Below, in pieces: positions 1 through 64,000 of a stretch of 64,000 bases of DNA. The notes beneath the pieces are model-generated. The model did no database searches. It was given only the letters and a program-made list of their open reading frames with translations, and had not been told where the DNA came from. Every line of letters begins with the position of its first letter. Position 1 is the first letter of the stretch. The stretch lies in NCBI GenBank assembly GCA_038087875.1, contig CM075978.1, forward strand, positions 94,488,001 through 94,552,000, read 5' to 3'. Both the position numbers and the translations under genes were made by a program. Source of the DNA: Malacoraja senta (Eukaryota).

Positions 1-271
1 CCGCAAGCACGTGGGACCAGCCGTATTTGAATCATTTGGCCCCCGCGCAGCATCCGTGCGGCGCTCCCGTGGCATAGGCTCGGCGCGCTTGCCATTGCCG
101 TGCGGTCCACTCTACAGGCGAAGCCGCGCTTCACCGCCGATGACCGCAAACATGTAAGACAGAGCCTTGACGAAGACCTCCTACGACCTCGTGTCGACCA
201 TGCTGCGAATATGAGTCGAGGGCAAACTCGCAGGAACTCGCGAATTAGGTCGCCCTAGTGGGACAGGCCCT
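1..271. mobile_element. PIF/Harbinger-type MITE, right part (truncated by window edge)
   Basis: GC-rich; ends GTGGGACAGGCCCT followed by TTA, the same terminus as the complete MITE at 45318-45819; followed by a CR1 tail. Confidence 0.75.
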
Positions 272-356
272 TTAGGAGAGAGAGATAGATTGAATGGCGG
301 AGTATACTTGATGGGCCAAATGGCCCAATTCAGCTCCATTCACGCGAACTTATGAA
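272..356 (+). mobile_element. CR1/HER1 LINE 3' tail fragment
   Basis: TTGAATGGCGGAGTATACTTGATGGGCCAAATGGCC...CTTATGA matches the other CR1 tails in the window. Confidence 0.75.
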
Positions 357-568
357 CCACTCTATGGCATTTTCAGAAGCATTAATACTTGCCCAAGAGG
401 TGTCACGAGGCCCTGATGCGTGAACTGAGATATTAATAAGATAAAAGTTCTATCGTATCGTATCATTATAAAGGTTTTTACTCTAACACTGTATTCTCTT
501 CCTAGATCATTGTAGAGTAAATTTAGTAGAGCAAATTAGAAACCACCTAAAAGTCAATGTTTAAAAAT

Positions 569-1316
569 CACCACCAGGGGGTGCCGCACAATTGGCAGCC
601 CCGCCAACCGTCTGGCTGTTTTTTCATATTTTTTTGTTATTTTTAGTGCGTTTAAAAAGTTTGTGTAAATGTTCTCCATTTTGTTTTATGTGGGGGGAGG
701 GGGAGGGTGTCGGGGGAAACTTTTTTTTGCGGTCTCTTACCTTGCCGGAGATGCGATTGGTTTTCAGGTTGTCTCTCCAGTCGCTCTGCGGCCTAACATC
801 TTGGAGCTGGAGGCCTCCTCGGACTGACTTTGAGCCCCTCCGCGTGGCGTGGACTTACATCGGAGCCGATCCTTTGCCTGGGATCGCCCCAACCGTGGCC
901 TGTGGACTTTACATCGAGAGCTCGCAGTCACGGGAGAGGCCGAGTCGGGAAGCTCCCAGGTCGTGGAAGGTTTGACGAGCCCCGATCGCCCGGTGCGGGG
1001 GAGCTGACATCCCCCCGATGCAGGAGCTGATCACCCAAACGCGGAGGGCCCGCCGGCGGCTACGGGAGTCAAGATCATCCCGTCAACGGAAGGTTCGAGG
1101 CCCCCTACCGCAGGAGAACAAAGAAGGGAAGAGATTGAACTTTTTTTCGCCTTCCATCACAGTGAGGAATGTGGAGGAGTCACTGTGGTGGATGTTTATG
1201 TTAAAATGTATTTTGTGTGTTCCGTTGCTTTTTATTTGTATGACTGAGTTGGCAAATGAAATTCCTCGCATGTTGCAAAACATACCTGGCTAATAAAGTA
1301 TTATTGTATTGTATTG
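569..1316 (+). mobile_element. non-tRNA SINE-like retroposon with GC-rich body, conserved hairpin and AATAAA/(GTATT)n tail
   Basis: GCCTTCCATCACAGTG hairpin box shared with 22540-22790, 24346-24892 and 37325-37722; microsatellite tail. Confidence 0.6.
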
Positions 1317-1380
1317 TTTTAAAGAGAGAGGTAAACCATTGAGGTCATACTCAATGTGTTAAAACAATGGTGTAGAGTAT

Positions 1381-1477
1381 TGAAGAAGGATCTTGACCCG
1401 AAATGTCACCCATTCCTTCTCTCCAGAGATGATGCCGGTACCGTTGAGTTACTCCATCATTTTGTGTCTATCTTCGA
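1381..1477 (+). mobile_element. Penelope-like terminal mini-insertion (degenerate hammerhead core)
   Basis: TGAAGAAGGATCTTGACCCGAAATGTC...TTTGTGTCTATC; TSD TGTAGAGTATTGA at 1371-1383 and 1478-1490. Confidence 0.8.
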
Positions 1478-1965
1478 TGTAGAGTATTGACATGAATTGA
1501 GAGCCAGTAAGAACATTTTGAATCTGGGTGACAGGAAAACAACTGATATCGGATCAGCCATTGTATATCTCCAAAAACTTTTCATTTCTATTCATTTCAA
1601 CAAGGTATTACAAATTGCATTCCCTTCACCAGAACAAATGATCTTATCTTAATGCATGCAAAATTGATTAAAAAGAGAAGAATGTATTACTGAATTATCC
1701 TTAATGTTCCAACATCTTTCTGCACTTAACGGTGCGTCTGATATTATGCTTTGAAGCTGGTCATTAAAGCAGAACTCTCAAGGCTCATTCATAGAACAAT
1801 GTGTGGGTAGATTTTTTGTCTTCACCACCCAGGTCGTGATCTGATGGAACAGATCCTACACCCATTATAGATTAGCAGTGGGCTATGAAGATTAAAATCC
1901 ACACCGTAATTTAATTCGCTACATCACGCTCTGAACAAAAATAAACGCAACCACCACTGGCAAGG

Positions 1966-2555
1966 AATCCAGACCATCACACAAACCAACCTCCCTTCCA
2001 TTGACTCAGTTTGCACCTCACGCTGCCTCCACAAGGCCACCGGCATAATCAAGGAGGAGTCGAACTCTGGCCGCTCCCTCTCTCCCCCTCTCCCATCAGG
2101 CAAGAGGTACTGAAGTGTGAAAACTCACACCTCCAGATTCAGGGACAGTTTCTTCACAGCTGTTATCAGGCAACTGAACCATCCTACCAACAACTAGAGA
2201 GCAGTCCTGAGCATCTGAGGAGAAAAAGAGAATATTTTCAGATGGATGATCATTCATCACAACGAGGCAATGAGTTAGATAGTAGCTCGGGACTGCTCTC
2301 TTACCAACCACTGGACAGCGGTCCTGAGCCACTATCTACCTCATTGGAGACCCTCGGATTATCTTTGATCGGACTTTGCTGGACTTTATCTTGCACCAAA
2401 CATTATTCATGTTATTCCCTTTATCACTGTGGATGGCTTGAGTGTAATCATGTATTGCTGGGTGTCCGCTGACTGGTTAGCATGTGCCAAAAGCTTTTCA
2501 CTGTACCTCAGTACGTGATGATTAACTAAACTCAAACGCAAACTAAACTCAAACT
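1966..2555 (+). mobile_element. Rex-Babar LINE 3' fragment
   Basis: Degenerate QTITQTNLPSID...LPSGKRY...SRFRDSFF C-terminus; (AAACT)n-type tail. Confidence 0.8.
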
Positions 2556-2592
2556 CTTGCATAGTTTTCTTTCTTCTGGAAATGTTATGTTT

Positions 2593-2975
2593 GTACTTTA
2601 AAAAAAATTGAGGTCAGGTAAGGGGGGATGCTAGTTGAAGAGTTGGTATGTCCCATTTACGTAATGCTCATAAAAATATTTGTTTCTCTCTTTTTCCTCT
2701 TTCTCTTTCTCTTTCTTTTCTAGGGTCTATTTCTTAACTCTTTTTCTTTTGTTTTTTAATTTTGCTCTTATAGGGTCTTCGTCCTTTTTTGTTGTCACAT
2801 TTTCTACACTTTCACTTTTTCCTTCACTTTCTTCTTTCTTTCAATCTTTTCTTTTTCTAGTGTAAAAAATAAATGGGGTACATTAATTGTAAGAAGACAT
2901 AAGTGACGAGTACTAATGTATGTGGTTGTAATGTAATGTACTTCTAATAAATTTTTTTTTTAAATTAAAAAAAAA
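2593..2975 (+). mobile_element. L1-type LINE 3' UTR
   Basis: T-rich 3' UTR ending TACTTCTAATAAA plus A tail like 47321-48125; 15-bp TSD GGAAATGTTATGTTT at 2578-2592 and 2976-2990. Confidence 0.8.
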
Positions 2976-3699
2976 GGAAATGTTATGTTTAATGTATGGA
3001 TGATTTTACATGTAATTTGTTTGTATGCGTCTACATGCGTGTTATGCCACTGCACGCAAGATATTTTGTTGTGCCTGTCACACACCGCACTTGTCCATAG
3101 GGCAATAGACTCAACTTGGCTTGGTTTACGATTCAAACCAGCCATGATCTGAATGAACAATGTAAAGAAAATAAATAATTAGGGAATATAAACTGCTCCA
3201 CAAACCAGGGACAGAACTCCGTGATAAAAGTGACTGAAGCCACAGAAAGATGCATCGTACTACCTGGGCACAGAATCCTTTTCTAAAGTTAAATAATCTC
3301 ACAGGAGTCAGGCTGTGGGAATGCAATGAGAAAGGAGATCAATTAAGAGCAAACAACTAACGCTGGCAAAGGAACACCTTCCCCCCCGCTCCATGGTGCA
3401 GGGGAAGGGTAATGTGAATAGAGAAGGGATCTGATTGCATAGGCTGACACTTCACATAAAAGGAAGCATTTCGGCTAAACGATAACCTCAGACTGCATTG
3501 CGGGAGCAGAGAATAGAACAGGACCAGAGATTGTCGACAATCTCCACCCAGCTTTGCACAATTAAAGTGCGTTGACAAAATTAGTACCAAGTAGCTTCAT
3601 TTAGAATGATTCCATGCTGAATAGATTAAAATATAATTCCCTGGTGACAATAAATTGGAAGGATTCCAAATGGAAGCAATGTTATCAAACATATTACTT

Positions 3700-3905
3700 A
3701 GAAAGACCCTCAAACTATCCTTGATTGGACTTTGCTGGCTTTAAACTAAACATTATTCCCTTATCATGTATCTTCTATGCACAGTAAATGGCTCGATTGT
3801 AATCATGGATTGTCTTTCTGCTGACTGGATAGCACGCAACAAAAGCTTTTCACCATTCCTCGGTACACGTGACAATAATAAACTAAACTAAACTAAACTG
3901 AACTA
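3700..3905 (+). mobile_element. Rex-Babar 3' UTR fragment
   Basis: Similar to 2345-2555 and 31575-31780; GTGACAATAATAAACTAAAC tail. Confidence 0.7.
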
Positions 3906-4004
3906 GTGAGGAAGCATTTACACAGGAATGTAAGAACAGGAAGGGCTGTTTAGCTCAAATACCTGTTTGGCTGTTCATTCTGATCATGGCTTGTTTGAAT
4001 CTTA

Positions 4005-4650
4005 AACCAAGCCAAATCGAGTCTATTGTCTTATAGACTAGTACCGTGAGCTACAGGTACAATGACAAATCTTACTTGCTGCAGCATTACAAGCACATAG
4101 ACATATACAAACACACAGAAACAAATTATATGTAAAATCATCCAGAAATTTAACACAACAATTCCAAAAGAACGAAGACTATGCAAAAAAGCAAAACGTC
4201 AGTGGCAAAACATAATTAACACAATAAAGCACGCCATGTTGATTGATGGTCATGGCGTCATGTTGAGCACAGACATTGTGGGCCGAAGGGCCTGTTTTTA
4301 CGCTGTACTGTTCTCTGTTCTATGTGAGTGCAAGAGGTGGACGGTGGTGTTCCGTTGACGAGGTAGGTATAGGGTTGAGCAGGTTAATTTAGAAACTTGC
4401 TAGTTGCAGAGAAGTACGTAACTGATCCTGAATCTGATGGTAGGGCACTGCAGCTTCTGTACCTCCTGCCCAATTTAGCAGTGAGAAGAGGGCATGACCC
4501 GGATGGTGGGGATCCTAGATAGAGGCCACCTTGAGATAGTGCCTCACATAGATGCTTTCCATGGAGAGGAGGGCTGTGCCCGTGATAGACCGTGCTGAGT
4601 CCACACTCTCTGTAGCCTCTTGTGTTGGAATTGCCATACCAGGCCATAGA
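4005..4650 (-). mobile_element. degraded Rex-Babar 3' fragment with an embedded CR1-type tail piece
   Basis: Minus-strand translation includes LGRRYRS; tail piece GTGGGCCGAAGGGCCTGTT near 4278-4322. Confidence 0.55.
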
Positions 4651-4702
4651 TATTTATATACGTATTTTCCTTATATCCCGCAACACCTTTGGTTAAGTAT
4701 AT

Positions 4703-4882
4703 CCAAGTCAGTGGATATTTTTAAGGCAGAGATAGACAAGTTCTTGATTAGAACAGGTGTCAAGGGTTATGGGGAGAAGGCAGGAAAATGGGATTCGGTG
4801 GCAGAGATCAGTCAAGATTGAATGGCGGAGTGGACTCGATGGGCCGGCTGGCCTAATTCTACTCCTATAACTTGTGAACTTG
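4703..4882 (+). mobile_element. CR1/HER1 3' end
   Basis: KSVDIFKAEIDKFLI..GVKGYGEKAGKW followed by the conserved tail. Confidence 0.85.
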
Positions 4883-5341
4883 TTAACAAATGGCCATACG
4901 TCAATGCATCTCAGGTTTAAATTTAACTATTAAGTTTGCAGCATTTGACATTTGTAGCAACTTCATATCTCTACCATCTTATAAATTTATTCATGTTTCC
5001 TAACTTCACTCTGATAAACCAGGCTCATATTTTTAGGCTGAGCTCCCCATCCCTGGACTCGCAGAATGTTACTCGCCGCCACTGAAGCACCCCCTAACGT
5101 GCTGAAAATTTCAGTCAAAGCACTCTTAACTTTCCAAATTCCAAGATATACAACCTTGCTTTGTGCAATTGCTCCTTGCAATTTAATCCTTGGAATCCAG
5201 GTTTCATTAAGGTAACTCTATACTGGACTCTCTCTAAGGCCAATTCATCTTCCTCAGCGAAAGTTCAAATAACTGCTCGCAGTACTCTCAGGATGTTTGC
5301 ATCAGGGCTTGGTTTAACTTCAGCATAATGTCTATCTCACA

Positions 5342-5490
5342 AGTTCAGAAGTTCATAAGCTCTAGGAGCAGAATCAGGCCATTCGACTCATCAAGTCTAC
5401 TCCACCATTCAATCATGGCTGATCTATCTTTCCCTCTCAACCCCATTCTCCTGCCTTCTCCCCATAAATCCTGACACCCGTACTAATCAA
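5342..5490 (-). mobile_element. CR1/HER1 3' end
   Basis: Reverse complement of the GGGAGAAGGCAGGAGAATGGGG...TTGAATGG tail. Confidence 0.8.
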
Positions 5491-6054
5491 ACTCACTCAT
5501 CTACAGACACTTACTTACTCCTTACTCCTCATCTCCAGTCATTTCGAATATAAAGACCTAGTTTAATTTTTTATTAATTTCTAATTTTATTCTAATGATT
5601 TCTGTGCAAAGATCCACAAATTCCTTGCATCTCCACCCTTTCTAGCATTCACCATTTGCAGCATATTATGAACAGAGAAACAAGCCAGAAGTAAGCAATA
5701 TGCCCTTGGAGCCTGATGCACCAAAATCATCAAGACTAATCATCCATGTCAAGACCATATTCCCACTCTTTCCCTTTGATGTCTTTTTTGTCCAGAAATA
5801 TATCTATATTTTGAAGTAGGTATGTTCAGCAAATTGTTTTCAACCACCCTCTACAGCATAGAACTCAAAGACTATGCACTGACTGAGTGGAGAAATGCTT
5901 CCTAATCTCAGTCCTAAAGATCCCAGCCCATGTCCTGAGACTGTTTCCTCTTGGTGCAGAAGCACCACCCAGCATAAACATCTTCACTGCATTGGGCTGT
6001 CAAACCCTCTCACAATTTAGAACGTTTTAATGAGATCGCCTCTCATTCTCCCGA

Positions 6055-6552
6055 ACAAGAGACAAGACTGTTTCATTGTCATATGTCCCAAAATGGAACA
6101 ATTAAACTCTTACTTCCAGCCAGACAACAGATATGTAAACATAGTCTTCAGTAAAACTCATAGTAAACAACAACAACAAAATCAATGCAGGAATGAACTG
6201 CAGATGTTGGTTTAAACCGAAGATAGACACAAAAAGCTGGAGTAACTCAGCAGGTCAGGCAGAAATCTCTGGAGAAAAGGAATAGGTGACACTTTGGGCC
6301 GAGACCCTTCAGTATCTATGTAAAAAAAAACCCAGACAAATAAATAGACAATAACAGTGCAAAAATAATGTCCCAAAGTCTATATAGTTTGGAGCCTATT
6401 TTGAGGTTGCGTTCTTTACTAGCTTGATGGTCGTTGGGCAGAAACTGCTCCTGAACCTGGATCTTATAGTTTTCAGGCTCCTATACCTTCTTCTCGATGG
6501 CAGGAGTGAAATGAAAGCGTGGCCAGGGTGGTGTGGGTCTCTGATGATGCTG
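6055..6552 (-). mobile_element. Rex-Babar 3' fragment interrupted by a Penelope terminal fragment (~6186-6312)
   Basis: Similar to 60340-60690 in reverse; internal GAACTGCAGATG...GAGTAACTCAG block. Confidence 0.7.
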
Positions 6553-6818
6553 ATACATTTTAATCGGACCGCCTCTCATTCGCCCAATACAGGGCTAGAG
6601 AACCCCATGCCCCTTTGAACAATGGTCCTGGATTTCCAGGATCAGTCTGGTGATCCTATATTGCATTGCCTCCATTTACAAGTAGACCACTGTACTTCAG
6701 TACACACAGTACTCCAGGCCTTGGATAATCATCGTTGGACCCTCATGCTCCTGCACTCAGATCTCTTGTACTGGAGGCCTACAAAAAAAAAGCCTTAATT
6801 ACTTGCATCACCAACATG

Positions 6819-7042
6819 GGAGACACAAGGAACTGCAGATTCTGGTTTTACAAACTAAAACAAAGTGCTGGAGTAACTCCACAAGTCAGGCAGCATCTCT
6901 GGAGGACATGGATAGGTGATGTTTTGGGCCGGGACTTTTCATTCCGAAGAAGGGTAACAACCTAAAACGTCACCTATCCATGTTCTCCAGAGATGGTGCA
7001 TGACCCGCTGAGTTGCTCCACCACTTTGTGTCTTTCTTTGTT
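6819..7042. mobile_element. Penelope-like palindromic terminal insertion
   Basis: Inverted arms around CCGAAGAAGGG...AAACGTCA; approximate TSD TCACC(A/T)ACATG. Confidence 0.75.
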
Positions 7043-7390
7043 TCACCTACATGTTTGCTTTCAGTGATTGATCCACAAGGATACCAAGTTCCTTTGTGCT
7101 TCAACATTACGTTATCTAACACCATTTAAATAATAATTTTCCTGTGTTTCCTTCCAAAGCGGTTACGTTTTTATACATCATGCAGCATCTGCTATGCATT
7201 TGCCCACTCGTTCATCCGATATTTGCAATAGTTTTGCCTATTCCCTCACTCTAGTGTTATCTCTTTTTAATTTAATGCTACCGTGTACAAAGAACAAAGG
7301 ATACCTAGTTCTCTATTGTAAATAAAGTGAATAGTTGCAGCCTACTATAAGCTGCAGGACATCATTCATAGTCTTCCACTATACAGATTA

Positions 7391-7710
7391 TTAGTTTAGT
7401 TTAGTTATGCAGCACGGAAACAGGCCCTTCAGTCCACCTGGTCCGCGCCGACCAGCGATCCCCACACACTAACACTGTCCTACTCCCACCAGGGACAATT
7501 TTTACATTTACCAAGCCAATTAACCTACAAAGTTGTACGTCTTTGGAGTGCGGGAGGAAACCACACATACCGGAGATAATCCACGCAGGTCACGGGGAGA
7601 ACGTACAAACTCCGTACAGACAGCACCCGTAGTCAGGATTGAACCCGTGTCTCCGGAGCTGCATTCGCTGTAAGGCAGCAACTCTACTGCTGCGCCACCG
7701 TGACTGCCCT
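7391..7710 (-). mobile_element. HE1-type tRNA-derived V-SINE
   Basis: A box TGGCGCAGCAG and B box GGTTCAATCC on minus strand, V-domain GGTTTCCTCCC.CACTCCAAAGAC, (CTAAA)n tail. Confidence 0.9.
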
Positions 7711-7937
7711 CAACATTAGTTCAACATTTAACCAGAAAGTAACCCTATTTTCTCCATATGTTTATGTTATTAATGAACAGAAGTGCAATTTCACTACTAA
7801 AAATTAATTCGACTTGAAAAGAAATGAAAATCATAAATGTCCTTACATGACATTAGGGCATTAGACAGGAAACCTCAATAACAAATCCTCTGCCATGTAG
7901 GCCCCTCATACCAACTCCAGGTATGTTCAGAGACAGC

Positions 7938-8227
7938 AGTGGCACATTGGCGCAGCAGTAGATTTGCTTCCTTACAGCGCCAGAGACCCGGGTTTGATCC
8001 TGACTACGGGTGCTGTCTGTACGGAGTTTGCACATTCTCCCTGTGACCTGCGTGAGTTTTCTCCGGTTTCCTCACACACTCCAAAGACGTCCAGGTTTGT
8101 AGATTAATTGGCTTCTGTAAATTGTCAACTCGTGTGTAGGATAGTGTTAGTGTGTGGGAATCGCTGGTCAGCGTGGACTCGGTGGGCCGAAGGGGCTGTT
8201 TCCGCGCTGTATGTCTAAAATCTAAAA
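7938..8227 (+). mobile_element. HE1-type V-SINE
   Basis: TGGCGCAGCAG, GGTTTGATCC, CACTCCAAAGAC, GGGCCGAAGGGGCTGTTTCC tail. Confidence 0.9.
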
Positions 8228-8707
8228 GTGCAAGCAAATGGGGTTCGTTGGAGATGGGGAAAATGGGCAGCATGGATGTGATGGGCCAAAGGGCCTGTTT
8301 ATGTGCTGCTTTATGGCCTAATTGTCCTAACATTGGATAACATTGGATAAATGTTGAATCTAATACCTGAAAAGGTGATAGAAGCCTGTTCCATGAATAA
8401 TTTGAAAAGAGAGTTGTAAAGGCACTTATGTTTGAGGAGTTTGAAGAAGGGTATCGACCCGAAATGTTGGGGATCGAACCCGGGTCTCCTGCGCTGCAAG
8501 CGCTGTAAGGCAGCAACTCTACCGCTGCACCACCTTGCCACACAGACTTGGCAGACGTGAATATGCCAAAGCCACTTATTTGAAAGCTCTGCTCTATGTC
8601 CGGTCTAATCGATAATTATGGCGGGGAATGCCATTTTCTTGTGAGAGTGGATGTGGTCCTCACACAAAGGCGGAGGATGTGCAGTGGTGTGTCTGTCCGC
8701 TAAATAG

Positions 8708-9470
8708 AGTCTTAGAATCATAGAAGTGATACAGAGTGGAAACAGGCCCTTCAGCCCAACTTGTCCACACCGGTCAACATGTGCCACTTACACAAGTCCC
8801 ACCTGCCCAGGTTTGGCCCATATTCCTACAAACCCATTCTATCCATGTTGTACCTGTCTAACTTTTTCTTAAATGTTGGGATAGTCCCTGCCTCAACTAC
8901 CTCCTTTGGCAGCTTGTTCCCTGTGTGAAAAAGATTACCCCTCAGATCCCTATTAAATCTTTTCCCCTTCACCTTAAAATAGTCCTCTGGTCCTCAATTC
9001 ACCCACTCTGGGCAAGAGACTGTGCATCTACCCTTCATCCTCCTACGCTCCAAGGAATAGAGTCCCAGCCTACTCAACCTCTCTCTATAGATCAGACCCT
9101 CTAGTCCTAGCAACATCCTCATAAATCTCTGTACCTCTCTAGCTTGACAATATCTTTCCTACATCATGGTGCCCAGAACCGAACACAATATTCTAAATGC
9201 AGCCTTACCAACATCTTATACAACTGCAACATAACCACCCAACTTCTATCTGAGTCTGAAGAAGGGTCCCGACCCGAAACATCACCATTCCTTCTCTCCA
9301 GAGATGCTTTTTGTGTCTATCTCCCAACCTCTATACTCAATACTCTGACTGATGAAGGCCAATGTGCCAAAAGTATTTTTGACCTGCGACTACACCTTCA
9401 AGGAACCATGCACCTGCACTCTTAGATCCCTCTGCTCTACAACACTCCCCAGACCCCTACCTTTCACTGT
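8708..9470 (-). mobile_element. CR1/HER1 3' fragment interrupted by a Penelope mini-insertion (~9250-9319)
   Basis: CR1 tail at 8708-8830 and degraded ORF2 C-terminus; insertion flanked by imperfect ~14-bp duplication C(A/T)CCCAAC(T/C)TCTAT. Confidence 0.75.
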
Positions 9471-9788
9471 GTTAAAGGTTGCAGTTCCTTGTCTGTAGGT
9501 CATAGACCACAGATCATTTCAAAGTATCTAAGGGCTCTAGCATGCAGTGAGCCGTATCTCCTTGACAGGTAATGCCTCAGTGTTTTATGAGTAAATGAGA
9601 TGGCCAAAGATGCTGACCAAGAACCCAACCCTGGGCTATTGCAGACTGCCTACCAGAGCAAGGAAGATTGTAAGTGGGAAGCACTCATTTAGCCTCCTGG
9701 CCGGGCATGCCTGGGTTACCAACGTCCCCACAGTTGTGCAGTCAGCAGGCCTTCTGTGAGCGGCGTGCTGCACAAAACCTTCTGCGGC

Positions 9789-10099
9789 TGGGTGGCGCAG
9801 TGGTAGAGTTGCTGCCTTACACCGCCAGAGACCCAGGTTCGATCCTGACTACGGGTGCTTGCTTGTCTGTACGGAGTTTGTACGTTCTCCCCGTGACCTG
9901 CATGGGTTTTCCCCAAGATCTTTGGTTTCCTCCCACACTCCAAAGGCGTACAGGTTTGTAGGTTAATTGACATAGTATAAATGTAAATTGTCCAGAGTGT
10001 GTGTAGGATAGTGTTGGCGTGCAGGGATCGCTGGTCGGTGCAGACTCGGTCGGCCGAAGGGCCTGTTTCAGCACTGTATCTACAAAACTAAAACTAAAC
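9789..10099 (+). mobile_element. HE1-type V-SINE
   Basis: GGTGGCGCAGTGG, GGTTCGATCC, V-domain, LINE-type tail. Confidence 0.9.
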
Positions 10100-10472
10100 A
10101 TCTAAGAATGGAACCGTACAGTTGGCTTGGCAGAGCTCCCCTCTCATCTTTCTAAATTCCAGTGAGTAAAAGCCCAGTTGACCCATTCTTTCATCATATG
10201 TCAATTGTAAGGTCTAAGGCCTGACAGGGGGATGGTGGGGTGTCTTTTGATCCCTGGCGACCAAACTAGACAATCTCCCACGGGCGCAATAAATCCCAAT
10301 TGAGGGTGACAGTGCCGGATGACCTTTGTAGGTCAGATACTGTTACTATTCAAATTGCCACCCATCCATTTATTTTTAAATGAGCATCTTTGGCTAGAAT
10401 CCTTGACTGTGGTAATTCTCCAGCACGTTGCCACTCAATACAGTACCCACATGCAAGCAATCCAGATGCAGC

Positions 10473-10563
10473 GAAGAAGGGTTTCGGCCCGAAACGTTAC
10501 CTATTTCCTTCGCTCCATAGATGCTGCTGCACCCGCTGAGTTTCTCCAGCATTTTTGTGTACC
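10473..10563 (+). mobile_element. Penelope-like mini-insertion
   Basis: GAAGAAGGGTTTCGGCCCGAAACGTT...TTTTGTGTACC; TSD TGCAGC on both sides. Confidence 0.8.
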
Positions 10564-10752
10564 TGCAGCTAATTACATTTCCTGATTAGCAACTCAAATA
10601 TGAATGGTCGACCTCATTGTTGGATGCTCAGTCCGCCTGGACCTACCTGATCTCCCGGTTGCCAAACACTTTAATTCCCCTTTCCTTTTCCCTTTCCACT
10701 CACCTTTTCTGTCCTGGGCCTCCTCCACTGTCAGAGCGATGCCAAATGCAAA

Positions 10753-13029
10753 TTGGAGGAGCAGCACCTCATATTTCCTAACATGGACCTCCTGTTAGAA
10801 AATGAGACAGGGCAGGTGGCGGAGGTATGCGTCGGGGAGCACTTCGGGTCCAGTGATCACAATACCATTAGTTTCAATATAATTATGGAGAGGGTCAGAA
10901 CTGGACCTAGGGTTGAGATTTTTGTTTGGAGAAAGGCTAACTTTGAGGAGATGCGAAAGGATTTAAAAGGAGTGAATTGGGACATGTTGTTTTATGGGAA
11001 AGATGTAGAAGAAAAATGGAGGACATTTAAGGGTGAAATTTTAAGAGTACAGAATCTTTATGTCCCAGTTCGGTTGAAAGGAAATAGTAAAAAATGGAAA
11101 GAGCCATGGTTTTCAAGGGAAATTGGACACTTGGTTCGGAAAAAGAGAGAGATCTACAATAATTATAGGCAGCATGGAGTAAATGAGGTGCTTGAGGAGT
11201 ATAAAGAATGTAAAAAGAATATTAAGAAAGAAATTAGAAAAGCTAAAAGAAGGTATGAGGTTGCTTTGGCAAGTAAGGTGAAAGTAAATCCAAAGGGTTT
11301 CTACAGCTATATTAATAGCAAAAGGATAACAAGGAATAAAATCGGTCCATTAGAGAGTCAGAGTGGACAGCTATCTGCAGAGCCAAAAGAGATGGGGGAG
11401 ATATTGAACAATTTCTTTTCTTCGGTATTCACGAAGGAGAAGGATATGGAATTATGTGAGGTAAGGGAAACGAGCAGAGTAGCAATGGAAACTGTGAGAT
11501 TCAAAGAAGAGGAGGTGCGGACACTTTTGAAAAATATGAAAACGGATAAGTCTCCAGTTCCTGACAGGATATTCCCTAGGACATTGAGGGAAGTTAGTGT
11601 AGAAATAGCAGGGGCTATGACAGAAATATTTCAAATGTCATTAGAAACGGGAATAGTGCCGGAGGATTGGCGTACTGCGCATGTTGTTCCGTTGTTTAAA
11701 AAGGGTTCGAAGAGTAAACCTAGCAATTATAGATCTGTTAGTTTGACGTCAGTGGTGGGCAAATTAATGGAAAGGATACTTAAAGATAATATATATAAGC
11801 ATCTGGATAAGCAGGGTCTGATTAGGAACAGTCAACATGGATTTGTGCCTGGAAGGTCATGCTTGACTAATCTTCTTGAATTTTTCGAAGAGGTTACTAG
11901 GGAAATTGATGAGGGTAAAGCAGTGGATGTTGTCTATATGGACTTCAGTAAGGCCTTTGACAAGGTTCCTCATGGAAGGTTGGTTAAGAAGATTCAACTG
12001 TTGGGTATTAATGGTGGAGTAGCAAGATGGATTCAACAGTGGCTGAATGGGAGATGCCAGAGAGTAATGGTGGATGGCTGTTTGTCAGGTTGGAGGCCGG
12101 TGACTAGTGGGGTGCCTCAGGGGTCTGTGTTGGGTCCACTGTTGTTTGTCATGTACATCAATGATCTGGATGAAGGTGTGGAAAATTGGATTAGTAAGTA
12201 TGCAGATGATACTAAGATAGGTGGTGTTGTGGATAATGAAGTAGATTTTCAAAGTCTACAGAGAGATTTAGGCCATTTGGAAGAGTGGGCTGAAAGATGG
12301 CAGATGGAGTTTAATGCTGACAAATGTGAGGTGCTACATCTCGGCAGGACAAATCAAAATAGGACGTACACGGTAAATGGTAGCGAATTGAGGAATGCAG
12401 TTGAACAGAGGGATCTAGGAATAACTGTGCATAGTTCCCTGAAGGTGGAATCTCATGTAGATAGGGTGGTAAAGAAAGCTTTTGGTGTGCTGGCCTTTAT
12501 AAATCAGAGCATTGAATATAGAAGTTGGGATGTAATGTTAAAATTGTACAAGGCATTGGTGAGGCCAATTCTGGAGTATGGAGTACAATTTTGGTCGCCT
12601 AATTATGGGAAGGATGTCAACAAAATAGAGAGAGTACAGAGGAGATTTACTAGAATGTTGCCTGGGTTTCAGCAACTAAGTTACAGAGAAAGGTTGAACA
12701 AGTTAGGTCTTTATTCTTTGGAGCGCAGAATGTTAAGAGGGGACTTGATAGAGGTCTTTAAAATTATGAGTGGGTTAGACAGAGTGGACGTGGATAAGCT
12801 TTTCCCATTGAGAGTAGGGAAGATTCAAACAAGGGGACATGACTTGAGAATTAAGGGACAGAAGTTTAGGGGGAACTTCTTTACTCAGAGAGTGGTAGCT
12901 GTGTGGAATGAGCTTCCAGTGGAAGTGGTGGAGGCAGGTTCGATGTTATCCTTTAAAAATAGATTGGATGGGTATATGGACAGGAAAGGAATGGAGGGTT
13001 ATGGTCTGAGTGCAGGTAGATGGGACTAG
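10753..13029 (+). CDS. CR1 ORF2 fragment: end of APE endonuclease (SDH) plus complete reverse transcriptase; no native start
   Basis: 758 open codons with GSSDHN, NYRSVSLTS, QHGF, DFSKAFD, GVPQGSVLGPLLF, YADD, ERVQRRFTRM, TRGH motifs. Confidence 0.9.
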   Translation: MEEQHLIFPNMDLLLENETGQVAEVCVGEHFGSSDHNTISFNIIMERVRTGPRVEIFVWRKANFEEMRKDLKGVNWDMLFYGKDVEEKWRTFKGEILRVQNLYVPVRLKGNSKKWKEPWFSREIGHLVRKKREIYNNYRQHGVNEVLEEYKECKKNIKKEIRKAKRRYEVALASKVKVNPKGFYSYINSKRITRNKIGPLESQSGQLSAEPKEMGEILNNFFSSVFTKEKDMELCEVRETSRVAMETVRFKEEEVRTLLKNMKTDKSPVPDRIFPRTLREVSVEIAGAMTEIFQMSLETGIVPEDWRTAHVVPLFKKGSKSKPSNYRSVSLTSVVGKLMERILKDNIYKHLDKQGLIRNSQHGFVPGRSCLTNLLEFFEEVTREIDEGKAVDVVYMDFSKAFDKVPHGRLVKKIQLLGINGGVARWIQQWLNGRCQRVMVDGCLSGWRPVTSGVPQGSVLGPLLFVMYINDLDEGVENWISKYADDTKIGGVVDNEVDFQSLQRDLGHLEEWAERWQMEFNADKCEVLHLGRTNQNRTYTVNGSELRNAVEQRDLGITVHSSLKVESHVDRVVKKAFGVLAFINQSIEYRSWDVMLKLYKALVRPILEYGVQFWSPNYGKDVNKIERVQRRFTRMLPGFQQLSYRERLNKLGLYSLERRMLRGDLIEVFKIMSGLDRVDVDKLFPLRVGKIQTRGHDLRIKGQKFRGNFFTQRVVAVWNELPVEVVEAGSMLSFKNRLDGYMDRKGMEGYGLSAGRWD

Positions 13030-13154
13030 GGAGAAGTATTTATTTTTAATTTAAAAAAAAAAAATTTAAAAATAAAAAAAAAATTTAAAAAATGTTCGGC
13101 ACGGACTTGAAGGGCCGAGATGGCCTGTTTCTGTGCTGTTATGGTTATATGGTT
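10778..13154 (+). mobile_element. 5'-truncated CR1-clade (HER1-like) LINE, young
   Basis: TSD ATATTTC at 10771-10777 and 13155-13161; tail GGCCTGTTTCTGTGCTGT plus TATGGTTA repeats. Confidence 0.92.
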
Positions 13155-14226
13155 ATATTTCGCTTGGGCAGTTTACAACCCAGCGATATGAAAATTGCAT
13201 TTTCTAACTTCAAGTAACCCTATCTCTCCGACCCTCCCCCACCCAAGTTGGCATACTAGCTTCATAGTCAGCTTGTTGCGTCTCATTGTCTGTAACTCAT
13301 TCTCACCCAGGCCTCAGCTAAAAATGGCCTTTCTCCTTTATCATCGTTGCTATTTTGCATATCTTGCATTCATTTCTCTCTCTATATATCATTTCTCTCT
13401 CTCATTCTATATATCTCTCTATCACCTTCTATATCTCTCATTTCCCTTTCTCCTGACTCTCAGTCTGAAGAAGGGTCTCGATCCGAAACATCACCTATTC
13501 CTTTTCTCCAGATGCTGTCTGACCAGCTGAGTTACTCCAGCTTTTTGTGTCAATCTTCATATTAATAAATATATATTCATATTAATCTATCTTCAATATT
13601 AATATATTGTTTGGTGCATGCATGCATCATTTACATATTTTCTGCATCTGCTGATAAAAGTCCAAGGGAAAATGGCATGTCCGAATGTTACTTGATCATT
13701 GCGATGCTTCACTTCCTTGTTAACAGAGCAGAGCTTAATGTTTGTTAAACAAATATGCACACATTATATAGAGGGAGCTGTGTTGCATGACTGGAAGTAA
13801 AGAATTATCAGCTGAAATCAAAGTGCGTTGCTAAATCAATATAGTGTCATCTGTAGCTTCCATGAGTTGCTATGGGACAATCTTTTCTAGCACATTTAGA
13901 CTGGCCAAAAGAGAGCAGAAACCACTCCTCATATGCAGGCCCTCTCACAGATGAACTGAGGCCCAGGCCAATTTCAATTTTCGTAGCCCCCAAACCAAAA
14001 TCAAGCAGAGACCTCTCAATTTTAGAGACCCCCAAATCAAGATCCCTTTGAAGCAGACAGGCATGAGGCCCATGCCAAATGGCACTCATTGCCCTCCCCT
14101 CTGATAGGGCCTGCTCATACGTGTATGATACACACAAGTTTAAAAACTATTCTATTGCATATAGCCATGTGGTTCATGAATGTTTCTGTGAGGTGCTCAA
14201 CAACATTTACCACATAAATATAATAC

Positions 14227-14528
14227 AGTGGTGTCACAGTGGCGCAGTAGGTAGTGCTGCTGCCTCACATTGCCAGAAACCCGGGTTCGAACCTGACCTC
14301 GGGTGCTGTCCGTGTGGAGTTTGCACGTCTTCCCTGTGACCACGTTGGTTTCCTTTGGGTGCTCCAGTTTCCTCCCACATACCAACGACGTGCAGTTTGT
14401 AGGTTAATTCGGCTCTGTAAATTGCCCCTAATGTTTAGGGAGTGGATGAGAATGTGGGATAACATAGATAACATGAAAGGGCAATGGTTGCACAGGGGCC
14501 TGGTTCCATGCTGCATCTCTAAACTAAA
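14227..14528 (+). mobile_element. V-SINE, older subfamily
   Basis: GTGGCGCAGTAGG, GGTTCGAACC, TTTCCTCCCACAT.CCAA, tail ATCTCTAAACTAAA. Confidence 0.85.
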
Positions 14529-14537
14529 TGTAATGTT

Positions 14538-14855
14538 TGGGTAGACAGTCAGAACCTATTTCCAGGGTGAAAATATCAAATATTAAAGGGCATAGATTTA
14601 AGATGAGAGGGGCAGGGACATGTAGGGCTATATATTTTAGACAGAGGGTGGTGAGTACCTGGAACGTACTGCGGGGGTGGTGATGGAGGAAGATACAACA
14701 GTAGTATTTAACAGACCTTTGGACAGGCACATGGATATGCATGAAATGGAGGGATACGGATTAACTGCAGGCAGAGTTAGTCTTGGCATTATGTTCGGCA
14801 TATATATTGTGGGCCGAAGGGCCTGCTCCTGAACTGTACAGTTCTATGGTCTATT
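14538..14855 (+). mobile_element. CR1 3' fragment
   Basis: ACAGAGGGTGGTGAGTACCTGGAA...GTGGGCCGAAGGGCCTG. Confidence 0.75.
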
Positions 14856-16675
14856 TCTAACTGCAGTTTGAAACTGATAATGGGATTAAAAACAAACATA
14901 AGACTTTTGCCCAGTGTAGTTTATAGCATCAGTGTAAACGGTAAAATGTTAAGCAAACTCGTGAAGATTGATCCATTTATCAATTTCCCTGGCCACCTTT
15001 ACCACTGACGGTCTTAATAAATCACAACAAATGTTGGAAGTGGATACAGTTAAACCCATTGTGACCCTGAGGATAAGTCAGTTACAATTCTTTACTTGTT
15101 CATCTTGAAGTTTACTGTAATGCATTATCGTTGCTATCTTTTTTTTTTAAACAGTGATTAAGCAGATAAGGATTTGGTTGAAGATTGAAGAGTGCAAGCC
15201 TTCAAGAATGTAAGCTGTTATTTATGTTGACATCCAACTAGTTAGTAATGAAGGCAAGAAATAGTCCTCAAGGACTCCTGGAAATGTGGTGTAATAGATA
15301 CAGGGTATCTATACATTCTGGGCTTATTCTTTATCCAATTTCACATTTCACCAGACTTGGTAGAAAATGCCATCTCCTTAAGAGTGCCATTTTTAATCAG
15401 AGGTTTTCAAATTTAAGGTCGTGGAGCTGCAAAGACGTTCCTAAAGTAATTAAGATGTCATAAGTATTCTTCAAGTAATTAAGATGTCATAAAGTAATTA
15501 CAAAAATACTGTAACACTTTCAGTTAGCACCTGGGTATTCTGAATGACTGACTTGATTGAGTAAAATTGTCATTTTGAAATTTGGTTAGTTTGATTCCAC
15601 AAACTGTAAGCACATACAATGCTGTTGAATTGCCTTCAGTAATCAGTACATTTTATTTTTCCCAAGTTGATCCAATATTTATTAGGTGCAGTATTTGGAC
15701 ATTGGGTGAATTCTAAAATCACACACAAGTTTTACTGCACTAACATTGATCAAAGCAAGGAAAAATTACTTGGATCATAACATTAAAACACCATCTGGTT
15801 GCTCATTCTTCAATTCCACATTAATTTTGGTCAGAAAGGAAAGACGTATTTTCTGTCCTTGGTTTTATGGGATAAAGGTCTTGATTGCAGAAGGAATTTA
15901 AAACCCTAATTACATCCCAATGTAATGTTCTAACCCTAATTACTTACCAAGATATGGATGCAAGAAATGATCCATGCAAAAATTTGCACGGTGAAACACT
16001 AACTGACACATATTTTTGTTTATTAGAAATCTGTTTAAAAATCCAACATATCCCAAATGGCATAAATTGTTGAACAAAATTATTTAAAATCAAACATCTT
16101 CCTTTTATTGGGAGGTATAACTGTGCCAATTTACTTTGTAAAAGGAACAAACTTGACTTATCATATTTCTCAAAAGCATGCTAACTAATTCAAGTGTTAT
16201 CTTACATTACAATGCTTTTTACGATCTTAAATATACCATCCATCAACTGAAATATTTTTGTTACAATTCAGGTGGTTTTGATGAGCATTTTTCACGAGTG
16301 CTCTCTGGTGAGTCATATCATGTCAGTGTTAGGGAAAAAGGTAATGCATTACTGGAATGTTAAACTCTGCAGACGATAGATATCTACACAATGAAACCCT
16401 AGTCCCACGCCAAGGCAGTTTGACAAACACATTATAAGTTGATAAATGAGAGAATGTTAGAATTCACTAAAATCCAGTGATGATAGTGAATAAGCCCTGC
16501 TCTTCCAGAATGTTATTCTTACCTTTTAAAACTGCCATTAGCACCTGCAGCATAGCTCGGGTGAATCTTTGGTCAACCATTTTAAATTAAAGGGATACCT
16601 TTTTAAACCCAAGAGACTGATGAATGAGCTCTGAGCAAATAGTTATTACCAGTAACTCTGTATGTCATGATTCAT

Positions 16676-16694
16676 TCTCTCTCTCTCTTATATA

Positions 16695-16764
<70 letters not shown>
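16676..16764. repeat. (CT)n/(TA)n/(TG)n compound microsatellite
   Basis: Visible dinucleotide runs. Confidence 0.95.
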
Positions 16765-16765
<1 letters not shown>

Positions 16766-17781
16766 CTCGACCCAAAACGTCGCCCATTCCTCCTCTCCAG
16801 AGATGCGGCCTCGCCAGGCTGAGTTACTCCAGCATTTTGTGTCTATATATATAAATAAATATGTCTCGATGTATGTGTGTGTGTGCATATATAGAGAGAG
16901 AGATAATAAAGGGAATAATGACATACAGTTACTGGTAATAACTATATATATATATACATATATACATATATATATACACACAAATACATTAATTAAAAAT
17001 TAAAATATATATAGAGAGAGAAATAAGAGAGTTATTACCATTAACAGAGTTAATGGTAATAACTATATATATATACATACAATTTTAAAATATATATAAT
17101 ACTAAACTAAGTGGGACTCGTTGCGTCCCAGCATCACACGGGAGGGCTGGTCCCCCAACGCAATATTCCGCCTCTCCACCAATTCCAATATTGGTGGCCA
17201 GTGGGGGGGGGGGCGCTTTCTGCAGCGCTAGTATGGGTGTTGTGGGCTGAAGGGATTGGTTTACAGAGGGCTAGTATGGACATTGTGGGCCAAATGGATT
17301 CTTGGGCTGGCGGCTCAGTCACTCAAGCCTGTTGTGCTGGCAGCTCACTCACGGCTGGTGGGCTGGCAGTTGACTCACGGCTATTCCTTGAAATTCCACT
17401 TCAAGCAGGGTGCAAGGCCACCAAATTCAAGTGCAGTTTCATACTATTTCAAGCAGGGTGCAAGGCCACTAAAGACAGCGAGTCGTGACCTCTCCCTCCT
17501 CCATCTTGCAGAGACTGAGCCACGCCCACACTTCTGGGTTTTAGTCCACCCCCTCCCACCAGAAGGGGCGTAGCCTTCATGGCATGATTGACAGGAGAGA
17601 GAATCTCAACATTTTTTAAACACTAATAACGCTTTTAATTTTCATCGATGGGAAAACTCCTCGACACCTGATGAGCGGAGGGGGATTGAGTAAGATGGCC
17701 AAAAATCACAGCCGTATGTGGTAGTGTTTTTTTCTAAAATCAAACAGGAAGTAGTCAAGATTAGACTTTTAATTATATAGA

Positions 17782-17897
17782 AGGCAAGGCAACTTTAATT
17801 AGTCAAGGCAACTTTAATTAGACAAGGCAACTTTAATTAGGCAAGGCAACTTTAATTAGGCAAATCAACTTTAATTAGGCAAGGCAACTTTAATTAG
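17782..17897. repeat. 19-bp tandem repeat AGGCAAGGCAACTTTAATT, ~6 copies
   Basis: Read directly. Confidence 0.9.
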
Positions 17898-18389
17898 GCA
17901 ACACAGCTTTAGCATGTCCAAATCATGGGCAACACAGCTTTAGCATTTCCAAACCAAAGGCAACACAGCTTTAGCATTTCCAAACCAAAGGCAACACAGC
18001 TTTAGCATTTCCAAACCAAAGGCAACACGGCTTTAGAATTTCCAAACCAAAGGCAACACAGCTTTAGCATTTCCAAACCAAAGGCATCACAGCTTTAGCA
18101 TTTCCAATCCAAAGGCAACACAGCTTTAGCATTTCCAAACCAAAGGCAACACAGCTTTAGCATTTCCAAACCAAAGGCAACACAGCTTTAGCATTTCCAA
18201 ACCAAAGGCAACACAGCTTTAGCATTTCCAAACCAAAGGCAACACAGCTTTAGCATTTCCAAACCAAAGGCAACACAGCTTTAGCATTTCCAAACCAAAG
18301 GCAACACAGCTTTAGCATTTCCAAACCAAAGGCAACACAGCTTTAGCATTTCCAAACCAAAGGCAACACAGCTTTAGCATTTCCAAACT
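17897..18389. repeat. 31-bp tandem repeat GGCAACACAGCTTTAGCATTTCCAAACCAAA, ~16 copies
   Basis: Period 31 (17959, 17990...), near-identical units, no spacers. Confidence 0.95.
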
Positions 18390-18768
18390 ATATTTTCAAA
18401 CCACATTAAGGGCACTGACAGGTCAGTAAACCCACTCACAGTTTAATAGACATGTGTTCAGTGTTATTCACAGCTCAGACTGAGAGACGTGACCCTCTCG
18501 CTTCCCCCATCTTGCAGAGACTGACTGAGGCACTCAACACTTCCCGGTTTTATAGTCCCTCTGGGGCGTGGCCTTCAGGAGAGAGAATCTCAACATTTTT
18601 AAAACTCTAATAACTCTTTTATCTTTCATCGATGGGAAAAATCCTCTTGTCCTGTGCAGCGGAGGGGGACTCTGAGTAAGATGGCCAAAAATCACAGCCG
18701 TAAGTGGCAGCGTTTTTTCTAAAATCAATATACTGAACAACAGGTAGTGGTCAAGATCAGACTTTTAG

Positions 18769-18812
<44 letters not shown>

Positions 18813-19654
18813 TGAGAGAAATAAAGAGAATTGTGACAGCTAATGGTAATAGTATATATATAATAACAATTATTATATATATTTATTATACATATATATA
18901 ATAAAAATCACACACATTAAATCTTTGCAAACTGATCTGTGCTCCTTTACAGTAATGCTGACATTGGAGATGATCGTATTTCTGAAATAATATTAGGCAT
19001 GATATTTATGAAATTCCAATGCCTTCAATTGACGACGATAAATTAAAGGAGTCGTGTTTATGCTGGAAATTCTCACTTGGCCCCTTCCAGGGGAGAGATG
19101 ACAAGATGCTTCCCTAGGGGAGTAGATGGCAAAGTCAACAAGCAAACCAACTTTGTCCACTTCTGCACCTTCTCGAATCCGGCCATTAATTGGCAGGAGC
19201 CCAGACGGAAATCACCATCATTTGGAAGCATGCCTAGGAAATAATGCATGGTGCAAAGTACATGAAGCGCAAGGTTAAAATAACTAAAATGGAGAGGGAG
19301 TTAAATAGAAGAGCAATATTTTTCTAAATGAGTTGTTGAAATGTGTTACAAACTGTAACTGGTCATCAGTGAAAAGTAAAGTGAACTAAAGTGAGTTAAA
19401 GAAATGGTCCTCCCAGTGGCTTCTGAATTCTACCCTTCTACTTAATCCTGCCTGATATTTCCTTACTCTTTCTTCTACTACAAACTCTGTTTGCAAGTAG
19501 CCCTTTGGCATTATGTGCTTGATCACCTGCAGAGTGACCATTTTCTTATTCTTCCTTGTTGGACTTCTTCATCTGTCCACCTCTTAGCCTCAAGGGTAGT
19601 CTGGGTGACACCAGCAAAGAACTGATGTTCTGCAGGCAAATAACACATTAAGTA

Positions 19655-20032
19655 GAAACATGGAACAGCAGATGCTGGTTTACAGAAAAAAAGACAAAGT
19701 GGTGGAGTAATTCAGCGGGTCAGGCAACATCCCTAGAGAACACGAATAGGTGACATTTCTTCAGTCAGCGAGTGGTGATTCTGTGGAATTATTGGCCGCA
19801 GAAGGCTGTGGAGGCCAAGTCAGTGGATATTTTTAAGGCAGAGAGAGGTAGATTATTTATTAGTACAAGTGTCAGAGGTTATGGGGAGAAGGCAGGAGAA
19901 TGGGGTTAGGAGGGAGAGATAGATCAGCCATGACTGAATGGCGGAGTAGACCTGGTGGGCCGAATGGCATAATTCTACTCCTATTCCTCAAGACCTTATG
20001 ACATTTCGGGTCGGGACCCTTCTTCAGACTGA
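19655..20032. mobile_element. Penelope terminal fragments (-) flanking a CR1 3' end (+, ~19764-20000)
   Basis: GAACAGCAGATGCTGG...; GGGTCGGGACCCTTCTTCAG; CR1 tail between them. Confidence 0.7.
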
Positions 20033-20126
20033 TGAACGGTCCTGAAGTAACACATGAATGTGTATTGATCAATTTTGTTTATATCTCAGGGAGTGTTAAC
20101 ACCAGGTGATATTAGAGTACGTATTT

Positions 20127-20250
20127 ATTTATTTTTTATTTTTTAATTATTTTTATTAGAAGTACGGTAAATTACAGTAATACACAACACATATATCTTA
20201 ATACATTTTTTATACCGCTTCATTTTTTTGAGCTTTAAGAGAAAGAGAAA
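20127..20250 (-). mobile_element. L1 3' end, same family as 47321-48125
   Basis: Nearly identical in reverse to 48000-48110; probable TSD GTATTT. Confidence 0.85.
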
Positions 20251-20444
20251 GTATTTCTTGGTGACTATTTTTTTCTGTGCCTTAGCAATGGCTGTCTGGC
20301 ACTTGGCTTGCTCGAGTGACACCAACAGTCGAGTGATATTCAAAATTCATCTTTGTCAAAATTTATATCAGATTGATCTTTATAGTGACTCCTGCTGTTC
20401 ACTTCAAAGAGAACTAGCTTTTAATAATGCTGAAGGCTCATTGC

Positions 20445-21266
20445 TAAACTCTCTGTTTTTAAAGGTAAATGCCTTGAAGTTTATGGACCAGGTAGAATTT
20501 AATACAGCACAAATAATGTAGAAAGCAAGAAATCACTTACTACCAGGTAATATACAAAAAAATGTTCTTTGTCAGGGAGGGTGGTTATAATTTGAGAGGA
20601 AAGTTTAATTTTGTGTTCGTACAACTATGAAGAGTAGGGGGTTTCAATCTGAGGGGTGAAATTGTGGAATGATCTGGATGTGGAACTCAAGCAAAGCATA
20701 GGCATTACTAAGAAGAAGTGCAGACAAATATTTTCAAGAGGCATAAGAATGAGGAAGGGTTGTGATGATGGTTAAGTTTTAGTTTATTGCCACGGTGTGA
20801 TATTCGCATTGTACATAGAATTTGGATAATTGTTTATAAACTGTATATATGTCTGTTTGCGTGCGTGCATATGCATGTATATATGTCTGTATGTATGTAG
20901 TTTATGTANNNNNNNNNNNNNNNNNNNNNNNNNNNNNNNNNNNNNNNNNNNNNNNNNNNNNNNNNNNNNNNNNNNNNNNNNNNNNNNNNNNNNNNNNNNN
21001 NNNNNNNNNNNNNNNNNNNNNNNNNNNNNNNNNNNNNNNNNNNNGATGAGTAGCAGAAAAGGGGTAGGAATAAATAAGTGTACACTTCCTCCTACTCTTT
21101 TTCGAACATGTAAGATTTAATTTGTGATGTTTATGAGAAGTTATTTAATGAGTTATGTATAGGTTTATCGTTCATTTCATTTTATTGTTATTTTGCTTTG
21201 TTTTTAACTTATTTTGTTTTACCTGTTCGAAATATAATATATACTACTACTACTACTACTACTACT
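20445..21266 (+). mobile_element. L2/Crack-type LINE 3' fragment spanning a gap
   Basis: NSLFLK..ALKFMD.VEF.TAQIM*KARN.LLPGNIQK..F.REGGYNLRGKFNF; 3' stem-loop GGGGTAGGA..AATAAG..TCCTACTC; (TAC)n tail. Confidence 0.7.
20909..21044. other. assembly gap
   Basis: N run. Confidence 1.
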
Positions 21267-21618
21267 TATTTACAGAGTCAATTCCCTTACAGTTAAAGGC
21301 AGGATACAGCACATCCATCTGCAGGACATGCCTCAAGAAAACTGACCCAAGTTTGAAGAAGAGTCCGAACCGAAATCTTTGTCTGTTCATTCCTTATGAG
21401 TGCCTTATCCAGCACACCACTGCACAAAGTAGAGAGGAGATTTAGTAGCACTCCAGAGGTGCAGGTTTTTGCTTATGTGGACCAGTTGGAAAATCCGGGC
21501 TTGTTCCCTCCGGCTGGAATTGAAGGTCAGACATAGCAGAGGGGGAGGGAATGCTTTTCAAAATAAAAGTGTCCGTTGGTTAGATTCACAGTTCCCTTAA
21601 GTTTCCCTGGAAGATTTA

Positions 21619-21958
21619 TGGGCCTGTCCCAGTTACGCGACTTTTATGGCGACTGCCGGCGCCCGTCATAGGTCGTTGCAGGTCGCCGAAAATGTTCAAC
21701 ATGTTGAAAATCCAGCGACGACCAGAAAGACACTACGACTCTTTGGGCGACTGAGGAGACGACTCACGACCATACAGGCGACACCCTGGCGACATGTCGC
21801 GGGGTGAAGCCTGTATGGTCGTGAGTAGTCGCCCAAAGGGTCGTACCTTGTTCTGGTCGCCGCTGGATTTTCAACATGTTGAACATTTTCGGCGACCTGC
21901 AACGACCTATGACGGGTGCCGGCAGTTGCCGAAAAAGTCGCGTAAGTAGGCAGGCCCA
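21619..21958. mobile_element. PIF/Harbinger MITE with ~110-bp TIRs
   Basis: TGGGCCTG...CAGGCCCA; TTA TSD at 21616-21618 and 21959-21961. Confidence 0.88.
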
Positions 21959-22046
21959 TTAGATTGAGGTGGTGCAGAGGAAGAAAGAGATCCTGCTCTC
22001 CGCTGGGCATGTACATGGCAGGCTCTCAGGAAGGTTCAAAGGCAAT

Positions 22047-22370
22047 TTTAGTTTCGTTTAGTTTGGAGTTACAGCATGGAAACAGGCCCTTCAACCCACC
22101 GAGTCCACGCCGACCAGCGATTCCAGCACACTGACACTATCCTATACACACTAGGGCCAATTTACACTTATACCAAGACAATTAACCTACAAGCCTGAGC
22201 GTCTTAGGTGTATGGGAGGAAACCGAACATCTCGGAGATATCCCACGCGGTCACGGTGAGAACATACAAACTCCATACAGACAGTGCCTGGAGTCGGGAT
22301 AGAACCTGGGTCTCTGGCGTTGCAAGTGCTGTATGGCAGCAACTCTACCGCTGCGCCACCATGCTGCCCT
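22047..22370 (-). mobile_element. HE1-type V-SINE
   Basis: Full head-to-tail match to the other copies. Confidence 0.9.
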
Positions 22371-22537
22371 TAATTATTCTTAATTATTCCCATTAAATCT
22401 TCCTGATATCTCAAATGGTTTCTGATATAAAGATATTGCCTTGTGAACTTACGTTTGATATTGATATCTTTAGACAGCTGAGAGCAAGACCCACAAGGTT
22501 GGTCTGAAGAAAGGGCATTGGTTGGTGATGGATAATT

Positions 22538-22790
22538 TTGATTTGATTTGATTTATTTCTTGTCATTTGAACCTCAAAGAGGCTCAAACGAAACTCTGTT
22601 TCCACAGCCATACAAACAAAACAATTCCTACAAGACACACAAACAATTCAATTTACAGAAAAACATCCATCACAGTGAATCTCCTCCTCACTGTGATGGA
22701 AGGCAAAGTCTTTTCTCTCCCCTGCCCCATTTTTCTCCCGATGTTGAAGCCCTAGGCGGGCAATGTTAAGTCCCACGGCCGTTAGCGCAG
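22538..22790 (-). mobile_element. 3' part of the hairpin SINE-like family
   Basis: Perfect TCCATCACAGTGA/TCACTGTGATGGA stem; (AAATC)n tail. Confidence 0.6.
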
Positions 22791-22991
22791 AACCATTGAT
22801 TAAATGGAGATATCTCAGAGGGAAGTCCATTTGGATGAGAGGCTCTCGAAAAGAATTGAAAGCTAAAGGAGGTGACAAGCAATATTGCTCATTCTCCTTT
22901 GTTCTCACTGTTCAGATGCAGTTGAAAATTCAGACTCACCCTCGCGATGAGAGATATGCAGCACAGCTCCTCCAGGCAGCATTGGACATAC

Positions 22992-23137
22992 TGTGTAGGA
23001 AGGAACAGCAAATGCTGTTTTAAACCGAAGATAAACACAAAATGCTGGAGTAACTCAGCGGGACAGGTAGCATTTCTGGGGAGAAGCAATGGGTGACGTT
23101 TCGGGTCAAGACCCTTCTTCAGACTGAGAGTCAGGGG
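22992..23137 (-). mobile_element. Penelope pLTR fragment
   Basis: Matches 13455-13560 in reverse. Confidence 0.8.
23095..23122 (-). ncRNA. minimal type I hammerhead ribozyme motif (Penelope-associated)
   Basis: CUGAAGA-A-GGGU(CUUG)ACCC-GAAAC-GUC. Confidence 0.65.
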
Positions 23138-23165
23138 CCCTTGGATGTACAGTGTTGCTTTCGTT

Positions 23166-23432
23166 TTTTAGTTTTAGTTTTTAGTTTGAGAGACACAGCT
23201 TGGAAACAGGCCCTCCGGCCCATCGAGTCCATGCCGACCTGTGATCCCACACACTCGTTCTATCCTACAAATGTAGAAGAATATATACATAGAAGCCAAT
23301 TAACCTACAAACTTGTGCGTCTTTAGCATGTGGGAGGAAACGCACGCCGTCACGGAGAGAATGTACAAACTCCGTATAGACAACAGCCGTAGTCAGGATT
23401 GATCCTGGGTTTCTGCCGCTTTAAAGCAGCAA
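23166..23432 (-). mobile_element. HE1-type V-SINE (partial)
   Basis: Tail, V-domain and B box present. Confidence 0.8.
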
Positions 23433-24214
23433 CCAAGCACTTTACAACTTGGTGAGGCTTCTGGTCGAGACCCTTTGATCAGTCTGAAGAAGTGTCTCGA
23501 CCTGAAATGTCACATATTCCGTCTCTCCAGAGATTCTGCCTGTCCAGCTGAGTTACTCCAGCATTTTGTATCTAACTTCAATTTAAGCCAGCATCTGCAG
23601 TTCCTTCCTATGGAGAAAGTTTTTTTTTTAACCTGGTGTTTAAACTTACTCAAAGTAATAGTGTACAACCTCTTTGCCTTGAGGCCCAGATTTGCAATTC
23701 TAATCACTTCTGATATCCACTCACATAAAACATGTTTTATTTCAACTATTCATAACCAGATAATGATACTTTTAGTCACTTACATGAAGACACAAGCTCT
23801 AAAGTTTATTGCCAGCCTAGTTTATGTTTACATGGCTACCAAATAACAAGCTAATAATGGTTTCCTTATTTAAAATGAAGTGACATTTTAATGTATTTGA
23901 CAGCATTATTGCTTTCAGTCATTTTTAGATCCTTTACTAATCCTCAAGACCTAGCAAGATACTTTTTTTGTCATGACAAGGTTGGGGAGGAGACAGATTT
24001 TATAATATGCAATTCCTGCAAAACTTTGAGAATAGAGATATTTCATTTATTTCTTTTTTACTTTTGGAACCTGCATCTGTGCACGTGGTAGAAAGTGTCT
24101 ACAAGTACAGCCTGAAACTATTTTATAAAAGAGGAAAAGGTTTGGAAGTTAATGGAAATTTTATTTCCAATTGTGATGGTGTAATTGAAAGTGCATGCGT
24201 AACACCGTGGTTTA

Positions 24215-25053
24215 CTTTACTTTAGACCTTAGGGACAAAACGTGGAAACAAGCCCTTCGACCCACCGAATCGGCTCCGTCCAGTGATCACCCCGTACACT
24301 ATCCTACACACAAGGGACAACTTACAGTTTTACAGATACCAATTAAAGGTTTCAAAGGTCTTTTATTGTCACATGTACCAATTAAGGTACAGTGATATGC
24401 GAATTACCATACTGCCATACGAAAGAAAAAAGCAACATGACACACAACTACATAAAAGTTAAGATAAACATCCACTACAGTGGATTCCCCACATTCCCCA
24501 CTGTGATGGAAGGCAAAAAAGTCCAAACTTCTTCCTCTTTATTCTCCCGTGGTCGGGCAGTTGAACCATCCATCTGGGCGATCAAAGCTCCCGCAGCTGG
24601 CGGTCGAAGCTCCCGTGTCGGGGCGATCGATGCTCCCGTGTCGGGGCGATCGAAGCTCCCGTGTCGGAGCGATCGAAGGTCCCACGTCAGGGCGATCAAA
24701 ACTCCCGCGTTGGGGCGGTCGAAGCTCCTGCGGCTTGGAGTTCCCGAAGTCGGTCTCTAACTAGAGACCACGAGCACCGTGATGTTACTGTAAGTCTGCA
24801 AGCACCCATGGGTGGAACTCTGAGGTCGATCCCTGGCAAAGGGATCGCAGGCTCTGTGATGGTAAGTCCACAGGTACCATAGTATAACCCGCACATATAT
24901 CAAGTGTGGGTGGAAACCGGAGCACCCGGTGAAAACCCACGCGGTCACATGGAGAACGTACAAACTCTGTACAGACAGCACCTGTAGTCAGGATCTAACC
25001 CAGTTCTCTGGTGCTGTAAAGCAGCAACTCTACCGCTGCACCACCTTGCCACC
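24215..25053 (-). mobile_element. HE1-type V-SINE interrupted by a hairpin SINE-like element (24346-24892)
   Basis: SINE tail at 24215-24345, head at 24900-25053. Confidence 0.8.
24346..24892 (-). mobile_element. hairpin SINE-like element with a ~22-bp GC-rich minisatellite (24575-24730)
   Basis: GTGACAATAAAAGACCTTTG tail, hairpin box, GGGCGATCGAAGCTCCCGTGTC-like repeats. Confidence 0.65.
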
Positions 25054-25737
25054 CTACTGAAACAAAGAATTTTGACTCTCAACCTCTCCCATACAATAAT
25101 CCACATTTTGAGTTTTTTTCATGTTTTTCTTTCTTGCCTAGTTACTTGTCTGACTACAAGGAACACTTGGGTAGGAAGGAACTGCAGATGCTTGTTTAAA
25201 TCGAAGATAGACACAAAATGCTGGAGTAACTCAGCAGGGACAGGCAGCATCTCTGGAGAGAAGAAATGAATAACACATAATCAAAATTTAAGATTTTGCA
25301 AATCATTCAACTGATAAAATTATCACTTGCTGAATTTCAGTTCACCTTCTTCTTCTTCCTCTTCCATGTCCATCTTCCATGTTTCAAATGTTGACATCGC
25401 TGTCATCGTCCGTCCTGAAAAGGGCGCAAGCTTCTGGCGACAATCAGTGGGATCCATCACTTGTTGCAATAGATGATGGTGGTAGCAGAATTTGCTCGGG
25501 ATACTTCCAGTTTCCAGCCCCGCGACATGGACACTTTTGCTAAGGTGCCTCAATTCACCTGAAATACTGAAAGCATTTCCCACCAGTCTCCCCACCAGTG
25601 TCATTGTTGCAACTTGCAGGTGCAGTTACAAAGCAAAAGACTGCTCCCTTTGAGAACAGGAAATTAAAACAGAAAATTATGGAAATAATCTTTAAGTCTG
25701 CAGAGGGAGATAGAGAATCAATGCGTAGGAAGGAGTT

Positions 25738-25936
25738 ATGAGTTAGATATAGCTCTTAGGGCTAACAGAATGAGTTAGATATAACTCTTAGGGTTAACGG
25801 AAACAAGGGATGTGGGGAGAAAGCAGGAACGGGGTACCGATCTTGAATGATCAGCCATGATCATATTGAATGGCAGTGCTGGCTCGAAAGGCAGAATGGC
25901 CTACTCCTGCACCTATTTTCTATATTTCTATGTTTC
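25738..25936 (+). mobile_element. CR1 3' end with a 32-bp internal tandem duplication
   Basis: GAGTTAGATATA.CTCTTAGGG occurs twice; tail TTTCTATGTTTCT. Confidence 0.8.
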
Positions 25937-27045
25937 TGTGAAGGAACTGCAGATGCTGGTTTAAACTGGAGAGAAACATAAAAAGCTGGAGTAACGGGTC
26001 AGACAGCATCTCTGGAGAAAGGAATAGGTGATGATTTGATCAAGACCCTTCTTCAGACTGAGAGTCAGGGGAAAGGGAAACAAGATCGGTAGTAAAGAAA
26101 GCAAACTCAATGCTCGCATTTATTTCAAGAGGGCTTGTATACAAAAACAGTCATGTAATGTTGAGGCCCTATAAGGCACTGGTCAGGCCGCATTTGGAAT
26201 ATTGTGAGCAATTTTGGGCACCATATCTGAGGAAGGTGTCGATGTGGAGACAGTGTAGGAATAGAGGTCATAGCCTCATAATTAAAGGACATTCTGTAAG
26301 GAAGGAGATGAGAGAAATATCTTTTGTCAGAGGGTGGTGATTCTATGGAATTCTGCCACAGAAGGCTGTGGAGGCCAAGTCCGTGGATATTTTAAAGTCA
26401 GAGATAGATAGATTCTTGTGTTAAAGAAGGAACTGCAGATGCTGGAAAATCGAAGGTACACAAAAATGCTGGAGAAACTCAGCGGGTGCTGCTGCACCCG
26501 CTGAGTTTCTCCAGCATTTTTGTGTACCATAGATAGATTCTTGATTAGTACACGTGCCAGGGGGTATGGGGAGAAGGCAGGAGAATGGGGTTAGGAGGGA
26601 GAGATGGATCAGCCATGACTGAATGGCGGAGTAGACTTGATGGGCCGAATAGCCTAATTCTACTATTTTTCCTTATGACCTTAAGAGATATGAAAAGGTA
26701 CAAAGAAACAAATGAATGAAAGGTATGCAAAAGGACAAATCATAGCCAGCAAGGGTGAACAAGGAAAGGTGGAGCCCACAATGGTCCATTGTTGGCTGTC
26801 GAGCAGGTGACAATCAGTAATACTAACAATGAAACTAAGCAGGACGACAGTGAAACTAGTACGACGACTAGGGTCCGGGAGGGACAGGGAAAGCGAGGAT
26901 GCAAGGGTTCCTGGAAGTTAGAGAAATCAATATTCATACCGCTAGGCTCTAAGCTGCCCAAACAACATATGAGATGCTGATCCTCCAATTTGCATTTGGC
27001 CTCAGTCTGAGGAGGCCAAGGACAGAAATGTCAGTGTGGGAATGG
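25937..27045 (-). mobile_element. Penelope 3' end interrupted by CR1 (+, ~26087-26683), itself interrupted by a Penelope hairpin insertion (26419-26528)
   Basis: EDQHLICCLGSLEPSGMNIDFSNF on minus; CR1 LAFISRG..LVRPHLEYCEQFWAPY; inner TSD ATAGATAGATTCTTG. Confidence 0.8.
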
Positions 27046-27240
27046 TATCCTCTGCCAAGTGACTCGTAGCCTTGCACCTCAAAGTCTTTCCACGATCTCC
27101 AAAGAGTGTGATGGAATATTTGTCACTAGCCTGGATGACTGCAGCTCCAACCTCAAGAAGCTCAACGCCATCTATTTGCAATCCATTAATCACTCTGAAC
27201 ATTAATTCTATTCAATGTACTGTGAGACATCTACAAAATG

Positions 27241-27560
27241 TAGTTTAGTTTAGTTAGAGCTACAGCGAGGAAACAGGCCCTTCGGCCCACCGAGTCCGCA
27301 CCGACCAGCGATCGCCACACAGTAACGCTATCCTAAACACAGTAGGAACAATTTACACTTTTTCCAAGCCAATCAACGTACAACCTGTGCGTCTTTGGAG
27401 TGTGGGAGGAAACCGATGATCACAGAGAAAACCCACACGGTCAAGTGTAGAATGTACAAAGTCCGTACAGACAGAACCTGTAGTCGGGATCGAACCCGGG
27501 TCTCTGGCGCTGCAAGAGCTGTAGGGTAGCAACTTGACCGTTACACCATCTTGCCGCCCC
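27241..27560 (-). mobile_element. HE1-type V-SINE
   Basis: Full-length match. Confidence 0.9.
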
Positions 27561-27782
27561 TGCAATGCCCTGCAATTTCTCACCCAAAGCACCTGCTGAG
27601 GCTAATGACCTCTCTCCCATCTGCAGGTTCCATGGGACTGAGATAAACATCTAGTCGGCTGGATGTGAACTTCTGCCCATATGTTGTACAGCCTGGATTG
27701 GAATTATAATTTTTGAAGGCACTTGTGGAGAAACTGGCATTCACTACCCAGACTGAAAAATCCAGGTTACATGACAATTTAT

Positions 27783-28103
27783 GGGTGGCATAATGGCACA
27801 GTGGCAGAGTTGCTGCCTTACAGTGTTTGCAGCGCCGGAGACCCAGGTTCGATCCTGACTACGGGTGCTAATGTTTGTACGTTCTCCCCGTGACTGCTTG
27901 GGTTTACTCCGAGATCTTTGGTTTCCTCCCACACTCCAAAGGCGTACAGATTTGTAGGTTAATTGACTTCGGTAAAAAAATCATAAATTGTCCCTAGTGT
28001 GTAGGATTGTGCTAGTGTACGAGTTGATCGCTGGTCGGCGTGGACACGGTAGGCCCTAGGGCCTGTTTCCACACTATATCTCTAAAGCCTAAAGTAAAGT
28101 TAA
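27783..28103 (+). mobile_element. HE1-type V-SINE
   Basis: Full-length match. Confidence 0.9.
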
Positions 28104-28708
28104 ATTCCAGGTGAAGACCCACATGGCCTGCAGATCCAAAGGGTAATTTTATTGATCATTTCTTTCCAAAAGGCCTTCCCCGACTATACGAAAATCGACA
28201 TGAAAGCAAGCAGGTGCTCAGGGCTTGTTCGAGTAATGTTTCAAATCATGGAATAAGTCAACAGGATAAGGATTAAAGATTCCAAACACTGGAAAAGACT
28301 GAAAAAACTGCAGCTGTGTGGCACTGATTTTCAATCTGCTAAAACAACATTGGCTTTGTTGAATCGCTAAGCCAACAGTGTTCAGAACAAGCAGCACCGG
28401 TAAACTGAGCAAAGCAGTCCTGGCCTTTACTGTGGAAACGAGGAAGTTTATCGACAAGGTTAGTCTGATAAAACAACAAACCCACTGACCTGCAATAGAT
28501 ACCAGAGATTAAACCACCCATGGGAATTAGACATTCTGTAACTGTTAACATACTCCTGATGAAAAGAAAGATGTTTCAGATGCATCAACCTGCAACATAT
28601 CAGCACTCACCAGACCGTTAGCAATTTCTACACCCGGTACTGCAATGAAATTCGATGCAAAAGCTAATTTATACTTGATGTTGAGAAAACTCAGTGGATA
28701 ATTTTTGA

Positions 28709-29027
28709 TTAGTTTAGTTTAGAGATTAGTTTAGTTTAGAGTTTAGAGGGGAAACAGGCCCTTCGGCCCACCATGTCCACACCGACCAGCGATCCCCGCA
28801 AACTAACACTACACACACTAGGGACAATTTACATTTATACCAAGCCCATTAACCTGCAAACCTGTACGTCTTTGGAGTGTGGGAGGAAACCAAAGATCTC
28901 GGAGAAAACCCACGCGGTCACGGGGAGAACGTACAAACTCCGCACAGACAGCGACCCGTAGTCGGGATCGAACTCGCGACCCTGGCTGTAAGGCAGTAAC
29001 TCTACTGCTGCGCCACTGTGCCGCCAC
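28709..29027 (-). mobile_element. HE1-type V-SINE
   Basis: Full-length match. Confidence 0.9.
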
Positions 29028-29814
29028 TTGATAATATGGAGCTTCTCTGTCTAAAACATTGTGTGCATTAAATGATTTAATGATACTTTCTTGTCACATG
29101 GACAGTGAAGTGAAATGCTTTGTTTTACATATCGCCTGGTAAAATCAGGTAGCAGACCTCACCTAGGCAGTATACAAGTGCCGCCACGTTTTGGTGCCGA
29201 CATTGTTACGCAGGTTCACTGAACAGTCCGGTATACTGCCTGCCGCCATACGTGGCAACAGGCTTTCCCCCCCTACCAACCACATCCTCCCCCCCTTCCC
29301 GCCACGGGTTCCGTTTTGTTCCTACCATTGACCCTTACCTTGTGTTGTCCAGACTGCCACTATTATAATAACTACTGGCTACTATTTTGCCAGCCTAATT
29401 TTATATATGCACAAAGTGGTTCAAATCATCTGAAGAAGGGTCCCAACCCGAAACGTCAGCTATCCATGTCTTTCCAGAGATGCTGCCTGATCCATTGGGT
29501 TACTCCAGCAATTCATCGGATTGTATGCAAAAAACAAAGAATTTCACTGTGACAATAAAGTATAATTGAATCATTGATTTGAATTAAATCATTGAATTAT
29601 TGTGTACTTTTGTGTAAACCAACATCTGCAGTACCTTATCCAAATAGCATCCAGTGGCATGCATCTGAAATATATTTTGTACCTGATACACCATCTTGGA
29701 ATAATCAATAGATGTAATTTTAATGTGTTCACCTCCTTTCCAACAGGTATTGAATTGATTGAAATGAATTGAATTGCACATGTGACAAGTCACAGTGAAA
29801 TTGTGTGATAATTG

Positions 29815-30057
29815 TGTCACAAAGAGAGTTGTGAGTCTGTGGAATTCTTCGCCTCAGAGGGCGGTGGAGGCCGGTTCTCTAGATACTTTCAAGAGAGAGC
29901 TAGATAGGGCTCTTAAAGATAGTGGAGTCAGGGGATATGGGGAGAAGGCAGGAACGGGGTACTGATTGGGGATGATCAGCCATGATCACATTGAATGGCA
30001 GTGCTGGCTCAAAGGGCTGAATGGCCTACTCCTGCACCTATTGTCTATTGTCTATTG
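29815..30057 (+). mobile_element. CR1 3' end nested in a minus-strand SINE-like element (~29745-30420)
   Basis: RVVSLWNS..RAVEAG..FKRELDRAL; (CTATTGT)n tail. Confidence 0.8.
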
Positions 30058-30860
30058 AAATTCTTTCCTTGCATTCCTTGCCAAGGTATGCAAATAGTCA
30101 CCCGTAAAGGGCCCTTACAAATTTACAAATTTACCACCCCCCTCCCTAACGGCTAGTCCCCCCCATGCCGGGTCCTCCATTGTTTCTTCCCCGGCAGCGG
30201 CATGCTCACTTCCACATGTCCTTCCTCATACGTCGGTCGGCGCCATCATCGACCGCCGCAACGACCTCTCAACTAAAGCAGCCGGGTCATCTCCGAACGC
30301 CTCCATGGCACCGACCCAGGCCCCAGCCGCGGGCTCCGTTGACCCAGGAGCCGTTGGCCATGGGCCCCATCCACCTCCGACCCGCGGTGCTCCACCGCTA
30401 GGCACCACCGCTGGTAGCTGCTGCAAAGATGCAAGCGCTGTCCCTTGTCCATTCTGTAGCCTTCTCTGCATAACCCCTGACACCGGTACTAATCAAGAAT
30501 CTGCCAATCTGCGCCTTACAAATAGCCAATGACTTGGCCTCCACAGCAGTCTGTGGCAATGAATTCTACAGATTCACCACCCTCTGACTAAAGAAATTCC
30601 TCCTCATTACTTAGCCACATTCACTCCAGGTGGTCAAAGAACAGCCTCATCAATCTCTCCTTGTAACTCAAACCATTCAGACAGTAACATCCTTTTAAAT
30701 AATTTTTGCTCACTTTCCAGTTTATTGACTTTCCCACTGCAGGGTGACTAGATCTATAGAAAGTATAGTATCATCCAAATACTTCAAAACAGCAACAGCA
30801 TCCACCTATATCACTGCCTCAGACAGAGTATTCTCGATTCCAAACAAACCTATCATCCTA

Positions 30861-31278
30861 TGTGTAGGAAGGAACTGCAGATACTGGTTTAAATCAAAGA
30901 TGGACACAAAATGCTGGAATAACTTAGCGGAACAGGCAGCATCTCTGGAGAGAAGTCAGAGGGTGGTGAATCTGTGGAATTCTTTGCCAGAGAAGACTGT
31001 GGAGGCAAAGTCATTGCATATTTTTAAGGCAGAGATGGATAGTACAGGTGTCAGAGGTTATCGGGAGAAGGCAGGGGAATGGGGTCCGGAGGCAGAGATA
31101 GATCAGCCATGATTGAATGACAGAGTAGACTTGATGGGCCGAATGGCCTAATACTATCCTATCACTTCCCTTATGACTTAATTGGTGTCGTTTCGGGTCT
31201 CAACCCGAAATATCACCCATTCCTTCTCTCCAGATGCTGCCTGTCCCTCTGTTACTCCAGCATGTTGTGTCTAACTTC
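30861..31278. mobile_element. Penelope palindromic insertion interrupted by a CR1 3' end (30955-31180)
   Basis: Inverted pLTR arms; TSD TCATCCTA. Confidence 0.75.
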
Positions 31279-31317
31279 TCATCCTAATTCAGTAACCAAT
31301 GTAAAAACATTTACATT

Positions 31318-31780
31318 GCGGACACGGCCCAGATCATCACACAAACCAACCTCCCTTCCATTAACTCCATCTTCTTTTAACGCTGCCTCAGCAAGGTCAC
31401 CAGAATAATCAAGGACGTCTCACCCCGGTCACTCACTCTTCTCCCCTCTGCCTTCAGCCAAGAGTTATGGAATTGTGAAAAAGCTTATTCAGGGACAGTT
31501 TCTTCCCAGTTGTTATCAGACAACTGTGCCATCCTATCAACAACTGGAGAGCGGTCCTGAGCTACCATCTACCTCACTGGAGACACTCAAACTATCTTTA
31601 ATCGGACTTTATTGAACTTTATCGTGCACTAAACATTATTCCCTTTATCATGTATCTATACACTGTGGATGGCTCGATTGTAATCATGTATAACCTTAGT
31701 CTTTTCACTGACTGGTTAGCATACAACAAGAGCTTTTCACTGTACCTCAGTGCATGTGACAATAAACTAAACCAAACTAA
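31318..31780 (+). mobile_element. Rex-Babar 3' fragment
   Basis: Homologous to 1966-2555; GTGACAATAAACTAAAC tail. Confidence 0.8.
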
Positions 31781-31783
31781 AGC

Positions 31784-32070
31784 AGAAGATAGACACAAAT
31801 TGCTGGAGTAACTCAGTGGGACAGGCAGCATCTCTGGAGAGAAGGAATGGGTGACGTTTCGGGTCAACCAAAACATCACCCATTCTTTCTCTCCAGAGAT
31901 GCTGCCTGTCCCACTGAGTTACTCCAGCATTTTGTGTCTATCTTCAATGTAGAGTATAGACGTATTGAGAGCCAGTAAGGACATTTTGATTCTGGGTGAT
32001 AGCAACAACTGATATCGGATCAGCCATTGTATATTCGGTTTAAACCAGTATCTGCAGCTCATTTCTACAA
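31784..32070. mobile_element. Penelope palindromic fragment carrying an 87-bp copy of 1478-1568
   Basis: Direct sequence comparison (see findings). Confidence 0.8.
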
Positions 32071-32735
32071 TAAACTAATGCAGATGCTAGGGATTCAAAC
32101 ATGGCCATCCATGCGGCCTACAGGTTTTTCTGGTCATTATGTAAATTTTTTCTTCAAGCAGGTCGATTCCTCAAAACCATTCATTCTTAACTTCCATTTC
32201 ACGTGGCTTACATAAGATGGCCTCTTTGAGGGTTGTTCTTGAAAAGTCAACTTTAAGATAGTGGTCAAAGAGTACAGCTGTGGGAGTATAGATACAGAGC
32301 AAGCATTTGGGTTGGAGGCAAGATAAGTATCTGTGAGTTTAGCCAAATTGCATGACAATGAGAGTTAAAAGAAGGTTGATAAACAAGAGATATATCAACT
32401 AATTCCGTTTGAAAAAATGATTATAAAAGTGCATTACAAACAAATTTGCCAAAAAATGTCAAATAGATCTATAAATCCAATCGGTTTATAAATCCAATAT
32501 TCCTGGATAACTGTAGTTCATCATTATCAAGGTTGATAGGGCGACAGAGATAACAGGTGAATTCAGGGATGTGGGGGGGAATGGAATCGGGTGATAAGGA
32601 TAAAGGTATGTACCAAGAATGTCAGAGTGAATGCAAATACATATTTACCTTTTCATCAGATGTCAAATGGGGAAATGAAGGAAGAATTGTATCACAGACT
32701 GAAATGTAGGTTTTATTTAGAAATAGCCCCACATG

Positions 32736-33058
32736 GGGCGGCATGGTGGTGCAGTGGTAAAGTTGCTGCCTTACAGCGCTTACAGCGCCAGAGACCCGAC
32801 TTCGATACAGACTGCGGGTGCTGTCTGTACAGAGTCTGTACATTCTCCCCGTTACCGCATGGGCTTTCTCGGAGATCTTCAGTTTCCTCCCACGCTCCAA
32901 AGACATGTAGGTTAATTGGCTTGGTGTATGTGTAAATTGTCCCCAGTGTGTGTAGGATAGTGTTAATGTGCGGGGGTCGCTGGTAGTCACGGACTCGGAG
33001 GGCCGAAAGGCCTGTTTCCGCGCTGTATCTCTAAACTAAACTAAATACAAAACTAAAC
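32736..33058 (+). mobile_element. HE1-type V-SINE
   Basis: Full-length match. Confidence 0.9.
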
Positions 33059-33296
33059 ACAAAAGACGGAGCAATCAGAGGCAAAAATGCACATTCCAAG
33101 CAAATAGCAAGAGTAATACAAGAGTAGAATCTAAGAACAGGCAGGTGCATATTGAACCATTAACTTGTATGAAAATGATTCAAATGATAAAAATAAAAGA
33201 ATAAAAAAGAATAAAACATTAAAATAGTGTTATCAATTTAAATTAGATAGAATGTCCACCATTTTGTCTCACTGCTGTTTATTGAGATCATGGCTG

Positions 33297-33826
33297 CTTT
33301 ACAATCTGATCTCCCGGTTGCCAAACACTTTAACTCCCTTTCCCATTCCCACATGGACCTTTCTGTCCTGGGTCTCCACCAATGTCAGAATGAGGCCAAA
33401 CGCAAATTTGAGGAACAGCACCTCATATTTCACTTACAACCCAGCGGTATGAGTATTGATTTCTATAACTTCAAGTAACCCTTGCAAACCCTCTCTCTCC
33501 GTCCCTCCCCACCCAAGTCATTGTAGTGGCTTCGAAGTCATCTTGTTGAGTCTCATTGTAACTCATTTTCACCTAGACCACAGTTAACAATGGTCTGTCT
33601 CCTTTATCATCCTTACTTCTTTGCATACCTTTAATTAATTTGTTCTACTGTATATCTCCCTACATCACCATCTATATCTCCCATTTCCCTTTCCCCAACT
33701 CGCAATCTGAAGAAGGGCCTCGACCCGAAGCGTCACCTCTTCCTTTTCCCCAGAGATGCTTGTGTCTATCTCTGTTTTTGTTTCTATCTTTGCTTTAAAC
33801 CAGCATCTACAGTTCCTCCCAACACA
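33297..33826 (+). mobile_element. Penelope 3' end (GIY-YIG C-terminus plus pLTR)
   Basis: DLPVAKHFNSLSHSHMDLSVLGL...KRKFEEQHLIF..QPSGMSIDFYNFK*; CTGAAGAAGGG core at ~33707. Confidence 0.85.
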
Positions 33827-34513
33827 CTACAGTCTAACTTCATCTGCCCACTTTTGCTCAATGTCCCCAATACAAAAAAAATCTATTAGTCTCAGATTAA
33901 ATTAGCAATATAGAGAAAATAACCAAAACTTCTGGTTATTCTCTGGAAGTAAACATATTTTTAAATTTCAATCTTGAAGACTTCGCATGAACAAATATGC
34001 TTCATTCCCCTTGACTTAAACTCCACAACCCATGACACATGTTTCCTTGAACACATCAGATCTTGTTATGTGTTAAAAACTTTGATCAGATCATTCACAA
34101 ACCTGCTAAATTGCAGTACATAACACCACGTTAGTAAGTCATCTCCCCCCATTACTCGACCCTTGATTCCACTTATACAATACAGAGCAATAATGACACA
34201 GACTCACAGAGATTTAGCTTGAAGAATAAAGAATACTCCCTCTTTAATTGGAGCAAATTAATTTAATCCCATTTTCTTCATTTTTCATCCCTTGTCCTTT
34301 CACTATTATATCCCATTTCCTCACAAATAACACTCACAACCACAGACCAACAAGAACATTTAAGATTCCCATAACTGCCCCTTTAATGCAAGCAGCTGAC
34401 TCTTCGGTTAATCTAAATCTGAGAGTATATTGTATCATCATCGTCTTTCAGTTGAGATGGTAAATTGAGGCTCTACCAGCCCTTTCAGGTGAATGTAAAA
34501 AATTCCATTACTG

Positions 34514-34777
34514 GTTTGCACATTCTCATTGTGACTGTGTGGGTTTTCTCCAAGTGCTCTGGCTTCCTCCCACATCCTAAAGATGTGCAGCTTTATAGGA
34601 TAACTGGCCTCAGTAAAATGCCCCAAGTGTGTAGGGAGTGGCGAAATGTGGGATGCGAAAGTTGGATAACATAGAACTAGTGTGAACGGGTGATCGATGA
34701 TGGGTGATGAATGATCGAGCATGGACTCGGTGGGCCGAAGGGCCTGTTCCGTGCTGTATCTCTAAACTAAACTAAAC
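34514..34777 (+). mobile_element. V-SINE, 5'-truncated
   Basis: V-domain and tail present. Confidence 0.8.
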
Positions 34778-34855
34778 CAATTTTGACGAACTGCTGGAAG
34801 TTCCCCATAACAAACAGGACAATATTTATCCCAAAATCAAGCAGTTGATTGCCAA

Positions 34856-35366
34856 TGGTTGCACGGTGCCCCAGCGGTAGAATTTCTGCCTTTCAGTGCT
34901 AGAGACCCGGGTTCGATCGTGACTATGAGTGCTGCCTGTACGGGTTTTAATGTTCTCCCTATGATCATGTGGGTTATCTTATTTTATGGATTGTATAGGA
35001 TAGGCAGAAATAAGCTTTGTGGCTTCAGCCTATTCCTTTTTCGGTCATTGATTATGTGAACGTTGTGTGAAATGGATACAGTGTTGGCTCATATTCACAC
35101 AGATTGTAAAGTTTTGTTCTTTTTAATGTATGACCGAAATAAACTATTCATTCATTCATTCATTCATTCATGTGGGTTTTCTCCGGGTTCTCCGGTTTCC
35201 TTCCACACTCCAAAGACGAACAGGTTTGTAGGTTAATTGACTTCAATAACAATTGCAAAATTGTCTCCAATATCTAGGATAACGTTAGTGTGCGGGGTGA
35301 TTGCTGGTTGGTGCGGACTTGGTGGGCCAAAGGGCCTGTTTCTGTGCTGTATCTCTAAAATCTAAA
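34856..35366 (+). mobile_element. V-SINE interrupted by an L2/Crack-type 3' end (34976-35170)
   Basis: TSD TGTGGGTT; insert has a GGATAGGC..AATAAG..GCCTATTCC stem-loop and an (ATTC)n tail. Confidence 0.8.
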
Positions 35367-35638
35367 GGAAAGTTTGAAGTTATTAGAGTCATAGAGTCAT
35401 GGAGTGATACAGCATGGAAACTGACTCTTTGGCCAACTTGCCCACACCGGCCAACATGTCCCAGCTACACTATTTCCACCGACCCATATCCACTATTTTG
35501 GCCCATATCCTTCCAAACATGTCCTATCCAAGTCCTATAAAGTTATTAGTTCTTCGTATTGTTGTCATTTGTACACTCTTATTCTGTGGAAATGTCCTCC
35601 TTTGTATCTGGGCCTTCACTTGAAATGTGCTTTGTTGG

Positions 35639-35966
35639 TTTTAGTTTAGAAATACAGCCATACAGCGATACAGCGCGGAAGCAGGCCCTTCGGCCCACCG
35701 GGTCCGTGCCGACCAGCGATCCCCGCACATTAACACTATCGTACACCCACTGGGGACAATTTTCACATTTACCAAGCCAATTAACCGACATACCTGTACA
35801 TCTTTGGAATGTGGGAGGAAACCGAAGATCTCGGAGAAAACCCAAGCAGGTCACGGGGAGAACGTACAAACTCCGTACAGACAGCAACCATAATCGGGAT
35901 CGAACCCGGGTCTCCGGCGCTGCATTCGCTGTAAGGCAGCAACTCTACCGCTGCACCACCGTGACT
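35639..35966 (-). mobile_element. HE1-type V-SINE
   Basis: Full-length match. Confidence 0.9.
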
Positions 35967-36581
35967 TTGGGTCAATGTGGTTTTGGAAGGTTGTGAGGTT
36001 GTGAAAGATGCTGTACGAGACTTTTCCTAACGGCAGTTCCTATTACAGCGGCCAGTAATTGGATGGAGGATACTGGACGCTGCACATTCAAACCAAGAGG
36101 TCATAAAATGGCTGCTATTTCTGCGTTACGACCACATAATGTCACATGTGTCAGTGATAGAGGAAAGCTTTTCCTTCTGTGCTCTTCTAAAATAATATCA
36201 CCATAATTAGGTGAAACTTTGAAAGCTTCAAAGCCTGAAAAGATATAAAATTAAAATATGAGCGGCTAGATCACATCTGCACCAAATAAACAAATAGATT
36301 GGGAGCAGGTTATTGCCATAAACCTGTTGAGAGTTCCTGCTCTCATCCCTCAAAAGGAAAGCTGACTGCACATAATTGTTTATTAAAACTCCCAAAGGGG
36401 CCTTTTGGGGAGCTTTTATAATGGCAGTCTTCATGCCTAGCTGAGCCAAGACCCACCATGGGGGGTGATCAGTCGGGGACTGAGAAGAAGATGCAAGAAG
36501 ACTCATGCTCATTGCCTTCTTGAAGATGTACAACATCTACACTGATCCTTGCAAATCTCCAGCCCGTGACCATTCAACAAT

Positions 36582-36928
36582 TCATAAGAGCAGAATTAGG
36601 CCATTCGGCCCATCAAGTCTACTCCGCCATGCAATCATGGCTAATCTATCTCTCCCTCTCAACCCCATTCTACTGCCTTCTCCCCATAGCCCTTCCACCC
36701 GTACTAATCTAGAATCTATCTACCTCAGCCTTAAAAATATCCATTGACTTGGCCTCCACAGCCTTCTGTGGCAATGAATTCCACAGATTCACCACCGTCT
36801 GGCTAAATAAATTACTCATCATCTGCTTTCTAAAGGAACGTCCTTTTATTCTGAGGCTATGACCTCTAGTCCTAGACTCTCCCACGAGTGGAAACATCCT
36901 CTCCATATCCACTCTATCCAAGCCTATT
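36582..36928 (-). mobile_element. CR1/HER1 3' fragment
   Basis: DRVDMERMFPLVGESRTRGHSLRIKG...VVNLWNSLPQKAVEA. Confidence 0.9.
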
Positions 36929-37324
36929 CAAGGTGCTGAAGAAGCATTCAGGATGATATTGAGAGCCTGTGTCCTTCAATGAGGACCACATAGAAGCCCT
37001 GCATAAGCAGTGAGACGAGGGCACCATCTCACGAGTTGCCCACATTGCCTCCTCCATCACCCCAGAAGCCTCAGAACTAGAGTGGAAGCAAGGACATAGT
37101 TTTAAAGTGAAGGGGCAACGTTTACAGGATATGTGGTGGGTGCCTGGAACATGCACCCTGTGGTGGTGGTGGCAGCAGATACGATAGCGGTGTTAAAGAG
37201 GCTTTTAGTTTGGCACATAAATATGCAGGAAATGGAGGGACATGGATCATGTGCAAGCAAATGAGGCGATCTTGGCATTATGTTCAACACAGACTGTGGG
37301 TGGAAAGGTCTGTTCCTGTGCGGT

Positions 37325-37722
37325 ATTTTAGACTATAGACTGCAGAGACCTGTGGACTTCGGAAGCTGCAGTCTCCGGTAGCAAGCGGTCGTTTCGGAAC
37401 TCCAGGCCGCTGAGAGTGTTCTTCCGACGCCGGAGTTCCATCATTCCGGCGAGAGGGCCTTTGCAACATCAGGCCGCCATAGCGGCGACTGCGGAGGCCT
37501 CAAATAGGCCCCGACCACAGGTGAACGTGGAGGAAGAGGACTGAACTTTGCTGCCTTCCCTCACAGTGGGAAACGTTGATCCCGCTGTGGGGGGATGTTT
37601 TTATGTTTAATGTTAAATTCTATAATGTTGTGTTTATTTTATTGGTGTGCTGCAATGGCAACTCAAATTTTACTACACCAATTGGTGTATGTGACAATAA
37701 ATGTCCTTTGTCCTTTGTCCTT
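37325..37722 (+). mobile_element. hairpin SINE-like element
   Basis: GCCTTCCCTCACAGTGGG..CCCGCTGTGGGGGA stem; GTGACAATAAA plus (TGTCCTT)n tail. Confidence 0.6.
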
Positions 37723-38020
37723 TGAGATACAGTGTGGAAACAGGCCCTTCGGCCCAGTGAGTCTGCGCCAACCTTCGATCACCCCATACACTAGCACTAT
37801 CTAACACACTCTGGGCAATTTACAATTTACTTGAAGCTATTTAACCGACAATCCTGCACGTCTTTGGAGTGTGAGAGGAAACCGGAGCACCTGGAGAAAA
37901 CCCATGCGGTCACAGGAAGAACATACAAACTCCATATAGACAGCACCCGCAGTCAGGATCGAACCCGGTTCTCTGGAGCTCTATGGCAGCAACTCTACCG
38001 CTGCGCTACCGGGCCGCCCT
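37722..38020 (-). mobile_element. HE1-type V-SINE
   Basis: Tail, V-domain and head present. Confidence 0.85.
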
Positions 38021-38592
38021 GTTCTTCTCTATGCTCTATGTTCTAAATCATCAGATCTGATGGATTGCAGAAAAGGAATATCCTTCACTTAAATCTCTGT
38101 ACTGTACTTTCAATAGAGGTTGGCAGCCTTTATTTGATGAATAAACAGCATCATTGCTTTAATTGTGAATAATTTGTTCGTCGGATAAATTCTCCAATCT
38201 TAAGTAATACCCCCTCTCTTTCCCCAAACCCCCACTCCTACCCCATTGCACACACATTTCCATCATCATCACCCACCATCCTACTCCTCATAATTCTTTC
38301 CCATTCTCCATACACTCCTCTCCTATCCCCGAATCCCATATTTCCCCTTTATCCCCCACCTTTCCCCTCCTCCCTGCTGCCTTCCACCCTTATCCCTCCC
38401 TCCGGCTTTATATCTCACTCCAACCCTTATTTCCTTATCTGACACACACGCATTGTCTTATTTTCACCTCCAGCCATTGTCATTTATTCCACCCATCGAC
38501 CAGTCACTTCTCCTTCCCCCCTCATCTGTAACCACCTATCACTTGCCATGCTTTGCCCCACCCCCACTTCCCTTTTCCAGCTTTCTCCCTTA

Positions 38593-38923
38593 AAACCCTG
38601 TCCCACTGTACGATGTTCATTCCAAGAGCTCTCCCGAGTTTTAAAAAAATCAAACTCGTGGTAAGCACGGAGAATGAACGTAGCGGGTACGTCAGACCTC
38701 GGGGACGTCTCTTAGCGGCTCGTAACGCTAACGGCAGGTACTCGGGAAGACTCGCTAACGGCAGGTAAGCTCGGGAAGACTCGTGAAGATTTTTCAACAT
38801 GTTGAAAAATGTCCACGAGAGCCCCGAGTACCAACGAGTGGCCATTACCGTAAATCTCCGAGTTCGAATCAGGGCAAACTCAGGAGAGCTCTTGGAATGA
38901 ACTCGTACCGTGGGACAGGGCTA
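38593..38923. mobile_element. PIF/Harbinger MITE inside a Penelope pLTR (~38330-39062)
   Basis: CCCTGTCCCAC...GTGGGACAGGG TIRs of ~50 bp; TTA TSD. Confidence 0.85.
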
Positions 38924-39236
38924 TTACTCCATCAGTCTGAAGAAGGGTCCCAACCCAAAACGTCATCTGTCCATTACTTCCACAGATGCCGCCTGACCCA
39001 CTGAGTTCTTCCAACACTTTGATTTTTGCGCAAGATATCAGTGTCTGCAGTCTCTTGTGTTCTCATGTTACATTATTAACTGTTGATAAAACAATTTACT
39101 GACAATTCATGATTGAATAAAATCTGGTATTTTATTTAATGTTCACTTTACATAACAATCTTATAAAGTTGCTTCTGCACAGCAGTAAGACAAAAATAAG
39201 AACTGAAAATGGCAAGAACTGAAAATGGCAGAGCAA

Positions 39237-39566
39237 GTTTTAGTTTATAGAGTTCCGGAGACAGCATGGGAAACAGGTGCTTCGGCCCATCGAGTCCACA
39301 TCGAGTCACCTATTCACACTAGTTCTATGTTATTCAACTTCCTCATCCATTCCTTGTACCCGAGGGGCAATATTACAGAGGCTAATGAACTTACAAACCT
39401 GCACGTCCTTGATAGGTGGGAGGAAACCAGAGCACCTCGACGAAACCCACGCAGTCACAGGGAGAACGTGCAAACTCCACACAGACAGCACCCGAGGTCA
39501 GGATTGAACCCTGGTCTCTAGTGTTGTGAGGCAGCAGCTCTACCAGCTGCGCCTCTGTGCTGCCCC
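39237..39566 (-). mobile_element. V-SINE, older subfamily
   Basis: Head, V-domain and tail present. Confidence 0.85.
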
Positions 39567-40735
39567 ATCATTTTCTGGAATGATCAGAGGGATACAACAA
39601 CAGTGTATTTCTTTGATCGCTGGAAATGATTTTCCAAAAGTTTCGCATAATAAGGGAGTCGGTCCAGAATCTATGATTTAGTGGAATTGGATCAACCGCA
39701 AATATAAAAATCAGATAGCGTGGGAATGAAATGCAGATGCTGGTTCATACCGAAGATAGACACAAAGTGCTGGAGTAACTCAGCAAATCCGGCAGCATAT
39801 CTGGAGAAAAAGGATGCGTGACCTTTCGGGTCGGGACCCTTCTTCTGAATCAGATTAATCCAATGGGTCTGAATGTGTACTTGGAGAGGAAACTGCCGTT
39901 TTAATTTGCAGGCTCTAGATAAGACATTTTACAATGTATAAAATAAAAATGCTTTAAATTCCCCACAGATTAGGCAGCATCTGGGGAAAGAGAAACAGAG
40001 CAATTATATTGGTTCTATGTCTTTGCTAACATTCAGTGAGCAATAGATGCTAATGCTTTCCTCTTAATGATGTTAAACAAATCACTCGGAATATCTTCTG
40101 TCTGCAGAATCAGAGAATAAGACATTTTGAAACATAAAAAAACAATTAACTTTTCTTTTAATTTTAATTTTTTTTTTTACCATAAATAAAACTCCCTTAA
40201 AGAAGTTTAAAAGTAGTCAATATTTTTTTTAAAATCAAGATTAATTAACATTTACGAAAGATAGACACAAAATGCTGGAGTAACTCAGCGGGACAGGCAG
40301 AATCTCTGAAGAGAGAAGGAATGGGTGATGTTTCGGGTCGAGCCTTCTTCATACCATTTGGCATTTACCAAAGTTCTTCACAACCATTGAAATCTGTAGT
40401 ACGGCAGTCTCAACACCTGGTCTGACGGCAAGCTGCAGGTGTAACTCGACACAGGATGTTCATGCAGGTTCCTCACAGCAAGTGGTGGGAATTGCCACAA
40501 CAAGAGGCTCCAGGCAAACGCAAGCATCCAAGCCCTCTGAATGAGCAGACCTCCCAACCTCTGGACCGTCGTGGAGACACAGGTGTCCAGACACAGACGT
40601 CTTTCGTTGGTGCATGGGGAGACGTTAACATTTTTCCTTCGAGATCCCAGTCATTGCTTCAAATGAAACTGCAGATGCTGGAAATCTAAAATTAAAAAAA
40701 CAGAAAAATGCTGGGAATATTCAGCAAGTCAGCAA

Positions 40736-41031
40736 GGAGGCGCAGCGGTAGAGTTGCTAACTTCCAGCTCCAGAGACCCGGGTTCGATCCTGACCTCAGG
40801 TGCTTGGCTGTACGGGGTTTGTACATTCACCCCGTGACCTGCGGGGTTTTCCCCGGGTGCTCCGGTTTCCTCTCACACTCCAAAGACGTACAGGTTGGTA
40901 GGTCGATTGTAAATTGTCCCTAGTGTGTGCAGGATAGCGTTAATGTGCGGGGATCGCCGGTCGATTCGGACACGGTGGGCGGAAGGGCCTGTGTCCGCGC
41001 TGCATCCCTAATCTAAACTAAACTAAACTAA
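40736..41031 (+). mobile_element. HE1-type V-SINE inside a Penelope fragment
   Basis: GGCGCAGCGG, GGTTCGATCC, (CTAAA)n tail. Confidence 0.9.
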
Positions 41032-42564
41032 AGGTCAGGCAGCATCTGCGAGAAGTGAAACAGAGTTAACATTTCGGGTGGAAGCCCCTTTCCAAAGCTT
41101 GTTAAGCTGCAGGAAGGCTAGGGTAGGGGGGATGTCTGAGTGGGTAAAATTGTATCATAGAGTGAAAAACACTTGTTTTTAGCCACGAAGCATGATTCTT
41201 GAACTGTGAAAACCACCACTCTGATCACGGATGGTCGCTACCAAGTGAACTGTACAGTTCCTTGCCTTAGGTGTTAACAAGGTTGAGGACAACACTCCGC
41301 ACCACTGAGGAACTGCAGCCAGCACATCTGTGGTAACCCTGCACGCCCACCCGCAGGGGTCTTGATCGAATGCTGCTTACCATTTACATTGTTCTATGTA
41401 CCTTTTCATATCTCTCGGTTCCCTCTCCCTTGACTCTCGGTCTGAAGAAGGGTCTCGACCCTAAACGTCACCTACCCCTTTTCTCCAGAGATGCTGCCTG
41501 ACCCGCTGAGTTACTCCGGCTTTTTGTGTCGATCTTTGGTGTAAACCAGCTGTTCCTTCCTATACGTTTTTCTTTGCTCTGGTTGGCGTTACCGCGCCAA
41601 CCCAGTGGTGGGTTCTCGACCAGCTTATTTAGCCAATGTAGCCGTCTCACCACTTACATGATACGACGAGACATTTCCTGCATCGAGGTGCCACGGCTCG
41701 CTGCGTGCTAAAACCCTATCGCAGCTACGTGTGGCCTACCGCCTAAACTGCAGTCACCCCCTTTAGTCTGTGTTTCCACTCTTCAACCGATCCGATTCAT
41801 TCACTGACCAAAAACCTTGTTTACAACCTGTCCCTATGCTTGATTAGTAATGGTGTCAGAGGTTATGGGGAGAAGGCAGGAGCTTGGAGTTGAGAGGGAA
41901 AGATAGATCAGCCATGATTGAATGGTGGAGTAGACTTGATGGGCCGAATAGCTAATTCTGCTCCTAGAACATTATGAGGTTATGAACATGCTCAACCTGG
42001 TTTTATCTCATCAGAGATAGCCCCCCTCCTCACCCCCACACTTCCTGCAGCTTAATGAGTTAGTTTTCATTTATTTTCCAATTCAACAAAGTGTCTTCAA
42101 CCTGAAATACTGACTTGATTCTTCTTCCCATCATTGTAAATAATGGGTTTTAAATTACAAACACGATTTCATATCTCATACAAAGCGATCTTTTTTTTTA
42201 AATGATAAATTGGGCACAATTAACACAGATGGTTAAGGATATCCGTGGAGGCAAAAATACATGGTTTAAAAAAAAAAATTATACCAGGGTACATCAAAAT
42301 TCTACAACTGTTATTGCATTGAGAATAAGAAAAACCTAGCATTGATTATTACCAAAGAGACATATCCTTAGTCAAATAATATTCTAAATGTTATTATCAT
42401 AGCCATACACAAGAAAATGGGCCCTTCAGCCCAACTCTTGCATGTCGACCAAGATGTCTACCAGAGAAGTCCCATTTGCCTGGGTTTGCCCCACATCCCT
42501 CTCCACCTTTCCTATCCACATACCCGTCTAAATGTCTCTTAAACCATATAATTGTACCCACCTC

Positions 42565-43077
42565 TAGACTTTAATTTAGACTTATAAATATGGTATGCAA
42601 GCAGTCCCTTCGGCCGACCAGCGATCGTTCCTATACACTAGCACTATCCTACATACTAGGGGCAATTTTACCAAACACAATTAACCTACAAACATGTACA
42701 GTATGTCTTTGGTAGACAAAAATGCTGGAGAATCTCAGCGGGTGAGGCAGCATTTATGGACCGAAGGAAATAGGCAAAGTTTTGGGTCGAAACCCTTCTT
42801 CAGACCCGAAACGTTGCCTATTCCCTTCGCTCCATAGATGCTGCCTCACCCGCAGAGTTTCTCCAGCATTTTTGTCTACCTTCAATTTTCCAGCATCTGC
42901 AGTTCCTTCTTAAACATACAGTATGTCTTTGGAGTGTGGGAGGAAACCGGGACACCCAGAGAAAACCCACGCGGTCACAGGGAGAAGGTGTGAACACTCC
43001 GTACAGACAGCACCCATCGTCAAGATCGAACCCGGTTCTCTTCCACTGTCAGGCAGCAACTCTACTGCCGCACCATG
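42565..43077 (-). mobile_element. HE1-type V-SINE interrupted by a Penelope palindromic insertion (42713-42916)
   Basis: 16-bp TSD TACAGTATGTCTTTGG flanks the insert. Confidence 0.85.
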
Positions 43078-43419
43078 TTCCAACTTCTGTTCCTTTACTT
43101 ATGAACAAACATAAAGGATCTCAAAATAGTGGTTAATAGATTTATCCTTCATTGATGAAATGACAGAGGTTAGCGAAAAATGTTTGAAGAAACCATGCAC
43201 GTGCAAAATTGTTTGATTTGTACCTTTGAACACCATAGGACCTCATTTTCCTGACTGTGTAAAAAACATAGCCTAGAATTAGACCCAGATGTATCTGTTT
43301 CATCTATGCAAATAACAGATACAAGCCATTTTGCATTTGATTTAAAAACAGTAGCAACTGTTACCTGTTGAAATCCCACCCAGTGGAAAATTTGACTGAA
43401 TACTTTGGGGTTGACCTTA

Positions 43420-43735
43420 GCATAGAAACATAGAAACATAGAAAATAGTTGCAGGAATAGGACATTTGGCCCTTCGAGCTAGCACCGCCGTTCAATATGA
43501 TCATGGCTGATTATCCTAAATCAGTACCCCGTTCCTGCTTGCTCCCCATATCCCTTGATTCCGTCAGCCCTAAGAGCAATATCTAACTCTCTCTTGAATA
43601 CATCCAGTGAATTGGACTCCATTGCCTTCTGTGGCAGAGAATTCCACAGATTCTCAACTTTCTGGGTGAAAACCTTTTTCCTCGTACTTAAACTGTGACC
43701 CCTGGGTCTGGACTCCCCCAACATCGGGAACATTT
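43420..43735 (-). mobile_element. CR1 3' fragment
   Basis: MFPMLGESRPRGHSL...LWNSLPQKA; (CTATGTTT)n tail. Confidence 0.85.
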
Positions 43736-44029
43736 TTACTGCGTTTTCCTGAACATTTGTGGTATTTTCTGGGCTTCATTCATGCATCGTTATTGTTATC
43801 ATAAACTTCCTCAACTTTTATCAAGTTATGAGAACATTAATATGTAAGCCGCAACCTTTGCTTACAACCCCTGTAGACTGAAAAGCACAACAGTCAACCA
43901 GACCACAAGGAGACATGAATTAATGGGTTCCATCTAGGATTTTGATGTGTTCCGTCTGTGCTTCCAGAGTTTTGCCTGCTTCTCCCAGCATTGCTTTGTC
44001 TCCTAACGCATATTGCAGTCTTTCAACAT

Positions 44030-44297
44030 TTAGACTTTAGACATACAGCGCAGAAACAGGCCCTTCAGCCCATCGAGTCCGTGCCGACCAGCGGAACTAT
44101 CCAACACACGAGGGATAATTTACAATTTTACTGAAGCCAATTAGCCTACAAACCTGTACATCTTTGGAGTGTGGGAGGAAACCAGATGACCCGGAGAAAA
44201 CTGTACAGACAGTACACAAAGTCAAGACCAAACCTGGGTCTCCATCACTGTAAGGCAGCGATTCCTAAGGCAGCGATTCTACCACTGTGCTGCCCCT
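44030..44297 (-). mobile_element. HE1-type V-SINE with internal deletion
   Basis: Tail and head present. Confidence 0.8.
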
Positions 44298-44640
44298 AAA
44301 GCTAGAATATCTCCTTCAATTGTTGACCCACTGAGACATGGGATCCTATAAGAGGATACCAACCAATCGTGCAAGAGGTCATAGTCACAGTCATACAGCG
44401 TGGAAACAGGCCCTTCGGCCCTACTTTCCCACACTGGCCAACATGTCCCATCTGCACTAGTCCCATATGCCTGTATTTGGCCCATATACCTCTAAACGTG
44501 TCCTATCCATGTACATGTCTAAATGTGTTTTTAAACATTGCAATAGCAGAGTCATAGAGTCATATAGGCCCTTGATCAACTTGTCCATGGTATGGTGTTG
44601 TTTATTGTTATTGTCATGTGTACTGAGATGTAGTGAAATA

Positions 44641-44742
44641 TAGTTCAGTCTGAAGAAGAGTCTCGACCCGAAACGTTACCCATTCCTTCTCTCCAGAGAT
44701 GCTGCCTGTCCCGCTGACATACTCCAGCATCTTGTGTCTACC
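44641..44742 (+). mobile_element. Penelope mini-insertion
   Basis: CTGAAGAAGAGTCTCGACCCGAAACGTT...TGTGTCTACC; TSD TAGTGAAATA. Confidence 0.8.
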
Positions 44743-45317
44743 TAGTGAAATAAATTGTTTGCTTGATTCCAGGCAAATCATTCAACACGCTGTGTAATAA
44801 TGACCAATACCAATCTATGCTAGTCCCATTACCTGCATTTGACCCATATACCACAAAGCCTTTCCTACCCATGTCCCTGTCCAAATATTCCTTATATCTC
44901 CAAACTCTGAAGTCCAACCTCTAAACACTCACCCCAGTTTTTACCACTGACTTACAAAGGAGGGCAAACGGATATCTCATCCCCTTTGATGTCTTGTTTT
45001 CACGCCTTACACTTCCTTATCTCTGTGTCTCCCTCTCCCCTGACTCTCAGTCTGAAGAAGCGTCTCGACCCGAAACGTCCCCCATTCCTTCTATCCAGGG
45101 ATGCTGCCTGTTCTGCTGAATTACTCCAGCATTTTGTGTTTATCTTCAATGTAAACCAGCATCTGCAGTTGCTACCGACACAAGCTTCAAATTAACCTAC
45201 TGACCCGCACAACATTGAGATATTGGAAGAGATTGCAGCACCCAGGGGGAAACCCGTCTCCACCCGGAAAGTCACCTGTTCCTTTTCTCCAGAGTTGCTG
45301 TCTGACCAGTTGAGTTA

Positions 45318-45819
45318 AGGGCCTGTCCCACGAGCATGCGACTGCATGCGGCAAGCGCGACCTAACCGGAAGCGGGGGCCACGTGGAGGTCGCGCGGAGG
45401 TCGAGTGATCCCCATACAGGGCCGGTCCCACCAGCATGCAACTGCATGCGGCGAGCGCGACCAAACCGGAAGCGGGGGCCGCGCGGAGGTCAAGTGATTG
45501 ACTTGAAGTTCGAGTGAAGTCCGCGGGAAGTTCGTTCATGGCGTACGGCGTCAAGGCGCTGCGTCCGGCGTCGAGACGCTGCGTACGGCGTCGAGACGCT
45601 GCGCACACCCGTCGAGGCGGTGCGTACGGCGTCGAGGCGACTGCGGGCCGGCAGGCCGTTGCCACGCGGGATTTTTGAACAGTGTCAGTGTCAGTGTCCG
45701 CACAACTCCATACGGCTCCGGCGATCGAAGTGGGACCGGCCCCGCGAGGCTGTACGGCTCAAGCGACCGCGTTAGGTCGCACTTGCCGCATGCAGTCGCT
45801 TGCTCGTGGGACAGGCCCT
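45318..45819. mobile_element. PIF/Harbinger MITE inside a Penelope fragment
   Basis: 49-bp TIRs (2 mismatches) AGGGCCTGTCCCAC...; TTA TSD splits the host GAGTTA|CTCCAGC; left end duplicated internally at ~45418. Confidence 0.9.
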
Positions 45820-46315
45820 TTACTCCAGCTTTTTGTGTCTATCTTTGGTTTAAAGCAGCATCTGTGGTTCCTTCATACGCACCAGATTACTATTGTTGTG
45901 AAGCAGCAGCTCTGCCAACTACAACTCTGAATGAGGACACTCTGGCGGGAGCAGAGGGAAATGTACCCACACTCAGAGAAGACATGAGCTCCAGCTAGTC
46001 CAGAGTTTTAATTCCCTCATATGCAACCCTTTGTACCACCAAATAGTGGCTGCCATGGAAGGAATTCTTTAAGGCTGTGATCAACTGCCCACGAGTTAGT
46101 GGGCGAGTAGTTCTTTATCTTTCTTCAAGTCAGAGGATTGTGGAGTCTTAGTCGTTGAGTTCATTTCTAAATATTGACAGTATTGGGGGCCTTTGGGTTA
46201 GTGCAGGGAAAAGGTCCTGAGTCAAAATATTAGAAACAAAGAACTGCAGTTGCTGGTTAATGCACAAAAGGACACAAAGTGCTGGAGTAACTCAGCAGGT
46301 CCGGCAGCACGTTGC

Positions 46316-46668
46316 CATAGAGTTATGGAGTGATACAGTGTGGAAACAGGCCCTTCAGCCCAACTTGCCCATGCAAGCAAACATGTACCAGCTACACTAG
46401 TCCCACCTGCCTGCGTTTGGACCATATCCCTCCAAACCTGTCCTATCTGTGTACCTGTCTAACTGTGGGGTAGTCCCTGCCTCAACTACCTCCTCTGGCA
46501 GATCGTTCCATACACCCACCATCCTTTGTGTGAAAGAATTACCCCTTAGATTCCTATTAAATCTTTTCCCCTTCACCTTAAACTATATCCCCCGGTTCTC
46601 AATTCACCTACACTGGGCAAGACATTCTGTGCATCTACCCGATCTATTCCTCTCATAATCTTGTACAT
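46316..46668 (-). mobile_element. CR1/HER1 3' fragment inside a Penelope palindrome
   Basis: Same subfamily as 8708-9030. Confidence 0.75.
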
Positions 46669-46933
46669 CTCTGGAGAACATGGATAGGTGATGTTTCAGA
46701 ATGATACACTTCTTCAGTCTAAAGAAGGGTCTCGACCTGAAACGTCACCTATCCATGTTCTCCAGAGATGCTGCCTGACCTGCTGAGTTACTCCAGCGCT
46801 TTGTGTTATTTTGAGGCAAAATATTGACTGGTTCAGCGTAACCAGGCGAACATCCTTCACTTGTCGCAGTTTCCTGTGGAGTCGTGGAGTCATAAACCAC
46901 AGAAACAAGACCTTCAGCTCACCGTTCCATGTT

Positions 46934-48512
46934 ATATTCTTAGGCAAGTATGTTTTAAGGCGAAATGTTCATCGACCCATGACTGAGTGTTAACATGAAG
47001 TGCAGCACTCATTCAATGCACCAGCTCCATCTGAAATCTAACTGCCGGTGCAACTCAGTGGGTCACCAGCATGTATGGAAAGAAATGGACCAGCAACATT
47101 GCGGGTCGGGACCCTTCCTAGAACATCTAATGTCCATTTCCCTCCACAGATGCTGCTTGACCCATTGAGTTCCTCCAGCAGTTTGTTTCCTGTTTAAAGT
47201 TCCGAATCTGCAGCCTCATGTGTCGACATGTGAAATATAGTTTTTGGACATGCTTGTGTAGCACCAGTTTAATTTATGTTGTATCTGGGGCAAACTATTT
47301 ACAGCAGCACAGCATAAGAATAAATTAAATAAAATCTTTCCTAATCTTTCATCAATCTGTGATAAATGTCTATCTCAAGAAGCTACCATATCGCATTCTT
47401 TTGTTTTTTGTACAAAAATCCAAAATTTTTGGTATGAAATATTTGATATTTTCTCAAAATTAATTAAAATAAAACTGGTACCAAAACCAGAATGGATCAA
47501 TTTTGGAATATCGGAAGGTATCCCTGAATTAAACGTGTATCAGAAGAACTTATTCAATTACGGGCTAATAATGGGAAAAAGGCTCATACTTAAATTCTGG
47601 AAAAATGCGCCCACACCAACAATAAAAATGTGGACATCAAATATGTTGGAAACATTACATCTGGAAGAGATGAGATTCCTCTTAGCAGGGAAAGCAGACC
47701 AATTCCAAAAGACGTGGTCTACGTTTTTGGACCTATTACAAGCATGAGGTGCAATAGTAATTTAAAAAATAAATAAATAAAGAAATGGTATCAGGACCTG
47801 GTAATGGGAGGTAAAACAATAAAAACAGACTGGGTCGGTGGTTCCCTTTCTGCGATTGTTCCTACTTTCTTTTTCTTTCTTTTCTAGGATCTACTTTCTT
47901 ACTTTACTTCCTTCTCTAACTTCTTTTCTAAGGGGCTTTCTTTTCACAACACTCTCTTGCACCTCACGACTCTTGCGCACTTTCTTTACTTTTCTTACTT
48001 CTATCTTTCTCTTAAAGCTCAAAAAAATGAAGCGGTATAAAAAATGTATTAAGATATAAGTGTTGTGTATTACTGTAATTTACCGTACTTCTAATAAAAA
48101 TAATTTAAAAAAAAAATTTAAAAAAATATTCTTAGGCAAGTATGTTTTAAGGCGAAATGTTCATCGACCCATGACTGAGTGTTAACATGAAGTGCAGCAC
48201 TCATTCAATGCACCAGCTCCATCTGAAATCTAACTGCCGGTGCAACTCAGTGGGTCACCAGCATGTATGGAAAGAAATGGACCAGCAACATTGCGGGTCG
48301 GGACCCTTCCTAGAACATCTAATGTCCATTTCCCTCCACAGATGCTGCTTGACCCATTGAGTTCCTCCAGCAGTTTGTTTCCTGCTTAAAGTTCCGAATC
48401 TGCATCCTCATGTGTCGACATGTGAAATATAGTTTTTGGACATGCTTGTGCAGCACCAGTTTAATTTATTTTGTATTTGGGGCAAACTATTTACAGCAGC
48501 ACAGCATAAGAA
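46934..48512. repeat. 387-bp direct duplication (46934-47320 and 48126-48512) bracketing the L1
   Basis: Aligned by eye: 5 substitutions, no indels. Confidence 0.92.
47321..48125 (+). mobile_element. 5'-truncated L1-clade LINE
   Basis: Open frame KLNKIFPNLSSICDKC-x7-H-x4-C..FW...KRLILKFWK...KTW to stop at 47747 (ORF2 CCHC C-terminus); 3' UTR, AATAAA, poly(A). Confidence 0.9.
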
Positions 48513-48709
48513 AATGTGTATAGGTCAGGCTAATGTCAATAATTCATAATCGACACAAAACCCACAAAGACTGTATGCTATAAGTTGTGTAATCATACAG
48601 TAATTCCAAAGTAAATATCTGATGTATTGCAGGGGGAGTTTTAACAACCTGTTTAGCTTTATAATTCAATAACAGTGCGGAAAAATACTGTACAATAATA
48701 CATTTCCTT

Positions 48710-49240
48710 GTTCAGTTCAGTTTAGTTTATTGTAGCGTGTACCGAGGTACAGTGAAAAGCTTTTTGTTGCGTGCTATCCAGTCAGCAGAAAGACAATACA
48801 TGATTACAAACGAGCCATTTATAGTGTATAGATACATGATAAAGAAAGTCCAATCAAGGATAGTCCGAAGGCCACCAATGAGGTACAGAGAATAGTAGTT
48901 CAGGACTGGTCTCTGGTTGTGGTAGGATGATTCAGTTGCCTGATAGCAGCTGGGAAGAAACTGTCCCTGAATGAGGAAAAACTTCTTCATCCAGAGAGTT
49001 GTGAATCTGTGGAATTCTCTTCCACAGAAGGCAGTGGAGGCCAATTCACTGGATGCATTCAAGAGAGAGTTAGATTTAGCTCTAAAGGAATCAAGGGATA
49101 TGGGGAATGGCCTACTCCTGCACCTATTTTTCTATGTTTCTAATCTGGAGGTGTGTGTTTTCACACTTCTATATCTTTTGGCCGATGGGGGATGGGAGAA
49201 GAGGGAGTGGCCAGGGTGCGACTCATCTTTGATTATGCTT
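48710..49240 (-). mobile_element. Rex-Babar 3' fragment interrupted by a CR1 3' piece (+, ~48972-49141)
   Basis: Homologous to 31318-31780 in reverse; RKNFFIQRVVNLWNSLP insert. Confidence 0.8.
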
Positions 49241-49520
49241 GTTAGCCAGATATGTGTAATACCTCCACCATCTTCTGCAATTAATCACCCAGGTTACCCT
49301 GGCAACCTAAGCCCACAATCTCTTGAACCAACATGCAAAGTGCTGGAGGAACGCAGTGGGTCAGGTAGCATCTGACGCAGGCAGCACTCGATAGAAACAA
49401 AGAACTGCCGATGCTGGTTCATTAACATTCCAGCTTCCCCTTCTCCACACAACCCCACAATCAGTCTGTAAAAGGGTCTTGACCCAACAGCTCACCCTAT
49501 CCATGTTTCCAGATATGGTG

Positions 49521-49615
49521 GGTACACAAAAATGCTGGAGAAACTCAGCGGATGCAGCAGCATCTATGGAGCGAAGGAAACAGGCAACGTTTCGGGCCGA
49601 AACCCTTCTTCAGAC
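49521..49615 (-). mobile_element. Penelope mini-insertion with an intact hammerhead core (49586-49613), inside an older Penelope copy
   Basis: CUGAAGA-A-GGGU(UUCG)GCCC-GAAAC-GUU; 15-bp TSD TTTCCAGATATGGTG. Confidence 0.85.
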
Positions 49616-50032
49616 TTTCCAGATATGGTGCCTGACCCGCTGAGTTACTCCAGCACGTTTTAGGCAGTACTCTATGTTTCTCTCAAGATTCCAGCATCTG
49701 CAGTTTATCGTGTCTCCATCTCTTCAATCAAGCAGGGCACACAAAAGATTACCACATCATCTTGTTCCTCTTCAAATCACACATCATCCTGGCTTAGAAT
49801 TATGTTGCCATCGCTTTGTCATCACTGGACATAAATCCTGAAACCTCAATTTCACAGCAGTGCAGATAAACCATAAAGCCATAAGACATCGGTGCAGATT
49901 TAGGCCATTCAGTCCATCAAGGCTACTCTGCCATTTAGTCGTGGCTGATCTATTTTTCCCTCTCAACCCCATTCTCCTGCCTTCTCCTGTAACCTTTGAG
50001 GCCCTTACTAATCAAGAACCTATTGATCTGAA

Positions 50033-50635
50033 GGGCGGCATGGTGGAGCAGCGGTAGAGTTGTTGCCTTACAATACCAGAGACCGGAGTTCAATCCTGAC
50101 CACGGGTGTTATGTTTATCATGGAGTTTGTATGTTCTCCCTCTGACCGTGTGGGTTTTCTCCGAGCGCTCCGTTTTCCTCCCACACTCCAAAGACGTACA
50201 GGTTTGTAGGTTAATTGGCTCGGTAAAAATTGTGAATTGTCCTTGGCATGTAGTATAGTGCTAGTGTACAAGGTGATCTCTGGTCGGCGTGGACTCGGTG
50301 AGCCGACAATAGACAATAGACAATACACAATAGGTGCAGGAGTAGGCGATTCGGCCCTTCGAGCCAGCACCGCCATTCAATGTGATCATGGCTGATCATC
50401 CCCAATCAGTACCCCGTTCCTGCCTTCTCCCCATATCCCCTGACTCCGCTATTTTTAAGAGCCCTATCTAGCTCTCTCTTGAAAGCATCCAGAGAACCTG
50501 CCTCCACCGCCCTCTGAGGCAGAGAATTCCACAGACTCACCACTCTCTGTGAGAAAAAGTGTTTCCTCGTCTCCGTTCTAAATGGCAAGCTGAAGGACCT
50601 GTTTCCGCACTGTATCAATAAACTACACTAAACTA
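50033..50635 (+). mobile_element. HE1-type V-SINE interrupted by a CR1 3' end (-, ~50307-50588)
   Basis: SINE tail resumes at ~50589; CR1 RTETRKHFFSQRVVSLWNSLP. Confidence 0.85.
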
Positions 50636-51496
50636 ATCTCAGCTTTAAAAATACCCAATTTCAAGAAGGCAAGGTCATCACCAACTTCTCAAGGACAATG
50701 ATCAAGGATATTTCTCAAGGATATTTAATAAATATTGCCCCTTGCCAGTTCAATGGTTCTTTATTATCACATGTGCATTGCACAGTGAAATTCTTTTTGC
50801 ATAGCTCACACATGCTTAAGTCGCCATATTTTGGCTCCATTTACAAAAGAAAAAGTCCAAAGTCATAAGTCCGGTCTACATGCTGGTGTCCCTGCTCTGG
50901 GTAAACCCAGATAACTCTCAGACTGCTGCAGGGCCTCCTCCTTTGACTGGCTGAGCCTTCGAACCAACGTCCCTCTCTTTGGGATGACCAGGTTCGGAAA
51001 AATAAAGAAAATACATATTGCTTGCCTTTTGAGATTATGTAAAACTGAACCAAGTGCTCCCAAGGACAATTCACAATCTTCAGTGCTATAATCACAACAT
51101 GCACTGAGTTTTGGTATCAGTTGACGGTATCTGGGAATCGCAGCTGAAGATTTGATGCTTTGTCCTTTCATTCAGTTCACTGCTTGCCATGCTGAACCTT
51201 CAGAAACACCAGTGGGATAATCAGCACGAGATCGCTGTGTAAAAGAGACTCCAATTTTCACCATTCATGACAAGCAAGGAAGCATAATCAAACATATCTC
51301 CCCAATTCTCATCTGAAGCAACTTGCAATCTTAAGCTGCAAAAGTAAGCAAATACAAAGATGGATTCAGAGGATGTCTTCAACAATGTCTCCGTGTCCCT
51401 GAGAGCATTATATCCAATTCAGTGCAGTCACTGTTGTAATTTTGAAAACCTGGTGCCCAATTTGCACACAGCGAGATCTCACTATAAGCAATGACC

Positions 51497-51757
51497 TTTT
51501 AGTTTAGTTTAGAGATACAGCACGGAAACAGGCCCTTCGGCCCACCGTGTCCGCACTGACCAGCGATCGTGCCCGTACACGAGCACTATCTTACACGCTA
51601 GTGAAATTTACAATATTAGCCAAATTAGCCTATAAATCTGAACGTCTTTGGAGTATCCGGAGAAAATCCACTCGGTCACGGGGAGAATGTACAAACTCCG
51701 TACAGACAGCACCCGTTGTCAGGATCGAACCCGGGTGTCTGTTGCTGTAAGGCAGCA
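51497..51757 (-). mobile_element. HE1-type V-SINE (partial)
   Basis: Tail and B box present. Confidence 0.8.
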
Positions 51758-52224
51758 GGGCCTGTTTCCATACTGTATCTCTAAAGTAAAGAGACTGCCA
51801 AATTCAAACTCACATCTCTATTCGGCACATAACTTTAAAAGAATTATTTTATCGTCTGCTCATAAATAACCTAAAAATATTGGTTTTGCATTTAATACAA
51901 TGACTCTACTCAGAGCAATATATTTTCATGACTCCACCTTTCACTCCTAAAGTTCTTAAGATCAGATTTTTTAATTAACATCATTCATTCATCTACTTTT
52001 TAACTTTCCTGTAGAAAGCTACTGATTTCATACAATTTTCTATGAAATCAAGAGCTTTCATTTGGAATTCTTTTTATCACAGAGGTTTCTTTTCTTAGCT
52101 ATTTCTTTATCGACAAACTTTCTAAGGAGCATCACACATTTGATCGATTAAAATGCAGTTGATCGTTTTCCGGTGGGGAAATCAGGCAAAGTTGTCTATG
52201 TCACGTGGTCTCTGACTTTCCTGG

Positions 52225-52510
52225 GTCCTGTTGCTTCCTTCTCCAACAGGGAACCTTAGCAATGATTCCACTAGGTCTTGCCCTTCCACCTCTTTTAACC
52301 ATGAAACCCCTACTAACCCCCAGTCATACACTACTCCTTATGGCCCTCTCCTCTCTAAACCACCATCATCGCCCCTCTATAACTTGTCTAAACCTCCACC
52401 CACCCCTCTGTCACCCTCTGACCCTAACTCTCACCCTTGTCATGTTTTCACCATCCCCCCATGACCTCCCTCTCTCTGACTTAGAACGGTCTGTCCTCAA
52501 CAGAGTCCTC
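52225..52510 (+). mobile_element. Penelope ORF N-terminal fragment
   Basis: HVFTIPHDLPLSDLERSVLNR.L resembles the LS..E..VL.KGL.F motif upstream of the PLE RT; a pLTR fragment follows (52527-52655). Confidence 0.6.
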
Positions 52511-53039
52511 TAAAAAATATAAGCCGTCTGAAGAAAGCTTCCAACCTGAAATGTCACCTATTTCCTTTCTCCAGAGATATTGCCTGTTCTGCAGTTACTC
52601 CAGCATTTTGCATCTATCTTCATTATAAACCATCATCTGCAGTTCCTTCCTACACAGGCAGAGTTGTTTTGTGTCTTAATTTGACTCCAATCACACTACC
52701 TTTTGTGTTGCCTTTCATGCCTTACACAATTTAAAGAACAAACACCTTTTTAGTAGACTTTATAAGCAGCAATGCTTGGAGAAATTATTATAATTTGCTG
52801 TCAATAATCAATGTTATAAAGCACATTTATTAAAAATTTCATTTGCAACAACAGTTTGCAGTTACTAAATGTGCACAGAAAAATCTAATAGAAAAAAATG
52901 CAAAATTGCTGCAGAATTAGCTCCTTTTAAAAAGCAAAATCTAATGTAAAATTCAAGCTCTTAGAAAGACTTAAAGGAACACTTTTACTCAAAGTCGAAA
53001 TGCCGCATTCATTGAAGCTGTGATAAAAACAGAAAATGG

Positions 53040-53335
53040 GATGGCACAGTGTCGCAGTGGTAGAGCTTCTGTCTTACAGCACCAGAGACCTGTATTCGAC
53101 CCTGACCACGGGTGCTATCTGTATGGAGTTTATACATCCTCCCTGTGACGACACGGGTTTTCTCTGGGTGATCTGGTTTTCTCACACTCTCCAAAGAAGA
53201 CAAGGTCTGCAGGTTAATTGGCTTCAGTAAAATTGTGAAGTTGTCCCTAGCGTGTGGGATGGTGTTCGTGTATGGGGATCGCTGGTCGGTGCTGACTCGG
53301 TAGGCCGAAGGGCCTGTTTCCCTATATCTCTATAG
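53040..53335 (+). mobile_element. HE1-type V-SINE
   Basis: Degraded full-length match. Confidence 0.85.
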
Positions 53336-54480
53336 TATAAAGTCTGAAGAACACAGTGGCATATCAGACAGCAACTGTGGAAAGAGAAACAGAGGTAACA
53401 TTTCAGGTTGAAGAGGATTTGCAAGAACAGGTAGAGCAATGCGTTAGATTTAAGTCGCAGACCTGGAATAGGAGGGATGGCTTGGTCACAAGGTCACAAG
53501 ATTTGTTGTGGTGGTAAGTTTTTGTTGACGCCATCTGGCTGATAGGGAAATGAAAGTTAGGAGAGAGAACACAAATAAAGAATATGTAAAAAGTGTAAAA
53601 TACAGAGCTGTGGGAATTACCCAGCAGATCAAGTGGTGTGAGTGGAGACAGAAAAAAGGATTCAATCTTACAGTGAGATAACCTGCAATAGTTTAGTTTA
53701 ATTTGGAGATACAGCACGGAAACCTCAACCTCGGCCTGTAGCTCGGAGCCTCTATTCCTGGCAGCATCATCATAAATCCCTGTAAACGTATCTCTGAAGT
53801 CTAAAGCCTTCAGGAAGAGGCTGTCATTATCCAATTTGGCCTACATGTGATTCCAGACACAAGACAGTGGATTGATTGTTGAACGTCCTATGAAAGGGGT
53901 CCAGCAGGCCAACGGGAACAATGAGGGGAGAGGATGAAACACCAGCCTCACACCCCGAAAAATCAATGAAACAGAACAAATCTTCGGCGAATCCACAGCC
54001 TTTTTTGCCCACATTTCCCCTCCCATGCTGAGCTTCATCACAGGAACAGCCAGCCTTCCAGCATCAAGTCCCTGATGTCAGCTTCCAGATTTCCGCTTCT
54101 GTGTGCCCTGGAGCCAAATTTGCCATCAGTAACATCTGGGGATGCTGACAATGCTGTTACTTTTACCGGCAATCCCCTGAACATCTGGGCCACATTGTCA
54201 TTCCAGCAAAGGATTCAGTTTATAGACCCTAGCCTGAATTCCCACCCTGCTGAAATATGGTCCTGCACATTGTTCTATATGTGACCAGATCCACATTTTA
54301 AGAGCCAGTTCTGCAATTCCATTCCCAAACAAGACATTATCTGGAATATAATTATGAGTACATTGGATGATAAATTAAACCTGCAAATTAACTTTCTGGA
54401 GTAGGAAAATGAAATTACAATAATAATGATAGATAGAATCTTTTCCTCAGGACAAATGAGTCTAGAACTACTGAGCACTG

Positions 54481-54790
54481 GGCAGTACAGTGGCGCAGCT
54501 GGTAGAGGTGCTGTCTCACAGCATCAGAGACACAGGTTCGATCCTGACTACAGGCATCATCCTACCTTGCAGAGTTTGCACCTTCTCTCTGTGACCGTGG
54601 TTTCGTCCGGTTTCCTCCCACATCCCAAACATGAGTGGATTGTAGGTTAATTGGCCCTCTGTGAATTACCCCTGGTGAATAGGGAGCGGATGTTAATAAG
54701 GGATAGCATCGAACTTGTGTGAATGGGTGAGCGCTAGTCGGTGTGGATTAAGTGGGCCGAAGGGCCTGTTTCTGAGCTGCATCTTTTCAT
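54481..54790 (+). mobile_element. V-SINE, older subfamily
   Basis: TGGCGCAGCTGG, GGTTCGATCC, V-domain, tail. Confidence 0.85.
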
Positions 54791-55209
54791 CAAGCACATT
54801 TTAAGGTCAGAAATTTAAAGGAGATCTGAGGGGTACATTTTTCACATAAACGTTGGTCAATATCTGGAACAGAGGAGGTGATGGGGACAGATACAATTAC
54901 AATGCTTTAGCTTGGATGGGAATGGCATAGAACGATAAGGCGTATAAATGGGATTGTCGAACAAATGCATTATATTCAGCATGGATGAATTGGGCTAAAA
55001 GTGCCCTTTTTGTTGATGTATCTTTCTATGATTCCATAATTGCATGAACGAACTAATAACTGAACATAAATCAAAAACGATGACTGTCTAAAGAAAGCTC
55101 TCAAATGCATCTTCAATTTCTTCAACGGAGATGAAAATTTTATCATTGTTGTTTAGATTTAATGATAAAACGAGCTTAATTATTTTTTGTCAATGTTCAC
55201 AATTATTTT

Positions 55210-55512
55210 GGTTGCAAGGTGGCGCAGCGGTGAGGTTTCTGCCTTACAGCACCAGACACCCAGGTTCCACCCTAACTATGGGTGTTGTCTGTGTAGAGTT
55301 TGTACGTTCTCCCCGTGACCGCATCAGTTTTCTCCAGGAGCTCCGGTTTCATCCCACAATCCAGAGATGTACAGGTTAATTGGCTTCGGTAAGAATTGTA
55401 AATTGTCCCTAAGGTGTGGGGAAATGCTAGTATAGGGGATGATTGTTGGTCGGTGCGGACCCGGTGGGCCAAAGGGCATGTTTCCACGCTGTATCTCTAA
55501 ACTAAACTAAAC
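55210..55512 (+). mobile_element. HE1-type V-SINE
   Basis: Full-length match. Confidence 0.88.
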
Positions 55513-55875
55513 AAAACTATTTTTTAAAGCTTCTTGAAAATTGTACACAGAAAGTGATGGGTGCCTGAAGCGGGTGGTGGAGGCAGATACGATAGTGGCG
55601 TTTAAGAGGCTTTTAGAAAGGCACATGGATATGCTAGGAATGGAGGGATATAGATCACTTTCAGGCTGAAGAGGTTAATTTAACTTGGCATCATGTGGGC
55701 CGATGGGCCTGTTCTTGTGCCGTACTGTTCAAAGAGAAATGCCAAGTTTCCCACCTTAATTTCGCATTCATTCTACACATCACGAAAGTTTGTTCTAAGA
55801 GAGAGAATCTGGGTGAATTTACTGCATCATAAATAGTTCAATTCCTCAGGATTCAGCATTTCTGAAGTGCCTTTA

Positions 55876-56191
55876 TTTAGTTTAGTTTAGTTTAGAGATA
55901 CATCACGGAAACAGGACCTTTGGCCCACCACACCAACGCCAACCAGCGATCCCTGCACTGTAACACTGTCCTACACACACTGGGGTCAATTCATCAAGCC
56001 AATTAACCTAGAAAACCTGTACGTCTTTGGAGTGTGGGAGGAAACCAAAGATCTCGTCGTAAACCCACGCAGGTCATGGGGAGAACGCACAAACTCCATA
56101 CAGACAGCCCCTGTAGTCGGGATCGAACCGGGTCTCTGGCATTGTAAGCGCTGTAAGGCAGCAACTCTACCGTTACGCCACCGTGCCACCA
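55876..56191 (-). mobile_element. HE1-type V-SINE
   Basis: Full-length match. Confidence 0.9.
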
Positions 56192-57927
56192 CAACTTTAC
56201 CAACTTTACAAATAACCAACGTTAGTTGTTTTTCTGCTTTCCTTCAAAGATTATAGATATCTAGCATTAACCTTCTTACATCTGTTGGTACATAATCATC
56301 ATGCGTTAACATGCTAACAAATCTGCTAACAAATCTGTCTCTCTGATCTGTTATGTTTTCAATTAGTGTATATGCTGCCATGCAACTTTCATTGCAATCA
56401 ATTTCCATCCTTTAAGAAAGTCCTAGAAGTCATTGTTAGCATGTCAGTGATGTGATCTCACCAGACTACAGTCATAATTCATGGACTGTATCTTATTCTG
56501 AATTATATTGGAATCAATAAAATAACGAGTTCCAGGGGCTAAATTAGCTGGTTCTGGAACACGAGCACTGGTTTTGCAATATGCAATTAAACTGAATGCA
56601 TTTGACCCAGCGCAGAATGCACACAAAACGTGTTCTGTGGTCATTAACACATTTCAGCTGCCAACTGATGCTAACCACACTATAGTTGGCTTTAACTCAT
56701 AGCCACCAGACTCACTTCCCTGAGCAGCCAGGACCAGTTCATGGATTTGTAGAAATTTGCAGCACATCGTGTCCATGCCAAACAAGCACAAGAACTATTA
56801 AGCTGCTTCCACATCCTAGCTCTCTGCCCATAGTCTTGTACTGTAGGTCATCAAGTTCAACCATTCGACTAAGTTCTTGCTGGACGCCTCAAGTATTTAT
56901 CCCTTTACCACAATGGGTCAGGCAGCATCTCTGGAGAAAAATTATATTTTTCTATGTTCTTTCATTCATTGTTGGCATGTAGAGCCTGAACCATATTTAT
57001 GCCTGGCGGAAGAAAAAGAGTCAGATAGTCAAAAAGCACAGAAACAGGTCCTTCAGCCCACCATGTTCATGCATCTATCCACCCAGAAATCTCCTTTACC
57101 TGGGTGGTTTGCAATTCACAAAAGAAATTGCAAGATTTAAATGTCTTTATGTGAAAGATGAAGGAGAACCCCTTTAGTTCAATAAATCTAAAGAGCTTAA
57201 TACTTCTTCCCTTTCTGTATTTTTTTTTATTTGAACTGCTTCAATGACAAGTGCAGATGACATCATTGTAGGAGTGGCTTACTGACCTGAACTGAATTAG
57301 CTTCAGCAATGAAAATAATTAACCCAGAATGTTTTCCTAACAACTTTATTCCGGCCATGTTCGTATATTTAGCCCTCTTGCTGCTGGAGTGAGAGGCTTT
57401 GCCAAGTAACTTCCCAAGAGATGGCATCTCAATTTTAGTTTCGGCAAAAATATCCAAACAAAATGTGCAGGATCCAAGCTCTTTGATTCCTGAAGGAAAT
57501 GTTTTGGATTGGAAATGTGGAGCTAATTATGCAGTGTTCCTTTGATGAACTCATTATTACATGACACAACATGTGCAGCATTCACTTCCAGAATTATGGG
57601 GACAATGTGTCAAGACTCAAGAGTCAAGAGTCAATAATGTTTTATTGTCAAATTTCCCAGATAGAACAATGAAATTCCTACTTGCAGCAGCACAACAGAA
57701 TATTTAAACATAGTACACAGTAAACAACATAATAATCGAGAAAAAACATGGGGTCCCATGTTCACACGGGACAGCTGGTCCCCCAACGCAATATTCCACG
57801 TCTCCACCAATTCCAATATTGGTGGCCTGTGGGGAGGGAGCTTTTTGGAGCGCTAGTATGGGTGTTCTGGGCCGTATGGACTGGTTTCCAGAGGGCTAGT
57901 ATGGACATTGTGGGCCGAATGGATTCT

Positions 57928-58093
57928 TGGGATGGCAGATCAGTCACTCAGGCCTAGTGGGCTGGCAGCTCAATCACTCAGGTCCAGTGGGCTGGCAGCT
58001 CAGTCACTCAGGCCTGGTGGGCTGGCAGCTCAGTCACTCAGGCCTGGTGGGCTGGCAGCTCAGTCACTCAGGCCTGATGGGCTGGCAGCTCAG
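57928..58093. repeat. 30-bp tandem repeat TGGGCTGGCAGCTCAGTCACTCAGGCCTGG, ~5.5 copies
   Basis: Read directly. Confidence 0.9.
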
Positions 58094-58521
58094 AAACTGC
58101 CAGAAATTCAGCCCAAAACAGGTGAGAGACTCTGAGAGAGAAGGAGGAGAGGGTGGGTAATCCATTTTAGAAATTTTTCATCTTTTTCTGCAGATCACAG
58201 CAATGAAGGCGGAAAGTCTATCCTGGCCTGGATCTCACAGGGAGCCAATGAAGAGAGGGAGAAAAATACTGGGGTGAGGTTTAATACTTGCAGGGGGAAT
58301 ACTTACTGTTGGGCCGAAGGGACTCCTCCTGGGCTAGTACAGGCCTGATGGGCCCAAGGGGCTCTTTTTAAATAAATCTCAGTGAAAGGCACTTTTTCTG
58401 GACTTTTCCTCGCCCAGCATGGGCCTTTTGGGCCAAAATGCTCCTCCTGGGCTAATACGGGCATTTGGGGCAAGGGACTGGTTTCTAGGCTAATAGGGGC
58501 CTTGTGGGCCGAAATTAGTGG

Positions 58522-59121
58522 TTTCAGGCAGGCCAAACAACTCATTTTATTTCCATTGCCTTTGCAGTTTCAAACACAGGGCAGGCCAAACAGCTCATTG
58601 CATTTTCATTTCATTTCCATTGCCATTGCAGTTTCAAGCACAGGGCAGGCCAAACAGCTCATTGCGTTTTCATTTCATTTCCATTGCCATTGCTGTTTCA
58701 AGCACAGGGCAGGCTAAACAGCTCATTGCATTTTCATTTCATTTACATTGCCATTGCAGTTTCAAGCACAGGGCAGGCCAAACAGCTCATTGCATTTTCA
58801 TTTCATTTCCATTGCCATTGCTGTTTCAAGCACAGGGCAGGCTAAACAGCTCATTGCATTTTCATTTCATTTACATTGCCATTGCAATTTCAAGCACAGG
58901 GCAGGCCGAACAGCTCACTGCATTTTCATTTCATTTCCATTGCCATTGCTGTTTCAAGCACAGGGCAGGCCAAACAGCTCATTGCATTTTCATTTCATTT
59001 CCATTGCCATTGCTGTTTCAAGCACAGGGCAGGCTAAACAGCTCATTGCATTTTCATTTCATTTACATTGCCATTGCAGTTTCAAGCACAGGGCAGGCCA
59101 AACAACTCATTTCATTTTCAT
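58522..59121. repeat. 64-bp tandem repeat, ~9 copies
   Basis: CAGGGCAGG recurs at 58641, 58705, 58769... Confidence 0.95.
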
Positions 59122-59619
59122 TAATGGCTAACAAATCATTTATCGCAAGTACATTGCAGACTTACAGTTCAGTTGATTCACAGCTTAGAATGACAGTTGT
59201 GGCCTCTCCCTCACGATCTTGCACAGTGACTGACTCACGTCCAGGCATCTGGGGTTTTATAGGCCTGCCCCCCCCCTAGAAGGGGCGCTACCTTCATCGT
59301 GGTGATTGACAGGCGAGAGGACCAATAAGCTGATCTCAAGGCAGTTGGGGAAGGGGTGTGTGGGGGAGGGGGAACCTTCAAAACCTTCATAACATTTGTA
59401 CTATTTCACCGATCAGAACAAAGCTTATTTGACTCACAGCAGAGGAGAATGGTGAGTAAGGTGACGAAAAATCGTAGCGCTATGGGGGATAGTTTTTGAG
59501 CAAATTTAATTACAATGCAGACAGGAAGTGGTCAAGATGAGAGTATTAGTAATAGTATACATAGATATATATACAGTATACACACACACACTGAACTTTT
59601 TTTCGTGTTTATCACTGTT

Positions 59620-59745
59620 AATGTCTCCACAATCTATAAAGCCACCTAGTGTGCAGTCCATCTGGTCCAGGTGATGTATCCATCTTCAGCCCTTTCAGCT
59701 TCCCAAGCACCTTTTCCCTAGTAATGGTGACTCCACTAAATACAG
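59620..59745 (-). mobile_element. CR1 ORF2 internal fragment
   Basis: ITREKVLGKLKGLKMDTSPGPDGLH. Confidence 0.8.
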
Positions 59746-59943
59746 NNNNNNNNNNNNNNNNNNNNNNNNNNNNNNNNNNNNNNNNNNNNNNNNNNNNNNN
59801 NNNNNNNNNNNNNNNNNNNNNNNNNNNNNNNNNNNNNNNNNNNNNNNNNNNNNNNNNNNNNNNNNNNNNNNNNNNNNNNNNNNNNNNNNNNNNNNNNNNN
59901 NNNNNNNNNNNNNNNNNNNNNNNNNNNNNNNNNNNNNNNNNNN
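59746..59943. other. assembly gap
   Basis: N run. Confidence 1.
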
Positions 59944-59964
59944 ATAGTTCAGAGCTTATTGGAG

Positions 59965-60691
59965 GTTGTAATGTCCCACTTATATCAACGGGTCGATGGT
60001 GGAAAGGGTCAAGAGCTTGAAATTCCTGGGCGTGCATATTTCCGAAGATCTCTCCTGGTCCCAGAACACTGATGCAATTATAAAGAAAGCACATCAGCAC
60101 CTCTACTTCCTGAGAAGATTACAGAGAGTCGGTATGTCAAGGAGGACTCTCTCGAACTTCTACAGATGCACAGTGGAGAGCATGCTGACGGTTGCATCGT
60201 GGCTTGGTTCGGCAACTTGTGCGCCCAGGAGCAGAAAAGACTACAAAAGTTGTGACCACTGCCCAGTCCATCATCGGCTCTGACCTCCCTACTATCGAGG
60301 GGATCTATCGCAGTCGCTGCCTCAAAAAGGCTGCCAGCATCATCAAGAACCCACACCATCCTGGCCACACACTCATCTCTCCGCTGCCTTCAGGTAGAAG
60401 GTACAGGAGCCTAAAATCTGCAACATCCAGGTTCAGGAACAGCTTCTACCCCACAGCCATCAGATTATTAAACTCAACTCAAACAAAAATCTGAACTTTA
60501 ATAGCCTATTGCACTTTATCTGCTTATTTATGTGTGTATACAGTATATATACATATTCAATGGTATATTGACACACTGATCTGTTCTGTATTTATTTATG
60601 CCTACAATATTCTGTTGTGCTGAAGCAAAGCAAGAATTTCATTGTCCTATCTGGGACACATGATAATAAACTCTCTTGAATCTTGAATCTT
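59965..60691 (+). mobile_element. Rex-Babar LINE 3' fragment (frameshifted ORF C-terminus)
   Basis: VERVKSLKFLGVHISEDLSW..KKAHQHLYFLRRL..FYRCTVES..LPSGRRYRS..SRFRNSFYPTAIRLLN; (TCTTGAA)n tail. Confidence 0.9.
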
Positions 60692-60856
60692 AATGGCCTG
60701 ATGGTTGCAGGGAAGATGCTGTTCCTGAACCCGGACGTTACAGTTTTCAGGCTCCTGTACCTTCTTCCCAATGGCAAGGATGAAATGAGTGTGTGGCCAG
60801 GGTGGTGTGGGTCTCTGATGATGCTGGCTGCCTTTCCGAGGCAGCGACTCCTGTAA
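60690..60856 (-). mobile_element. Rex-Babar fragment, opposite orientation
   Basis: LGRRYRSLKTVTSGFRNSIFPATIR on minus strand. Confidence 0.8.
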
Positions 60857-61175
60857 ATTCATAAGTATGTGAAGCCCAAAACTAAAACCAGTGACAAGAA
60901 ATTCTTCCAGAAAGCGTGGAAGCATCAAACACAGCATTTTTAATGCAGACCAATATTTTGTGCATTCTGCAATTTAAAATGTTTTAATCCATTCTTGGGG
61001 TTTGGCTATCGTGCAAGGCTACCATTTATCGCTCACACTTAATTGCCATAGTTAAAGGGTTTTTAATACTCTTCCCTGTGGCTTCCACTTATAGAACAAA
61101 TAGAAAGGGCCAGATTACACTCGTGGGTAGTTGAAGGTTCTATGTAGAGTTACAGTAACAGCTCGCCATAATTTA

Positions 61176-61770
61176 CAGATCATAAGATCATAACTTCATA
61201 AGTGATAGGAACAGAATTATGCCATTCGGCCCATCAAGTCCATTCAATCTCTCCCTCCTAACCCCATTCTCCTGCCTTCTCCCCATAATGCCTGACACCC
61301 ATACTAATCAAGAATCTATCTATCTCTGCCTTAAATATATCCATTCACTTGGCCTTCACAGCAAAGGGGTCTTTTGGGGAGCTTTCATAATGCCAGTCAT
61401 CATGCCTAGCTGAGCAATGGGAGGGGTTAGGTGACAACCGAGAAGAAGACTCAAGCAGACTCATGGTCTTAGCCTTCTTGAAGATGTACAACATCTACAC
61501 TGATTCTTGGCAATCTCTAGCCTGTGACCATGTACAAGCTCATAAGTGAATGGAGCAGAATTAGGCTTTTCAGGCCAATCAAGTCTACTCCGCCATTCAA
61601 TCATTATTGATCTATCTCTCCCTCTCAACCCCATTCTCCTGCCTTCTCCCCATAACCCCTGCCACCCATACTAATCAAGAATCTATCTTTCTCTGCCTTA
61701 AATATATCCACTGAGTTGGCCTCCATAGCCGTCTGTAGCAAAGAATTCCACAGAATCACCACCCTCTGAC
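61176..61770 (-). mobile_element. two CR1 3' ends separated by a copy of 36393-36580
   Basis: CR1 tails at 61176-61361 and 61540-61770. Confidence 0.8.
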
Positions 61771-61949
61771 CACCACAGGTGTGTTCAATCCTGATTTTCC
61801 CCTGATAGAACCTCTGGCCAAGCAACAATTGGGGAGTAGGGATAGACAATGATTTGAGTCCTGTGCAGGCTCTCAATCTGAAATGTCAACCATCCCTTTG
61901 GCCCCACAGATGTTGCATGTTGTATACAGTATTCCCGTGCTTTCATGAT

Positions 61950-62282
61950 CTAGTTTAGTTTAGCTTAGTTTAGTGATACAGCATAGAAGCAGGCCCTTCA
62001 GTCCATCAAGTCCATGCTGACCATCAAACACCTGGTCTCGACCCGAAACGTCACCAATTCCTTCTCTCCAGAGATGCTGCCTGTCCCGCTGAGTTACTCC
62101 AGCTTTTTGTGTCTACCAGTTCACACTAGTTCTAAGTTATCCCATTTTTTCATCAGTCCTTAAATATAAGGGGCAATTTAGAGAAGCCAATTAACCTACA
62201 AATTCACACGTCTTTGGGAATGTGGGGGGAAACCGCAGCACCCGGAGAAATCCACATGGTCACAGGGAGAATGTGCAATTCT
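61950..62282 (-). mobile_element. V-SINE 3' part with a Penelope mini-insertion (~62033-62117)
   Basis: Tail and V-domain; GACCCGAAACGTCA...TGTGTCTACC insert. Confidence 0.75.
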
Positions 62283-62914
62283 CATTATAAGACAATTGTA
62301 TTGATGGGAGAAAGGAGGTTGGTGCTGGAGTTTCAAATTCACAATAAAAAGTTGCATTTCCTGCAGGATTTGCAAAAGTAAAGGCTTTTTAGTAGCAACA
62401 AGTTTATCTTTTGCAAGATACTGCAAGCTAAAGATACTATAGGCTGTATGTTACATTATTTAATCGAGTATAATTGCACATCTGTCAATAGAAGCAATTG
62501 CTTGTCAATTTCAATAGCCGTACGAGTTTAAAATAGCAATAAGGGACAACAGTGTCTGATTACTGAAGGGAGGATACATGGAAACTGTTTTTTCCCCTAT
62601 ACTGTTTAAATTCATGACAGCTTTTTGTCTGCTTATTAATTTCAAAAGTAACTTTTAAGTAGTTGTCTAGTTCCCGATCAAAATCATGGTATAACCAATT
62701 TAATCAAAGTAATGCACATAAAGTTCCCTAATCCATCACTCAAATTATATCCCACTTGTTCTGGAAACATGTATTATAACAGAACAACCGGTACTTGAAG
62801 GTAAATGTTACCATTGCATTGGAATTCCAACTCACCTCTCTTGATAAAAACCTAATGACTTATTCACAATGCTAGGTAGATGAGCAACACATTAGAATAG
62901 CTTATAGTAGCACA

Positions 62915-63220
62915 ATTTGACCATTCGGCCCATAGAGTCTACTCCGCCATTCAATCATGACTGATCTATCTTTCCCTCTCATCCTGATTCTCCTGCCTTC
63001 TCCCCCTAACCCCTGACACTCATACTAATCGAGAACAATATCCATTGACTTTGCCTCCACAGCCATCTGTGGCAATGACCATCCCTCCACATCCACTCTT
63101 TCCAGGTCTTTCACTATTCGGTAAGTTTCAATGAGGTTCCCCCTCATCCTAAGCGAGTAGAGGCCCAGTGCCATCCAACACTCATCATATGTTAACCCAA
63201 TCCTTCCTGGGATCACTCTC
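62915..63220 (-). mobile_element. CR1 3' fragment with deletions
   Basis: LGLYSL.RMRGNLIETY..LERVDVE..SLPQMAVEAKS. Confidence 0.8.
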
Positions 63221-63857
63221 TTTTTTCTTCAAATGTTACGAACTATTGCGTATTTCCAATATTTCTAGCCTTTGGTACATTCGTTCATTGTCATTGATTT
63301 GACGGTTTGTGCTGCTTTGTACAGAGTGCACGGCACTGAAGGACATGTTTTAGAGATTTCCCAAAGAAAAAGTAATCAAGCTGAACTGGTGAAGTTGGAC
63401 TGTTCGGGATTACCGTGTTAAGGCCACCTTGCTTGGGTTACACTTGTAGCTCAAAGCTCCCATGCAGTCACCCATTAATCTCCCATGGCATTTCCCGCGA
63501 GGTGAAGACCAAATGTCATCTTCAAAGGATAAGAGTTTGGAGAGCAGGGAAGAATTAAGTCAATGCATCTGGACTGGATTTAATCCCCATTTGTAAATCA
63601 TTCATTGGCCTCTTGATTTTCATCATACCTTTACGAAATTTTCAGCAGTTTGTAAAGAGGAGTAGAATTAATGGCAGAATTTCTCAACAGTACTGGCTAA
63701 AGGTCCTGGAAATGCAGGAACACAGCACCACCACTTAGGAGAAGATGTAACTACAAATTCCACCATGAACTGAACATGGGGATTTATCAGGGAAAATGTT
63801 AAGACATACACTGCAACAATACATAAATTTACCATACATTATTGATGTATCTTTAAC

Positions 63858-64000
63858 CAGAGGGTGGTGAATCTGTGGAATTCATAGCCTTGGATGGATG
63901 TGGAGGCCAAGTCATTGGATATTTTTAAGGCGGAGATTGACAGATTTTTTATTAGGAAGGGTGTCGGGGCTTATGGGGAGAAGGCAGGAGAATGGGGTTG
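63858..64000 (+). mobile_element. CR1 3' fragment running off the window edge
   Basis: CAGAGGGTGGTGAATCTGTGGAATTC...GGGAGAAGGCAGGAGAATGGGG. Confidence 0.85.

What the first reader, a model, noticed from the sequence alone, without database searches (positions are those of the whole stretch)
1371..61770. Recurrent repeat-primed local flank copying as a possible general process
Inference from several separate observations (1478 to 31948, 3972 to 2556 inverted, 36393 to 61362, possibly 2213). Each moves ~90-220 bp including a repeat/flank junction over 1-30 kb, with no poly(A) or TSD of its own. In the two clearest cases the copy lands inside a homologous repeat. Three events with both donor and acceptor in 64 kb suggest proximity-biased, repeat-guided templated insertion could be a common way this genome duplicates small unique pieces, and repeat masking would hide it.
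Basis: inference. Interest (0 to 1): 0.7.

Follow-up and report, generated by a model that had tools for sequence, protein, structure and literature searches.

The report
Repeat flanks copied into sister repeats
Two short stretches lying just past the end of a jumping-gene copy were copied 25-30 kb away into another copy of the same jumping-gene family, most likely as break-repair scars, a kind of small local duplication already described in other vertebrates.

Summary
The sequence matches are real, but only two of the four cited events have the claimed anatomy.

- **Pair 1.** A 91-bp 3' flank of a short retroposon ("R") at 1478-1568 recurs at 31948-32034. There it sits inside a long-form R, exactly where the donor R ends. 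The donor R carries a perfect 13-bp target duplication, which fixes the direction of copying.
- **Pair 3.** About 180 bp of 3' flank of a CR1-like LINE end (36393-36576), plus that LINE end, recurs at 61362-61770. It abuts a truncated same-family LINE end.
- **Pair 2.** This is a plain 215-bp inverted pair with no shared junction.
- **"2213".** This is a self-templated local scar.

The best reading (about 0.55) is break repair that copied from a nearby same-family repeat, with homology at one junction and end-joining at the other.

The main rival is RNA-level 3' transduction with template switching.

The "general process" claim is therefore untested. First readers of this scan noted similar events on other pieces of this genome.

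The parts
1371..1383 (+). Left copy of the 13-bp target-site duplication TGTAGAGTATTGA of the donor R insertion
   Evidence: Read directly. It is the longest flanking direct repeat among all 47 R hits. An exact repeat of 13 bp or more occurs in 1.2% of random intervals, mostly in microsatellites.
1384..1477 (+). Donor R: short-form retroposon copy (consensus positions 11-105, plus GA)
   Evidence: 90% identical to the R consensus built from alignment A1. It ends at the canonical short-form end TATCTTC.
1478..1568 (+). F1: native 3' flank of the donor R, beginning with the right copy of the 13-bp duplication (1478-1490)
   Evidence: Its only other copy in the window is 31948-32034. Homology stops at 1568/32034.
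31785..31865 (-). R': inverted arm of a head-to-head R dimer. Its outer end is joined to the (AAACT)n tail of a LINE 3' end (about 31315-31784)
   Evidence: 93-95% complementary to 31868-31945. Sequence read.
31868..31947 (+). R_right: R arm (consensus 28-105, plus AA) immediately upstream of the inserted flank copy
   Evidence: It is 87% identical to the donor R, which is no more than family-level similarity.
31948..32034 (+). F2: 87-bp copy of F1, including the donor's duplication sequence (TGTAGAGTATAGA), inserted in a long-form R
   Evidence: 88.5% identical to 1482-1568. Alignment A1. Flagged as an 85-bp single-copy insert in an interrupted repeat.
32035..32069 (+). E: the resumed 3' extension of long-form R (consensus 104-138). 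It overlaps the left part by TC, or by 8 bp read as TCAATGTA / TCGGTTTA
   Evidence: Matches the 3' extension of 8-9 other R copies. Alignment A1.
36393..36576 (-). P (donor copy): 3' flank of a CR1-like LINE 3' end, contiguous with unique DNA upstream on the + strand
   Evidence: Its only other copy in the window is 61362-61533. 35960-36400 has no other match.
36577..36935 (-). S (donor): 3' end of a CR1-like LINE on the minus strand, with the tail repeats (CTTATGA-like) at the 36577 end
   Evidence: The reverse strand encodes the ...QRVVNLWNSLP... C-terminus seen in the window's LINE ORFs. RT domain found in the 758-aa ORF. Alignment A2.
61188..61361 (-). S#1: truncated same-family LINE 3' end (S positions 1-179) that abuts the copied flank. 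It belongs to the CCTAACC subtype
   Evidence: The junction ...CACAG|CAAAGGGG has 1 nt of overlap.
61362..61533 (-). P copy (acceptor)
   Evidence: 80% identical to 36393-36569 over 165 aligned sites.
61534..61770 (-). S#2: LINE 3' end (S positions 1-230) following the P copy. It has the same P/S junction as the donor and the TCTCAACC subtype, like the donor
3972..4189 (+). X(+): one arm of a roughly 215-bp inverted pair (pair 2)
2554..3159 (-). X(-): the other arm, split by a later 383-bp poly(A) retro-insert (2593-2975) with a 15-bp target duplication GGAAATGTTATGTTT. Its outer end lies 0-5 bp from a LINE tail
2213..2329 (+). '2213': extra ~117 bp in a LINE 3' end. 2303-2329 repeats 2186-2212 (22 of 27 positions). 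2268-2300 is an inverted copy of 2314-2346
   Evidence: Alignment A3. BLAST.
20909..21044 (.). Assembly gap between donor and acceptor of pair 1
   Evidence: No continuity is detectable across it.
59746..59943 (.). Assembly gap between donor and acceptor of pair 3
   Evidence: ORFs show LINE pieces on opposite strands on the two sides.

Best explanation
Pairs 1 and 3 are scars of double-strand-break repair by templated synthesis. This is synthesis-dependent strand annealing, or one-sided invasion finished by end-joining. It equals the 'repair-mediated duplication' of Pace et al.

**How it works.**
- A break occurred inside a retroelement copy: a long-form R at about 31945, and a CR1-like LINE 3' end at about 61361.
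- A nearby, then-young copy of the same family served as template.
- That template copy ends where its own insertion ended.
- The new strand was then joined to the other break end with only 1-2 nt of overlap.
- The result is repeat, foreign flank, repeat resumed.

**What is shown and what is inferred.**
- Shown: the anatomy, the direction of pair 1 (from the donor's target duplication), the in-register position, the absence of poly(A), and that each flank has exactly one other copy in the window.
- Inferred: that a break was the start, that the template was DNA and not RNA, and that a LINE endonuclease cut at R's palindromic GGTTTAAACC site caused the break in pair 1. The other arm of the same R dimer carries a LINE insertion at that very site.

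Pair 2 and 2213 are other, ordinary local rearrangement scars.
For: **Pair 1.**
- The donor R is bracketed by a perfect 13-bp direct repeat. F therefore starts with the donor's own target duplication, and that sequence is carried into the acceptor.
- At the acceptor, F sits between R consensus position 105 and R consensus position 104 onward. The repeat is interrupted exactly where donor homology ends. The resumed 35 bp match 8-9 other R copies.

**Pair 3.**
- The P/S junction is the same in both copies.
- The copy abuts a same-orientation, truncated S (positions 1-179), while S#2 runs on to position 230. This is what a single resident S split by P plus S(1-179) would give.
- S#1 is of a different subtype from the donor and from S#2.

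**Both pairs.**
- No poly(A), and only 1-2 nt of junction overlap.
- Donor and acceptor lie 25-30 kb apart on the scaffold. For a low-copy sequence this is essentially impossible if donors were drawn genome-wide.

**Window-wide scan.**
- A scan for interrupted repeats found five low-copy inserts.
- Two are plainly transposon insertions, with a target duplication plus microsatellite tail or with terminal inverted repeats.
- Of the three non-transposon inserts, two have their donor in the window.

**Precedent.**
- Pace et al. report 824 such events in human: inserts of 50 bp or more in TEs, mean 162 bp, no poly(A), junction microhomology of 2-9 nt. They also find them in zebrafish and chicken.
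- Copying of non-homologous sequence from ectopic sites, and one-sided invasion, are established experimentally. The references are listed in PMC4888836.
Against: - Genome-wide copy number of F and P could not be measured. The window holds about 23 other two-copy pairs that are simply mid-repetitive families.
- Both copied pieces are 3' flanks in the elements' own orientation, as in RNA 3' transduction. Each is followed by a piece carrying the element's canonical 3' end, which would make the composite competent for retrotransposition.
- Each donor tract stops shortly before a terminator-like motif. A T4 run lies 11 nt beyond 1568. TTTTAATAAA begins 5 nt beyond the LINE-strand end of P. This was noticed post hoc.
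- The distances of 25-30 kb fall outside the under-5-kb class that Pace et al. could confidently assign to repair.
- The repeat parts carry no diagnostic sites. Donor S, S#2 and S#1 are all about 87% alike, and P is only 80%.
- An alternative parsing of locus 2 exists: resident R = 31195-31278 plus 32035-32069, with a 752-bp composite insert.
- Linkage across the two gaps is unverified.
Confidence: 0.55

Rival explanations
1. RNA-level origin. A read-through transcript of the parent element (R at 1384-1477; the LINE end at 36577-36935) carried its 3' flank. During target-primed reverse transcription of a normal same-family RNA, the reverse transcriptase switched onto this read-through RNA, or the cDNA recombined with a resident copy. 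This gives element + flank + second 3' end of the element.
For: - Both copied pieces are the immediate 3' flank of a retroelement in its own orientation. For pair 1 the parent's target duplication is included.
- Both copies are followed by a piece with the canonical 3' end of the family.
- Terminator-like motifs lie 5-14 nt beyond the ends of both donor tracts.
- R copies often occur as head-to-head dimers with variable centres, a sign of template acrobatics at insertion.
- A first-reader note elsewhere in this genome reports an apparent CR1 3' transduction (untested).
Against: - RNA has no reason to land 25-30 kb from its source. Two such cases in one window would be astronomically unlikely unless F and P are high-copy.
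- Pair 1 needs the switch to fall within 2 nt of the register in which the two R pieces complement each other.
- The copies stop before, not after, the terminator motifs, and carry no tail.
Confidence: 0.25
2. The 'flanks' are internal parts of multi-copy composite repeat subfamilies (R with an 89-bp insert; LINE end-P-LINE end). These spread by ordinary retrotransposition. The two copies in the window are then unrelated members that co-occur by chance.
For: - R is extremely abundant: 47 hits and 4.1 kb in 64 kb. A subfamily making up 2-3% of R copies would give about one copy per window.
- The window has about 23 two-copy pairs that are mid-repetitive families.
- Copy number was untestable.
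Against: - Locus 1 has the left copy of the 13-bp duplication upstream of R, so it is the founding site and not an offspring. Having the unique founder and an offspring in one window by chance is very unlikely.
- Locus 3a lacks the downstream LINE end that a composite member would carry.
Confidence: 0.12
3. Remnants of an ancient 25-30 kb segmental (tandem) duplication, otherwise erased by decay and transposon turnover.
For: - Both pairs are direct and have similar offsets (30.5 and 25.0 kb).
- LINE copies at 1969-2553 and 31315-31784 lie near pair 1.
Against: - In both acceptors the copied piece is bounded on both sides by parts of a same-family repeat, not by decayed collinear sequence.
- Around pair 1 the order of R-F and the LINE is swapped between the loci, and the LINE copies are no closer to each other than to other copies.
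- No other collinear matches appear at these offsets.
Confidence: 0.04

Closest known systems
[quoted passage not shown]
   Same: - An insert of 50 bp or more interrupts a transposable element relative to its consensus.
- The insert has one other copy, on the same chromosome.
- There is no poly(A), and junction overlap is short.
- Sizes match: their mean is 162 bp, against 87-91 bp and about 350 bp here.
- They attribute the events to SDSA.
   Different: - Their confident class has donors under 5 kb away, and 66% under 3 kb. Here the distances are 25 and 30.5 kb.
- They report only 2-9 nt of microhomology and do not examine whether the donor abuts a same-family TE. Here one junction lies in 80-180 bp of repeat homology, in register.
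- No cartilaginous fish was surveyed.
- Their uniqueness filter could not be applied here.
One-sided invasion / coupled homologous and end-joining repair, and copying of non-homologous DNA from ectopic templates. Sources: Belmaaza & Chartrand 1994; Nassif et al. 1994; Tremblay, Jasin & Chartrand 2000 for breaks in LINEs. All are cited in PMC4888836 and PMC7407515. Their details are given from my own knowledge
   Same: - Homology at one end starts synthesis on an ectopic repeat copy.
- Synthesis continues into non-homologous flank.
- The event is closed without homology.
   Different: Those are induced breaks in experimental systems. Here there are only fixed germline footprints, 12-20% diverged, and the break itself is inferred.
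LINE/SINE 3' transduction (known for L1 and SVA; from my own knowledge)
   Same: The parent's immediate 3' flank travels with the 3' part of the element. In pair 1 this includes the parent's target duplication.
   Different: - There is no poly(A) or new tail after the flank. A second 3' end of the element follows instead.
- No target duplication of the offspring was found.
- The parent is only 25-30 kb away.
Replicative template switching (FoSTeS/MMBIR; reviewed in PMC4888836)
   Same: Templated segments come from nearby DNA, there is microhomology at one junction, and return to the original template by homology is possible.
   Different: It usually produces larger or complex copy-number changes. 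Nothing here distinguishes it from SDSA.
Short local 'doublets' (Thomas et al. 2004, as discussed in PMC2671141)
   Same: Short, low-copy paired duplications lie near each other, in direct or inverted orientation. Pair 2 would fit.
   Different: Doublets were defined as near-identical and under 100 bp. Pair 2 is 215 bp and 76% identical.

Membership tests
Repair-mediated duplication (Pace et al. 2009) | An insert of 50 bp or more interrupts a TE copy relative to the family consensus | tested here: met
   F2 (87 bp) lies between R consensus 105 and 104-138. P plus S(1-179) lies between S#1 (1-179) and the rest of S#2.
Repair-mediated duplication (Pace et al. 2009) | The insert is not itself a transposon, retrogene or LINE transduction | tested here: inconclusive
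   There is no poly(A), no terminal inverted repeats and no other window copies. But both inserts are 3' flanks of retroelements, so a transduction-type origin is not excluded.
Repair-mediated duplication (Pace et al. 2009) | The insert is found at exactly one other place in the genome | not testable with these tools
   There is exactly one other copy in the 64-kb window. The scan index and the protein collection were uninformative.
Repair-mediated duplication (Pace et al. 2009) | The donor is closely linked (under 5 kb for their confident class) | tested here: not met
   The distances are 30.5 kb and 25.0 kb, each across an assembly gap. The events fall in their 'over 5 kb, same chromosome' class.
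Repair-mediated duplication (Pace et al. 2009) | Breakpoints show microhomology, filler, deletion or short duplication, and no poly(A)/T | tested here: met
   There is 1-2 nt of overlap at 32034/32035 and at 61361/61362. An 8-bp R overlap flanks F2. There is no A/T tract.
LINE/SINE 3' transduction | The transduced DNA is the immediate 3' flank of a parent element | tested here: met
   F1 follows R's canonical 3' end plus GA and begins with the parent's target duplication. P follows the LINE tail on the LINE strand.
LINE/SINE 3' transduction | The offspring ends in a new tail and is bracketed by its own target duplication at an unrelated site | tested here: not met
   No tail follows F2 or the P copy, and no flanking duplication of the composite was found. 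Both sit in same-family repeats.
Segmental duplication | At least 1 kb of collinear homology (conventionally 90% or more) | tested here: not met
   171 bp at 88% and 418 bp at 82%. Nothing collinear lies around them.
Ordinary ectopic gene conversion between dispersed repeats | Both ends of the converted tract lie in homology, and no foreign sequence is added | tested here: not met
   One junction is non-homologous and a foreign flank is inserted.

The most novel reading that the evidence does not exclude
In this slowly evolving cartilaginous-fish genome, young retroposon copies routinely served as homology anchors for break repair over tens of kilobases. The breaks may have been made by LINE endonuclease at sites such as R's GGTTTAAACC.

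Whenever the chosen template copy was truncated, its private flank was captured. Visible flank captures would then be the tip of pervasive, otherwise invisible, repeat-to-repeat conversion.

They would occur at a density far above the 0.6 per Mb of TE DNA reported for human. This window has 2 in about 27 kb of repeats.
Probability: 0.12. Interest if true: 0.55.

Novelty: new member of a known kind. Interest (0 to 1): 0.3.

Why it matters
If the DNA-repair reading holds, these are clean, direction-resolved examples of repair-mediated duplication in a lineage where it has not been described. They carry one twist: a dispersed repeat supplies the homology that selects a template 25-30 kb away.

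This would matter in three ways:
- It gives a visible read-out of repeat-to-repeat recombination.
- It is a source of small duplications of unique DNA that repeat masking hides.
- It hints at a link to LINE endonuclease activity.

As it stands, this is two old events in one window, explained by a known process, with an RNA-based rival not excluded.

Tried and rejected

The first call only showed that coded runs hold the 1200-4400 region.
- The search of earlier findings by sequence was blank for P and for F. It was also blank for a high-copy control, S, so the blank says nothing.
- Exact look-up of four window ORFs, including one across P, found none in the protein collection. I therefore dropped the idea of using ORF homologues as a copy-number proxy and spent no large protein search on it.
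- Searching R sequence words in papers gave no hit. PMC85044 (Tremblay 2000) is not held.

**Analyses that did not discriminate.**
- Diagnostic-site analysis of the S parts gave one site shared by donor and S#2, and one shared by S#2 and S#1. It is uninformative.
- Identities among the R parts do not decide whether R_right was resident or copied.
- A search for target duplications around all R copies found that only locus 1 has a long one. The other copies are too decayed.
- Sequence continuity across both gaps: none detectable.

**Rejected candidate events.**
- 6056-6166 / 57625-57735 / 60606-60691 and 41035-41084 / 53364-53413 are small multi-copy families.
- 34976-35171 and 45312-45819 are transposon insertions.
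- 20122-20253 / 47996-48128 are 3' ends of a poly(A) LINE family.

**A reading I revised.** I first took R as a minus-strand element. I reversed this after seeing the canonical short (about 105) and long (about 140) ends and the head-to-head dimers with variable centres.

Full report
**Setting**

The window is repeat-rich vertebrate DNA. 42% of it has at least one other copy inside the window. A follow-up note on another piece of this genome calls it a skate; I did not verify the species.

The main repeat families met here are these:
- A roughly 320-bp tRNA-derived SINE.
- A LINE 3' end with an (AAACT)n tail. Copies lie at 1969-2553, about 31315-31784, 48710-48975 (minus strand) and 3704-3904.
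- "S", which is the reverse strand of the 3' end of a CR1-like LINE. Its reverse strand encodes the ...QRVVNLWNSLP... C-terminus found in the window's LINE ORFs. The 758-aa ORF at 10753-13029 has a reverse-transcriptase domain.
- "R", a retroposon of about 100-140 bp with 47 hits in the window.

R has a sharp 5' end and two canonical 3' ends. The short form ends near consensus position 100-105 (TGTGTCTATCTTC). The long form runs to about 140, adding GGTTTAAACCAGCATCTGCAGTTCC... R often occurs as head-to-head dimers whose centres differ from dimer to dimer.

The gap at 20909-21044 lies between donor and acceptor of pair 1. The gap at 59746-59943 lies between those of pair 3.

The flanks show no element continuing across either gap. 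At the second gap, LINE pieces lie on opposite strands on the two sides.

Continuity, distance and even linkage therefore rest on the scaffold alone.

**Pair 1**

1398-1568 matches 31868-32034 at 87.7% over 171 bp. Beyond the repeat, 1482-1568 matches only 31952-32034, at 88.5%.

At locus 1 the R copy (consensus 11-105, plus GA) is bracketed by a perfect 13-bp direct repeat, TGTAGAGTATTGA, at 1371-1383 and 1478-1490.
- This is the only long flanking repeat among all R copies.
- Repeats of 13 bp or more occur in 1.2% of random intervals, nearly all in microsatellites.
- I read it as the target-site duplication of this R insertion.
- The flank F (1478-1568) is therefore native to locus 1. It begins with the duplication, and locus 1 is the source.

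At locus 2 the same 13-mer (one mismatch) and the rest of F follow an R arm ending at the same consensus position (...TATCTTC AA). Directly after F (32034) the R family resumes with TCGGTTTAAACCAGTATCTGCAG... (32035-32069). This matches the long-form extension of 8-9 other copies.

So an 87-bp copy of locus 1's flank sits inside a long-form R, exactly where the short-form donor R ends. There are 2-8 bp of duplicated R sequence and 1-2 nt of overlap at the far junction, and no poly(A).

**Complications at locus 2**

- The R arm is half of a head-to-head dimer (31785-31865 / 31868-31945, 93-95% complementary).
- The outer end of the other arm is joined to the tail of a LINE 3' end, at or next to the same palindromic GGTTTAAACC site.
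- A further short-form R lies at 31195-31278. The scan for interrupted repeats therefore also allows a second parsing: resident R = 31195-31278 plus 32035-32069, with a 752-bp composite insert.
- Identities among the R parts (79-95%) do not decide between the two parsings. In either, the flank copy abuts the resumed R tail.

**Pair 3**

36393-36801 matches 61362-61768 at 81.8% over 418 bp. About 12-19 other S copies all begin near 36584. 36393-36576 (P) has no other copy in the window.

The P/S junction is the same in both loci. At the donor, P runs on into unique DNA.

At the acceptor, P is preceded without a spacer by another S copy. This copy, S#1, is in the same orientation and is cut at S position 179 (...CACAG|CAAAGGGG, 1 nt of overlap). 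The S after P (S#2) runs on to position 230.

This is what one resident S (1-230) would look like after P plus S(1-179) had been copied into it from the donor. S#1 is of a different subtype (CCTAACC) from the donor and S#2 (TCTCAACC).

The S parts are otherwise uninformative. All three pairwise identities are about 87%, and P is 80%. This only says that the event is about as old as the repeats themselves.

On the LINE's own strand, P is the 3' flank of the LINE tail.

**Pair 2 and 2213**

- **Pair 2.** 3972-4189 and the reverse complement of 2554-2592 plus 2976-3159 are a real inverted pair of about 215 bp at 76-78% identity. One arm was later split by a 383-bp poly(A) retro-insert with a 15-bp target duplication. 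One arm touches a LINE tail and the other lies 68 bp from another copy's tail. No junction is shared. With several hundred repeat ends in the window, such adjacency is not significant. It may be a local inverted duplication or two members of a low-copy family.
- **2213.** About 117 extra bp sit in one LINE copy. They contain a 27-bp imperfect direct duplication of the adjoining LINE sequence and a 33-bp inverted copy of the sequence just downstream. There is no distant donor. This is a self-templated repair or replication scar of another kind.

**How special are the two good cases?**

Two-copy segments are common here: 46 segments, or about 23 pairs. Several are simply small families. A second copy in the window is therefore weak evidence by itself.

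What is specific is the junction anatomy. I scanned the window for repeat copies interrupted relative to other copies.
- Apart from nested known repeats, there were five low-copy inserts.
- 34976-35171 is a retro-insert with a 9-bp target duplication and an (ATTC)n tail.
- 45312-45819 is a transposon with long terminal inverted repeats.
- The remaining three are acceptor 1, acceptor 3b and 2213.
- So two of the three non-transposon inserts in repeats have their donor inside the window.

**Mechanism**

My preferred reading (about 0.55) runs as follows:
1. A break occurred in a repeat copy.
2. One end entered, or the finished strand re-annealed through, a nearby young copy of the same family.
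3. Synthesis ran past that copy's natural end into its private flank.
4. The far end was closed by end-joining.

For pair 1 the break may have been a LINE-endonuclease cut at GGTTTAAACC. The partner arm carries a LINE insertion there, and the 8-bp overlap looks like a staggered cut. This step is inferred.

The reading explains the register in pair 1, the adjacency and orientation in pair 3, the lack of tails, and the proximity.

**Main rival**

The main rival (about 0.25) is RNA-based. Both pieces are 3' flanks in the element's own orientation, as in 3' transduction. Each is followed by a piece with the family's canonical 3' end, as expected if reverse transcription began on a normal RNA and then switched to a read-through RNA.
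- In favour: terminator-like motifs lie just beyond both donor tracts. A T4 run lies 11 nt after 1568. TTTTAATAAA lies 5-14 nt after the LINE-strand end of P. I noticed this post hoc.
- Against: RNA gives no reason for proximity. It would therefore need F and P to be high-copy, and it would need the founding locus 1 to share a window with an offspring by luck.

Composite high-copy subfamilies (about 0.12) and an eroded segmental duplication (about 0.04) fit worse.

**Comparison with the literature**

Pace et al. 2009 (PMC2671141) searched for TEs interrupted by 50 bp or more of DNA that occurs at one other place.
- They found 1,136 cases in human. 824 had the donor within 5 kb. The mean length was 162 bp. 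There was no poly(A), and junctions showed microhomology, filler or deletion.
- They attributed these to SDSA.
- They also found them in nine other vertebrates, including zebrafish and chicken.
- They linked them to the earlier 'doublets' and noted a correlation with LINE activity.

What differs here is the 25-30 kb distance and the use of a same-family repeat, in register, at one junction. That paper does not examine either point. One-sided invasion and copying of non-homologous DNA from ectopic templates are long established experimentally (references listed in PMC4888836 and PMC7407515; details from my own knowledge).

I therefore file this as a new member of a known kind. Two membership features remain open or unmet: uniqueness could not be tested, and the donor is not within 5 kb.

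**Other notes of this scan**

First readers have recorded similar things on other pieces of this genome:
- a 442-bp segment copied 35 kb into a MITE;
- a SINE-mediated inverted template switch copying 314 bp of flank over about 6 kb;
- a 73-nt two-donor patch, which a follow-up judged an ordinary repair scar;
- an apparent CR1 3' transduction.

These are unchecked leads. They suggest the class recurs in this genome, but they do not establish a rate.

**Verdict**

- The process is already known.

Noticed in passing
window 10753-13029 (with 10647-10777 / 13173-13512 versus 33306-33431 / 33434-33754): An open 758-aa LINE ORF with a reverse-transcriptase domain lies inside a roughly 2.4-kb insert. 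The insert splits one copy of a two-copy repeat. The other copy, at 33306-33754, is uninterrupted and looks like the empty site.
   Followed up: partly
window 2593-2975: A 383-bp retro-insert with an AATAAA signal, an A-rich end and a 15-bp target duplication GGAAATGTTATGTTT (2578-2592 and 2976-2990). Its 3' end resembles those at 20122-20253 and 47996-48128, which are 94% alike. All three belong to a poly(A) LINE family.
   Followed up: partly
window 34976-35171: A SINE copy is split by a ~190-bp single-copy insert. The insert has a 9-bp target duplication ATGTGGGTT, an AATAAA signal and an (ATTC)6 tail. It is a retro-copy made by a LINE that uses a microsatellite tail.
   Followed up: partly
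window 45312-45819: A GC-rich 508-bp element with terminal inverted repeats of about 45 bp (GGGCCTGTCCCACGAGCA...) is inserted in an R copy at GAGTTA/CTCC. It looks like a Harbinger-type MITE.
   Followed up: no
window 6827-7038, 42713-42916, 46666-46806, 47040-47189, 49524-49655, 31785-31951: R elements repeatedly occur as head-to-head inverted dimers. The centres fall at different consensus positions (2-49), near R's own small hairpin GGGTCTCGACCC. This suggests snap-back synthesis at insertion and not a single palindromic master copy.
   Followed up: partly
window 31781-31790 and 31940-32040: Both arms of the R dimer at locus 2 are disrupted at or next to the same palindromic GGTTTAAACC site. 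One arm is disrupted by a LINE tail and the other by the copied flank. This may be a recurrent endonuclease target.
   Followed up: partly
window 17125-18800 versus 57753-59573: Two copies of a roughly 2-kb unit lie 40.6-41.7 kb apart (72-84% identity). Each contains a minisatellite, but with different periods: 31 bp at 17803-18512 and 64 bp at 58478-59186.
   Followed up: no
window 46934-47320 versus 48126-48512: A 387-bp direct duplication at 98.7% identity brackets an 805-bp insert. I saw it in the self-comparison but did not analyse it.
   Followed up: no
window 29817-30057 versus 50314-50554: A 241-bp inverted pair at 94% identity, 20 kb apart. It is much younger than most repeats here and belongs to an S-like family with other copies at 43438-43669 and 25767-25940.
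   Followed up: no
window 59996-60280: A LINE C-terminal ORF matches Pfam ALKBH8_N (E 7e-12). The family model seems to pick up a LINE-derived segment here.
   Followed up: no

What the first reader, a model, noticed from the sequence alone, without database searches (positions are those of the whole stretch)
1371..32034. Unique flank of one Penelope copy pasted inside another Penelope copy 30 kb away
Seen: at 1381-1477 a Penelope fragment sits between TSDs (TGTAGAGTATTGA), so 1478-1568 is native host flank. The same flank (TGTAGAGTAT..GAGAGCCAGTAA..CAACTGATATCGGATCAGCCATTGTATAT) recurs at 31948-32034. There it follows the same Penelope junction (TGTGTCTATCTTC), and the Penelope consensus then resumes (TCGGTTTAAACCAG.ATCTGCAG). 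The return point TATATTC resembles the exit point TATCTTC. Inference: a break in the 32-kb copy was repaired by invading the paralogous repeat, copying past its end, and snapping back by microhomology. Ordinary 3' transduction would not resume mid-element. The donor's TSD gives the direction of copying.
Basis: partly seen in the sequence, partly recalled or inferred. Interest (0 to 1): 0.75.

Follow-up and report, generated by a model that had tools for sequence, protein, structure and literature searches.

The report
Neighbour repeat's flank copied into repeat
An 89-bp piece of ordinary, roughly two-copy DNA that lies beside one copy of a very abundant short retroelement was copied, junction included, into another copy of that element about 30 kb away; this is an old, tidy scar of template-copying, most likely DNA repair, and has no visible function.

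Summary
At 1371-1568 a 94-bp retroelement fragment sits between perfect 13-bp target-site duplications, so 1478-1568 is host DNA. The junction and the next 87-91 bp recur at 31946-32034 (89% identical). There they lie inside another copy, between its hairpin arm and its ~33-bp tail.

Contig word depth in four public runs gives about 1-3 copies of the segment, against about 10^7 summed depth for the repeat arms. Independent contigs carry the acceptor junctions. One 853-nt contig from a differently coded organism, about 5% diverged, spans arm, insert, tail and unique flank. The event is therefore real and old.

The donor's duplication sets the direction as 1.5 kb to 32 kb. The mechanism is inferred. 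I favour DNA-templated ectopic repair between neighbouring repeat copies (0.55), because donor and acceptor lie 30 kb apart in cis and in the same orientation. Reverse-transcriptase template switching (0.28) is not excluded.

The return microhomology is weak: 1 exact base, 4 of 5 imperfect. The Penelope label rests on structure and a motif only. An assembly gap lies between the two loci and was not spanned. This is a known kind of event and of modest interest.

The parts
1371..1383 (+). Left target-site duplication of the donor insertion (TGTAGAGTATTGA)
   Evidence: 13 of 13 identical to 1478-1490.
1384..1477 (+). Donor: single-arm, short-form copy of the abundant Penelope-like tail repeat. 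It starts in the hammerhead-like core and ends ...TATCTTC plus GA.
1478..1568 (+). Native host flank of the donor. It begins with the right target-site duplication (1478-1490). This is the stretch that was copied.
   Evidence: The flanks 1250-1383 and 1569-1800 have no other match in the window.
20909..21044 (.). Assembly gap between donor and acceptor. It is not part of either and was left as it is.
   Evidence: Continuity not tested.
31759..31770 (+). Probable left target-site duplication of the acceptor unit (ACAATAAACTAA), inside the (AAACT)n-like tail of a SINE-like repeat.
   Evidence: 12 of 12 with 32067-32078. About 1% of random flank pairs score as high. It is 15 bp from the element on the left, so it is probable, not certain.
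31785..31862 (-). Inverted arm of the acceptor hairpin. Its outer end is the canonical short 3' end, with no tail.
31868..31945 (+). Direct arm of the acceptor. It ends ...CATTTTGTGTCTATCTTC at the base of the hairpin.
   Evidence: 95% complementary arms, dG -87.7 kcal/mol, z -21.6.
31946..32034 (+). Templated insertion: AA plus 87 bp copied from 1476-1568.
   Evidence: Low copy and supported by contigs.
32035..32069 (+). Resumption of the element: TC (a repeat of the arm's last two bases), then the ~33-bp tail GGTTTAAACCAG...CTACA. Its last 3 nt overlap the right target-site duplication.
32067..32078 (+). Probable right target-site duplication of the acceptor unit.
   Evidence: Word depth falls to single-copy level from about 32096.

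Best explanation
The acceptor was first an ordinary insertion of the repeat: inverted arm, direct arm and contiguous ~33-bp tail, with target-site duplications outside. Later the top strand was interrupted at or near the arm/tail boundary, which is also the base of a 161-bp near-perfect palindrome.

The 3' end ...TATCTTC paired with the homologous arm of a tail-less copy 30 kb away on the same chromosome and in the same orientation. DNA synthesis ran off the end of that copy through GA and 87-91 nt of its unique flank. The new strand then let go and rejoined the acceptor at TCGGTTT, using minimal or imperfect microhomology (TATAT against TATCT).

This is synthesis-dependent strand annealing, or a replicative template switch, with capture of flanking sequence.

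Shown: the two structures, their shared junction, the direction, the low copy number, and the age.

Inferred: that the template was DNA, that there was a break, and where it was.
For: - Direction. A perfect 13-bp duplication brackets the donor fragment, so the flank is native there. Both donor duplication copies carry T where the acceptor has A, so that acceptor state is derived.
- Copied junction. The same GA/AA dinucleotide lies between arm and flank at both sites.
- Not a family feature. Word depth in bin 31972-32002 is 47.1, 8.18, 6.7 and 122.5, against 31.8, 3.7, 6.9 and 43.3 in the unique flank. The arms sum to 10^6-10^7.
- Homology to prime on. The arms are 90% identical, and the last 18 nt before the junction are identical.
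- The tail is contiguous with the arm in all 11 long-form copies in the window, with no junction heterogeneity. The acceptor was therefore most simply a normal long-form copy. The probable duplication lies outside the tail.
- Proximity. The donor is 30 kb away in cis and in the same orientation. About 35 arms lie in this window, and an earlier unchecked scan note (s1-213383) puts the family at about half a million copies. DNA-templated ectopic repair favours nearby templates (established knowledge).
- The insert starts at the base of a very stable hairpin, a plausible break or stall site.
Against: - No empty acceptor, meaning arm-tail continuity at this locus, was seen. All three coded organisms examined carry the insert.
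- The return microhomology is only 1 exact nt.
- Arm-arm and flank-flank divergence are similar (10% and 7-11%), so descent of the whole acceptor arm from the donor cannot be excluded.
- The match between insert start and palindrome base is partly by construction, since both reflect the canonical short 3' end of the element.
- The in-cis distance depends on a scaffold join across an unread gap at 20909-21044.
- This genome's repeat family is reported elsewhere in the scan to capture host sequence by reverse transcription (unchecked notes).
Confidence: 0.55

Rival explanations
1. RNA-templated origin. A transcript reading through the donor copy into its flank served as template for a reverse transcriptase. 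Either this happened during the original insertion at 32 kb, when the enzyme copied the tail of an element RNA and then switched to the read-through RNA, giving a chimeric retrocopy. Or it happened later, as an RNA-templated patch at a nick.
For: - The architecture is equally well produced this way.
- Penelope-like elements are known for complex tandem/inverted insertions, for tails, and for retrotransposing host sequences in trans (PMC8557442).
- Unchecked scan notes report host-gene captures at this family's palindromes.
- Hairpin-arm divergence (5%) and donor/acceptor divergence (7% plus indels) are compatible with one event.
Against: - A donor 30 kb away in cis is very improbable for a diffusible RNA.
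- The acceptor arm shares no private variant with the donor arm, and five to six unrelated copies are closer to it.
- Both acceptor arms carry CA where the donor still has CG at 31913. This is weak evidence, because it is a CpG site.
- The inverted arm ends at the canonical element end, as if copied from ordinary element RNA.
- There is no poly(A) or polyadenylation signal in the tract.
- Transcription of the donor on the + strand was not tested.
Confidence: 0.28
2. Both places descend from a third composite copy, or the 87-bp piece is itself a small mobile element or subfamily module.
For: One run (X1) shows about 2.8 times single-copy depth and a third short contig over the segment.
Against: - Depth is 1-3 times single copy in all four runs, and the assembly's own organism shows exactly two contigs.
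- The window has no further copy.
- The donor duplication includes the first 13 bp of the segment, which a mobile module would not explain.
Confidence: 0.07
3. Reverse direction: the arm plus 87 bp was copied from 32 kb into 1.4 kb.
For: None specific. The shared tract alone is symmetric.
Against: - It needs a chance 13 of 13 match between the upstream host DNA and the start of the incoming segment, about 10^-8 per position.
- The flank continues into unique DNA at 1569 onward with no second junction feature.
Confidence: 0.04
4. Assembly artefact, with a repeat mis-join at the acceptor.
For: Penelope-like inverted structures are known to trouble assemblies (PMC8557442).
Against: - Contigs built independently from other runs carry 31924-32033 and 32005-32500 with no differences.
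- One 853-nt contig of another organism spans 31924-32500.
- The left arm-to-insert junction is covered only from 31924, because everything to its left is high-copy.
Confidence: 0.02

Closest known systems
Templated insertions or 'filler DNA' from ectopic repair: synthesis-dependent strand annealing with template switching, or microhomology-mediated break-induced replication (e.g. PMC8421209, PMC11724301, PMC7407515, listed; their abstracts only were read)
   Same: A short stretch copied from elsewhere is inserted at a repair junction. Entry uses homology between dispersed repeats. The return uses little or imperfect microhomology. The template is nearby and in cis.
   Different: This is a fixed germline event conserved across related organisms, not an experimental or tumour event. 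Its direction can be read from the donor's target-site duplication. No break was observed.
3' transduction by retrotransposons (LINE-1 type read-through)
   Same: Host DNA immediately downstream of a source element is carried along with the element's end.
   Different: The element resumes after the host piece. There is no poly(A). The target-site duplication lies outside the resumed tail. The acceptor arm does not look derived from the donor arm.
Chimeric retrocopies made by reverse-transcriptase template switching, and Penelope-like element insertions with tandem/inverted copies and a 30-40 bp tail (PMC8557442)
   Same: The acceptor has the inverted arm and a tail at one end only, as described for these elements. 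The insert sits at the body/tail boundary.
   Different: Known chimeras join unrelated RNAs and do not depend on where the donor lies. Here the donor is a neighbouring genomic copy, and the insert restores an otherwise normal element.

Membership tests
Templated insertion by ectopic homology-primed copying | Donor locus independently shown to be the original site of the copied segment | tested here: met
   A perfect 13-bp duplication brackets the repeat fragment, and the flank is continuous with unique DNA.
Templated insertion by ectopic homology-primed copying | Insert shares the donor's repeat/flank junction to the base | tested here: met
   ...TATCTTC GA/AA TGTAGAG... at both sites.
Templated insertion by ectopic homology-primed copying | Copied segment is low-copy, not part of the repeat family | tested here: met
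   Word depth is 1-2.8 times the unique flank in four runs, against 10^6-10^7 for the arms. The window holds two copies.
Templated insertion by ectopic homology-primed copying | Microhomology at the return junction | tested here: inconclusive
   One exact nt, 4 of 5 imperfect (TATAT against TATCT), and TC repeated.
Templated insertion by ectopic homology-primed copying | A pre-event acceptor (arm and tail contiguous) exists as an allele or orthologue | tested here: inconclusive
   Organisms F, G and A all carry the insert. The joints skipping 31942-32035 come from other genomic copies: sides of 23-29 nt and depth far above single copy.
Retrotransposon 3' transduction | Transduced piece ends the insertion and is followed directly by the target-site duplication, usually after poly(A) | tested here: not met
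   The element tail resumes at 32035. The probable duplication is at 32067-32078. There is no poly(A).
Retrotransposon 3' transduction | New copy's element part descends from the source copy | tested here: inconclusive
   The donor arm ranks 7th of 27. The only shared minority states are two subfamily-level variants, each in 33% of other copies; no private state is shared.
Penelope-like element (repeat family label) | ORF with telomerase-like reverse transcriptase and GIY-YIG endonuclease next to the terminal repeats | tested here: not met
   The only reverse-transcriptase ORF in the window (10753-13029) has relatives carrying AP-endonuclease domains, so it is LINE-like. The family's autonomous partner was not looked for outside the window.
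Penelope-like element (repeat family label) | Minimal hammerhead core in the terminal repeat (CUGANGA, helix II, GAAA, cleavage triplet, no helix III; PMC4209133) | tested here: met
   Nine matches to CTGAAGA-N10-16-GAAAYRTYA against 0.01 expected. Rfam hammerhead models give no hit. Rfam models that expect helix III may explain the miss, but this was not checked.
Penelope-like element (repeat family label) | 5'-truncated, inverted or tandem insertions with a 30-40 bp tail at one end (PMC8557442) | tested here: met
   Many hairpin pairs. A ~34-bp tail is present on about half of the 3' ends and on one side only of the acceptor hairpin.

The most novel reading that the evidence does not exclude
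The patch was made from RNA, not DNA. A nascent or read-through transcript of the upstream copy, still held near the locus because both sites lie in one transcription unit, paired with the downstream copy. A reverse transcriptase, or a repair polymerase with that activity, then copied it at a nick at the palindrome base. This would be a natural germline example of repeat-guided, transcript-templated repair in a vertebrate. It would explain both the in-cis proximity and the retroelement context.
Probability: 0.12. Interest if true: 0.6.

Novelty: new member of a known kind. Interest (0 to 1): 0.3.

Why it matters
This is a clean natural record of how dispersed repeats let repair or copying machinery move small pieces of unique DNA. 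The direction, the junctions and a minimum age can all be read from the sequence.

In a genome with perhaps half a million copies of one short hairpin-forming repeat, such events could be a steady source of small duplications. A genome-wide census of donor distances could separate DNA-templated from RNA-templated copying.

By itself this is one non-coding scar with no sign of function.

Tried and rejected
- Rfam on 31400-32400 and 13380-13620. No hammerhead. Only sub-threshold microRNA-precursor and cis-element hits, driven by the hairpin shape and taken as chance.
- A Penelope ORF in the window. The only reverse-transcriptase ORF is LINE-like.
- Whether the acceptor arm descends from the donor arm. 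No signal either way beyond subfamily variants.
- Segmental duplication. Rejected: homology is limited to the arm plus 91 bp, and neither 1250-1383 nor 1569-1800 has a partner near 32 kb.
- Subfamily module or small mobile element. Rejected on depth.
- Reading the joints 31933-31942 to 32034/35 as empty alleles. Rejected: short sides and multi-copy depth show they are other long-form copies.
- Continuity across the gap 20909-21044. The flanks share no repeat that would bridge it, and no reads call was left. The gap's letters were neither sought nor filled.
- The search of earlier findings by sequence was blank.
Full report
**What is there**

At the first place, TGTAGAGTATTGA occurs at 1371-1383 and again at 1478-1490, 13 of 13 identical. 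It brackets a 94-bp fragment of the window's commonest repeat.

From 1478 the sequence runs into DNA with no other match in the window, apart from one 91-column match at 31948-32034. That match is 89% identical, with 6 substitutions and two 2-bp indels.

The two nucleotides between the repeat's canonical end (...CATTTTGTGTCTATCTTC) and the flank are shared as well. They are GA at 1476-77 and AA at 31946-47, a CpG-type change. The junction itself was therefore copied, not only the flank.

Similarity ends exactly after ...CCATTGTATAT, at 1568 and 32034. Neither the upstream side (1250-1383) nor the downstream side (1569-1800) of the first place has a partner near 32 kb. This is not a segmental duplication.

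**The repeat family**

About 35 arms of the repeat lie in the 64 kb.

- 5' part. Nine copies carry CTGAAGA, a short stem and GAAAC-GTC, against 0.01 expected by chance. This fits the helix-III-less minimal hammerhead described for Penelope-like elements (PMC4209133). Rfam's hammerhead models do not detect it.
- 3' end. Of 22 ends found, about half stop at ...TATCTTC. The other half continue without any junction irregularity into a ~34-bp tail, GGTTTAAACCAGCATCTGCAGTTCCTTCCTACAC.
- Arrangement. Many copies are back-to-back hairpins. This matches the 5'-truncated, inverted insertions with a 30-40 bp tail at one end that are described for Penelope-like elements (PMC8557442).
- Label. The window holds no Penelope ORF, and its one reverse-transcriptase ORF is LINE-like. 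The label therefore rests on structure and motif. Earlier notes of this scan reached the same label, and I treat them as leads only.

**The acceptor**

- Arms. 31785-31862 and 31868-31945 are 95% complementary. As single-stranded DNA they fold at -87.7 kcal/mol, z = -21.6, with the base of the hairpin at 31785 and 31945.
- Inverted arm. It ends at the canonical short end and has no tail.
- Direct arm. It is followed by AA, the 87-bp copy, TC, and then the tail (32037 to about 32066-69).
- Target-site duplication. An exact 12-bp ACAATAAACTAA lies at 31759-31770 and 32067-32078, inside the AAACT-rich tail of a SINE-like repeat. About 1% of random flank pairs score as well.
- Reading. If this is the target-site duplication, hairpin and tail belong to one insertion unit and the 87 bp lies inside it. 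That excludes a second element landing next to a stray tail, and it excludes ordinary 3' transduction.

I laid Logan contigs of four public runs on 31600-32500 at 85% or higher likeness.

| Run | Coded organism | Word depth, bin 31972-32002 (inside the segment) | Word depth, unique right flank |
|---|---|---|---|
| X16 | F | 47.1 | 31.8 |
| X17 | F | 8.18 | 3.7 |
| X18 | G | 6.7 | 6.9 |
| X1 | A | 122.5 | 43.3 |

That is 1 to 2.8 times single copy. The arms sum to 10^6-10^7.

- X16 has no differences from the window, so it is probably the assembly's own species. Exactly two contigs cover the segment. One is identical to the acceptor (31924-32033). The other carries C at 32000, the donor's state.
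- The acceptor's right half (32005-32500) is identical in X16 and X17.
- In X1, one 853-nt contig spans 31924-32500, with 31 substitutions and 9 gap positions. It runs through arm end, insert, tail and unique flank.
- A second X1 contig matches only 31924-32034 and carries the donor-type 2-bp insertions, as a donor orthologue would.
- X18 carries the acceptor at about 4% divergence.

The segment is therefore not a subfamily feature, and the acceptor is not an assembly artefact. Both the donor insertion and the copying event predate the split of these organisms.

The many joints that skip 31942 to 32035 have 23-29-nt sides and multi-copy depth. They come from other long-form copies, not from empty alleles.

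**Direction**

The first 13 bp of the shared segment are the donor's own target-site duplication. The segment was therefore host DNA at 1.4 kb before the repeat arrived there. The reverse direction would need a chance 13-bp match. Both donor duplication copies have T where the acceptor has A, which marks that acceptor state as derived.

**Mechanism (inferred)**

Three routes give the same product.

- (a) Break repair or a stalled-fork template switch. The end ...TATCTTC primes on the homologous arm of the neighbouring tail-less copy and copies off its end. It then rejoins at TCGGTTT.
- (b) Reverse-transcriptase switching during the original insertion. The enzyme moves from the element's tail to a read-through transcript of the donor.
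- (c) A later RNA-templated patch.

The arms do not decide between them. The donor arm ranks 7th of 27 in identity to the acceptor arm. The two share only two subfamily-level minority states. The donor's private states are absent from the acceptor. Divergences of 5-10% on 70-90 bp are too few to order the events.

What does discriminate is position. Donor and acceptor are 30 kb apart, on one scaffold and in the same orientation. An unchecked earlier scan note (s1-213383) puts the family at about half a million copies.

A diffusible RNA donor would lie this close about 2 times in 10^5. DNA-templated ectopic repair favours nearby templates in cis (established knowledge).

On this basis I put (a) at 0.55 and (b) plus (c) at about 0.28.

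**Caveats**

- The linkage crosses an unread gap at 20909-21044 that I could not span.
- The return microhomology is only one exact base.
- The insert starts at the palindrome base partly because both positions reflect the element's canonical end.
- No pre-event acceptor was seen.

**Verdict**

The segment is essentially two-copy and the event is old. This is a well-preserved example of a known class, templated insertion through repeat homology, with no sign of function.

Noticed in passing
window 10753-13029 (+), with an A-rich tract at 13040-13095: A 758-aa open reading frame with a reverse-transcriptase domain (RVT_1, E 3e-35). Its nearest atlas clusters carry AP-endonuclease domains, so it is a LINE-type element and not the partner of the hairpin repeat.
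   Followed up: partly
window 13200-13600: A longer copy of the repeat's 3' region reaches more than 250 bp upstream of the hammerhead-like core. After its end ...CAATCTTC, a second CTATCTTC follows 28 bp later in AT-rich DNA. This may be a small duplication at the same element end.
   Followed up: no
window 31500-31781; also 2299-2537, 3704-3897 and 48711-48959 (-): A SINE-like repeat ending ...GTGACAATAAACTAAACT(n), with very high copy number (summed word depth 10^5-10^6). The acceptor unit is inserted in its tail.
   Followed up: partly
window 47137-47189 and 48329-48381: Two identical hits of the repeat arm lie 1192 bp apart. This is consistent with the large duplication that another note of this scan (s1-187661) describes around an L1 at 46934-48512.
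   Followed up: no
window 59746-59943: A second assembly gap (198 N). It is outside the finding.
   Followed up: no
window 31786-31945: The hairpin draws sub-threshold Rfam hits to several microRNA-precursor families and a viral cis-element (best 49.6 bits against a gathering score of 100). I read these as shape-driven chance, though hairpins like this can feed small-RNA pathways.
   Followed up: no
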